Shown here: positions 1 to 64,000 of the stretch, in pieces
Position numbering within the stretch: the first letter of the stretch is position 1
How the letters are laid out: each line of letters begins with the position of its first letter
Assembly: GCA_030704615.1 (NCBI GenBank)
Contig: CM060731.1
Coordinates: 54,312,001 to 54,376,000, forward strand
Source of the DNA: Takakia lepidozioides
Lineage: Eukaryota; Plantae; Bryophyta
Length of the DNA: 64,000 nucleotides
Direction of reading: 5' to 3'
Made by a program: the position numbers and the translations under genes
The notes under the pieces: model-generated
The model's database searches: none
What the model was told of the DNA's origin: nothing
The model's input: the letters and a program-made list of their open reading frames with translations, nothing else

Positions 1-3000
1 ATTCATCACACTTCTGACAATACTCATGTACATCTTTGAACAAAGTAGGCCACCAGTATCCTGCGAGTAGTATCTTTCTACTGGTAGTCTCTTCTCCAAA
101 ATGACCTCCAGCCACTCCTTTATGAACTTCCTCCAAGACTTTATTTACTTCATGGTGGTACAAGCATCGTTTTAGTACTCCATCAGGTCCTAACTTATAC
201 ATTCTGCTTCCTACCATAGTATAAGGTAAAGCTTTGATAGCAATTCTCTTCCTCTGCTCCTTACCATAACTAGGTGGGCACTGACCATGAGCAAGGTAGT
301 ATCTGATTGGCCACTGCCAATCTAACCATTCATCTGCACTTCCTTGCACCTCCATTACAAATAAACTCGCATCAGGTAACTGATCGTCCACTCCTGTGGC
401 GGCCTCTCCTGTTGTTAGTCGTGACAAATGATCTGCCACAAGATGCAAACGGCCAGGCTTGTAAATAACCTCGAACTCAAACTCATGCAAGATTATTAAC
501 CACCTCGCTATCCTTCCACTTATCAAAGGTTTGTTCACCAGATATATCAGAGCCTGGTGATCCACATAAAACATAAACTTTCTTCCCAATAGGTAATGCC
601 TGAATTTCTTCACTGCATAATCATTGCCAATGCTTCTCTTTCCGTTGTGCTATAGTTCCTCTCAGCACTGTTCATCAACCGGCTAGCATAGTACACAGGT
701 GAATCTATATTCCCTGTAACATTCTGGGCTAACACCGCCCAACGCTTCTCCTGATGCATCGCAGTGAACATGAAATACTACATGCCAGTGAGGGTTAATC
801 AGCACAGGTGTAGTTGTTACTGACAGTGTAAGTTCCTCAAACGCCTGTTGACATTCAGCTGTCCAGGCAAACACTGCATCTTTCTTCAGAAGCTTGCTCA
901 ATGGTGCTGCTATTTGTGCACCTTTTGACAAATCTTCTGTAATAACTGGTTTGCCCAAGGAATCTCCTTAACTCTTAACATTCACTGGTGGTGGAGAGGC
1001 TTTAATGGACTCTGTCTTCCTGGGATCCACAAGGAGTCCCTTCTTACACACAATGTGTCCCAGAAGCACCCCTGAGTTCACACAGAAAGTACACTTCTCT
1101 GGATTCAGGCCCAGACCTCTCATCCTGCATCTGGCCAAACATAACTCCAATTTATGCAAGTGCTCATTCTTAGAGCTGTACACACTGAAATCATCCAAGA
1201 AACTGCATGAAATCATCCAGATACTCATGAAAAATTCACTTATCACTCTCTGAAAGGTCGCTGGTGCATTACAAAGTCCAAAGGGCATGACTTTGTATGC
1301 ATAAGCCCCCCAGTCTGTGATGAAAGCTGTTTTCCCTTGGTCTTCTTCTGCCACTTGCACTTGATTATAACCACTGAAGCCATCCATGAATGAGTACATC
1401 TCATGGCCTGCCACAGTGTCTAATACTGCTTCTGTGAATGGCAAAGGGAAAGGATCTTTCTTCGTACAAGCATTCAGCTTCTTATAGTTCACACATACTC
1501 TTAGTTTGCCATTCTTCTTGGGAACTATAACAATGGGTGACAACCAAGTTGTATACTCTATTGGGTATATAAACTTAGCCTCAGCCAACTTCTTTATCTC
1601 TTCTCCAACCTTCTGTGCGTAGTTGGGATTCATTCTATACCTCGCCTGCTTGATTGGTACTGACCCTGGTTCCAGTTCAATCTTATGCTGACAGACTTCA
1701 GGTGGTATCCCTTTTAGATCCTCATAGCTCCAAGCAAATACATCTCTGTATTGATGAACAAGCTTTTAGCTTCTTCGAAGAATTCCGGCTCCAAATCAGC
1801 TCCTACTTTCACCATCCTCGGTTCCTTGAGTTCCCACATTTACTTCTCTCACCTGCTCATCAGCTGTGATTGTCCAACCAGTCACCACTTCATCCTGTAA
1901 GCTCACAGTGGCTGGTTTCTAGGATTTCTATTTCTCCTTCTTTTCTTCATAGAAATGTGATGGGTAATGCTGGTTTCCTCTTCAGTTGGTGTTGCTGTCA
2001 CTACACCACAGCAGATACCTCTCAAACAACTTAGGCTTTCCAGCCGCATCTCTGCAACCTGCTCCCACTCTGGGTGTGCAGCAAATAGGGTAGCTTCCTG
2101 CTCCTCATCCAGTCCTCCCTCCAGTCATACTCTCTGACTCCTCGAGGTCTTCTTGTAGCAGGTAATCTACTAGATTTTTGTGGTAATTTGTATCTCGTGC
2201 ATCCCATTATGCACAGTTAGTAACTGAGAATTCCAGTCATGGAATACCCTGGCCTGTTTCAGCCACGGACGTCCCAATAATAAGGAGTAAGCCTCCATGA
2301 CTTCATCCATTTTTAATACAGTTACTGTGATCATAAAGATCATTTTCTGTATCTGTATCTTAACTCCTCTTATTAATCCCAATGGCTGTACACTTCTTTG
2401 ATCTGCCATTGTTGTAAATGGGGCTGGTTTCATGTTACTTAGACCAAGCTTCTTCCTTAATTGGTCTGTCATGATATTTACTCCAGAACCCCATCTATCA
2501 GTACATCAGTTAGTTCTGTGCTTCCAATTCTCAATTGGATTACTGGCATAGAATCATCAAAGTCCATGACTGGTTCTCGCCCTTCCGGCTTCACATTATA
2601 ACTGGTCACCTTGCTGTTCAGGTCTGTGTTTCCTGTCTCTTGGGCAATTCGATTGATTGCCTGATACAGCCTGTGCCTACAATAAGGTGCCACAGCTAAT
2701 AGCTGTCCAATGGTAATTTCTGCTTTGGTCTGACATATTACTCAGCCAAAGTCTCTTCATTACTTTGCATGTCTGCATCTTCTTTTTTCCTTTCTTCCTC
2801 ACTCCTTCTTTTTTCTCCATCCGAATCAGAGGAATCTGCCACAGGAATATCAGTACTCTTTTGCATTTCCCTTATAGTATCTGCCACTTCCTTGTGCAGT
2901 TCCTTCTCATCTTTCCAAGTCTCTTCATCTTCAGGCATATCATTGCCACTTCCAGTCTCATCTTCTTCCTCTTCTACTGGAGGTATTAGTTTGGCTTTAC

Positions 3001-5048
3001 TTTGTTACTATCATTGTACTTACTTCTGGTACAACACATGGCCTAACCATGTGAGCTGCCACCACTGGGCCCTCATTCACAGGAGCTCTCATCTCATTCT
3101 GGTGTCTTATCCAGAATGAACAGGCTGCCTTGCGATGTCCTGGCTGATTACAATAGTAACATAGCTCTTCACCATTGGGTCCTCGCCCTTGGTCTGTTCT
3201 TGGATTATTTCTATAATCCTGATTCCCGGGCTGGTAATTCCCCCTTGGATTACCCTGATAGTTGCCTCTGGAATTTCCTTGGTAATTCCCTCTTGAATTA
3301 CCTCTCCCTTCCATGCCATTGTTATAACCACCAGACCTACCATAGTGGTCCTGATCATTGTTTCTTCTTGGCTGGGGCTGCACCTGATGCCCACTTGCCT
3401 AGGTTCTCTTGCAGCTGTCCTTCTGTTGTAGTAACAATTCTCAGTAGAATGGTTATCCATTTTACAGATAGTACAGTGTTTCTCCTTCATGTGGCATTCT
3501 GTGGTGGTATGGCCTTCATTCTGGCACTTTGCACACCATACACCCTTCCTCCAATGTGTTGCAGCCTCTGTGGCATACTTCTTCAAGATTTCTTCCAATT
3601 TTTTTCATAGTTATCCCTCTTCAACTTTTCCTTTCTCTTACTCTTTCTTTTTAGTTCTTGCTCTTCTTCTTCATCTGACTCATCCTCAGAGTCCTCATCT
3701 TCTTTTTCTCTCTCCTGAGCATTCCCAATTGCTCAATTCTGTTCGCAGTTTCAAATGCCTCCTCCACTGTATTATGGGGTAACATATCCACTTTCTTTGC
3801 AACTCTGGTCTTAGTCCACTCACAAACCAAGTCTTCTGTAAACCGGGCGCTGGTACTGCAGCCAGCTTTTTCATCATCAATTCCATCTTCTCCATATACT
3901 CTTCAACAGTTTCATGCTTCTTCTGCTTCAGCTGTTGTAAACTTCCATACACTTCATCCTCAGTTTTACTTGTCCTGAACCTATTTCGAAATGCTGTATT
4001 CAAGCCATTCCAGGTTAGGAAATGATTATCAGGGAATCTTGCATACCATTCACTTGCTTTCTTGATAAGTGAACAAGGAAACAGTCTCATCTTGGCATCA
4101 TCGCCATTCTCATTGTTCACTATACACATGTGCTCAAATTGGCTAATGTGTACATCGGGATCCCCTTTTCCTGAATATATTGGAAAGGGTGGTTTTGCCC
4201 GTGTGGTTGTAACGCCATCTGTGGCCCTACCTTCTGCCCACTGACAGGTGCTGGCACCCTTGCTGGTGCTGGTCCTTCTGGACCTGTTGTTTTTGTGGTG
4301 GATCTTCCACCAAGTGGTGGCCCTTGAGCACTCCTGCTTCTGGCCCCACGATATTCACAGTATTCCCAGCTTCAGTTGCACTACTTCCCACACTCCCTGT
4401 CCCCCCAGAGCCAGATCCAGGCAGCCCGCCTGATCCCCCTGAGCCGACACCTTCGTTGGCCTGTGATCCAAGTGCTCCACTTGATCCAGGTCCAACGGGT
4501 TGGGATGTCCTGGTTGTAGTCTCAACCTCAGCTGTTGGGTCTACTTCTTCATATTCTTCCTCTTCCAATTTCTTCTCTCTGTTTTCATCCTCCAAGTTCT
4601 GCCCTTGGGTTTCTTCTTCACTCATGTAACTCAACTGTAATGGTGTTGGAGAGTCTGAACTCTCCGTTGGCTCTGCCACATCCTCTTCTCCTTCTTCATC
4701 TTCTGCTTCAGAAACTGGAGTTCCTGCTTTTGGTGTTCCATGCCAACTCTTATCAAAGATTTCTGTCAAGTCTTTTATCCAAGGATGTACCTCAGATCTT
4801 TCACCTCGTGATTGATCTTCTTCCTGTACCAATTCCCTTAATCTTTCTTGCAAAGAAACAGAAGGAGTGGCATCCAACTCTAGTTCTTCCGGTATAGGTG
4901 ATGCACTCTTTGATCTTGATGGTGTGAGAGGTCCAGATGATTCCCCTATGTCTATTCCTCTCTCCCAAAGATATGGATAATTAGCTTTCAGATAGCTTTC
5001 TCTTTTTGCTGAATATCTCTGTCGTCTAGCTTCTCTTTCATCACTCAT
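1..5048 (-). pseudogene. Degenerate gag-pol polyprotein of gypsy family A
   Basis: ORF fragments 4227-5048, 3695-4129, 3107-3598, 2997-3383, 2478-2693, 2170-2472, 968-1633 and 683-958 in canonical gypsy order, broken by frameshifts and stops. Confidence 0.92.
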
Positions 5049-5069
5049 GTCCCATGTCTTTCATTTCTT

Positions 5070-5459
5070 TTAATGTGGCAATAACCAAAACTCTCTTCTG
5101 TAATATCTCTCGTATATGCCTGGGTTTCTTTCAAGCTTCAATGCACCCTTGGCTATACTTGAAGTCTCCGTTACCATATAACCATATGGCAAACAAGTCT
5201 GAAAAGCTGTTCTTGGTGTGAGTTTGATCCACAAAATATCCTTTGGAATCCAATTCTTTACCAGTACAAGCTCTTCATGCATATGAGTATAAACATTCAC
5301 CTTTCTTTCTTCCCAGCCTTCAAACTCTACTCGTTTAATGGATAGCAATGCTATCACATAAACCAATGTTGGTAACCAACGTGCTCTTCCTCTACAGGCT
5401 ACCTGATAAATCTTTATCACTCCTTTCTCCAGACCCCATTCTGGATCAGCATCATGCAC
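5070..5459 (-). CDS. Extra 5' ORF fragment upstream of gag; unknown function
   Basis: 129-aa ORF between the PBS and gag on the element's sense strand; no recognisable motif. Confidence 0.4.
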   Translation of the reverse strand: MHDADPEWGLEKGVIKIYQVACRGRARWLPTLVYVIALLSIKRVEFEGWEERKVNVYTHMHEELVLVKNWIPKDILWIKLTPRTAFQTCLPYGYMVTETSSIAKGALKLERNPGIYERYYRREFWLLPH

Positions 5460-5634
5460 TCGTTTAAGAATATTTCTTTACAACCGTCTGGCAATTCCAA
5501 GAACCTTTGAAAGAATTGTTTGGACAATCTTTCTTCCTTCGTTCCACAGGGAATTTGATTCACTTCAAATTTTAATGGTCCAACCACCATGATCCCACCA
5601 GATGCCTGTCACATCTGGTTGTTCATGTCCCAGG

Positions 5635-5652
5635 TCCCCAGTATGGTCGCCA
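5635..5652 (-). promoter_or_regulatory. Primer-binding site TGGCGACCATACTGGGGA (probably tRNA-Arg type)
   Basis: Begins with TGG, 2 nt after the LTR 3' end (...GCGACA); tRNA identity is inferred. Confidence 0.8.
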
Positions 5653-5654
5653 AA

Positions 5655-6527
5655 TGTCGCGCGGCTTTTACTCACCCATCCCTTCGCTATCCGAGGGAAA
5701 CTCCAAGATAGAAGAGTTGGAAATCTCTAAGTACTCAGCCCGCGCAGAACAATCAGTCATGACCTACAGCTAGTGTATCATGGGGGTGTTTCCTATTTGT
5801 TTCCCTTTCCGCATTCATCTTAGCTACCTTACCATTGATAATTAAGTATCAGTTTGCTTCATCAATCTATCGGTTTCCTTCACTCTCCATTCAATCCACA
5901 GCTTCACTCAGATCTCTCTACACAGTGTGATTGTATCGTATAAGTATCAGATTATGATTTATCAGGTATCAGGCCGAAGCCATTGTGTCTCTAATGCTCT
6001 ACAATATCACTACAGCTTTGCATATAACAAGCATCTACTAATCCTCTTTCCTCCTTCACGTGCTCTCCATCTTTGCCGATCTCCCTCCCGCCTGACTAAG
6101 AAGTCCTCCTCGAATAATGATCCCCTCAATTCCCCGTTTTCCCTTTATTCCTATCCGCGGTTCTAACCGTTTCCCTCACTAACCGTCGTCTGTGAACTAA
6201 CATGTTCCCTTCGCAGGTGTTGTTCCCCACAGTCGTTCCCTGTCCTACTCTTCGTTCCCGTGACAGCTGTGTCAAGCTGTGACTGTGTGCTGTGACGGGC
6301 TGTGACTGGCTGTGCGACGGCTGGCTGTGAAATGTGACTGTGACGGGCTCGGCTGTGTCGGCCTGTGGGCTGTGAGCTGTGTGACTGTGGCTGTGTTGGC
6401 TGTGTAACCCCCTTCTACAGTGCGCTGCTGTCACCCCTAAGGCTCCTGTTGGTCTCAGTCTGTGCAAAAATTAAGGGTACCCTACAGATCCCGTATAAGT
6501 GTCTAAGTCCCCTACAGTCCTCTAACA
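5655..6527 (-). repeat. 5' LTR of gypsy family A copy 1 (873 bp)
   Basis: TG...CA termini on the minus strand (TGTTAGAGGAC...CGCGACA), followed by the PBS; reverse-complement match to 11030-11987; internal CACAGC micro-repeats. Confidence 0.93.
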
Positions 6528-7449
6528 ATGTTGAAACGCAAAAGCAGTCACGGGCTGCACCAGTGATACCAACGGAGTATGGAGCACTTGTCGCTAGCCG
6601 AGCATATATGACCAGGGTGAGCCCATCAGACACAACCTATCAAAGCGGCGTGACACAGCCTATTCACGGTTATTATTACAGCCTATTGTGACCACAGCTT
6701 TGTCACAGCCTATCACAGCTTGTATAGTAAACACAGCCTGTCACAGCTCAACACAGCCTACTAGGGTTACACAATCCATAGAATCAGTGACAGGTGGACG
6801 CAGGATAACTTCAGTGAAATGGCCGGCGGAAGAAAGGACGGAAGCCAGTTTAGAAAGGGACACGTGGAAGTCAGGGCGCAACACACAGCTGAGAAGGAAG
6901 TGCAAGAACGGATGTCATCAAGAAAGAGGACAAGAATGGCCGTCAAAATACCTAATCAGCACGTCAATTTGGATGAATGGCGGGCCCATTAATGAATACA
7001 GAAAAGGGGCAACAGAACAAACGGCAAGTACAGAAAAGCGAAATTCTTATCACATGTGTTATCCTAGTGGACAGTCCAGCAGGGAAAGTCCACTAAAGAA
7101 AATTAAATCTAAAATCCAGTCACAGCGGTTTAGCCAATCGAAAGCCAGAGAAGGGATCAAGAAATTGGAGGGAAATTAAGCGCAAGAGTCGGCGTCGTTC
7201 TAAGTAACGGGCGTCTCGACGGGACAAACCATCAATGTGATAGCTTTGAAGCTATGGAGGAACTAACAGACTATATACTCGCAATATTACTTATGCAGTG
7301 GCATAGGGACGAAAGAACAGAACAGATCTTTTCTCTTGATCGATGCTTGCAAGCCCCGCAGGCTTACAAGAAATTACCCATAGCCTTTTGTGGCAACCAT
7401 ACGTTTATGCTTTGTGCACTACAGGCATTTCTTCAATTGTTACAGCCAA

Positions 7450-10400
7450 AACATTTCTGTGGGTCTAGAATGAAGAGAGTGAGAGGAATGGAGGAAATCA
7501 GGGTGAAGAGCACCACAATCCTGCAGAAACAAACGATTGCTACTCCACAGGCGATACAGTTACTGAAGGAGCTGAGATTGCAAGGATTGCAAAGCAAAGA
7601 TTGGACATTGCACCATAGACAGTACATGTTACAATTCTTAGAGAACTTTGAGCCAAGGACAGGAGCAACAACGGTGAAGGGAGTTGAATTAGTAATTACT
7701 CCCATATACCTACAGCAATTGTTTCGATTGCCAGCAGGCCAGGTGCATGTGGAGGAGCACAGGGCAAGACTGCAAAGGGGACTTATTCCAAGAAGGGAGT
7801 TTCTTTAAAACTCAGGGTTATGCTTGTACCAAGGCCGTGTACCCAGGGCTAAGGAGGTAGGCCAGGTATTGAACGTTCTGTTTGCCATGAAACAGAACCA
7901 ACAGTATTTGAGCATCCTTCACAGAAGAAATACTCAAAGCCCTGAGAGGAGAAGAGGTAGAATGGGCGGACATAATGTACAACGCATTGGTAGAGAGATG
8001 AAAAGATTACAGGGTACTGCCGCAAAGTCTCCTATCATAGTGTCTGGCCCAATCATTGCTCAAATAATTCTTGATTCTGCATACTTGATGCGCGAGAAAG
8101 AAAGGAGATGGGAGTGTTTGAGCCAGAAACCACTGCAATGGAAGAGCAAGGCTCTTCACACAGTGAGGGTGGACTGGCAGGGCAACCCGAGAATAAGAGA
8201 CAGAGGCGGGGAAAGACTGTAGTGGCGGATCCACTGGCTTCACGGAATCCGCATGATAATGTTTCCCAAGTTTTGTGCAGGAAGGGGCACAGCAGCACAG
8301 AGAACTGCTATTACTGGAAGCAGGACCTTCAGAGAGGGAAGAGGGAAGTTACTTCAGTATCACAGCCATCACAGCCAGAGGATCGGCTTGTAACAAGGTT
8401 ACCACAAGTTGTCCATGCAGTTCAACCAGAAATAATTGATTTAGAAAAAGAAGGGTTAGATATTCCCACTACAGAACAGGTGGTGGCAGAAATTGAGAAG
8501 GGGGACCTTCTCTATGAATATTCTGGTATGGTCAAGGAACAGTGATTCCGGAGGTGCACGGTTGTCCAAGGGAAACCCTGCGGTGCATATAATACACACA
8601 CCTGTGACGGAGGTACCACAGGTAGAATGTCAAACACTGCAGCACCGGTGACGGATGAAGTGGTTCAGGAAGAAAAATGGTGGGCAATGGCCTGAATGGT
8701 TCGTAAGGCATCACACTGTTGAGGATCAGGGAGAACAGCAGCAAGCTCACCAAGATGACCCTCAACAGGCTATGCTTATGAGTTCCAAACAGGACACTGA
8801 ATTTGTTGGGTACTTATGTCAAATCCCATGTTCCCACTACTCAATTGGCAGTTGAGAGGAGGAACTCAAGAAAGTTTGAGGCTCGACTTGCCACAGAGTG
8901 TGCAAACAAGGTCGATGAAGAGGTCACTCTCAAGATGCAGCAAGACTTGGAGAGTACAGAAAGGCTTTGCAATTGGCCAAGGAACAATTGATTGAGGCAG
9001 GCCTCGCACAAGACCACTTGCACGAAGCACATAAGCAACAGCTATACCAAATGCAGGTGAAGCATGAAAGCAAGTTGCAAGAAGTGAATGCACTACATAC
9101 GGAGTTGCAGACAGTGCATGACAGGATGGCCATACAATGTGCTACACTCACAACTATGCTTGACCAATCTACAAAAGAAATAAACAGTCAAGCGGAAAAA
9201 TGTACAAAGGCAGAGGAAGAGAATGTTGAGCAAATGAAACTCATTGTCGATATGAAGAATACAATCTGTCGCAATGAGGATACTTTCAAGCAATACAGAC
9301 AGGTTGAAGCTGACCAAGAGAGCACATCCTGGAGTTGCAAAAACGGTCATGGCCAATAGAAATGAAATCTCGGTCACTAACAAGGCTTGGAAGGAAGCCA
9401 ATAATCTGCTTGCTGCCTATGCGAATTTGGTTGAACCTCATGCGAAGCGCATGGAGGCTTTACAACAGCAGTTAGATGTGTACAAACTCAGAGAGGAGCA
9501 CACTCTCAGAGGAACCACAAGCAACTTGGTGGATAACCACCTTATGCAGGTGGTTAGCACAAGGCCAGTGGAGGGCAAAGCACCACGAAAGCACCCAAAG
9601 CGAGATGAATGAGCTCAGCTGCAGTCCAGAACATTGCCACAACTACTATAGACAATGTCTATAGTAGGATAGCGGAGTTACAGGAGGATGTAGACGGCCT
9701 GCAGACTCAAGTGGAGGACCTCACTTCAAATATCGACAAAAGAGTCTATATACCTAGGAACAGCTAATGGCTTCTTATTTACAAGCCAGAACTTTGGCTT
9801 TTCAGTCTTCTTCACAGGAGGTGCAGGAGATGCCAATGGTACAAGAGCCAGTGCCACCAACACCACAACAAGTCACTGTACCAGTAGCTGACCCTGTTGT
9901 TACTACAGCCACACCACAGCCACCACAGCCTGAGGTATGGGGCAATGCTGCTTTTAACCCACCTAAAACTCCAGCTGCAAGGGAGTACAGTAGGGCTATG
10001 ATTATGCCCTTCAACCAAATTCCCATTATGTTAGATTTGGCTTGGAAAGAATTTAGTCCTCCGCAGTCATTGGCACATTACTATCAAATCATGCGCATTT
10101 GGCTGCCAGTGGCAACTAGGACTAAAGTTCTTCCGAACAATCGACCAATTGAGGATCATTACTTTGCACAGTACTGGCATGAGGCAGGTACCATGTTGAA
10201 GGAATTAATTGCCTTCCAAGTTGTACATGGATTCATTTATACCAAGACCAAGGTGGTAGCAAGTATTGTCATGGGATGCAGGTTATACTACGCTGCTTGT
10301 TTTCTGGTACGTTATTACATTGAGCAGCACAAGATGCGCTTTCTGAGTTATTCCAGTGGGGATCATTGGGTCTTACCTTCAGTGCCACCTCATATGTACC

Positions 10401-10991
10401 TATATGAGGCAAAAGTTATGATACAAAAGGATTCTCAAATTCGTTCATGGTTTCATGCGGCCTGGAACAATTTGTCAACACAGAAATTCGGCCTTGATGA
10501 TATTTTCTTTAAGGGACATGTGGCATGGAAATACTTGCACAATCCACAAGTCATTGGTACCCCCACTCACCTGGACAGACAAGGAGCTCAGGGTCTTCAC
10601 CAATTTTGCCATTCAGCGTTTACACCAAGTTTTAAAGTTTAAACTTCCAGACATGGTAGGACAACATTGTATACCCCAGAGGATTCCACAAAAAGTTCGA
10701 CAATTAAAACACCTGAGAGGCGATGAGGATTCTGATACAACTGTTTCTTCAGCGGACTCTTTTGACATGGGAGAAGACTATGCAATTCAGATGGCAGAGA
10801 AGAAGCGACGGGGGTCTCCTATGCCTGAAAGGTTACCTCGATATCAGCCTCCAGGAGGCCATATCCAGGTAGTGTTCAATCATCTCCGTCAACCAGTGAC
10901 AGACCTCGGGCTCGTACACACAGTCCGCCACGAAACTCTCAACGTCAGAAAGGGTGCTCGCTCACAAAGGTTTGCTAATCCCAATCAGTAA
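7450..10991 (+). pseudogene. Long extra 3' ORF(s) of gypsy family A: plant-retrotransposon accessory-type domain, coiled coil and a C-terminal globular region
   Basis: Consecutive sense-strand fragments: LQFLENFEPRTGATTVKGVELVITPIYLQQLFRLPAG, heptad-rich region 8803-9750, and the 291-aa ORF 9767-10642, joined by frameshifts. Confidence 0.6.
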
Positions 10992-11029
10992 ACCGTGAGG
11001 ACACGGCTTTTTGAGAGGGGAAGGGGTAA

Positions 11030-11987
11030 TGTTGGAGGACTGTCTGGGACTTAGACACTTTTTACTAGATCTGTGGGGTACCCTTAATTTTTGCATAGAC
11101 TGAGACCAACAGGAGCCTTAGGGGTGATAGCAGCGCACTTTAGAAGGGGGTTACACAGCCCGTCACAGTCCGACACAGCCAACACAGTCGTCACAGCCCG
11201 ACACAGCCCAACACAGCCAACACAGCTCGTCACAGCCAACAAAGCCCGTCACAGTCCGACACAGCCGACACAACCGACACAGCCAGTCACAGCTCGACAC
11301 AGCTGACACAGTCCAACACAGTCGCACAGCCAGTCAAAGCTTGACACAGCTGTCATGACCATAGGGAACGGATAGCAGGACAGGGAACGACTGTGGGGAA
11401 CAACATCTACGAATGGAACATGTTAGTTCACAGGTGACGGTTAGTGAGGGAAACGGGTAGGAAGATAAAGCGAGGAGCGAGGACTGGAAAAGGATCACTT
11501 CTGGGAGGGACTTCGGACATCACTGGGGGAAATGAGGCAGAGAGGGTATCTCTGAGGAGAAAGAGGGAGAGCACGGAGTAGAAGGAGGACGATCTGTTGA
11601 TGCTTAATGAATGCAGGCAGTAGAATTGTAATGTAGAGCAGATTAGAGATTCCATGGCTTCAGCCTGATACTTGATAGATATTAATCTGATACACACTTC
11701 ATACTCACACTGTGTAGAGAGATCTGAGTGAAGCTGTGGAATGAATGGATGAGTTGATGGAATCCGATAGATTGATGAAGCAAACTGATACTTAATTACC
11801 AACAGTAAGGTAACTAGCTAATATGAATGCGGGAAGGAAAACAAATAGGAAACACCCCCATGATACACTAGCTGTAGGTCATGACTGATTGTTCTGAGCG
11901 GGCTGAGTACTTAGAGATTTCCAACTCTTCTATCTTGGAGTTTCCGCCTCGGATAGCGAAGGGATGGGTGAGTAAAGCCACGCGACA
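11030..11987 (+). repeat. 3' LTR of gypsy family A copy 2 (958 bp)
   Basis: TGTTGGAGGAC...CGCGACA, preceded by a PPT; expanded CACAGC/CGACAC micro-repeats at 11155-11350. Confidence 0.93.
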
Positions 11988-14320
11988 GTCAACTTATATG
12001 AAGTACAAAAAACTCAGCAAAGAAGGGGTTATCTCTTCTCTGCATGGAAATTATGGAATGAAGCGACCCCACCCAGAGACTGTTCAGGCTGAGGGGAACA
12101 TATTGTCTATCGTTAACGGGAACAGTGATTTCATGCCACATAAGACGAGATGTATTGATGAGGGGCGCCGAGATACACTCCGTGTACTACCTCCAAAGAT
12201 TAATTGGAAACGAGTTCGAGATGAGTCCAACGAGGTGAATATTCTTTCTCATCTACTTCTCTTTTTAGACCTCTTTATTAAGACAATGTGAATAAGATGT
12301 GATTTGGTTGAGCAAATAATTTTTTTACATCGATTGATCAATAGTCTTTATTTATCTACTACCTGTATCAGGCTGATGGGATTACTATAGGAGACCCCGA
12401 CATTAGTGTCAACGTTCTAATATATATTTGGGCGCACATGACAGACCAATCAGGTTCTGGGCTTATGGCCTATTTCTACTTCAGCGGTGAGTCGAATTAG
12501 AAAGAAGATTTTCTCCAACGTCGAAGTTAGAAAAAGTGGAGGAACATTTGCAAAATGTACGGAGTGTGAGATGCTAAAGGACCTCATTAAGAAGTTTGTG
12601 AAAAGAAGTGCAGACCAAATGTGTCATAAAAAAGCTCTTGACAAACATCTGAAGCATCAAGAGTCTTGCCGAAGACTCTACCATAGCTGGAGGAATGAAT
12701 CGGTATGATGCCAACAGAATTCTTATGCATCATTCATGATAAGATGGATTATCGAAAGACTGCTTTTCCACGTTTGCAAACAACGAACAAGATGATTTCA
12801 GGCTTGGGGCAGTTTCCAGTGTCTATGGCGGGTGTCGTTACTCACGGTCACGGAAATAGAACGTACGCTCAATATTGGATGGATTTTTGGCCAGCAGATT
12901 CCAACTTCGTTATAGGATCTTTGGGTATCGCAAATAGGAGAAACCAACATGTCGTGAATCAAGGGTCATTTTCGACAACCCCATGCAAACTGATTTCTTT
13001 GAAGTCATAATGAGAGGAAAATCCAGGTGTTTGGATGTTTTGAGGTCTTGTTCTGAAAAGGATAAGAAATGAGCGCTTCCCTTACCACGAAGATTGTATC
13101 TACAAATGGACAATTATGTCAAAGACAACACGAACAGGTGGATGTTGGCATTCTTATCACTGCTTACTGCAAGAGGGGTGTTCGAAGAAATTCAACTCGG
13201 TTTCCTTATGGTCGGCCACACGCATGAGGACATTGATGCTTATTTTAGTAACCTTTCGAAGAAATTGAAAGAGAACAGCACCTATGTTCTTTCCGATCTC
13301 ATGAAAAATTTCATGGTATCTCAAGACCTACAGTTCATTCCACAAATAATTCAAGAAGTTCCAGATTTCAAGGATTTTGTCGACGACTTTATTTTGGAGG
13401 AGAAGGAGGCTTTGGTTGGAGCTACGGAAATGCATCTTTTTCGGTTTTTTGTTGATTCGGATGGCTAGCCTCTAATGCAATACAAAAAATCTGCAACAGA
13501 TTCGGATTGGCTTCCAAAAAATAGCAATGTCAAAATGTGGAAAGCAAAAGACGACGGTTCTCCAATGCTTCCAGTTGGACAGCCGAAACCGCTCCGTAAG
13601 AGACCTATTTGGTGAGATGGTGATGAAGCATTGGAGAAACAATCTTGCATCAAGTCCGGTATTAAAAAATACATGGATTTTTGGAAAAAATGGACGCTCT
13701 TGGATGATCCATATGGAAATATCATGAAACAATATGATCAATATTGGACGGATATTCTTGAAGAACTTGACATTCCGTTGGAGGAGCCAAATGACGAACT
13801 TATCGAAGGATTTTGGCCAACAATAAAATGGGTCGAGCACCACAGGAGAGACGTTGTTCATAGACAGTCTCAAGATGCATTGTCCGATAATGAAGATATT
13901 GTGGAACCGTATTGTGGGCCGAGATGTGACCGTCCAAAAATACTGTTAAATCCATTCAAGGATATTGAGAAGAGATTCTTTGTCCTTGTTCGCCCAAATG
14001 ATACGGAGACTTTTCCTGTTTGGATGAGAATGACAATATCGGATGTTATACGAGATAGAAAAGATCGCAATTACAAAAAGCTTCTTGTGGAGTGGTGGAG
14101 ACCAAAAGAAGGGGGCAATCCTACGGATGCAGATAGATACAAAGATTGTTGGTCCAAAAATTGAGAGTTCAACCCAATGGATCCCGCTCAATGGATTCAT
14201 GTTGACAATGTAGTGTGGACAATGCCGCCGAGAAAAAATACGACAAAAGCAAGCATAAAAAAGATAACTGCTCGAGATGCGGACAATGCTAGAGTAAATT
14301 TCGAATCAGCGTCAAGATAA
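11988..14320 (+). pseudogene. Sola-like (DUF7869-type) DDE/D transposase; degenerate, N-terminus cut off by the LTR insertion
   Basis: Motifs CTEC, IIHDKMD, LYLQMDN..DNTN and FLMVGHTHEDIDAYFS; probable intron ~12234-12451; several stops and frameshifts. Confidence 0.75.
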
Positions 14321-14429
14321 TGAAAACTAAAATAGTATGAATGCAGATAACTCTCCAACTTTCTTGTTTCCTTGTAATGTTTAAAACCTCAATGACTTTG
14401 AATGATGGATAAAAAATAGTTGTTCTACT

Positions 14430-15690
14430 CAATTGTAATGTTGTTCATTCTTCTAGCAAAATTTGGACCATTTTCAATAAATTTTGTATGAATAAATTTT
14501 GTTAGAGTGGTTGGGATTTAAAAAAAAACCTTTTGCTTAGTAATACTTGCAAGTTTTTATATAACCTCCTAAACACTTTTCTATTTTTTTTTTGGATTGG
14601 TTTGGATTTTTTAATGACTTTTTTATAGGTCCTTAATGTTATTCTTTCATAATATTTGTTTCTTATCTAATATACTTTAACTGAGCCTAAGCTGAGTACC
14701 ACAAAAATATCTTTGTAATGTTTGAAACTTGACACTCGGAATTAATTGTTTTTCTAACTTTGAGGTTGCATACTACAGTGGTTGGAATATTTAATTAAAA
14801 ATTTGTATAGGTCCTAAACACTCTCCCATCACCCTCGTCATTCATCCTTTTGTCGGAGACTTAACCCCTATAGCCTTAACCCTATAGCCTAAAACGTAGT
14901 TGCTACATTTGAAGCTCAATTAATTACGTTTTCCAGCTTACATGTATGACAGAGTCATCGAGATATTTACTTGGAAATTCTTACTCTTCCATATGTTTTT
15001 TTTTACTTGAAGTACTTTTGTTTATCCAAAACCCTAGACCGCAAAACCTCATTCTAGAAGTTCATTCAATCAATTTTTGAGCTTTGGGTATAATACAAAT
15101 TACAATGGTTAGAATATTATATTGACTTGATTGTTGAATGTTTTAAAAATTATAGGTCCTAAATATTCATGCATACTTTTATATGATTCATACTTTTATT
15201 TCTTATAAACTTTATTCTCCTAACTTAGCTTATATCCATGTTTGAAGCTTCTTAAGAAAGCAAATTCCTACTTTGGAATACAATGCATTCAAGGTTGGGA
15301 TATTTGATTGAATGGTAGCAATTTTGTATGGAACTTCCTTATAAGCACTTTTCAACCCTTTGTTTACATTGAATAGTTTTTTTTTGTTTTTGGCTAGTAC
15401 TAAGCTTTGGGGAAGTTTATAGAATTTTATGATATTTGATTGAGAGATTTTATATGTCTTAATTACTCTTGTAAATTTGTTTGTCATTGAATAGTACCAA
15501 ATTTGCTTACCTTAAATCCTAGTATGTCATCTTTTTTTATTGTTTGAAGCTCATTATTCTTTTCCCCCCATTGATTCACTTTATAATAAGATAAAGTGGT
15601 CTGGATTTTTAATTGATATTTTTGTAGATCCTAAGTTCCATTATTTCATATTTGTTCTTACCTATACTTTAGTTTAATAGCCTAAGCCCA
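14430..15690. repeat. AT-rich diverged subterminal repeats of the Sola-like element (left part)
   Basis: Recurring AACTTTG(G/A)GG..TAC...GTTGGAATATT...TATAGGTCCTAAA units; continues at 43453 after the gypsy insertion. Confidence 0.65.
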
Positions 15691-16219
15691 TAACGTGCAC
15701 CTAAGCATCGTGCCACAACATACATCACTGTCCACCACACAATCCTAGAAAGCTATAGCACAATGATAATGAAAGTGAACACAATGGAAATACTCTACTC
15801 TTGAATCCACTCAATCTGCTCAAGAAATCTAGCGTTGCTCTTTAAACAAAGCAGCCCGGCTTTTTACCATCACGGGTACCCAAGTGGCTGCTCTCAATAC
15901 CTAGAGCTATGGAGGTGAGAAATGCTCATGGAGGCTCAACTACAAGAAGCTGAGCCTCCTCCATCCTCACAAGGGGAAAACCTATCCCCATGTCCCAAGT
16001 GAGGCTCGACACCTCAGTTGGCATGTGAGACCAAATGAAGTTCCAACACACAAAATATAAATATAAATATCTAAAATGTCCTAGTTAACTAGAAGTAGGT
16101 AATTATAGATAACCATGACTAAAACCATGACAGCTGTCGTGCACCTAAGCATCGTGCCACAACATACATCGCTGTCCACCACACAATCTATGTACACAAT
16201 CCTAGAAAGCTATACCACA
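15691..16219 (-). repeat. 3' terminal repeats of family B: B1 (16135-16219), A2 (15764-16132), B2 (15691-15763)
   Basis: GTGCACCTAAGCATCGTGCCACAACATACATC occurs at ~15695 and ~16139; A2 matches 43089-43452; PPT-like TAGGGGGCG adjacent to B1 on the minus strand. Confidence 0.85.
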
Positions 16220-16481
16220 ATCGCCCCCTAGCTGGTGATTAGGTCTCTCTAACACCGGATAGCTGACAAGTATTCATCCCAATAAGATCATCGTTTGGTC
16301 ATCAATCGCCCAAGTCCCAGTATCTGAAGGCAATAGATCAAGAGGCCGGGTGCAAAAGTAGCCCCATCGTTACTCGCCTTCCTGCAATCCATGGCTTCAA
16401 TTGGGTGTCTATGGCATTGAACTCCCGTTAGCTAGACCTTGAATCACTTGTCAACCTCACCACTATCATGCCCCACTACCT

Positions 16482-17232
16482 CTATTCAAGGCATCGTGGA
16501 CATAACCATTCTCCACTAGGAACCTCCTCAAGTGGCGGTGTCAAGCATCCCATGTGCCACCCCCTTGAGCATTTGTCACATACCAACATGGTCACGGCAC
16601 CACCAGCATACCCACATAGCATGCAACACAAACCTGCAGGTACCACTGCAAGGTTGGGATCTATCATCCCATCCACATGTGGAAGGTGACATGGCGCACA
16701 ATTGCGCATATGGTCCTTCCATACCATGCCATCTCGACCCTCCAGAATCAACACTGCTGAAGGCAACACCTCCCGGACCCTTAGAATCATACGACCTGTT
16801 ATGACATCCAAGGTCGTAGGCGCTGTCTGCTGCAGATACACATAGTCTCCAAGATGGAAACGCCGAACACCTGGCCGATATCCCCCTCCATGTATAGTGG
16901 CGTACCTCAATGTGTCTCGGTGTTGGGCAATAGCAAGGTTCTCAAAAGCCATAGGCATGACTTTCTTGAACAACTCTGCCCGTTGGGCACATGCTTGTGT
17001 CCACACATCCGGATCATCAAGGTTGAGAACTAGTGCAGTTTTCCCTGCGAATAGATGCAGACAAATCTGGCTCTCGGCCAAAGAGAAGGAAATAAGGCGA
17101 GAACGAGGCAAGTGATGCTTGCTTGCTAAACCTGTAGCCCATGGCCAACCAAGGTAGCTGAAGGTCCCAATCTCCCAAGTGTCCCTTCTGCAAGCCATAC
17201 TTGCGCAAGCCTCGCTTGACTGTTAACAATCC
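16482..17232 (-). pseudogene. Integrase C-terminal region with PHD finger (family B)
   Basis: TVKRGLRKYG, SPYFLLFGR, then CMLC-x9-CDKC-x4-H-x2-C-x14-WLCPRC-type C4HC3 pattern (CMLCGYAGGAVTMLVCDKCSRGWHMGCLTPPLEEVPSGEWLCPRC). Confidence 0.92.
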
Positions 17233-18163
17233 AACTCCCAATTTTCACTTATTTTCTGGTGTAGGAGTATAACATCAAACAACTTGGGAACTAAAATCAT
17301 TTCTGCTCGCACTCGTTCCCAAGATGGGTGCACCACGTACCCATTCTTTTCCAAAACAAGACAAGAAGAGGACAGAATTTACAAGGGCATTTGATCAGGA
17401 ACCAGAAATGTATCCCTGCTAAGAGAGACAACAACCCACAAAATCCAATCGTCACAACCTACCTGTGGCAGGGATGCCTCGGCGTGAGCCTGGTCACGTG
17501 AGCGCGTGAGCGCGACTGCGCTCACGCCACGTCACCTTGCGCAAATGCCACGTCACGGGGCTCAGTCCACGTCATCACACGTGGAGGCCGAGTCACCACG
17601 CACCCAGAAAGAAGTGGAGTGTATTCCCGCGGATTGGCACCCTTTACCGCGGAAACAAGCTGGACGACATAATAAAAGGCATTGAATAAATGATGGATGA
17701 ATGTACAGTTGGATGATAAACAGATGGATGAGTTGAAAAATCTATGTAGATGGATGAATGACGGATGGATAAGAGTAAAATGGATGAATGTATAATGGAT
17801 GTTGAGCAATGACAAAAATTCATGACAGGAAGATGCATGACCAAATCTTTTGACGAATGCACAAAGTATATGAAATGAGTGTGGAAGGTTTGTGGGGTGG
17901 ATTAAAGAGTACAGAGGATGAATGTACAATGGATGTTGTACAAAGGAAGCTTTCATGAATGGAGCACGCATGAATACAGTGTAGATGAATGCACAATGGA
18001 TATGAGAAGAGTCAGGAAGGTTTGTGAGATGGATTCATACATATAGCAATTTAAACGAAAGTTGATTCTGTGATTATTATTTGTTCTAAAGGAACAACTA
18101 CGGTAGAGTAAGGGGATTCAACGTTTTCCAGATAATATGAAAATGAATATAAAAGAATACAGT

Positions 18164-21100
18164 TCAGTCTGACTCAGAGTCAGTACAATGTATCCCCTCT
18201 TCCTCTGCATCTAAGTCTAAGTATTTTAGAACACCGGATCCACGCTGGATACACCTACGGCTGGCCACTAAAAAGTCAGGGGATAGGGACTCGACGCGTG
18301 AAGTGCCATTGCTTCGGCATAAACAGGAGCAGAAAATTGGAAAGGGGGCTGTCGAAAACAGACTCGCCAGAAATGACTGTATCTCCTGAAGATCCACCGC
18401 TGGCTTTCCTGAAAGACAGCCTGAAAAAGTTATTACTGTAACTTTGATGTTATCGAGAAATTGAGTATGACTCCCAAAGAGGGTTTAGCACTTACTCACA
18501 TGAAAAGTCGTTGTCGACCTGCTTATCTTCGGGATCGTCATCATTTCGAATATGAATCCGATCAGTCTGTGTGCCTGAAGTGGAGCCAGACAAAAGGGGG
18601 AGGAGCACTGTGTTGTAGAGGTCAGAATCACCCTCCATACAAAAAGGCTTCTTTGCCTGCCTGCCCCAAGAAACCAGACAGGAGAACATAAGCAGTTTGG
18701 AGGAGGGGATTTAAGCAGATGAAACTGTTGAAAGGAAACCAATTCGGAAGGGAGAAAACGAACCTGTGGACACAGAAAGATCGACCACCCCGTGCAGAGC
18801 GGTGGCTGCATGACTCCAGCAGTATTTGCATGAATGCTGGTGACTTTTCCTTTGCACCTCTCCAGGGAGTGCCATCTGGTCTCTTCAGAGTCTGACTGGA
18901 CTGCATGAAGTTGTACAAAATGTCATCGACATGGGGCTCATAGGGGGGGTTGACGAAACAACCCTGGTCAGAAATCTCAAAGCTGCGGATGGAGGATGGT
19001 GTCTTTGATGTGCGAATCCTCCGCAGGCAGATCGCCTCGAACATCCTCGTCTGCCAAAGATAGCAGGTTAGTGTGGTAAACACAATCTAAAGTGGAAGTG
19101 TGTACATCGGCTATTCAGAACTCTGACACCAAAAAACCATGAATCGTTGATGATCGGTGTCGATCATAAAACATTCTACTAGAGTGGAGCTGCAGAGAAA
19201 ATTGAAACTCATGATCAAAGCATAAGCAGAAGGCAGACGGCATACCAGCTGACCAGGGAAACCCCCTTTCACAAGGTAGAGGCTGTTCACACAATTCCAT
19301 GTGCGCAAAACTTCAAACCCTGAAGACTTGAGGTATGATGCCAATGCCCGACGACTATCATTGTCACATGACTGAAAAAGCAGAAGTGTCCCTGCATCAG
19401 AGAGGAAATTGTTACAGAACCCGAATACCCAACTCCAGTAGTTGTCCTCGAATTTGTTCCACCCTGGCGTCTTGCCCTTGGAAGAACTTCTGGCACAGCC
19501 TGGCCATCCGGGATGTCGAGAATGACAATGTCGGCCGCATAAGTTTTCTGCACACCGCACACGAAGGTGGGACCTGTGCTCACCTGCAACAGACATGTTT
19601 TTATAAGAACGATGGCAAGAATGTTTTCAAAGAACGAGACTGAAATACTGCCAACGAAACTTTCAGAGAAAAAGGAAAGAAAGTGGAATTCTCACCAGAT
19701 TGAGGAATGAGATTATATTGTCCCAGGTAGGGGATGGCACCCCAGTGTATCCTCTCTTTCGACTCTGCATCATCGAAAGCCAACCCTCATTAACATTTTC
19801 ATCTCTCCTGCTGAATCAGAACGGGAAGGGTGTGGCTTGGCATCGAACACGCACTGAAGAGTGCGGGTATATCTTCCAGCACTAAAGTCCTGCCCACTCT
19901 CCATCTCCTTTTCATTCTCCTTCCCCTTGTCCTTTTCCTTCTCTTTGGACTTGTCTTTGTCCTTTGGCTTTTGCTGGTGAGATGGCTATGACATCAACAG
20001 CCTTGTTTTGGTTTGCGGCCCGCCTTCTTTCCCTTCTGCGGCGTTCCTGAGCATCAGGCTCCTTGGCAGCCAAGGTTGCTATGTTTCGTTGATACTCTTC
20101 GTCAGTCAAAGGCGCCAGCATCTCAGCGTTTGTTCAAGTATTTCATATGCTGTTCTTGAAAGGTCGTGTGCTCAGGTGGGCAGTCAAGGTACCACCCACA
20201 GTCTCTGAAGTGAGAAGGACTCCAGTCCTTCAATATCCCTGCAGTATACATGGTTGGATCGTTTGCAGGGTCCGACCACATGTCAAGATAGTCGGGAATT
20301 CCGCTCAGGTGATTTCCTTCCATAAGCACATATTTCGTGTACCTGAAAAAAGGAGATGAATCCCAACCCACAAAAGCGCTCAGTGAGTAAGATGCAAGTA
20401 GAACAGAAAGAATAAAACATGGATTGAAATGGCTCTGACAACTGCTCCAAGGACCTTTCAGGACCACACTACTGCTCCAGATATGAATGTCGTCAACGCC
20501 ATTCAGAACATTCCATTCCATGACACTGTAAATACATCCTAATCCAGGTGAATGCAAATAAGCGATTAGAAATGACACAGACATAGAAGTGAATGTCGTC
20601 AACGACATTCAAGAATGAAGCCAAATTTACTGAAATGAAGCAAAATCACAGGATGGAAATAAAAAAATTGAGTAAGGAACCATCCAGGAAAACTCAATGC
20701 ACATTCATAACGAACCTATCACTGAGGACCTCACAACATCACTGTATGTGAATGGCGTCAACGCCATTCACAAAAATACAAAAAGAAACCAATTACTTAG
20801 CTCCCCAATCCATGAAAATTGAATTTGTCGTTTTTGAATAATACAGACACAGCTGTGAATGTCGTCAACGACATTCACTTTGGATTTCTTAAAACAGAGC
20901 TTATCAAGCCTCCATATTCATCGCAAGAGGAAAAAACAATGCAGAACAACTGAATGTCTGCATTGACATTCAGCAAAATGAAGTGATCAACCCTCATTGT
21001 AACCTCTATGGACATTACAAAAATTTAAATAACCTTGAGGACCACACAACAACTCCGTATGTGAATGTCGTCAACGCCATTCAAGGACATTATCAATTCT

Positions 21101-23770
21101 AATCAGGGACAATATAATTGCACCCTTAGATCCTAACCAGGTGAATTCATATACTCGCTTAAGAATGACTCAGACAAAGAAGTGAATGTCGTCAACGACA
21201 TTCAATCTGGATCTAAGATTGCAATCCATATGAAGCCACAATTTTTCCCAAAAAAACAGTAGAGTTTCAAGTATGACATTTCACCTGTACACAACTCGCA
21301 TCATGGCCCACTCTCCTCCAACCTGACTGTCAAAGTCGTTGGACCGTAAAATGTTACCATCTTTGGAGAACTCCCGGAAAAAACAGTATCTCCAGGTGAG
21401 ACCTCTCCACTTCCTTATGTATGCCTCCAATGACATTTGGGGAGGGGAAACAATCGCAATGTTCAGGTCCTTCAAAGTCTGATCCAGCACAATGACGGCG
21501 CGCTTTTCGAGCTGCAAATAGTATATTTGTCAGAATTGCAAAAAAGAAACACATCACATACTTGAAGAGAAGAAACAGCATGTTCGAATACACACCTGAC
21601 TCCAAAATGTAGCCTTGTGGAGCCAGTTATCAAACACCAAATCACTGATTCCTTCCACCTTTGTGCCAGGCTGTATGGTGCTCTTTGGGAACTGATTCAA
21701 GTCCTTTACTGTTTGATCTGAGTTCCATATCTCCAGCCACCTTATTTTTGTTTGTGGGTCGACCATCGATATGGCCAGCCGGTGCAATTTCTCCTGCTGC
21801 ATCTCCGGATGCACATGCTTGTCATAGTGTGTTTTGATCTGCTGAAGGAACTCAGGACCAAGTCCAGGATCTACTATTCTAAGCTGCTTTCCGAAGGCTG
21901 ACATCAATTTGGTTCTTCGCATCTCAAACTCCTTCTTTATTGCAGCTTCCACACCCTTTGATGTCCTTAGTTCCTCTGGTGTAGTGCGGTAATATTCGGA
22001 TTTTCCCTTCTCAGCTGCCTGCCAGTTCTTGCTGCATTCATTCAAGTAGTGATTAGCTCCGAAGGGACTCTAAACATGTATTCGAAAAGTAAACAGATTA
22101 CAGACTCGGGCTTACCGCATACATGTACTCCCAGAAACGCCTCTCGTGTCAAAGAATACCAAGTGCCTGCAGCTCTTCCTGTTTCGCACTTCTTGATGAT
22201 ATTGGGTGGTAGTACTGTCCGAAAATCATCCAGCTTCATCAGACCAATCCTCTGAATTCGGAATAGTGTGTGAACCAAGCTTGTTGTCACATGCGATTTC
22301 TCTGTCGATCTGCAAAAACATTGAAAACATTGCATTCCTTAACACTGTTTTTTGAGGATCAACAAGACACTACAGAGGGAATCAAATCTCCTGGATGACT
22401 TACTTGTTCACGTCGTGCATAGCTGTAAGAAGCCTAGCGATGTCGTTTCCTGGATCCAAAACCATTGCCTCCACAGCAACATGCTTGTCTTTGTCTTTCG
22501 AATGGTGTTTCTGAATGTATCCCATCCATGCCAGCAATCGGTGGTTGCCGTCCCAGACGTAGAACATGTGGTTGCAAATTGCTGGGTGTTCTTTCCCATC
22601 ATGAGGCCCAGCTCGAACTCCTCATTGGCATCTTTCCAGCACTCATCCCAGTTATCACTGATCTCTGGAGAAACTAATGTGCTTTTCCCATTTATATCCG
22701 TCAGTGACACATAAAAAACTTGTGCACCAAGTCTATATCCATGCACAAAATCACTCTCCAATTTTGTTATGTCATGGGAAAGAGGTGGACGCACAACAGG
22801 CATTGATATCATCCGGCACAGAGGTATGTCCAGACGCCCTCCAGATACGAGCATGTCCCTTATAACCTCCTGAGAGTTTACCTTCTGGAATGACATGAGT
22901 TCTTTCACCTTGTCAAGGTAGTGCACTTCGGATTCATCTGCTTCATCTGTATTCTCTGAGCTTTTTGCGGACTCGTCCCCATCTCCAGATCCTTTCCCCT
23001 CTGATCCTGTAGGCTTCGACCTCACAGTTTTCTGCACGATGCCATTCAGTTCTGACTAAGTGATTTGCAAATAAAGCGGTAACGACAATCACTCTGTATC
23101 AAGGAAACTCACCATGAATGGTGTGAAAGAATTCAGCACAATCTACACATGCAAAGCCGAGACTGCCGTATTCAAAACAAAAGTGAGAGCGATAGCGAAC
23201 GGCGTTAACGACAATCACAAAAGATAACAACCTGCCGGATCGGTGTTGTGTAATGACATATATGTGCAACTGATTGGCGGCAACGACATTCAGTGTAGTT
23301 TAGGGAGAATAGTAAGTGCAGACTCTCTCTTCAAACACATAGGTACATAAATCTCATGAGCAGAATCGAATGGCGTTAACGACGCTCGCGATTCAGTAGT
23401 TCCTGCTAAAGAATGGAAGAGGAAGGACTCCTTGAAAGGCAAATCACAGACTATATGATAAAACTTACTGGCACCTTCTTAGGTTTTGAAATTTGATCCC
23501 CTTCTGCAGCTTTCCTCTTCCCTCTCACATCTGCTGGAGTTTCTGTCTGCGCAAGGGTTTCTTGACCTTCTTCAGGTTCGGCGTTCCGCGTGCTTCCACC
23601 TTCTTCAGTGTCCCTGCGATTCATCTCTGCCTCCACAGGCTGGCGCACTCTTATCGCCGACTGTGTCGCAGCCGCTGCCTCAGTCTCCGTCTGCTCTTGT
23701 GAATCAGTCTCCGCGTTCACCTGCTGCCTTGGCCCTGTGTTCTCCAACAAACGACGCCTCGTCATTTTCT
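18164..23770 (-). pseudogene. Multi-exon gene: ParB/Srx-like N-terminal domain plus C-terminal beta-class N4C/N6A-type methyltransferase-like domain
   Basis: Reconstructed across frameshifts: FYVWDGNHRLLAW...MHDVN (~22410-22570); ADIVILDIPDG...PGWN...FLSDAGTLLLF (19250-19580); PWRGAKEKSPAFMQILLES..VVDLSVSTG..FCMEGDSDLY (18600-18880); GT-AG introns. Start and end approximate. Confidence 0.72.
20485..21203. repeat. Array of seven 20-bp palindromes, consensus GAATGTCGT-CA-ACGACATTC
   Basis: Copies start at 20485, 20591, 20750, 20857, 20952 (variant), 21063 and 21184; more degenerate copies at ~23073, 23197, 23272 and 23368. Confidence 0.9.
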
Positions 23771-24618
23771 CTCTTGCTCTGCGTCTCTCTCTAAGGGAAG
23801 TAAAATAAAGAGACTTTCTTCTCTTTCGTATTCTAGAAGGAACCCTCTCCAGCTTGACTACCACTCTCCCTCTAAGCGCGAAAAGTAGAAAAACGCAGTG
23901 ACTCCCGATTTCTTGCGGGATTGCCTGTGTTCTTGCGTGTCTCTAGAAGCATCGGATTCCCTCCCGCGTGACCGTTACACATAGTCGTTTCGTTATTAGT
24001 GCACATGCCAGCAATTGGTGTACAGCTGTTCGTATTCAGTTATGGATGTCTGACGTGTGCCGCCCAAACAAAACGGCGTGTTCTAAATTATAACTGGTTC
24101 AATATTTAAAAAGAACAGCGAATCCCAGAAATTGATGCGCAGTCTTAAACAAATAAATATAAATGAACGAGAGTTTGATGACAAATTTTGGAATATCATA
24201 CACGGTCATCCTTGTTATCCAAACCCCACATTCGTTGCACATTTGGAACTTTCCAGGTGCGCATGATCATTGGTAGTAGTATATAGATACATTTACTTAA
24301 TCTGCAATCCCATTCTCGGATCCTGTGGCATGCTTCCAGGAAGTCGGCTTTGTTATTGGGTTTATTGATGAGGTTCTGATTAACGGTTTAACAGTTGCCG
24401 ACACTGCCCTATGGATTCTCTGACCACTGGGCCCACAAGAAAAGTAATTAAAATGGACGGCTGCATATCTGGAATGAATAACAGAATATGCACAGTCGTT
24501 ATCTGAGCTTCCTCCGCCATATGCTCTGCTCATTCTTCAACTGTGTTCTGGAGACAGCAGTAAACCGATTTACACTAGATCTGCGATAGCAAGGTACAAA
24601 CATACTCGAGGAAGGAAG

Positions 24619-27600
24619 ATGGCTTCCTCTGAAGCGGAGTTCTTCTCAGACGACAAACCAGTGCCGTTCTCCCAGGAAGTCCTTGACAATGGATTTGCAA
24701 TTGTTCTGGAACATGTCTTGGCTACCCGTTTTCAGCTGCAGAATGGCTCCATCTTTTTGGAGAAAGAGGTTTACGATCTGAAAGGGAAGTTGGTGAAATA
24801 TTCTTTCCAAAACCGTGATGAGACGGCTCATATCAGCCAGTGGAGAGTGCGTCCTGGTCGATACAGAGTACTTGGAGAGCCTCGGCGAAAGTCCCTTGGG
24901 TCATATGTGACGCCCGGGACTGCTGCTTCGGTCGTTGAAGACAAGAGGGAGGTGGTGGTGAAAAAAGAACAGACTTCCTCCACTCCAATCGTTGAGCTTT
25001 CGGATTCTTCCGATGATGACATAAGTGAAATTCCAAATCCAGTCCTTCCTACTGTGGTTGCAGAAGCTGATGAAGAAGAGATTTGTAGTGTCATTCCAAA
25101 ATTGCGGGCGATGGGAGGAATGGCTGGATTCAAAAGTGAGTTGCGGGGAATTGATTGGGAATCTTTGAAGCAGGTGCCTGTGAAGTTCTTGCCGGAGACT
25201 TTTGATGGCGATATCCTATTCGAGCTGCCTCCTCCTCCGCGAGTTGAGGTGTAACAATCATGATGATGCATGGAATGGACAAGAAACACGACGGGCACCC
25301 GTGGTGCAGAACAAAAACATCCAATATTCAGAATGATGACAAGCTTGTTTTCAGGAGGACAGTTTGCAATGGACACCTTAGGTGTGATAATTTGAATTGC
25401 AGACACTTTCTTCAGTCTGGAGTTCATAATCAAAGCGAATGGGAGGGTCTGGCGGAGAATCCATTTCAGCCTGGGACTGCCCCTCCACCGGCAAACACTT
25501 TCGTCTGCAAATTCTGCAAACTTGTGCCATCCTGCTTGGCGCTCTGCGGAGCAAGAATGTACTATGTTGTCCACCGTTTGAATACAATGACGAGAGCTTG
25601 TGTGCATTTTGGATTCCATAACCATCCTGTCTCGAAGGGGGATTACAGGGAGAGTGTTGAGACAGTATCGAGGTTGATCAAACAGGAGTTCGGGAGAAAC
25701 CCATCCGCAACAACATCTGCAATTGCTCTGGCGCAAGCAAGTCCTTCTTGGAAAGCCATATTTTGAGTGAAGGAGATTCTGTGGGGACTAAACTTGACGG
25801 TGCAGCATTGGACCTGGTCATGGATCATTTCTCCACTTTAAGTTCACCTAACATTCGGCATCAGATCAATGCATTGAGAATGGGCTCTGGGATCAGAGGC
25901 TACATAGACAATATTTTGGAATTGAAACGATGAGCAAGTACGATTACATCCAGGACATGTATTCCCAGGTCAAGGTGCCATCAAAGTTTTTCTTTTCAAA
26001 ATGTCGACTGTTGGGGAGGGCAGTGGGGTTAGCCTCGTGAAGCGGATGCAGAAGACTGGGGACTTGCAGAACTGTTTTCTTATGTTTGATCATGTGAAAC
26101 GAGTGAAGGATTGGACGACAATGGCTTGTCATGTCTACGATCCAGTGTACCAACGAGTTATGACAATTGCAGTTTTGTGACATGCAATCCGAGGATACGG
26201 AATCCCAGAAGCTCATGTGGAATTCCCTGATACGTGTCATGGGCTGCCATGGGCTGCCATCTCCAAATTTCGCAGGTTTCATGGCGGATAGTGCTCAAGC
26301 AAATTTCAATGCTATTCGTATTGTCTTCGGATCGGGCGACCCAAAAGTGCCTATGCCAGGAAGAGAGCGTACATGTCTATTCCATTGGACACAATCTCTG
26401 GAAAAAACATACAAAGTCGGACATCAAACCAGAGATGCAGACTCAGCACCGTAAATGTGCAAAGAGTACAAAGATGCTAGAACAATGAAGGAGGCGGACA
26501 CTTTGTTCCAGACAATTCGTGCCTGGTTCTCTTCTGGAGCTGCATCACTTGAGAGTATGAGAGCATTGGAAGATTGGCTGGCGTTTTGGCACTTCCGGTA
26601 TAGACAGTGGGGAGCAGCCATGACAATGGTACGAGGCTTCTATTTCATGCTTTATTCATACATTTGCTTTTTTCCATATTTTTGACTCATTGCTTTCTTT
26701 ATGTTGTTTCCTGTGCACTATTCTGAAGTGTGGTTATCCTTTGCAGAACATGTCCATTGAGGAAATGGCGGACATGCCATCTTGCAATTTGGCAGAAACT
26801 GTGCACAATGCATGGTTGCAGCAGTCTGGGAAACGAGGTCGGGATTTGTATGTGGCAACAACAGATGATTTGATACGTGCCTTGCAACAACAAACCCGAT
26901 ACCGTGATTTCTTACGAGGTGGGGTTGGTGGCAAGGGTCCGGACAAATCGGAGTTGATGTTGCGTGCTGCAAACAGATCTGGGGATCCAATCAAGATAGC
27001 ACGGGCGGTGAGCATGTATGCCCAGGGAACGCCACTTGTTTCTAGAGTTCCACATCTTGAAGGGGAGGAGAGATTCGGCTCCTGTAAGAGGAAATTGAAC
27101 ACTCCACCTGGTTCGGATTCAGATTCCCACAGGGCAGACCGTGATAACTTCTCGAAGCCTCGTGTTCCCCTGCATGACAGCTCCATGTCCGGAACCTCCA
27201 TTGTGGAGGAACCTCCAACACGACGGCAAGCTCCAGCATCAAACCGTGCCACTGAAATGGTGCAGGAGAGAAACAACCCCCTTGATGTGCTTGAGTCCGC
27301 ATGCCCCGACCACGTTTGGCACATAGAACGCACAAGTGTCGGGTCTCGTGTGAAATGTACAGCGATCAGGGCAACTAATTTCGAGAAGTGCACTTCATCT
27401 ATATCCAGAGGTGGTGCCCGAACTCCTGCTCCGACTTTCACGGGCTTGATGCGTCCATACGGTCAACCAGAAGCCAAGAACCACAAGTTCTGGTTCTGCG
27501 CAGATGATTGTGCCAGATGTGTGCATGGAACTGTGCGTCCTTCCGTAGTGATGAAGCCATCTCCTCCAACCGTTTGGCCCGTGAAGGTGGGAACACATCT

Positions 27601-28115
27601 CAGCTTTCAGGAGATTGAAATGCTGGAGGAGGCAGGTTTTTCCCTTGCGAGACAACCCCAACTCCATGCATGTGCTACTACTCTGCGTCCTCCCGGGTCC
27701 CCCCGGCAAATCCTGACTTGTGGCCAACCAAACGAGATGGAACCCTCCAACCGCTGAACACTTTGGCAAAGTGGAGTCCGCAAGAATGCTCCAAGCTCGT
27801 GTCGGAAGCACCACGGAAGTACCCGATCCAGGATATGGTCGGGTATTCACAATCATCACTTCCACATCTGCTGTTCATGACAGGACCTACGACATCACGG
27901 TTTCCAATTTCCCCAATTGCACATGTCCTGATTTTGTGAATATGCTATCAACCAGTTTGGGCAAGAGAGGTAAATTCATACCCTGCAAACATTTGTATTT
28001 CATATTTTTGAGGAGGATGGTTTGCGATCCCAAACGTGACAACTTCATTCACCAGGCCACTATGAGTTTCAACGAGGTCGATACTCTTTTGCAGCGGGAT
28101 ACAACACATGGGTAG
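24619..28115 (+). pseudogene. MULE transposase with GCM-like zinc-binding DNA-binding domain and C-terminal SWIM finger
   Basis: GCM-like CNGHLRCDNLNC...CKFC...CGAR...HFGFHNHP; DDE core FDH...FMADSAQANFNAI...CLFHW...NLAET; SWIM CTCPDF...PCKHLYF; intron ~26629-26746; stops and frameshifts. Confidence 0.85.
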
Positions 28116-28826
28116 CATGAACTATGTAATGTGGTATGTGGATGACCATGATTTGAAATGTGTAATTCACATCAATTCGTCGGCTGTGCAATGATATGGC
28201 CTCCAACTATACGGAGTGAGGTCAAGATGATCATAACTCTCATTGTTATTTGAGGAGGGAGGAAGTCTTCTCGTGGCAGCCTTTATGGCGCACACTTTGT
28301 GAGGATATTTTGTCGTCTTCGTAATTGTAAAAGTGAAACAAACATTTGTAATTGCACAATGTTGGATGCTGCAATTGTAGGCCTCAACGCTCGTCTTGAT
28401 TCTATTTAGGCAAGATTCCCTGCATTAATTCCACGGTCATAGGACCATCCACGGTTATAGGCGGCGCATGTTAATGCTGACGTGGCAGTTGACGGACAGT
28501 GCCACGTCATCATTTACCGCCACATCAGCATGCTGACATGACGCTCACGCCACGTCAGCATGTGTGCAGGCTCACGCCACGTCAGCTGGCGTGAGCGTAC
28601 GCTCACGCCACGTCACTCCTGCGTGAGCGTACGCTCGCGCGCTCACGTGCAACGCTCACGCCATTGCGTCGTTGTACCTGTGGCTAAAGAATCCAGGACA
28701 TCTCACGAAACTCTGCTTCATGATGCCAAGTACACATACCAGAATGTCAGTAAGTCCTGGGTCAATTATGGAAATACTAGCAGCACCATCCAAACATCCC
28801 GCACCGTTGCCACGGCCAAGCAACCC

Positions 28827-31196
28827 TCTTGGCCAAGCCATTAGCCTCGGGATGATCCCGAGAAGTAGTGCGGTGATCTATCAAGGCTTGCTCACACAAA
28901 GCCTGAAACTCCCCAAGAATTCTCTCCCCTGGTCCGTGAGTACCTCGGCTGGAGCACCAAATTGGCTAAGCACTCGATCTAAGAATGCATACGCAGCCCC
29001 CTCACTTTCCTTGTCAGGCAATGCCACTAGTTCAATCCATTTGGAGAAATGTTCCACCATCACCAGCACATACTTGTTATGGCGAATCGTCAGTGGCAAT
29101 GGGCTTGCGAAGTCAAGTCTCCAACGATAGCCCAAACCCATAATGGGTAAATGATGCAATTGTGGAGTAGGTGCATTGAAAGAAGCCCGCACTCTATCAC
29201 ACACCATGCACCTTGCCACTAACTGTTGCACATCCATGTGCATGCCCCGCCACCAATATTTTCATTGCAGCAAACTATGAGTGCGCCACACCCCAAAATG
29301 TCCCAACTCCTCATGGGCATGGCGTATCAATCGTGCTCGTTGTGTTGGATGAGGCACAATCCTCACTCGTCCATCCTCCTATACTCGGAGTAGGTGAGTC
29401 CCCTCCCACTTGAATCTCTTGGCTCGTTGTAGGACCAGATCTCTCTCCTTAGCAGTCACACTGGCTGCTGTCTCTCCGGTACGAAGGTATGCCAACATTG
29501 CTGCATCTTCATGCACATCCTTAGCACCACCAAACACCTCACTAGTCTCTGGATTGTCATGCACGCTATCTACATGACCTATCGTCTGGGATGGACTAGC
29601 TTGAGCTCCCATTGCTAGAATGCACAAAAAGGCAGATGCATGCCATCCTGGCACCATCTCCTCATCCGTCTTAGCATGCCACCGAGCTCCAGTATCATCA
29701 TGCTCGCTCGTGCATGGATTACGACTCAATCCATCTGCATCCCGATTGACTATACCGGCTCGATGCACCACCTGGAAGTTGTACTCTTGAAGCATAAGTG
29801 CCCACCGTGCAAGCTTCCCTGTAAGCTTGTCTAACTCCATCAACCACTTCAATGGTTGGTGATCCGCGACAAGGGTGAAGAGATTGCCATAGAGGTAGCA
29901 TCTAAAATATGCCACTGCCCATACTGCAGCCAGACACTCCCCTTCATAGGAACTATACTTCGCCTCGGCATCATTGTTCGAGCGGCTAGCATATGCCACG
30001 ATGAACTCTCTTCCCTCATCATCCACATGTGTGAGCACTGTTCCAATCCCCAGCATACTCCAATCCGTATGTAGCTGGAAAGACCGCCCCCGAATAGGCC
30101 GCCTCAGAATAGGCGCAAAAGTCAATCGAGCCTTGAGTTCCTCAAAGGCTTCCTCCTACTCCTCCTCCCAATGCCACTCCTGACCCACCTTGGTCAACTT
30201 GGTAAGAGCCTTTGCAATGCTGGTAAATCGTTGACAAACCGTCGATAGTAGTTTGCCAACCCCATGAAAGCACGAACTATGCTTACATCTATGGGGCGTG
30301 GAATGCGTGCAATGGCCTCCACCTTTGTCTGTTGAATACCCAATCCTCCAGGATATATCATGTGGCCCAGATACTCAATTATCGTGAAAGAACTTGCACT
30401 TTCCAGGGTGTAGTCTCAATCCATGCGCCCTCAAACGCTCAAACACCACCTGAAGGTGTTTCTCATGCTCCTCAACCGTGGCACTAAAGATGATGATATC
30501 ATCAATGTAGCACCGGGCAAAGTCTAGCCCTGCAAGAATCCTATCCATAACCCTCTGAAACTCTGCAGGAGCATTTTTCAACCCAAACGGTAGGAACCAC
30601 CATTGGTACAAGCAATCCTTCCCATGTTGGTCAATCCCCCAGAATGCCGTCTTTTGCTTGTCAGCCTCTTTGATTGGCAATTGGTGCTAACCGGATTGCA
30701 AGTCCAATGTGCTAAACACCTTTGCATGCCCAATGGCATCAAAGATCTCCTCTGGAGTTGGCATGGCATATCTATCGGACTTAGTTTGACGGTTCACAGG
30801 ACGGTAGTCCCCACACATCCTCCTTTCTGTCCAATTGCCATAGATATCCTTCTTAGCTGGCATCACCGTTGCCGAGGCATACTCCCCGCCTGACAACTCC
30901 ACCAATCCAGCTTCGAACAACTCTACAGTCCGTGACTAGATCAAAGACCTCTCCATATCACTATACCTGTAGGGCCTTCGAAAGATTGGTGTGTCACTTG
31001 CCAAATCAATACGAATCTCCTGACCCTTCAAACTCCCCAAATCCTTCAAATTGAAGGCAAAGTAATTTCTATAAGCTCTTAGAAATCGCTGGATCATCCG
31101 TTTCTCTCCTCTGGTGACTGTAGGTCCAACATCTGGTTCCCAATTGTCCTCAGTGACTGCAAGCTTGGGTACACCAGGCTTGGAGATAGGAGACAA
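28827..31196 (-). pseudogene. RT, RNase H and integrase core of family B
   Basis: RRMCGDYRPVN, LPFGLKNAPAEFQR, YIDD; LHTDWS...YEGECLA...DHQPL; HHCC zinc finger, LDFASPLP, TDQGREF. Confidence 0.95.
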
Positions 31197-31199
31197 ATC

Positions 31200-31881
31200 C
31201 TTTGGTTGCTAGATAGCAACATCTTGGGCCTTGTCCGCCCAATCTGACTGTGGCGTAGACATTGTCTCTAAAAGCATGAGACGAGGGAAAGCTCATGAGC
31301 GTAGGCAAGGCTGCGCGTGGCTGCCCCACTCGATTTACCACTGCTAGAGGTGGACGGTCATCATGTCGCACCCTCTGTGGTTGCCTCCTTTGGTCCAAAA
31401 TGCCTTCAACCGTGAGGTTGGGTGGCCGTTGAATGGAATCATAGGCTCTCTTGAGCAACTCTGGTGGTGCAAGATTGGTCCACCACAACCTAGGCCTATG
31501 TGCCCGTGAACCCACTGCAGCTGCATCCAACAATACAGCTGGTCCAATCCATGACCGGATCTGATGCACACTGGCCATAATCCTGGCCCGAGAATCCCCC
31601 ATGAGAGGAACATTCTCTAGGATATAAGCTGGTGGTTGCACTTGCCTCACCTGAAGTCGCGCAACACTCGCAACATCTCCCAAAACAAATGCGATTGTGC
31701 ATCATGCAAGCCATTCCCATGACCTGCGGGAGAGTGTCATTGGCAATGCCATCCAACTATCACCATGTCAATGGAACCATACCGGTCCAAATCATCCACC
31801 CCCAGCAAGGTAATGTCTGCTGGCAAGGCCTTTTGATATCCTTGAATTGCTGAGAGAGACAACAACTCAGGATACTGGTGT
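31200..31881 (-). pseudogene. C5-cytosine DNA methyltransferase domain, C-terminal part (motifs IV, VI, VIII)
   Basis: IDMVIVGWHCQ* (canonical GxPCQG), YILENVP, LDAAAVGSRAHRPRLWWTNL; motifs IX/X not seen. Confidence 0.88.
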
Positions 31882-32639
31882 CACTAGAAGCATTCGTGTC
31901 TTTTCCGAATCGACTGCATGTCCAAAACCACCGAGGGAACAACTTTGAGATGTTTGTTACTACTGCACAGTCGTAACGGATAAATTCACATTTCTAATGG
32001 GATAGAAGTTGCATCAATGACTCCGCAGTCGGCACATATTTCGCGGCGATTTAATTCAATTACGTAAATTGTTTTTTTTTAAACATCAATTACAAGTGGT
32101 TTTAAGCACTAGAGAACGACTCTTAACAACTAGGCATTCATTGCACACCCTATTCAAAAATGGAATTTTTATAAGTGCTCCACATGACTCATGACGTGGA
32201 ATATTTTAATGTATTTTAGGGCTTGTGTGGCTCGTAGAGATTGTTCTAATCGTCGGATGTAAAATGATCTAAGGGTGGAAGAGTAACTTTGTCCTTTGCC
32301 TGAATTTGTCTAAGTGTTGGGAGAGGGATGGAGGCTTGAGAGAGAGACGAACAAAGTGATGCGAGAAGGACGAAGACCAAATCGAGGCCCATGTCCTGTT
32401 GTTGCAAGGTTTAGGCGTCAAGGGGCATTATGTGCAAATGTGGGCTCTTGGCTCCCCTTTGTACCATGATTGGTATTCTTCCTGATGATCACAAGGTTCT
32501 TGGGGGAATCAGCTTGGTCTTAGCAACCCATATTTTATCTCTGCCCGCTCAGCTGCACCGTGGTGGTTCTTACGAACCAATCCCATATTACCTGACTAGA
32601 GATACAAGCAGCACCCAAAGCTGGAACTGTACCAGATGT

Positions 32640-33105
32640 AACAATACCTCGTCGACATGTATGCCAAACGTGGGAGCATTCCCTTGTGGACAAGGAGTGT
32701 TTAACAATATGGCTGAGCGAAATGTGGTGTGGTGGAACGTGATGATCGCAGGACATGCACAACATGGGCGGGGATTGCAGGTTTTGGAGACCTATGAGCA
32801 AATGATGTGGGTCTAGGGGGTGAAGCCCGAGCACATTACGTTTGTTTGTGTTTGTAGTGCATGTGCGAGCCTGTTGGAGAAGGGCAAAGAGGTCCATGGT
32901 TGCATCGTCAAAGCTGGAATTGTGGTAGATGTCATTCTGAACATGAATACCCTTCTAGATAGGGAGTGTTCAACAATATGGCTGAGCGAAATGTTGTCGT
33001 GGAAAGTGATGATCGCAGGACATGCACAACAGGGGCGGGGATTGCAGGTTTTGGAGACCTATGAGAGTTGATGTGGGAGGGGGTGAAGTCCGACCACATT
33101 ACGTT
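32640..33105 (+). pseudogene. PLS-PPR fragments inside the CACTA
   Basis: [52 protein letters not shown]. Confidence 0.85.
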
Positions 33106-35329
33106 CAGAGAGTTCAAATGCCTCTCCACCATGACCTTGCTTAGCTAACCATGCCTTGCTGATGTTGTTGTCTTGCACTTGAGCTGTTTTTGGACACTGG
33201 CTGGAACATCCACAAGGCGGCTCTGCTCGAGAGAGAAATCAGCTTGAATGCAGGGGCAGATTTTGAGATCACAATCGCCACTCAGAACGTTGTTCTTTGC
33301 ACCGGCATGGCATGTCAACATGCATATCAGCCCAAACTCATTACTCCGTGAGCTTCCACTGTCGGAGTGTGCCCATTCAAGCCAGATCTTCGAAACGCAG
33401 GGATGGAACGGGGTTTTGAAACCAGCATTGCTAATTGGATACCCAATTCAGCTCCGCATCTTGGTCCATTAATCTGCTGCACATTGTGAAGTTTTTCTGC
33501 CCGTTCACGCAAGTTGAAGAAGGAGTATTCTTAAAACACGGGTACTCATAATCTGAAAATGATCCAGTTTATGTTGCTTGAGTGCGAATATGAGTGTGGT
33601 TGGCTTGGCAGCTTTACATCTGGTCCATCCCACTCGATATGATGAGCAGGTTCAGCTTGACTTCTCTCAACAAAAGACGCTGCCAAGATGGGGTTTGCTG
33701 CCCTAGATGACTTCCCGTCGTTGTTCTAGGCTGCAACATACAATTAATCTGGCCCATGGCGAGGGGCCTTGCCTTCCACCAATCATCTGTAAGTCCCGTG
33801 AAACTATTTTTGTGGCAGTTTGTAAGCAGTGGGCAGCGATGGTGGGCTGTTGTAGGATTTGATGAACTCAATGCCGTGTACTGACAGCAACCCCTCATCT
33901 CTTATGTAAGCATTCAACAAGCCAAGTTGACTGCAGAGCATATTCAGCCCCCCACGTTTCTAGTTGCCTAATGTTCTTCATCTCCTGGGCAGAGCATTTT
34001 CCAGGGTCTCCATTTGTGATGACACACTATCTTCTCATGTGGTTCAGCTTTTGGTCTTGCTCTTGTTTGCACCACCCCAATGAAGGGCAGTTCCCACCTG
34101 CTTGATTCTCTCTATATGGTTGTCTTGGGTCTTGGCAGGGTTCCCACAACCCGCCTTTCCTTTTCAGACTGCCAGTCATCAGCCTCGTTCTCCAATGCTT
34201 CACTTTCTTCCCAAGTGAAGTGCTCTCCTCTTTTATGCTTCAACGTCCCTCGCAGATGTCTTTTCCTTCATCTCTGTGGTGCTTTCGAATGAATGAGCAC
34301 TGATTTACATCTGTTGGCAACACTTACGGTGTCCCTTTCCTTTGCATGCCACTGCAGGCCCGCATTGACTTTCTTGGCAGGGAAGTCTCCTCCTTCTCCC
34401 TCATTTTCTGGCTCTGTTGGTGCCCTCACCATGCTATCAGGGCTGCACTTATTTTGTGTTGTTGCGCCAGCCAAGGGCGATCTTTCACTGGTCCGATTGT
34501 TGGCAACAGCTGATTGGAGTCTTCTTGGCAGAGTCTCCACGAGCTCCCATCAATTTCAGGCATCAGGTTTTCTACCCTGCCCTTCCACTTTTCATAAGCG
34601 AGGTGCCTGTCTTCCTCCCTTTCACTCTTCAGCCTCTCAGGCAGATTTTTCTTCATGCGATTGCTGCTCCCATACTTCCAGTCCTTGTTTAATTTTCTCC
34701 AGCCATCACCCTCAGATTTGACAAGGTATTGCTGCCCTTCCTTGTGTCTTTCCTCACTCCCAGCTGCTGGTTTTATCCCGATTCACCTCTCATCCTTGCC
34801 TGGGGTTTTGCTTGCCAAACAGCCCTTGTGTGGGGAACTTCAACGAAAGGCAACATCTCATTCTCAGCTCCTGTCTTTGTACCTCTTTGCAGCAGTCCAG
34901 CCTCGGGTGCCTCACTTTCTGATTGCTGGTTGCATTCTTCGCCGCCAACCTTTGACAAGAAAGTGTGCTCCATCTTCCTCATCTCCTACTGGTTCCCTTG
35001 ATGCTTCACCTCGTATCTCTCGTATGTCTTCCTCCTCATGTTTTAGCAGCAGCTCCCATGCTTGAATTGCTACTTTTCCTCGTAGTTGATCTTGTGCTTT
35101 CCTTTTTCTCCGTAGCCTAATCAACAGTTTTGTCTTGGCAGCTCCCTTGCCATGAGTGCCTTGTCTCACTGCATCTCCAGTGCCCTCACTGCATTCCTGT
35201 GGAGTCTTTTTTGCACTATTCTGACCCTCGTGGCATGCACTTTTGCTGCGATGCCCCACATGTATGCTGCTCCCTTTAATCATCAACATAGTGCTCCAGA
35301 GCCAGTTCCTCATTGTTGACCAGTTGACC

Positions 35330-35600
35330 TTTCAGCCCTTGGACCCCATTTTCCCTTCTCCCATGTTGCCTCGTCTTTCTGCTTCATCATTTGCTTTACT
35401 TGCACGATGTTGCTTCTTCCCTACAGTTGTGGCTCTTTCCCATGTTGCACTCACTCCCATCATACGTTGTGCAGTTGATAAGACTGAGATGAGTTGATGC
35501 AGGATAGGGGGAGGGCTTGCTGGTGTATGTTGTCCGATAGGCCCCATGCACAGAGTCAAAGCTGGAAGTCAGCCTTGCAAGGACCCAAGTGAGAGAAGTC
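35330..35600 (-). pseudogene. Possible copia-type gag remnant inside the CACTA
   Basis: LTWVLARLTSSFDSV...LHQLISVL followed by a degenerate CCHC-like NCxKKQHRASK. Confidence 0.3.
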
Positions 35601-35774
35601 TGGTGGGGTAGCATCTTGGGGGATGGCAGTTAGGGCAATGTGTGTCTAGGGCAATATATGTCATAGCAGCGGGTGATGTGCTGCCAATTTTGAGGATAGA
35701 GACAGCCTGTAAGCTGTAGATTTGTATAAGTGGTTTCTTCTGACACATATTGCTCCCAGTTTGCCACAACCAGT

Positions 35775-37020
35775 TGTTTGCGTTTGTAGTGCATGTGCGA
35801 GCCTGCTAGGGAAGGGCAAAGAGGTCCATGGTTGCATCGTCAAAGCTGGAATTGTGGCAGATGTCATTCTGAACAATACCCTTTGGACAGGGAGTGTTCA
35901 ACAATATGGCTGAGCGAAGGATAGAGTGTAATGACTGCTAATGAAGGCACCTTCTTCAATTTCACCTTGTTTTCCCCTCTTATCAGAATCACCCCTAATT
36001 ATTCATGTCTGAATTCTGCAAGTTAGCTGGTTGAGTGAAGCTTTGATAGTTTGGAGTGACTTTGACATGATTCTGCCAATGTGACAACAGGAAAGTATCA
36101 GAAACAGGTAACACAGACGAGGAGAAGTTGTGGAATGAATATTTTTCTGACCCCAGTCAATGGTGGGACAATCGAGGCAAGAAGGTGAATGTTTGTTGGA
36201 TTATAGAGAGTAGCAGATGCAATTGAGCATAGGAACTAGTGTGATAAGTTGAGTTGGGTGCTTCCTAGAACAAGTCTAGGCTGTCATCGTCAACTGCTAG
36301 CAACAAGGCAAGGTTGTATGCATGATTCGTGCGAGGCATGGATAGTTGAAGGAGCAAGGATAGAGTGTGGGTGCAGATTCACCCAAGAGGGCCAGACTTC
36401 AAGCTCCAGATTAACTATGAAGCTACAAGAAACCTGCATGGGTAGATGGTCAACTGGCAGCAACGGCACAATTGATAAAATCAGACATTGTTAATGAAGG
36501 CATCTTCTTCAGCACATTTCACCCTGTTTTTCCCTCTTATTAGAATCGGTCCAAAATTTCCATGTTGAATTATGCAAGTTAACTGGTTGAGTGAATCTAG
36601 TTTGGAGTGACTTTGACATGATACTGCTATGTGACAACAGGAAAGTATCAAAAAACAAGTAACAGACATGAGGAGAAGCTGTGGAATGAATACTTTTCTG
36701 CCCCCAGTCAATGATGGGACAACCAAGGCAAAAAGGTGAATGTCTGCTACATTTCAGAGAGTAGCAGACGCAATTGAGCATAGGAACTAGTGTGAAAAGC
36801 TGAGTTGGGTGTTTCCTAGAACAAATGTAGGTTGTCATTGTCAGCTACTAGCAGCAAGGCAAGGATGAATGCATGATTTGTGCAGGGGCATGGATAGCTG
36901 AAGGAGCAGGGATAGAGTGTGGTCCAGATTCATCCTAGAGGGCCAAATTTCAAGCAAAAGATTTACCTATGATTCCCTGTGGATCAATAACTACAAGAAA
37001 CCTCCATGTGAGATGGTCTA
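35775..37020 (+). pseudogene. PPR fragment plus two tandem PDF-motif exon-intron-exon modules inside the CACTA
   Basis: EKLWNEYFSDPSQWWDNRGKK|GT at 36119-36184, then AG|IHPRGPDFK at ~36377; second copy at ~36670-36960. Confidence 0.8.
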
Positions 37021-37843
37021 TTCCGTGGAACTCACTGAAGTCTTGCATTATGAGGATTAGAACTGCTTGACTTGCACGAGGCCTTGACCCTTAGGCAATC
37101 CCCAGAGCAGCAGTAGCTTTTGGGCTGCTTTTTTACTTTGTGTTTTTCATTTTGTCCCATAAGCTCTTTGAGCTTTCCGCAGATGTAATAAAGTACCATT
37201 TTGTTTCATTTCATTCATTTTCATTTCATTTTGTTTCATGGCATGTCTTTCATCGTTTGTGCATTTCTAATGCATGATTAGTTCTCTTGTATGGCATTAC
37301 TAGTCGACTCACTACAAACACCAAAACTCCAAAGCATGAATCACTATGAATGATTGTTCAAGTACTTTCAAGCACTTCATGTAAAGTAGTAAAGCAGTGG
37401 TTGCGCCAACTTCCGCAGTCGCAATTGCCACTGGGCATGTAGCACTGCAAGCTATGTGGTCTACTACCACGTGGCAGTAGTGGTGCTCGTCGTGGTGCCG
37501 CCACGTCGGCATCCACATCGTCGTCCACGTCCGCGTCCACGTGTCACCGCGCTTCAGTGAGTCGGTCCACTCATCCGGAGGGAAAAGTCAAAGTCAGCCC
37601 AAAAGGTCAGACACACGGGCGGCCCGCCTGGTTACGCCACGTGGTTCTTCAGCATTAATTGCATTAATCGCTGAACAGTTGTTCGTGCGTCTGCGTCCTT
37701 TACCACTCCAATCATTGGATGTCCAACCCAACTACTACGTCTGTTGTAACTGCCAGTCGATCCCATTTTTTTGACTTTTACGACTCAAAATGAGTCGTTA
37801 CCCCAGTGGTAAATGACACGAATGCTTCTAGTGTGTGTGAGCA

Positions 37844-38000
37844 AGGCAATGTGACGCATAGAAATACGCCGAATTATCTCATCCTTCTCCACATACAAGT
37901 ACTTGCGTACTTTAATCCCTGCTTGCAATACTCCTGCAAGCCCAGTGCTCATGCCTCCAAACAAGTCTAGCAAACAAATCCCTGAGTCAGGTGGTTGCCA
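37844..38000 (-). pseudogene. C5-DNA methyltransferase domain, N-terminal part (motifs I-II)
   Basis: CLLDLFGGMSTGLAGVLQAGIKVRKYLYVEKD; joins 31881 after removing the CACTA and one TSD. Confidence 0.88.
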
Positions 38001-38116
38001 GGTAATGGGCACTGTGTCCAAATAAGCTAACTCAGGAGGTCCAGGTGATGTCACTGAACTCCCCTCACTCACCAATGGAAAGGCCTCCTGCCATGCTTGG
38101 TGCACACACTCGCCTG

Positions 38117-40889
38117 CTACTCGATGCACATTCCCAACCGTACCCACAGTGGAATATGCACAGGCACATGAGGAAGCAAATCAGCCTTGTATGCCAATTG
38201 TTTGTCCTCATCAGGTGATGGCCTATCATTTGCATGGCTATTGCCCTCCAAGAGCTCACCACCCCAAGCCACCACCCCTGAGAATGCAGCCAATGTGGGC
38301 ATCATGTTCTTATGATCCACCGCTACATTCCCAATTAAACCGCACTGGGAGTAGTGCACGTCGGCCATCTCTTGACTGCCATTCCGGCCTGTAGGATGCC
38401 GTTTCCTCCCAAAGTCCAAAGTAAATCCCATGGGGTACAACACAGCCCCACCAACAAGCACATCATAGGACATCGCGTCCGTAACAATGGCTTTAGCTCT
38501 CATGACTGAGCCGTCCGTAGGATGATCCGGCTGCAATCGAATGAAGAGCTCATGGCGTGTAATCCCTCGTGCCTTCTCTGAACCGCCCAAAGATGTTTGA
38601 ATTTGGAAAGGGCAAGGCTCCAAATCCGCCTCTGTAAGGCCCAAGCCTGCAACTGCTGCTCTTCCCAACATCAATGGCTGTGCTCCTGAGTCCAACAAGA
38701 CTCGCAGTGGCATATACCTCCTCCCAGCTGGGCCACCCAACTGAAACACACCATCCCAATTGTCCACCAGGACTACCCCATGAGTCACCATACTGCGCTC
38801 AATGGCTGGCCTAGCTGGCAACTCTTGCAACCTTGCAGCTGCCGCTTGCCATGGCGCAGCTGTGGCTGTCTTCACCCTTGAATCCAGGGCATCCATGCAT
38901 TGCATTTTATCTGTTATCCCCGCAGATAGTGCCGATGCATCACCACTCTCACAGAGTGTAGCTGCCAGTCTAAACACTGCAGCTGGCCGCATCCCCGGCA
39001 TTGCAATTGTCGTGGCAGAAAACAATGGAGCTTGGCAAATTGCCGTAGCCGCCCCCAACAATGTATTGGCGGCACCTTGCTTTGCAGCACCACCCACTGG
39101 CAAATCCCGAGCCATACCAACTCTCCCCAACGGCACTCGTGGCTCTACCTCTGACACACTTGGGCGAGCGGGTGCCATCGACGGCGTAGTTGGCACTGTC
39201 TCAGCCAATGTGAAAGACTGTGGAAGCTTTGTCTGTCGACTTGTTTCCCCCCTTTGTGGATCAAAATCCACATCTGCTCCTCTTGGCTCAGGAGCACGCG
39301 TTGCTGCTCGAGTGACAGCAGCTGCAGAGTCCACATGCAATGGTCTTGCAAGTGCGGCTCCACACATGAAGCCCATACCAATCTGGTCTTCCCTAGGCAC
39401 AGGAGGTTGTGTAGGTGGGGCTTGAACCTCAGGCCTTGGAGCTACGCAACATGCGTAGTGGCCATGGTAGCAAGACGTTGTTCGAGCTGGGCAAGCCTAT
39501 CTACCATACCTTGGTCATGACCTTGACCTTGACCTTGTGCTCCCTGATTTTGGTTACGACCTCCACCGCGACCTCTGCCTCCTCTACCTCTCTGGACTAT
39601 ATTGCCTCGTTCTCGGCCACCATTGTTCCCTTGGAACTGGCCTAGCCGTAGCTCAGGATGCAAGTCATAACAATGGGCCTCCTCATGCCCATACTTGCCA
39701 CAATGCCCACACTGTAGTTGTGTAGGCTGTACCTGTGCCAGCCCTTTGCCTCTCTCCGGGCAATCTTTCTATGGGGTCCTCCACAATCCCAACATGTCAC
39801 TCCCGACTGTTGTTGTCCTGAGAATGAAGGAAGTGACATCTGGAATTGAGATCCTCTCTGTTCTTCCCTGGGCTTCGTCTGAGCCCCTTTGTTGCCTTGA
39901 GCACGTTGGGGTAGTGGTTGTTGTTGGCTAGGAGCCCCACTTCGTTGTGTCTCCTTACCAAACCCCACCATGACCACTCGCTCCTCCACCATATTGAGCT
40001 CTATCCGCTCTGCCAGCAAAAACACGTTTGCTAAGGTGGGTTGGGCCACTTGTAGGAGAGTTGCATCCCGCACCCTTCTCCTCAGCTCCTTGTCCAATAT
40101 CCCATATCATAATTGGACTGCTTGAGCTTCCGTAACCCCTTGGGTTACATTTATCAATCGCCTCTTGCGCGTGTAAGTCTCCCTCAAACTCTCAGTAGGC
40201 TTGCGATGGAACTCCTGCAAGCTCCACAATTTCTCCGTCCTTATCCCCTGGTAGTTTCTCCTCAACTCCTCAAAGAACTCCACAACTGGGTTAAAGGCAG
40301 GCACGGGTACTGGTGTTGCAGCAGGAGCTTGAGTGGATTTCCCGGCTCCATCTTTACTTGTCCTACTACTAGTGCTTGTAGTTGGGGATGTTGGTGTAGC
40401 TGTTGGTGTCGCCGCTGCCCTTGTGCCTCTAGTGATGGAGACATAGTCAGGTGACCAATACACCCGCCATTCCTCAATCTCCACCTCATGTCCCCGCCTA
40501 AATTCATGGTAGTCATCCATAGGCGGCCCCTCAAGGTGCTGAAACAGCCCCTTCCACGCCATAAAAGGCGTAAACAGTTGTGGATTGCGCATCCGCTGCA
40601 AATCACACCAACTATCAAACTCCTGTATGAAATCATCAAGCTCGATGGTGCCCACAGCTCCAAAGTACCGACGTGGCCCCTTCATAGCTCCATACATTTC
40701 CTCCATCGTATCCCACAACAATGGCACGGAAATGGCTTGCTTCCTCGGCGAGAATTCTCCTAACTTTGAGTCTGAACCTTCATCAGAAGACACTGAAGGT
40801 GAAGGTGGCCTAAACCGCACACCTCGTCTTGTATACCCACTAGTATCGCTGGTGCTCGTACCGGCACTCTCCTCAACAATTGGTGGCAC
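38117..40889 (-). pseudogene. gag and aspartic protease of family B
   Basis: gag-like LDDFIQEFDSW...LQEFHRKPTESL, CWDCGGPH knuckle, protease VLLDSGAQPLMLG...YDVLVG. Confidence 0.85.
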
Positions 40890-43088
40890 CTCCGTGATGA
40901 AAACTCACAACCACACCTATTGTAAACCCCTTTCCACAAGGTAACCGGGTAGAGAACCTGTTACGGCTTATGGCTTAGACTACTAGGTTCGTAACATAAA
41001 CTTGCACCTGCATCCACCACAAGCACTCCTATGGTCTGCTGGTCATCAACCCAGCCTCACCATAAGAGAAACAATGATGGTCTGACTGGTCATCACCCCA
41101 GCCTCACCACCGACAGCACACTCTAGGGTTGACTGGTGATCAAATCCGGACTAACCTCCTATGAAAACAAACGCCCACACAAAGCTAACATGGCGCACAG
41201 TTAAGTGTGGAGGAGATCCAAACACAAGAAAATCAAGACATCAACTCCCCCACACCAAAAACACTCCACAGTGTTGCTCCTGCAATGACACCCCAGCCCA
41301 AACCCGGACTGACTCTTGCCTCCATCTACGGAAAGGTTTTGGCCTACAGAGAGGGTGAAAGACTACAAGGAAGAGAGACTAAAGCATTTCCTAATCCCAG
41401 CATGCCCTCATCCCATTACCCTATCTCCACACTCTCTTGTTTGAACAATAGACAAGACTACCTTTCAAGGGTCTCTCAAATAACTCTCCAGGAGCCCTCA
41501 AGAATGTCTCTCAAACAATCACTAAGGCTCCCAATCCTTGCACAATGGGACTCCAAAACAGTACACCAAGGCCCCAAGAGCCTGCCAAAACTTAGCCCTC
41601 GAGGACCCCAAAAAATCCCTCATACAAGTCGCCAAAGACTCCTCAAGCTCGCCAAATATTGGCCTCCAAGGACCCCAAATAGTCATCCAAAGAACTCCAA
41701 ATGGTCCTCCAAGGACCCCAAACAGTCCTCTAATGACTCCTCCTATGTCACCATGTTCCCAATGCGTTCCCAATGCGTTCCCAAGTTCCTAATGGGTTCC
41801 CAATAAATTCCCAATAGGTTCCCAAAGTTCCCTAAGAATATTCTTGAGAATATGCCATAGTATTCCCCCAGTATTCCCCTGGGCCTATACGTATTCCCCT
41901 CGTATTCCCATTAGGAATAGCCATTTCTCCCTGGCAATAGCCATTTCCCCCTCATAGAATAGTTCATTTCCCCCTAGGGTTTAGCCATTTCCCCCTAAGC
42001 TTTAGCCACTTCCCCCTCTATTTCCTTGAGGTTTAGCCTTACCAAGCTAGGGTTTGTGCTCCTTGGGGCTCTATGCTTAATCCCCTCAAGCATCCATGAA
42101 TTCTATGGGGTACCAAGGCAAATTCCCTTGATCTTTTTCACCTTAAGCTACTCAAGTTTGTGTCTAACTCAACAAGCAATGCATTGGCCACACAACAAGC
42201 TCAATTTCTCATTGGAACTCAAAATCAACCTTGTATCTCCTTTGGCAAGCCACCAAGCCTTGTCTCCTCTCAAGCCTTGGTCATTCAAGCTCCCTTCACT
42301 TGCTAGCTCAAGAGCCACTCCTCTCAAGCTTGAAATTGCAAAGCTTAAGCCAAAAACATGCTTCACACATGCATCACCTCAGACATAAGGGAATCAACTT
42401 GCTCCCTTCACCTTCTAGCTCTCCTCAAGCTTGAAGTTGGAAGCCACACTTGGGAAGCATGCTCCACTTAAGCATCACTTGCTTGATCAACCATCCACCA
42501 TAGAACTTAAGCCAAAAGGGAATGAATACATGAGCTTCACTTTCCCCTTCCTTGTCTTGTCACATGCTATTATATGGTTGAAGTTGCTATGCATGCCTTG
42601 AGCCACAATCTCTTTTCTTCATGAAGACCATCTCCAATGATCTCCCACATGTGCTCCAAGCTCTTCAATGCTCTAGGCTTGGTTTCACATCATTATGGAT
42701 AGAATTTTCACCCATATGCTTTCCTTCAAACCTCTTGAGCTTCCTAATGCTCTCCAAGTGCTTGCCGTTGTTGTAACAAGCCCAAGCCTATGTAGCTCAT
42801 TTGCTTCTCTTCCACAACATCCACACTTGAGCTTGCTTAACCCTAGATTGATAGTGAAATGAGTACTAACAATCCTTTAGTTGCTCTCCACAAGCCATGA
42901 CACACACCATTGATTCCATAATGCATAGAAATGATTCTCAATCCCTAGAATCCATGCTTCCACACACACAAGACTTCCCTCTTGCAATCCTTGTAACACA
43001 AGAGCTATCTTCCCAAGCTCTTCAACATACAAGTGCTAAACTAACCCTTACACTCTGCACTCACAAGCATAAGGTCATCTTCTTGTAG

Positions 43089-43452
43089 TGATAATGGAAG
43101 TGAACACAATGGAAATACTCCACTCTTGAATCCACTCAATCACATAAATTAAGTCAAGCCAAGGGCACCCTTGCTAAGGGAATCCACCCTACAAAGCCCT
43201 CAACACACTCCATCTCAATACCTAGAGCTATGGAGGTGAGAGATGCTCATGGAGGCTCAACTACAAGAAGATGAGCCTCCTCCATCCTCACAAGGGGAAA
43301 ACCTATCCCCATGTCCCAAGTGAGGCTCGACACCTCAGTTGGCATGTGAGACCAAATGAAGTCCCAACACACAAAATATAAATATAAATATCTAAAATGT
43401 CCTAGTTAACTAGAAGTAGGTAATTCTAGATAACCATGACTAAAACCATGAC
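43089..43452 (-). repeat. 5' terminal repeat A1 of family B
   Basis: Starts TGTCATGG on the minus strand; near-identical to 15764-16132 except for a central ~75-bp block. Confidence 0.88.
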
Positions 43453-45026
43453 ACCCAGTACCCCAAAAATATCGTTGTAATGTTTGTAGCTCACTCAAAA
43501 ATTTCTTTTCTAACTTTGGGGTTGCATACTACTAAGAGTTGTTGGAATATTGAGTTAAAATTTTGTGTTAGTCCTAAACAGTATCCCATTATTTGTATCA
43601 TTCACACTTTTGCTTGTTCTAAACCATAGTATACTCTAAAATGTAGTTCCACATTTGAAGCTCATTGATTCATTTTATTCTAGCTTATATGTATGAGAGT
43701 CCTCGGGATATTTACTTGAAAATTCTTATATGGTCTATATACTCTTCCAATTTTATTTTGTACTTGATAGTACTTTTACTTCTCCAACCCCCTATACCCT
43801 AAACCTCATTCAAATATTTGAAGTACATTCAAATCATTTTTCCAGCTTTGGGTATAATACAATTATTGTTAAAATATTACTTGATTGAACGTTTTTATAG
43901 GTCATAAACTTTCTTACATATTTTGTGTGATTCATACTTATAAAACTTTATGCTCCTAAAACCTTATATCCATGTTGGAAGCTCGTTAAAAAAACACATT
44001 CTTACTTTGGGGTACAATGTATTTAAGGTTGAGATATTTGATTGAAAGTTCTTATAGGTTCGATGCACTATTGTTATTTTTTTTTCCCCCTTTTCACACT
44101 TTTTTCTTATCCTAAACCCTACCTCAAAACCTCATATCCCGAAGCGAGTCATTGAAAAAATAAATGTACATAACTTTGGAGTACATTGATACATTGGTTT
44201 GAAGAAATTATTTCGATTAAAAATGTCTAGAAGTTCCATAGGTTCCATACATTTTTCCACATTTTATTAATGTTGATTCGGATTTCTCATGTGAGTAAGA
44301 TTTTTTTTAAATTTCCGTGTACCGTTTTGATTTTGAATACCTTTTAGTTCGTCTTCGGGCCTTGTATTCATGTGTTAGTATTCATAAATTTATATCCGTG
44401 CAGGAGTCAATTTGGATTCGAGACCGACATACTTTTTTTTAACAAAATAAAGTATTTTGTCCAAGTTCGAGTCTTCAGTTTTACAAGCTACCTATCTACG
44501 CGGAGGCATTTGCAAAAACATATTTTCGTGCGACACACACCCAGTCTTCTGAATATTAACCTTATGTGTAGATGTTCTAGTTTCAGGCTAGAGTGTTTGT
44601 GGACTATATATAGTGCATTGTATTGGGGATAACAGACTAATTGACAACATGTACTGGGTAGTGATGTCTCATGGATACTCGTGCTAATTAGTATATATCC
44701 TTTGCATTGGCTAAATTTGTATATCATTCAACTTTGATGTCGATGTTTAATGAATTTGGAGTCACGTAAATTGTGTTATTAATATGTATCATTTGCATTG
44801 TCTAATGTATGTCATTCGACTTTGATGTCGACGTTTAAGGAATTTGGAGTCATGCACATTCACTTGAAAACTAAATCTTGATTCATTGCTTCATAAATTG
44901 TAATTATTTGATTTAATTTAAATATAAAATTATATTAAGTTTTGTCCGGATTTAAGCCAAAAGTCCAGAATTAGTTAAAATTGAGTTATCTGATGCCTCC
45001 GTCCCCAAAAGGTCCAAGCTGAAGCG
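43453..45026. repeat. Remaining AT-rich subterminal region and probable right end of the Sola-like element
   Basis: Same repeat units as 14430-15690; abrupt switch to L1 endonuclease coding sequence at ~45027. The left TIR is outside the window, so this end is unconfirmed. Confidence 0.55.
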
Positions 45027-45830
45027 TTAGGCATCTTCTCTCTTATCTGAAAACACCATTATATTCTTACAAGAGCACAAGCTCAATGACTTAAAAATTT
45101 CCACTTTGGGACAATCCGCATTTTGGCCCTCTAATCTGGCTTGGTGGAACAGAACGGTGGAAAATTCCATAGGCGGTACTGCGGTGCTGGTCTCCCCAAA
45201 TCTGGCTCCACACATATCCAATGTCCACTCGTGGATGGTCGGCAGAGCTCAATTTTGCTTTCTCTCCATGCCCGGTGCGGGTACCAAAATTGGTCTAATC
45301 AATATTTATGCTCCCAATGTTGTGGCTGAACGGATCTCTTTTTGGCAAATGTTGCAATCCAAAGTCCTTCAATCCCCCGACATTGACCAATGGATCTTGG
45401 TTGGGGATTTCAATATGACAGATAGATCTGCTGATAGGCTTGTCCTATCCTCATCTCACACCGGAAGAGCTCAATGCCTGGGACGCCTTCTGCCTGTCAG
45501 TTGGGTTCATAGACATCTCCATCCCCGGAGAAAATGGGCTGAAGTTTACCGGTCTAACTGTAGATCTCCCCCAGACTTAGTGATGTCTAGGCTGGATAGG
45601 ATTCATTGCATAAGTGGGATTATACCTTGGGCAAAATCCCATCCGCTGGGACCGGTGCTCCCAGATTTTGACGATGCAGAGGTTGCGGCCCTTTTTGCTC
45701 AGCCTGGCTCTCACTCCAAATGGAGAGGTTATTTCAAGCTTAACCCCTCCATTCTAAAATCCCAGGCCGTGGTCAATGTCCTAGCTAGTCTAGTCCTCCT
45801 CTGGTAATATGTATGAGTCCCCAACTCTTA
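45027..45830 (+). mobile_element. L1-type LINE ORF2 AP-endonuclease fragment
   Basis: IFLQEHK, LINIYAPN, WILVGDFN, SRLDRI, FKLNPSIL. Confidence 0.9.
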
Positions 45831-45838
45831 GCTAGAAG

Positions 45839-47900
45839 CTAAGGTCTGATTTCCAAATAATGGCTGGCGCACAGCTTCCTCAAAACACGTGGGTTTTTTT
45901 TGGCCTTTTTTTGGGCTAGATGTGGTCTGAAAGCATTCAAAGCAGCCCAAATGGAGTTCCAGGCATCAGAGCCTTTACCTTTGGTTTTGCAAGGCCCATG
46001 GACAAGCCATTTCGAGGAATGAGCCCATGAATTGGAAGTGGAGGCACCGCTTGTGCTAGATGCTCTCTTACCAGTAATCACCATGGACTGTTTCCATAAC
46101 GTAGAACCCTGGGAACCCATTTAGCTAGGAGGGTAGTAATCTGCAGGGCCGGGTCTATAATCCCAAGACTACCTTCTTTTCGGGGACTGCAGAGCTGGGA
46201 CCAAGAGACCAGCGCTCTTTTAGTGGGGGAAGTCGGCGTGCCCCCCCAGAGGAAGTTACGCATCATAGCTTTAATCTTGACGACAGGCTTTGAACCTGGG
46301 GACCATACCGAAGCCGAGAACCAAATAGATGCTAGTCATATTTGATTAAGCACTAGAGCCCTTCCTGCCACTGATAACATTGCGGAGCTCCAGAAAGCTA
46401 ACTTATTACGTAGCCTTCTAAGGATGGGTTCAAATCTTTGTTCCTCTGAGAGCTCAATGCCAACCTGAAAACCCAGCAGGGTATGAACAGATCCAGGCTG
46501 GAGCCACCTGAGTCCTAGCTCCTGAGCCTAATCAGGGCTGTGGCATTTGGAGGCATTGGGAGAGAGTTCAATGAGCAGCCCTACAGACTTATTCCAATTA
46601 ACCTTTAAACCAGAGGCATCACAGAAGAGTTGGAGTGCCTTGCAAGCTCTGCTGATGTTGAGGGGATTCTCATTGTTCAACAGGAGGGTAGTATCATCAG
46701 CATACATAGACAACTTTACCGCTGAGTCTCCCGACACTTGTAGACCTACAATGTCATGTCTAGAGCTCAGGTAGTGACCCAACGCATCTGCTGCAATGAG
46801 GAAGAGGTAGGGCGCTAGGGGACAACCTTGCCTTACAGACCTGAAAAGAGCAAAAGATTTAGAGATAGCTCCATTAACGACAACCTTGCTCGATGCTGAA
46901 GAGAGAAGGATTTTTGCCCATCTTGAGAAAGTCTCAGACATCCCAATTTTTTCCAGGACCTTGTGCAAGAAGCTCCCGTTAATATTGTCAAAGGCTTTTT
47001 CAAAGTCCAACATTCTGAAATTTTAGCTTTATGCTTTGCCTCATGGATGAGTAGGAGATTGTCTAAGATCATTCTCCCCATGAGGAAGCCTGTTTGCTCT
47101 GGTCTTATGACCTTGTAGAGAACAGGTTGGAGCCTTAGCGCTAATGCTTTGGCAATAATCTTATAAGTGGTGTTCAAGAGAGTTATCGGTCTGTAGTTAG
47201 AAAGCTGGCTCCTGTCCCATTTTTCTTAAAGATCAGAGTGATAAGACCCATAGACAGCTGCGATGGCATTATGCCTTTCATGAGGATCTCCTTGCCAGGG
47301 CCACTAAATCTTCTACCACAGCAGACCAGAGGGCCTTAAGAAATTCAATCGGCATTCCATCCATTCCAGGCATTATGCCAGATTGAAGGGATTGCAGGGC
47401 CTCCTTTAGCTCTGAATCAGTGAGAGGGGCAGCAAGCTCACTTTTTTCCTTTTCACATAAGAGCGAGGGGATGCTCTGCAGAATTTCATCAGCAGCCTGC
47501 TCCTTCTCCGGCAAGGATACTCTCCTAGAAAAAAGGGAGGCAAAGTGTTGCTTTGCTAGTAGAGCCATATCTTTTGGAAGAGCAGAAGAGGAACCGTCTG
47601 GCTTGGTGAGAGAAGCAATGGCGGATCCCATGCGCCTTTGCTTTGCTTTAATAAAAAAGTACTTAATCCATTTTTCACCTTTCAAGGACCAATTCACACC
47701 AGCCTTAATTCTTAGGGCGTTGTCTTTCTCTTGTCTAATTTTCCATAGATTTGACCTCGCCTGAGTGCTTGGACCTTCATCCCCTTTCTCTAGGAGTTGC
47801 TGACAAAGCTGTAGGCACTTACGCAACGACTTTTCCCTTTGGGATAGAGCCCTTCCAGCTCTCTAGATATTTCAATCTCTGTAAAGGAGAGAGGCTCTTA
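45839..47900 (-). mobile_element. L1-type LINE ORF2 reverse transcriptase fragment (inverted relative to the endonuclease)
   Basis: GEKWIKYFF, PGMDGMP, NTTYKIIAK, LDFEKAFD, VRQGCPLAPYLF, YADD, FLWGG. Confidence 0.93.
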
Positions 47901-49511
47901 TTTACGCCAACTCCGGTTGGTGTCATGACATCTCTCTCATCTCTTTATAATGTCATGTAGTATTAACCAGGTGAAGGGATCACAAAGATTGGAGGGCATT
48001 TTTTTAATGTTGTAGTCTGATGTTCAACTCTCAAATCATGGCATGTGAGTTGAGTACGTGAACAATGCAGAAGCCTCAATATGACTTCCAATCACGCAAG
48101 AAGTTGGTGATGCGTCCTCTCAAACAAACACAAGTTTCTTGCCCCTTGATGAAAGTTATCTTATTTTGGAAATACCCAAACGCGTGACTCCTCCAACTTA
48201 TCTCTTCCTACCGTTGTTAGTTATCATGGAAAGGGGGCAATATCCGTGGTAGATAGTATAGACCAGTGTTGGACCGTATATAGGTCCAACACAGGTATCA
48301 ATACGGTCCAACACTGGTCTCAATACTGATATCAACCACATACCCAGCTGGTAGGTAGAGTGGCCAATATCCTGGGCAACACCATGCTAGGGGCAATACA
48401 TACCTCACTCCATATTGTGGTATATACCATACCCGACTGGTATTGTGATGGATGAGATTGCTGTTGATACCAGTATTGCTGCAATGTGATCTCAAGGTCT
48501 TGCTCAGCCACTGGGTGAATGTGAGAGTTATTTTGCGGTCAGCGCGAACAATCCATGCAATGAAGGACAAGAAATTTCAATACTAATTCATTTTCGTCAA
48601 TGTGCTTACATAGCTACCAATGCAGGAGCCCCAATCAATAAAGATCTGCTTGAAAGTTTTGCGGCTCACCCAGTGCAGAGTTGTGACCCACAATTGCGAT
48701 TGCTGTCACTTTTTGTCGGGGGTGAACCGTGACAATACCGTGAGATCATGGACAAGGGCGGCAGTGACAACGCTTTTGCTGTGGGACAGCCTTTCCAGCT
48801 GTATTTTTTCACTTCTCTTGTTGATCAAATACTTAGCATCAGATTTTACCATGGGAGATATAGTTCGCCAGATCTGCTCTGAGAAAGAAATTCAGTGTGG
48901 ATGAGAAAGCAACCTAGCATTGTTCAGACTCTAAATAAGGACGATGGAGGTTTACTATATAGATATATTTGGCCACAAGGCTACAGCAAACAACGTCTTA
49001 TGAGTACAATATATAGATATATTTAATGATCCTCCAAAGTATTGATGTGTGGGGCTTTGCCCCGCTTCCAGTCTTAAGGTGGGTTTTTGGGAAACACTTT
49101 CTTGGGCTGACATGGCTAACTAACTGACTTGGAAAATGGCTAGTTGCTTAAGAGTAGCCCATAGAGGTGGTTCAGTAATCCGAACCGCCAGCGCCATTCA
49201 CTGGTTTTTTCATATATCCTGATTCTTGATGGCAGGTCACAGAACTGACAATCATACTCAGCTACAAATTCCTTAACCTAACTTCACGTCTCCACCACCA
49301 AACAAATTGTCTCCTGTTTATCTCGAAGACCCACCCTTTCTCAGTTTCTTGTGTTAGTCACACCCTGAAATTCTTGAAATCCAACCTAGGAACATCTGAG
49401 AGATCCTGAAGCTATCCCCTATCTGAGGCTCAACAACGGGGATTAAACTACTGTTGGTCCTGTCGGTATAAACAACTCCCTTGCACCCTCATCAACAGTT
49501 ATTATCGTCTT

Positions 49512-52028
49512 CTAACCCTGCCATTGCTGAAACTCATCTTTATGTACCAAGAAGGCACTTGCATTGCGATGGCCTCCTCCTCCATATGCCTGCACATGGA
49601 GAAGTCACTCAGGGCCACAGCAGCACTGATGATCACGTAACTCACTTTTCAAATCAACGAGTGGAAAGGGAGAGAACAAACTGTGCTAAGAGTCTGAACC
49701 TGAGAAACTTCTGTTGTATCATCAGCATCACCGATGCTGCGCAGGCTAATCTTCAATCGGCTAGTGTCATTCAAAGCTGCCTCCACATACACCACTGCTC
49801 CTATAGGCCTGCCACTCCACAACCATGAACTTCCAATCAGAACTGTTCTTATCCATGGTTGCACAACAGCATCCCCACACTTTCCAGATATGAACAAGTT
49901 TTCCTCAAATAGCTAAGAGATTGCTCAAGGGCAGCTCACCGAAGGCCTGCAGCAAGGCTTTTTGCAGCTAGTTGGTTGCCAAGCTCACTCCTCAGCTCTG
50001 CTATCTCATCTGCTCGCACTCCCTATTTAATCAACTCCCTCCACCAAGCCCACAGTAAGATACAGTGAGCCATTGATTGCCCATTGGAATAAGTATCAGT
50101 TCCAAGATGGTATCTGGAAGAGTCCCATCTTTCAGCAAGCCCTGTGAAGGAATCAAATGGACAAAGAAATGGCATTCCCTTGTCTTTGAAAGAAACCTGA
50201 CATCTCATAATCTTACCAAACAAAGTCCAAATCTTCCCCCCCCAAGCTGTACTTCGAAAGATGTGGCAAGCGCATGGTCTATGAGGGTCTGCTTCTTTGA
50301 GAGGCTTTGTTTTCCGTTCTCTATAATAGCTGCAGGATCCAAGGCCAAAAGCTGCAAAAAACACACACTATTAAAAATATGAAAGTAAAGCATATGTGCA
50401 TCTCTCCCAGGCCTCTCCTGTCTTTGCCTTCTTTTTGTCTTTCTCTTGCTATCACCCAGGTAGAGTAGAGCTTTCTCAAGTTGTCACCATCCTACCTGGT
50501 CAAACAGTGAAGGGTTGGCAGTGGCACTAAACTCAATGTGAGCATCTTTGAGGCCACTGCTGAAGGCTTTGCTGTCAGAAAGAGCCCAGGTCCACAGATC
50601 TGCATCCTCCACATACTTGAAAAGTGTTTTGACCCGCCCAATATCCTTCTCTGACACTAGGCCTATACTGTCACCAGGGCGATCGGATTGAAGCTTCTCC
50701 ATGAAGTGGTCATAGGCAATGATAGCACCACTTCTGTTCATATCAAGCACTGTGTGCAGGTTGGGAGGACCTTGACCCCTATGTGGAAGCATCTCTAGTG
50801 CAGTCTTGTGATGGTCCAAAATCACCACCCTGCTCTGCATCACCCACTTCCTCTGTCAACATCCCTCGCATTCCATCTCAAGTTTATACATGTGCTTACT
50901 AATTGGGGGAAGGGCTTGCCTTTGAAAACTCTGTGGTCACACCCTCACTTTCACAAAGCACCAGGTTCCCCAAACAAAAAATTAAACTGCCACTCTGCCC
51001 CCCTACCCAACAATCAATGTGTCATCACAGTCGCATGGGATACAGTTTGTGCAGCCCAGAGTGTTACCTTCTGTGCCTAGGCTATTAGCACTGATGCCCC
51101 CTTCCATTCAAGTGAAAATGAAGGCTTACTGTTTGGCCTTTCCAGAAAGCTCCACTGCAAACCCATCTGGGCCTGAGAAGTCCAAAAGGTAAAAGATGTC
51201 CACCCCTTCTGTCTGGAGCTCTTCCACCCTGCCCAACACCAAGTGCAACAGATTAGACATGCTCAATAAGTGTTTCACGACATTCATCATACTTCTCTCG
51301 CATCATACTCTCTCTCGATCTTAAATATCTGTGTCCGTGGCTACTTCATCAGACGTGATATAAATATTCATGTTGGATGCTTGAGACGGACTATTTTTTT
51401 TAACATTACAACTGATTGCTTCATATGAAAGAGAGCCCATCCCGGACAGGCGGTAATGGCAAAAAGTGAATGGCTGTTATTTAGGTTGGCTTTGGCCGAA
51501 GTCTTCTGTTCTCTGCTTTTCTACCTCCACCAGCCCTTCACATTTTGTGGTTTCCACTAGGTAGAATGAAGCTCTCCCTGAATATTCTAAAATATACTCG
51601 AGGAGATTTTGATTGATTGGGGTTTCCAGTCGAAATTTGTCATGTTCTGGTCTCTCTGAAAAAGAAAAATCTACATAATACTCCAGTAATGACGTGAAGT
51701 CATGAAAAGACAGTTCATAAGCCATAAACCCTGACCTTATAGGACGGTAGACTGTATTGGGAAGAAAAAGCGCAGGGAAATCGACTGCAGAGTGATAGAG
51801 ATACGCGGCCAGAGCTGCAAACGCTCCATCTGGGCACGGATAGTGATACAGCACCACTGCCTTGGCTCGTGCACCCTCCAACCTGCTTGTGCTTGCTGTC
51901 AGATCCTCCATGGATGAAACTACAGAACTGAAACGAGAGATTGCACAAGACACCTTCAAATTTCTTGAGCCTGGGTGTAGCCGGGTGCCCGTGCAGGACG
52001 CCAGAGACCTGAGGGCAGCAGCGGCCAT
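49512..52028 (-). CDS. DHH/DHHA1-family phosphoesterase-like protein, 7 exons, 376 aa
   Basis: Exons 52028-51736, 51228-51130, 50829-50496, 50351-50217, 50022-49940, 49808-49700 and 49589-49512; all introns GT-AG and phases consistent (1131 nt). Motifs YHYPCPDG, LLDFSGP, ILDHHKTA, EDADLW, KISLRS, GGGGHRNAS; transit-peptide-like N-terminus. Confidence 0.9.
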
Positions 52029-52360
52029 TCCTTTGCGAGAAGCATGGTCTTCAAATGTAACGGAGAAGAAGATGCACAGAGAGCATTGTGTTGTTAACTA
52101 AGGAAAAAAATAACTGAAGGAATTAAAAGATACGTTTGCTCAAGGAAGCGTTTGTTAAAGGAACCGTGCACCACAGTGATGAGAGCTATGGTTTGCTGCT
52201 GCTCGCAGGAATGGCGCCGTGCTCTGCTGCTCTCCCGAGCTTCAGGAAATGCCCAGGGTCCCTGCGATGGACGAGAGAGAAGATAAGCAGATTGTAGACT
52301 GGGACTGTGGAGCCAAAATGATTTGTAGTTGATTTCCCTCTTCGTGTTTCCCGCTTCGCC

Positions 52361-52361
52361 T

Positions 52362-52395
<34 letters not shown>
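52361..52395 (+). repeat. (CT)n microsatellite in the short divergent intergenic region
   Basis: Directly visible upstream of the ATG at 52400. Confidence 0.9.
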
Positions 52396-52399
52396 ACAG

Positions 52400-55300
52400 A
52401 TGGCAGCTCTCTCAGCCGCTCTCATGAGCGCCAAGGGAGAGGTCATGCCCAATTATCCGGGCGGTGAACGGGGGAAGCATCCCATCATTCAGCAGATTAT
52501 GGGGAGAGAGCCTCTAGAGTTGAAAGGGTTACCCAACGTGGCAATACCGGATCCCAAAACATTTCGAATGATGGCTGTGAGGCCTCCCCGGCCTCGAGTG
52601 ACACCGGACAGAGGTATAAAAAAAGTGCTTGGGTACTTTTTTGGGTCTCGTACTTCGTGCATTTAAGACTGATCCAGTCTTTCCATTCTTCTTGATCTTT
52701 CACAGTACAAAAGAGTTTATACTTACACATACATGGCTTAATCTTTGAGACAAGCATATGACTACTGGATCCATCACAGCAATATCTAGCAGGTCATTTT
52801 ATAGTCATGCATGCGTGTTATCAACACCAATTGTCAATATCTGCTGGAATTTAATGTCTGATGTATTTGTCTTCTTCCACGCATTCATTTCATGAGAGGA
52901 AGAGAGACAGGTAATCTGATCTCGCTGCAAGGGATACCCTGTTTTTGTTCAAATAGCTTCCCGGTTCCTCTTCTGGTTGCGAGTTTATGACGGGTCTGGC
53001 GCTCAACCCACGGAAATCGCACTGAAAATTCTAAGAGGTGCAAACTATTTGAGCTCACTCCATAACGTGAAGAGCGATTTACTTCAGATTGGCAGAGCTC
53101 TCATGTTCTCGTAGATCGCAGGTCAAGAGATAAGCAGAGAATGGCTCTGGCAGGAGTTCTTCTCCGATCCTTCAAAATGGTGGGACAACAGGTTTGATAA
53201 GGTGAGGCTACCTTCGTATAGGGTGTGAGAGAATCTCTGACCGAAGGGTTTGTGACTAAAGGTGGCATTATAGTGTCTGGTGGACTAGATTTTGTTTTCG
53301 GCTGTGTATGGTAGCTACAAATTTTGTTGTGAGTGTGAAGGAGTTCTTACCGTTGCTATCGGTAGGTTGTTACAAGTAGGTGTTCCATGTCATCTGAAAG
53401 GTGCTGGAAGCTTCGGTGCTTGAAGCCTACCCTGAGCAAGACTGTGGTTGAAGCTGTAGCTTCACGCCGTTGTGTTCACAGAAAAATCCAAGATCACCAG
53501 ACTTCAAACATAAGTGCACAAATGAGGCCCTCTGGATTAAGGGTCCGTCCAACCCTCCTTGGGTGAAAGCAGAGCTGGCTATCATGATACGAGGTCAAAT
53601 GCAAGCTGGTACTGTGAGGACACTATGTAAGGCAGGACGACTGAAAGAGGCACTGCATATTTTGAATCAAGGAGGCGTTCGAGCAGACTCCAATACTTAT
53701 CTCTGTGTCTTGCGGGAGTGCATCAGCAAGAAAAGTCTAGCAGAGGGAAAGCAGGTGCATGCCCACATTATCCAAACTGGATTCAAGCCAAACATTATTT
53801 TGCTCAACAACCTTGTCAATATGTATGCAAGGTCCCAGAGCCTGGTGGAGGCACGTCAAGTGTTTGAGAAAATGGCTGAACGAAATTTGGTCACATGGAC
53901 GATAATGATAGCAGGATATACCAAGCATGGGTGCGCTAGGGAGGCTTTGGAGATTTATGAAAAAATGCAAGAGGAAGGGGTGGTGCCAGACAAGGTCATG
54001 TTCATTTGCATCCTTAATATGTGTGCCAGCCTAGGGGCCTTGGAGAAGGGCAAAGAAGTCCATGCTGATATCTTGAAGGCTGGAATTGGTTCATTCACAA
54101 ATTTAGAGAATACTATTGTGGATATGTATGCCAAATGTGGGAGTGTGAAGGATGCACGACAAGTGTTTGACAATATGGAAAGACGAGATGTGGTCTCATG
54201 GAATGCGATAATTGGAGGATATGCCAAGCATGGTTATGGCAGGGAGGCTTTGGAGCTCTATGAGCAGATGATACGGGAAGGGATGAAGCCCAACAAGGTC
54301 ACGTTCTGTTGTGTGCTGAATGCGTGTGCCAGCCTGGCAGCCCTGGTAAAAGGCATGGAGGTCCATGCTGACATCAAAAGATTTGGAAGTTTGCCAAACA
54401 CCATTTTGGAGACTGCCCTTGTGGACATGTATGCCAAATGTGGTAGCATGAAGGATGCCTGTCAAGTGTTTGAAAATATGGCTCTGCAAGATGTGGTCTC
54501 CTGGAGTGTGATGATCACAGGATATGCCCAGCAGGGGTGTGGCAGGGAGGCTTTTGTCATGTACGAGGAAATGAGACGGGAAGGGGTGACACCCAATGAG
54601 GTCACGTTCATAGGTGTTCTGAATGCGTGTGCTAGCATGGGTGCCTTGGATAAGGGCAAAGATATCCATGCGGACATAAGGACAGCCAGGATTACGTCAT
54701 ATGTAAATTTGGATAATTCCCTTCTGAACATGTATGCCAAATGCGGGAGCATGAAGGATGCACAACAACTGTTCAACGATATGACTCAACGAGATGTGGT
54801 TTCTTGGAATAGTATTATAGCAGGATATGCTCAGCGTGAGTGTGGTCAGGAGGCTTTGGAGATTTATGAGCAGATGATACAGGATGGTGTGACACCCGAC
54901 AAAGTCACATTTGCTTGTGTTCTCAATGCCTGTGCCAGCCTCACAGCCCTGGAAAAGGGCAGAGAGGTCCATACTGCCATCAGCACGGCTGGGTTTGCAC
55001 CAGATGTCATTCTGGAAACTGCAGTTGTCAACATGTATGCTAAGTGCGGGAACGTAGTGAAAGCGCGTTCTGTTTTTGACAATATGGTCCAATGGAATGT
55101 GGTCTCATGGAATGCTATGATTGCAGGATATGCTCAACATGGGTTTGGTAGGAGGGCCTTCCAACTTTTTGAAGAAATGCAACAGGAAGGCTTTAGGCCA
55201 GATGGTATCACCTTTATATGTCTTCTCTCTGGGTGTAGCCATCTGGGTCTGGTGGATGAAGGCCATCACTACTTTGAATCCATGAGTCAAGATCATGGCC

Positions 55301-55545
55301 TCACTCCTACAGTGGAACACTTTGGCTCTATGGTAGACCTTCTTGGCCGTGCAGGTCGATTGGACGAGGCGGAGGATTTTGTTAATGGTATGCCAATCAA
55401 ACCAGATGCTGCACTGTGGCAGGCCTTGCTTGGTGCTTGTAGGATTCATGGCAATCTGGAGCTAGCAGAACGCATGGCAAAATGCTTTCTTACCTTGGAT
55501 CCAGAGAATGCTGCCACTTATGTGCTGCTATCAAATAGCTGTTAA
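52400..55545 (+). CDS. PDF-motif + PLS-class PPR protein (785 aa), truncated in E2
   Basis: Exons 52400-52613, 53122-53201 and 53482-55545 splice in frame. Product: WLWQEFFSDPSKWWDNRFDK|KNPRSPDFKHKCTNEALWI..PPWV, then ~18 P/L/S repeats, E1, and a stop after YVLLSNSC. Confidence 0.85.
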
Positions 55546-55990
55546 ACAACTGGCAGGTGGGACAATCAGGCAAAGGTGAGAAAATGAAGGAGCTGCGTTA
55601 GAAAGGTGCCAGGGCACAGCTGCTTTGATATTGAGGTTTAGGTGTATATATCAATTTACATCAACAAATTGAGGAATTTCACAGATCATCTGGAGAGCAG
55701 AAGAAGGCTGGGTATGTGCTTGATGCGCGCTTAGTATTTCATCATGTGGAGAAAGAAACAAATGAATTTTGTCTCTGGCACCACGGAGAGAAGCTGGCTA
55801 TTGCTTGTGGGCTCATTAGCACGTTCTCTGGGATACTTACCCCTGTCATCAAGAACCTTAGGGTGTGTGATAATTGCTGCACGGCCACCAAGTTCATCTG
55901 AACTCTTGCTGGTGAGCAATTGTTGTGCGGGATGCCAACCACTTCAACACCATTCCGGATGGGTTTGTTCTTGTGGGGATATTAGTGAAA
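55546..55990 (+). pseudogene. Decayed E+/DYW deaminase domain of the PPR gene
   Basis: PGHSC (PG box), HHGEKLAIA, IKNLRVCDNC, VRDANHF and CGD remnants, with stops and frameshifts. Confidence 0.88.
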
Positions 55991-56765
55991 CAAACAATGC
56001 GCATGGAAGAAAATGCATCTCCTCAAGTGCGAGGGTGGAAAGGTTTGTCCCCCGTGGTATGCAAGGATTATCGTTGGAAAAAAATGATTGTGACAGTCAG
56101 TACTGCAGTTTCTGTGAGGTGCCCACAGTAATGATCACAATTTATTATGACTCGAAGAGCAGCCATGAGGTCATCTAAACCTTAACGCAGAGTTGTTGAC
56201 AAATTCTGCAGGGCTTGAAAGGTGCTGATTGTCACGTACTGAAAAGAAATGATTTACATCGTTGAATGTGACAGCCAGTACGGGACTTTCTGCATGTTCA
56301 ATATTCAGAGTAAGATTCGACCAACACCTGTTGAAGTCATGGGAAACCCAATGCTGCTGCCCATCTATGAGCTGCGCATGGCCATGATCTTAATTCAAGC
56401 AATGCACACAGCAGCTTGGCATCACAGACATCCTTGTTGCAGAGAGGTTGTCGAAAGATGGCGTGAAGGAACAGAATGCATGAAGAGTATCGTGGAGTTA
56501 TGGAGGTTGACAGTTTTGACTGACAGAAGGAATGCCGCAACAGTACACTGTTAGATTTGTCTAATAATATAGCCTTCCAAGACCACTATACAACCATCCA
56601 GGTTGAGGAACATCTAACGGACATTTATTCTTGATTTGTCAATGCTTCATGCGGATTTCTCCTTGAGCCATTGGCTGGAGAGAATTGGATCTGGATCCGC
56701 ATTGAACCATTGCATCTGACAAACTGTTATAGGTTACGCAGTAGGCTTCAACTGCAGATACACTT

Positions 56766-57000
56766 TATTTATTTATTTATTTATTTTAAAGTAAAGGGAA
56801 ACACCTGGGAGCTACAGCTCACATATCAGGCCCCTTAGTAGTGAGAGGAGAAAATAACCTCTTTCATTTATGCGCCATGGAGGCGAATGAGTGGGACACC
56901 GCCCAGGAACCATACCACACCCGTCCATAGCAAGATTTGACCCCAGAATCATCTGGGTGGCACTCAGTGCACTTAACCATCTGGGCTACTGACTGTTGGT
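56766..57000 (-). mobile_element. tRNA-derived SINE
   Basis: A box TAGCCCAGATGG, B-box-like GGGTCAAATC, (TAAA)n tail; TSD GATACACTT at 56757-56765 and 57001-57009. Confidence 0.85.
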
Positions 57001-57499
57001 GATACACTTATGTACATCACCGGAATGTCTGCAGTTGTCTAATACCCTGGTGGACATGTATGTCAAATGTGGGGAGTGTTCGACAATATGGCGTAAAAAA
57101 AAAAATTCTACTAGGGCTTCGCGTTGCTCCGCACTACTAGCGACGACTTTTGAGAAGGACGTCTGGACGGATGTGCCATACTATAGGATCATGAGAGAGA
57201 GTACGGATCATGCAGCCTGCCAAAATGTTGGTCACGCAGTTCCGATTGATGGGGGAGGGGGGGGGGGAGTTGGAGGGGTTTTCCATGGGTCGTCTTGGTA
57301 CAACAAGTAGATTTGGACTATGATAAATCAGTATTTTTTTTATTATCCGTTGTGAGCATGCATTGGGACAAAATATAGACTTTTTGAAGAGAAGGAGGAT
57401 GGTCTTTATAAAATATGGTGGCCCTTATATGGAACGTTTACATGTGTCTAATTTAAGCTCTACCAAGCTATGCTTTTGCTCCAGTTGTCGTCATTCGAC

Positions 57500-58190
57500 T
57501 CTGTCTCCTCTCGTGCTTTGGCCAACAGTTTGACCCCTTTTAGTTGGCAATGAAAGCCCGTGTTTCTTTGTGATGGAAATTCATCCAATATCGGATGTTA
57601 CACTTGACTGCAACGAGATCCCCTGAACGTACGGATTCTCCATCCATTTTTTGGCCATTTTCGTTAAGGACTTCTATTGTATTGTATATCTCGGCGTTGT
57701 TTGTTTTTTGGCGTTTGTTGTTACCAGAGTTGTTTGCGTTAATTTTTAGGAGTTTTTTCGTGAAGCTCATGTTGTTTCCACCCATCCACGTCATGTCCTC
57801 GCCTCTCCTCCTTCAATTATCAAACCATTCTGTATTGTATTTGCGTAGTCGAACAAGAAATGGCTGTCTTCTATGAATATTGTGAATTTTGCGTCTTTTA
57901 GTTCTTCGGCGAAAGTCACGAATCTGTTATTCCCGGTTTTGCCAAGGTAAGGGAATTTTGCAATACCTACGAAGATTGCTATTTCTTCACGGTCCGAAGG
58001 GACGTTCCACAAGGTGTGGAAGTCTGTACTGTAGGGCAGGTGCTTCCATGTGGTCCCCACCTTTAGGGCATGATGGTCATTGGACGTGAAACTGTCGTAT
58101 ATCACGTTTGTCATTTCTTGGTGGGTTATTTCCTGGATTTGTTGGTCCGTTACAATGTCTATTGTGTCGGCTATTTCCGACGTTGATATG
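57500..58190 (-). pseudogene. Frameshifted intronless ORF of unknown function in a putative Helitron-like insert
   Basis: Overlapping ORFs 57791-58114 and 57540-57794; C-terminal VRSGDLVAVKCNIRYW; composition distinct from the flanks. Confidence 0.4.
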
Positions 58191-58449
58191 GTTGTTTGTA
58201 TATATGGTGCAGAGAGAGAGAGAGAGAGAGGGGCAGGGGCAGATGAAAGTATATATCGGTGGGTTTTTTAGGAAAATTAAACCCTAAGAGTGCGACTTTA
58301 AAATTAATCACGCTAATCTATAGAACTGCGACTTTCTCTCTCATACCGAGGTTGATGCTACACCGCTTTGCTGGGAAATTAGGTGCAAACTCCGATGTAA
58401 CAGTATGTTATATTCCTCTGCTTCACCTGTACCTAGAAGCATCATGTTG

Positions 58450-58900
58450 GAAGCAGATGCAAATCAGCATAGGAACTAGTCTGATAAGTATGGTTGGGGT
58501 GTTTGCTGGAAGAATTCTAGGCTATCATTGTATGTTGCTAGCAGCAAGGCAAGGATGTAAGCATGATTTGTGCAGAGGCATGGATTGCTGAAGGAGCAGG
58601 GATGGAGTGTGGGTTCCCTCTTATCAGAACCGGCCCTAAATTTTCATGTTGAATTCTGTAAGTTAGCTGGTTGAGTGAACCTTTGATAGTTGGAGTGACT
58701 TTGACATGATACTGCCAAAGTATCCAGAAACAGATAAGAGAGACAAAGAGAAGCTGTGGAAAGAATACTTTTCTGACCACAGTCAATGGTGGGACAATCG
58801 AGGCAAAAAGGTAGATGCCTGTTGGATTACAGAGAGTAGCAGACGCAATGAGCATAGGAACGCTGAGTTGGGTGTTTCCTAGAACAAATCTAGGCTGTCA
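58450..58900 (+). pseudogene. PDF-motif exon and intron fragment
   Basis: EKLWKEYFSDHSQWWDNRGKK|GT at ~58749-58810; matches the 35935-36400 module. Confidence 0.8.
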
Positions 58901-59079
58901 TTGTCACTGTCACATAGAGAATGAACTAAGCTGTATCTCCGCTTAACCTCGGTAAATTCGTGGAAGTCCCTTGATGAGGTCCTAGGTGCTCAGTTGAGTT
59001 CACTTTGCGGCTTATCCTCAGATACATAGCAGAACAAGACTAGGGACATGACATACGCAACCAACCGAATCGTCTTTGT

Positions 59080-60650
59080 TCCCCCATCAATTGATCATAA
59101 GTTTCCAAAGCCACCAACCCACGTCCCTGTTGTGCATACCCTGCAAGCATAGCGTGCCAGGACACCACATCTTGTTCAGCCATAGTGTTGAAAACTCCCT
59201 TCGCATCCTTGGCATGAATCCACTTTGGATAATGTGAGTGTGCACCTGCTTTCCAGCTTCCAGACCTTTCATCTTGATGCACTTAAGCAAGAGACAGACA
59301 AACATATCTGAATCTGCTGAAATGCCTCCCACATTAATTGGCATACAGGTCCACGAGGGTATTGTTCAGAATGACATCTGGTACAATTCTAGCTTTCGCG
59401 ATGTCACCATGCACCTCTTTGCCCTTTTCCAGGGCTGCCAGGCTTGCAAATGCACACACAAACGTGATGTGGTTGGGCTGTGAATTTCCTTTGGCGCATC
59501 CTTGGCGTGAATCCACTTTGGATAATGTGAGTGTGCACCTACTTTCCCGCTTGCAGACCTTTCATCTTGATGCACTTAAACAAGAGACAGACAAACGTAT
59601 CTGAATCTGCTGAAATGCCTCCCACATTAATTGGCATACATGTCCACGAGGGTATTGTTCATGACATCTGGTACGATTCCAGCTCAGACAATGTCGCCAT
59701 GCACCTCTTTGCCCTTTTCCAGGGCTGCCACGCTTGCACATGCATTACAAACGCACACACACATGATGCGGTTGGGCTTCACCCCTTTCGCACATCATTT
59801 GCTCGTATGTCTCCAAAGCCTCCATCCCGCGCCCCTGTTGTGCATATCCTGCGAGCATCGCAGACGATGTCGCCATGCACCTCTTTGCCCTTGCCCTTTT
59901 CCAGGGCTGCCAGGCTTTCATACGCACTGCAAACGCACACAAACGTGATGTGGTCGGGCTTCACCCCTTCCCCCATCATTTGCTCATAGGTCTCCAAAGC
60001 ATTCATACCACACCCATGCTTGGTAAATCCTGCCAACATTATATTCCATGTGATCAAAGATCGTTGAGGCATTCTGTTGAACACTTGGTGAGCATCCATG
60101 ATGCTCCCGCACTTAACATACATGTTGGCAAAGGTGCTGAGGAGAAAAACATTTGGCGTGAATCCACTTTGGATAATGTGAGTGTGTACCTGTTTTCCAG
60201 CTTCCAGGCCTTTCATCTTGATGCACTTATGCAAGAGACAGACATACATTTCTGAATTTGCTAAAATGCCTCCTTGGTTTAAAGTCTGTAGAGCCTCTTT
60301 CAGTCTGCCTGCCTCACAAAGCATCTTCACATACCCAGAAGTGCCAGAAGAGGCATTGTGGACTCCCTCTCTTGATCCTCTTCCAGAGGCTGTGATCATG
60401 GTTGAGGTGCCTGATTTTTATCAACTGTGCTGCTGCAGCTGTTGCCTTTAGTTGACCATCTATCCATGCAGGTTTCTTGTAGCTATTGATCCACAGGGAT
60501 CATAGGTAATCTTGTGCTTGAAATCTGGTCCTCTTGGATGATAGCTGACAATGACAGCCTAGATTTGTTTTAGGAAACACCCAACTCAGCTTATCACACT
60601 AGTTCTTATGCTCATTGCGTTTGCTACTCTCTGTAATCCAACAGGCAATC
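59080..60650 (-). pseudogene. PDF-PPR paralog, fragmented, with an internal ~300-bp tandem duplication
   Basis: HPRGPDFKHKITYD.LWINSYKKPAWID (~60450-60540) upstream of PPR ORF 59779-60399 (LCEAGRLKEAL...); 59213-59500 is similar to 59508-59790. Confidence 0.85.
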
Positions 60651-60834
60651 ACCTTTCTCCGATGAGAGACATAAGTCCTCGCCATCGAACACGAGATCAA
60701 GTGGATGTCGTACCTGGCGGAGGGTATATTGGACACGGAGGAAGTGCAGCCTTCTAATCCTTTCTTTTGGTGTTCCAGCCAGCAGCCCGTGGAGCAAGCT
60801 GATTGCAGGTAGCGGTTTTGTCTACTGGTTTCTT

Positions 60835-62580
60835 GAATAACCACATCACGTTTGTTTGTGATTCCAATGCTTGTGCAAGCCTGACAGCCCTGGAAAAGGG
60901 TAAAGAGGTCCATAGTGACATTGTCAAAGTTGGGATTGTACCAGATGTCATTCTGAACTTTGCCCTGGTGGACATGTATGCCAAATGTGGGTGCATTGAG
61001 GATGCAAAGCAAGGAACTTATGTGTACTTTGCGAAGGGGTGAAGCCCAACCACATCACCTTAGTTTGTGTTTGCAATGCGTGTGCAAGCTTGGGAGCCCT
61101 GGAAAAGGGGAAAAAGGTCCATGGTGACATCGTCAGAGCTGGAATTGTACCCGATGTTATTCTGAACAATGGAACGCGATGCTTGCAGGGTATGCACAGC
61201 AGGGGCGCGGGATGGAGGCTTTGGAGACCTATGAGCAAATGATGGGGGAAGGGGTGAAGCCCGACCACATCACATCTGTGTGTTTGCAAGCCTGGCAGCC
61301 CTGGAAATGAGCGAAGGGGTGCATGGTTGCATCGCAAGCAACAGGGTGCACACCTTCGCTGTAGATGACAGGTTGCATCCCAGAATTAAGGAAATCCATG
61401 CTGAGCTGAGAAGATTGTTTGGGCAGATGAAAGGAGGCGGGGTATGTACCTGACACGCGCTTTGTATTTCATGATGTGTGGAAGGAGGAAAATGAATTAT
61501 CTCTTTGCCACCACAGTGAGAAGCTGGCCATTGGTTTTGGGCTGATCAGGTTTGTGTGCGTTTGTAGTGCGTGTGCAAGCCTGACAGCCCTGGAGAAGGG
61601 CAAAGAGGTGCATGGTTGCATTGCCAAAGCTGGAATTGTACCAGATGTGATTCTGAACAATACCCTCATGGACATGGATGCCAAATGTGGGAGCATTGAG
61701 GATGCGGAGGGAGTGATCATGCTTGCAGGATATGCCAGCAGGGGCGCAAGATGGAGGCCTTGGAGACCTATGAACAAATGATGGGGGAAAAGGTGAAGTG
61801 CAACCACATCACGTTTGTGTGCGTTGGCAATGCTTGTGCAAGCCTGACAGCCCTGGAAAAGGGAAAAATGTGGGTCCAGATTCAGCAGCAACAGCACAAT
61901 TCATAAAATCAGGCACTGCTAATGAAGGCACCTTCTTCAAAACATTTCACCCTGTTTTCCCCTCTTATCGAAATCGTCCTTAAATTTTCATAAGAGGTCC
62001 ATGGCGACATTGTTAGAGCTGCAATTGTACCACATGTCATTCTGAACAATACCCTCGTGGACATGTATGAAGGGAACAGTATGGCTGAACGAGATGTGGT
62101 GTCGTGGAACTCGATGCTTGCAGGGTATGCACAGCAGGCTTTGGCACCAGACGTTGTGCTTGGCACACTATGTAAACCCAGTAAGACCAGGGAGTAGTTG
62201 AGCAGCTCAGTCTGAACCCTTTCCTAGTGCCAACAAACTCTGATGTGGATTCATGCCAAGAAAGGTCTTGAAGCTGGAAAGCAGGTGCACACTCACAAGC
62301 ATCGCAGGGTATGCACAGCAGGGACGTGGGATGGTGGATTTGGAGACCTATGATCAAATTATGGGGGAAGGGGTGAAGCCCAACCAAGCCTGGTAGCCCT
62401 AGAAAAGGTCAAAAGAGATCTATGATGACATTGTCAAAGCTGGAATTGTACCAGATGTCATTCTGAACTCTGCCCTGGTGGACATGTATGCCCAATGTGG
62501 GTGCAATGAGGATGCAAAGCAAGGAACTTATGTGTACTCTGTTTATGTACTGGGTGTGGCAGGGAGGCTTTGGAGATTGT
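60835..62580 (+). pseudogene. Shattered PLS-PPR/DYW fragments
   Basis: Repeated [36 protein letters not shown] pieces; DYW piece VHTFAVDDRLHP...GYVPDT...[13 protein letters not shown] (~61340-61550). Confidence 0.88.
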
Positions 62581-62869
62581 GAATGGGTGATGCCTGGTAG
62601 GTGAACCTCATGTGTATTTTGATGCCTGTGCCAGTCTTTGAGCACTGAAAAAGTGCAGATGGATCTGTATGTATTTGTAAGCCTATACGTTTTGATGTGA
62701 GGTTCTCTGGTTTTATGACAGGAATAAAACAATTGTGAGCAGGAAGTGAAGGGCTCTCTCCTATTGGAATTCCTCAATCAACATAGTTGGGCCTGAATCA
62801 AACATCAATGGCCTAGGCCTTTCGTCTACTAGGTGTTGCTGCTAAAAAAATAACCGATTGTGAGAGGGT

Positions 62870-63150
62870 CCACCTTTTTGTCTCCATTGTCCCACAATTG
62901 ACTGGAGTCGGAGAAGTGTTCATTCCAAAGCTTCTCCTCGTCTCTCTTATCTGTTTTTGGATACTCTCCTGCTGCCACATCGGCACTAACTTGTCAATTC
63001 ATTCCAAACCACCACAGATCCACTGCAACATATGGCAAATGAAAGGCTACAACTTGGATGCAGACACCATATTCAATTTGCAAATTCTGGGCCGAGTCTG
63101 ATGAGAGCGCAAAACAGGCTGAAATAGGTCGAAGAAGAAGGTACCCTCAC
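62870..63150 (-). pseudogene. PDF-motif exon fragment
   Basis: EKLWNEHFSDSSQLWDNGDKK|GT on the minus strand. Confidence 0.7.
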
Positions 63151-63169
63151 CACATTGTCCTTGACGTTG

Positions 63170-64000
63170 TGTCATGACCCATGGAGACCATCAACCCAAA
63201 AGGACCTTTTGTGTGTGCTGCTTGTGTCCGTAGTCAGGTAATGTTGGATTGGTCTGTGAGAACCACCACGGTCCAGCTAAGCCGGCAGAGATTGAAACAC
63301 GGCCTGGCAAGACCAAGCTGACTCTCGCAAGAACCTTGTAAACATCAAGAAGAATACCAAATCATGGTACTAACAGGAGGCAGAGATTGAAACACGGCCT
63401 GGCAAGACCAAGCTAACTCTCGCAAGAATCTTGTAAACATCAGGAAGAATACCAAATCATGGTACTAACAGGAGCCAATAGCCCACATTGGACTCCAGCA
63501 CCAGCCAGCAATAATCCTAAAGCAACCTTGCTTGCCAAACCTATGTAAACCTGTTCTAAATGCCAGGCCGTATCAACCTATGTAGCCATTGCGCGCTCTC
63601 TCAGAGGTACTTTATATAAAAGGGCAGTCCCTATCATAACCGTCTCTAATGCCAAGTTCTCTCCGGGGTTTTTTCTCTCCCAGGCTCCCTCAGGCCTCGT
63701 ACCTCTAGCATAATGTAGTCCATATATTCCAAGTTTCATCTGATCTCAGTGCTATTCAAGGTAGTTATTTCGAGGATGCCTTAGATTGGCTCCTTCTTCA
63801 ACATCCACAATCTATGGCCTCTGGCAACTGATACTCAAGAGACAGTCCAGATCCCTTATGTAGTTCTTAGTCGTTCTCTCATGTTGAGAGGGTGGGTTTG
63901 TTGTTCACTGCTAGCAGTGTGTGTACCTCATGGCGAAATCAGGGGTTTTAATTTTTTTTCCCCACAATAATTTTAAATAAAGTCTCCCAGGGCTACTATC
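63170..64000 (+). mobile_element. Probable LTR running off the window
   Basis: Starts TGTCATGACC where the PDF-gene homology ends; 95-bp tandem duplication 63284-63378 / 63379-63473; TATA-like TATATAAA at ~63613. Confidence 0.45.

Follow-up and report, generated by a model that had tools for sequence, protein, structure and literature searches.

A degenerate Ty3/Gypsy element of the moss Takakia lepidozioides belongs to an old green-lineage family with a DNMT3-like domain and a PHD finger

Introduction

The closest known system is KnitGypsy-Dnmt3 of Klebsormidium nitens, a Gypsy element whose polyprotein includes an unrearranged DNMT3-like domain, placed in one ORF with reverse transcriptase (RT) and RNase H (RH) and under purifying selection (PMC5890265). 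Its repeats are DIRS-like, and the repeats of the window element, judged against the legend to Fig. 4c of that paper, have this structure too. In yeast, de novo methylation by the Klebsormidium enzyme was not observed, a result that the authors call inconclusive, and the DNMT3 of SymbioDIRS-Dnmt3 methylates CG in yeast (PMC5890265). The available text of the paper holds no mention of a PHD finger, and self-priming, a palindromic junction and a 4-bp duplication were not found in it.

An LTR element with both a writer of DNA methylation and a histone reader is described in the EpiLTRs of Cymbomonas and Euglena. There the DNMT is sister to DNMT4, is accompanied by an adenine methylase and a chromodomain, and is called distinct from streptophyte Gypsy-DNMT3 in the accessible part of the report (bioRxiv 10.64898/2026.05.21.726589). 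Tf1/Sushi and Tcn1 use a primer site complementary to the 5' end of their own LTR-derived RNA and not to a tRNA, while Phygy and Selgy are Ty3/Gypsy elements of seed-free plants, described with a 4-bp duplication, no chromodomain, tRNA-Trp or tRNA-Ala primers and no extra domain listed (PMC6317226).

We analysed a window of 64,000 nucleotides from Takakia lepidozioides, in which a Ty3/Gypsy copy occupies 15691-43453 on the minus strand with the domain order Gag-PR-DNMT-RT-RH-INT-PHD (Table 1). It is a dead member of an old green-lineage family that combines a DNMT3-like domain with a PHD finger. The host is a land plant, as opposed to Klebsormidium for KnitGypsy-Dnmt3. From Tf1/Sushi and Tcn1, which carry a chromodomain, the element differs in having a PHD finger, a DNMT and split termini, and Phygy and Selgy are set apart from it by their descriptions.

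Results and discussion

The element and its nested insertions

The ends at 15691 and 43453 are borne out by a 4-bp target duplication, with CCCA at both 15687-90 and 43454-57. The 3' end is unlike CA, therefore the register rests on this duplication and on an empty paralogous unit near 14690, which holds a single 4-mer in the CCCA register. Domains follow the PR-RT-RH-INT order of Ty3/Gypsy elements, and of the TG...CA ends and 4-5 bp duplication usual for the group, the duplication is present as 4 bp and the ends are also seen, the CA missing at the 3' end of the window copy being retained in relatives. A complete LTR at each end is absent; the 5' terminus is repeat A and the 3' terminus is B-A-B. 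The window contains no tRNA gene.

The first-pass annotation regarded the copy as dead, and the damage is indeed extensive: besides frameshifts and stops there are two nested insertions, and DNMT motifs IX-X are deleted. The CACTA-type insertion, with 23-nt TIRs that are 96% complementary and a 3-nt duplication read from the sequence as ACA, had been placed inside the DNMT; the insert-free joint 31877/37833 is present in contigs of all four host sequencing runs analysed. A second insertion interrupts the integrase, and a Pfam scan of seven of its ORFs gave no match. This insertion of ~11.6 kb, the conserved stop, the split termini and the self-priming pair are additions to the first-pass annotation.

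Table 1. Features of the element, in window coordinates, listed from the 5' to the 3' end of the minus strand
Feature	Position	Strand	Support or remark
Target-site duplication copy 1, CCCA on +	43454..43457	.	Empty paralogous unit near 14690
Repeat A1, 5' terminus, starts TGTCATG	43090..43453	-	
Predicted self-primer site in A1	43260..43274	-	15-nt perfect complement of sequence right after A1
Predicted primer-binding site adjoining A1	43075..43089	-	Not TGG tRNA type by inspection
gag, CCHC knuckle, stop and frameshift	39454..40706	-	tblastn with Marchantia P0014, 58% and 40%
Linker and aspartic protease (LDSG)	38144..39289	-	Asp_protease_2 match weak, E=0.014, below cut-off
DNMT piece 1, motifs I, II	37839..37985	-	
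CACTA-type insertion	31882..37833	.	23-nt TIRs, 3-nt duplication, PPR-gene fragments inside
DNMT piece 2	31662..31880	-	Motif IV is HCQ then stop
DNMT piece 3, motifs VI, VIII	31261..31656	-	3' edge is ~380-nt deletion of motifs IX-X
Family-conserved in-frame TAG then CAA CCA	31203..31211	-	Fits UAG-CAR-YYA readthrough consensus
Reverse transcriptase and RNase H, 4 stops/450 codons	29385..31145	-	Pfam RVT_1 8e-22, RT_RNaseH 8e-33
Integrase, H2C2 with start of core	28821..29384	-	Pfam rve 9e-12, Integrase_H2C2
Second insertion, ~11.6 kb, unclassified	17226..28820, ends approximate	.	Inverted subterminal repeats
Integrase, core end and C-terminal part	16626..17225	-	One frameshift
C4HC3 PHD finger ending Pol	16491..16625	-	PF00628 3.9e-11; PDB neighbours
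Short polypurine-tract-like run adjoining B1	16222..16229	-	Same run 5' of B1 in moss loci
Repeat B1, ends CACGACA	16135..16221	-	
Palindromic B1/A2 junction GACA-GC-TGTC	16129..16138	.	
Repeat A2	15765..16132	-	6 mismatches/290 aligned nt vs A1; ~100 nt mid-part unlike A1
Repeat B2, 3' terminus	15691..15764	-	13-nt deletion, last bases unlike B1
Target-site duplication copy 2	15687..15690	.	

The DNMT domain

The motifs first reported, LDLFGG (37970), YVEKD (37895), GWHCQ* (31754), ENV (31617) and RPRLWWTN (31497), all lie on the minus strand. A match to PF00145, which the first-pass annotation predicted, is found in the relatives P0010, P0014, P0003 and P0021 (35-41 bits, cut-off 22), whose DNMT has motifs I-X unpermuted, and not in the window fragments alone (none of three, with two ORF-level pieces also blank). 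Joined with X at the breaks, the three pieces align to a relative at 67% identity over 257 aa and span positions 2-256 of the 315 in the profile. Coverage stops at 256, hence motifs IX-X are deleted, as had been suspected; a host-run contig diverges from the window at 31260 and continues past the deletion point.

Among PDB sequences the family DNMT matches DNMT3A best (E=6e-12), followed by DRM (1e-8 to 2e-4) and HaeIII/HhaI (3e-4 to 4e-3). A structure model (pLDDT 90) submitted to Foldseek gives DNMT3A at E=1e-19 with a TM of 0.81 by target. By these predicted-fold and sequence comparisons the family DNMT is nearer DNMT3 than DRM, DNMT2 or the bacterial enzymes, the kinship being a ranking of matches and not a rooted tree with host DNMTs.

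Relatives in liverworts, mosses, Closterium and chlorophytes keep the catalytic Cys, ENV, RxR and motifs IX-X. Among degenerate loci, 49 of 71 still read PCQ and 58 of 70 still read ENV. Motif IV reads EC, not PC, in 57 of the 107 relatives with the DNMT between RH and INT. Selection, which the first-pass annotation proposed to measure, is purifying between lineages, with pN 0.25 against pS 0.75 (saturated) for the DNMT and similar values, 0.24/0.74, for Gag when the window is compared with the loci. Shared variants of moss copies give an omega of 0.60 for the DNMT, higher than that of RT (0.36) or RH (0.39), which indicates a weaker constraint on the DNMT; for private variants omega is close to neutral, at 1.03 and 0.99. 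Pairwise dN/dS in the moss copies, blurred by decay after insertion, is 0.54-0.68 for the DNMT and 0.34-0.64 for RT. The window copy is broken, and methyl transfer is a predicted activity of the family DNMT.

A conserved stop between DNMT and RT

An in-frame stop in a CAA-CCN context lies 3' of the DNMT. The window has it, and so do all 31 linkers of equal length, always at one position; the liverwort and moss proteins P0001, P0008, P0010, P0014 and P0021 terminate at the matching place. The continuous PR-DNMT-RT frame expected by the first-pass annotation is accordingly absent from the window lineage. It does occur in a sister lineage, where DNMT, RT and RNase H lie together in the one ORF of P0361 (2811 aa). 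KnitGypsy-Dnmt3 also has a single ORF, as far as PMC5890265 describes it, whereas here the frame is the same and the stop intervenes. UAG-CAR-YYA is a consensus for readthrough (PMC3542737). The position of the stop suggests that the DNMT travels with Gag-PR and that Pol is likely made by readthrough. The moss context is mostly CAA-CCC-ATG, not the full CARYYA, and its ATG makes reinitiation a possible substitute for readthrough. A literature search on readthrough in retrotransposons returned no match.

Integrase and PHD finger

The integrase ends in a C4HC3 PHD finger (PF00628, E=3.9e-11), in agreement with the first reading of the sequence. Its PDB neighbours are CHD4, KDM5A/B PHD1, PHF21A, ATXR5, UHRF1 and AIRE, which prefer unmodified H3; the ADD domain of DNMT3A tethers to unmodified H3 tails (H3K4me0). 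An earlier statement that PHD-integrase gypsies are known from Selaginella could not be substantiated, as no such paper was found and PHD has no match in PMC6317226, its supplements or PMC3350952.

Relatives

Searches gave 55 homologous proteins and 80 related loci, and the supposition that such elements exist in land plants is confirmed by proteins from Marchantia, Calypogeia, Riccia and Sphagnum. All 80 loci carry the DNMT segment, on which the first-pass annotation had staked its reading, and the order is GAG-PR-DNMT-RT-RH-INT-PHD wherever neighbouring domains are present. The window order recurs in relatives from liverworts, mosses and Closterium; in chlorophyte relatives the DNMT sits between RNase H and integrase. 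Trees (quick or FastTree, with no true outgroup) separate the two architectures into clusters, and settle neither one versus two DNMT captures nor the direction of the move. Rows labelled 'noDNMT' are often ORF2 products with the upstream ORF unseen, and two Marchantia rows in the integrase-PHD tree are mislabelled C because only DNMT fragments are present. One search profile also contained integrase and PHD columns, so the number of its matches does not count DNMTs.

Integrase-PHD proteins of K. nitens, which may belong to KnitGypsy-Dnmt3, join the window in one streptophyte clade with support 99; the comparison with K. nitens is through integrase-PHD, as the named matches include no DNMT from this species. 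A metagenome scan with P0010 yielded 41 pattern matches and no relatives, and a viral_contigs scan with P0080 no match. A literature search found no paper on land-plant members, though a mention in the main supplement of PMC5890265 is possible.

Terminal repeats and priming

The termini are laid out as A...B-A-B around a palindromic ACA-GC-TGT junction. PAT, TOC1 and Ngaro are tyrosine-recombinase retrotransposons whose split direct repeats form the same A...B-A-B termini, also shared by SymbioDIRS-Dnmt3. Elements of the DIRS/PAT type have a tyrosine recombinase and no integrase, in contrast to the rve DDE integrase, protease and target duplication of the window element, in whose ORFs no tyrosine recombinase was found. 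For the family the description of the termini is based on moss-type loci. B-A-B is found in seven loci (six distinct) and in one divergent subfamily, the 4-bp duplication in 7/7 copies scored (six distinct) and the junction ACA-NN-TRT in 10/10. Nine loci have a single B at the 3' end, which recombination between B1 and B2 would also explain. These single-B copies (0.90-0.92) show no greater divergence than the B-A-B copies (0.89-0.91, apart from an outlier at 0.65), and late recombination is not favoured by this weak test.

In the window a 15-nt complement joins A1 to the sequence behind it (fold z=-3.45). Among 18 moss copies, seven have a complement of 10-12 nt, a length reached in each case by no more than one of 200 shuffles, four have only 6-8 nt, and in seven a complement of at least 6 nt is absent. 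The 12 bp of the priming pair differ by four compensatory changes between the window and moss copy L078. Of 14 moss A copies, 13 have a TATA 31-33 nt upstream; the window has none at -30. Self-priming of the Tf1 kind is thus predicted from complementarity with compensatory change.

Proposed replication cycle

How might such an element replicate? With a probability of roughly 55%, active members of this DNMT Gypsy family prime themselves, insert from circular cDNA opened at the palindrome and methylate their cDNA within the particle. Transcription would begin within repeat A, so that the leading ~12-15 nt of the RNA pair with the site behind A1 and prime RT as in Tf1. ORF1 would supply Gag-PR-DNMT in bulk, with occasional readthrough at UAG-CAA-CCN giving Pol, so that many DNMT copies would be packaged. 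The functional LTR would be B+A, reaching from the polypurine tract to the primer site, and the linear BA-ORFs-BA cDNA would be closed end to end. Integrase would then cleave the ACA-GC-TGT palindrome on both strands, each time 3' of CA, leaving standard CA ends with 2-nt overhangs and producing A-ORFs-B-A-B. The DNMT would put 5mC on the new copy, which would enter chromatin pre-methylated, and the PHD finger would tether the integrase to unmodified H3 tails, like the ADD of DNMT3A. Integration from circular cDNA is a side reaction in retroviruses. A palindromic 2-LTR junction can be cleaved by retroviral integrase (PMC1905944).

Could the ends instead be formed as in DIRS, PAT and Ngaro, with RT templating both from the internal B1-A2 junction and no closure of two LTRs? 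The layout is the split-direct-repeat arrangement called DIRS-like in the available text of PMC5890265. If a 2-LTR circle opened at random, A-B-A-ORFs-B should be produced as well, and A-B-A was seen at none of 18 informative 5' ends, which the DIRS-type route accommodates with no extra assumptions. Against it, the element has the canonical signals of a two-jump LTR mechanism, a purine tract before B1 and a primer site after A1, and in most copies the first base of B2 is the one next to the purine tract of B1, as expected of a circle junction. The 4-bp duplications, the DDE integrase and the lack of a tyrosine recombinase in the element's ORFs also speak against this route, which we consider improbable.

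Similarly unlikely is that the DNMT is kept for DNA binding or as a decoy, or acts in trans on host DNA or other elements, and not on its own cDNA. The inactivity of the Klebsormidium enzyme in yeast fits this explanation, although DNMT3B likewise failed in that assay (PMC5890265, in the part available). The EC variant, common in chlorophyte-type relatives, and the weaker constraint relative to RT fit it too; retention of the catalytic residues and motifs IX-X, and the fusion to Gag-PR, which puts the DNMT together with the cDNA, argue against it. Accidental capture of a host DNMT3 fragment by one copy, beside a chance tandem of solo-LTR pieces at the 3' end, would suit the blank Pfam scans of the window fragments and the two other insertions, and is refuted by the homologous proteins, the order kept across loci and the termini repeated in independent insertions, and by the DNMT bins of the host runs, whose depths, which are not copy numbers, match those of some RT and protease bins in order of magnitude.

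Conclusions

DNMT-carrying retrotransposons were known earlier from dinoflagellates and algae. Gypsy-DNMT3 is now a large clade that extends from chlorophytes to liverworts and mosses and includes the model Marchantia, in which the question left open by the 2018 paper, why it pays a transposon to carry a cytosine methylase, becomes testable. Several Marchantia entries named 'DNA (cytosine-5)-methyltransferase' are Gag-PR-DNMT products of this family and would raise counts of host DNMTs too high. LTR finders that require two full LTRs would likely miss such elements, whose termini suggest an integrase-based LTR element inserting from a circle.

More tentatively, and with the odds against it, the family may represent an ancient green-lineage clade with mid-LTR palindromic attachment sites, an obligatory circle, a leaky-stop DNMT at Gag stoichiometry and PHD-chosen, pre-methylated insertion; were the attachment sites one mid-LTR palindrome, circular cDNA would be obligatory. 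If true, this would be a transposon-made DNMT3-plus-reader system in land plants.

Organization and state of the copy

The land-plant Gypsy element with a DNA methyltransferase (DNMT) is real, and richer than the first-pass annotation described. The C5-methyltransferase motifs lie on the minus strand where that annotation had read them, and RT, RNase H, integrase and PHD finger are each matched by Pfam, the last two located by tblastn with an algal-type protein. The DNMT pieces, 67% identical to a relative, span 255 of 315 profile positions; motifs IX and X are deleted, as suspected, and motif IV reads HCQ then a stop, lesions that leave the copy dead. Copies A1 and A2 of terminal repeat A differ at six of 290 aligned bases, which means that the element did not insert very long ago.

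The supposed CACTA interruption is borne out by insert-free contigs in all four host sequencing runs; parts of the insert occur in such runs at very high depth. It carries pieces of PLS-type PPR genes, around 32400-33100 and 35660-35920, that resemble the window's PPR cluster at 53450-62500 and represent a Pack-CACTA-like capture. The second insertion has inverted, GCGTGAGC-rich subterminal repeats and carries an array of eight 41-nt repeats (20465-23292), each with a 22-nt near-palindrome; its broken ORFs, on both strands, gave no Pfam matches. Judged from one gene, the DHH-type gene at 50487-52097, the host is a land plant and probably a bryophyte; with the expanded PPR cluster, this gene suggests a bryophyte that is not a near relation of its best matches, Sphagnum and Calypogeia.

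Features of the element and its surroundings (window coordinates)
Feature	Position	Strand	Basis or remark
gag	40706-39454	minus	tblastn with Marchantia proteins
Protease region	39289-38144	minus	tblastn with Marchantia proteins
DNMT, three pieces	38117-37839, 31910-31659, 31656-31261	minus	tblastn with Marchantia proteins
RT-RNase H	31145-29385	minus	tblastn with Marchantia proteins
CACTA-type insert	31882-37833		23-nt TIRs at 31882 and 37833
Second nested insertion	17226-28820		about 11.6 kb; interrupts integrase
Insertion locus	14598-15690 and 43454-44046		two tandem units of about 1 kb, 73% alike; element in the second, the first supplying the empty site
Other Gypsy element	1-5060	minus	RT-RH only 24-27% identical; no DNMT motif matches
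Element between inverted repeats	5696-11945		131 nt at 97% plus two further pairs; several broken ORFs
LINE-like endonuclease and RT fragments	45031-47862	opposite strands	ORFs read by eye
DHH-type host gene	50487-52097		best matches Sphagnum and Calypogeia, 56-57%
Expanded PLS-PPR cluster	53452-62500		303-nt repeats

The DNMT and PHD domains

Searching with the 3′ DNMT piece singled out 55 of 1117 candidate proteins; identity reached 67-70% in the best. Named matches from Marchantia, Calypogeia, Riccia and Sphagnum establish a DNMT-carrying Gypsy family in land plants; Closterium is also among the named matches. The expected match to profile PF00145 was obtained for nine of 14 relatives (two fell under the cut-off and three gave none) and not for the window's own DNMT fragments. 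P0002, a related protein with a complete natural DNMT domain, is closest to DNMT3A/B by sequence, and its predicted model (pLDDT 90) is closest to them by fold (Foldseek E=1e-19). In the comparison of the window with moss-type loci, pS has reached saturation (0.75) while pN in the DNMT is 0.25; the domain has therefore been retained by selection. With pN at 0.24 in Gag and 0.15-0.18 in RT, RNase H and integrase, that selection is looser than on RT.

The structures closest to the PHD finger are those of CHD4, KDM5 PHD1, PHF21A, ATXR5, UHRF1 and AIRE, readers of unmodified H3 tails; by inspection the finger lacks the cage tryptophan typical of K4me3 readers. The PHD-integrase gypsies that the first-pass annotation named from Selaginella were not confirmed in the literature searched.

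The order RT-RH-DNMT-INT-PHD occurs in 18 of 174 profiled proteins, others in the set placing DNMT before RT; a representative search added 136 proteins, 38 of them further members of this type. Its named members are chlorophytes, those with DNMT before RT streptophytes. DNMT lies between RNase H and integrase in the related proteins P0107, P0099, P0129, P0168 and P0247 and further relatives, hosts of this type including Pleodorina, Volvox, Tetrabaena, Astrephomene and Scenedesmus; motif IV is EC in 57 of 107 relatives of this type. The two architectures cluster separately in RT-RH, DNMT and integrase-PHD trees, quick trees without a proper root that are compatible with one move as well as with two captures. 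Integrase-PHD proteins of K. nitens join the window in the streptophyte clade (support 99).

The stop codon between DNMT and RT

A continuous PR-DNMT-RT ORF, as first envisaged, exists in a sister lineage (one ORF of 2811 aa), while the window's lineage has an in-frame stop after DNMT. DNMT end and RT start are both present in 46 loci, in frame in 32. Every one of the 31 loci with the common linker length has its stop at one and the same codon, in most cases TAG, and CAA CCC comes next; the window has TAG CAA CCA at the corresponding place, and five liverwort and moss-type proteins terminate here. The tobacco mosaic virus readthrough consensus is given as UAG-CAR-YYA (PMC3542737). The window matches it fully and the moss context at five of six bases, with an ATG two codons downstream, which makes reinitiation at that ATG an alternative to readthrough. 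By either route DNMT would form part of the Gag-PR product, the abundant one in LTR elements.

Terminal repeats and a possible replication cycle

The window element has repeat A alone at its 5′ end and B-A-B (B1, A2, B2) at its 3′ end. The layout recurs in seven moss-type loci (six distinct), in one more cut by a contig end and in a divergent subfamily; nine loci have a single 3′ B, three of them with both ends and a duplication. B preceded A at none of 18 informative 5′ ends. Target duplications measure 4 bp in seven of seven scored copies, L019, an eighth with an altered 5′ end, being excluded. All ten B1|A2 junctions compared have the form ACA-NN-TRT, the window's own being GACA-GC-TGTC; a purine run directly precedes B1, and B2 starts at the base after that run.

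The 15 nt directly after A1 are perfectly complementary to a mid-A site. Moss copies have 10-12 nt in 7/18 (five at the matching site, two at a second downstream copy), 6-8 nt in 4/18 and none in 7/18. Between the window and moss-type locus L078, four of the 12 base pairs of this complement differ, each time with both sides changed. Of 14 moss A copies, 13 have a TATA 31-33 nt upstream; the window has none at the matching position. Moss A repeats (L078:2676 and others) also show a local hairpin spanning the primer site and a second primer-core copy about 85 nt downstream.

We infer each functional step of the following cycle from these sequences. The element would make the usual two jumps with B+A as its LTR and Tf1-like self-priming, both integrase ends being fused within the LTR. 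If the ends of the cDNA were joined and the circle then opened a single time at the palindrome, the product would be A-ORFs-B-A-B, flanked by an ordinary duplication. According to PMC1905944, a palindromic two-LTR junction can be cleaved by HIV-1 integrase. DNMT would be inside the particle while cDNA is made, as the authors of PMC5890265 argued for their own elements; their Gypsy enzyme did not methylate yeast DNA, nor did DNMT3B. An alternative is DIRS-like rebuilding of the ends by RT; a legend in PMC5890265 states DIRS-like repeats for KnitGypsy-Dnmt3, the Klebsormidium nitens element it describes. The closed-cDNA model leaves the lack of an A-B-A form without explanation.

Relation to known elements

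The Gypsy-DNMT3 kind is already known from an alga. The available text of PMC5890265 mentions neither Marchantia nor PHD, land-plant copies are not named in the accessible parts of later works citing these streptophyte elements (a 2025 paper, a 2026 preprint), and the text and supplement table of PMC6317226, as far as available, contain no such DNMT-carrying Gypsy lineage. New here are the land-plant host, the wide green-lineage spread and the PHD reader and, as read from sequence, a stop that would tie DNMT to Gag, putative self-priming and a candidate palindromic attachment junction.
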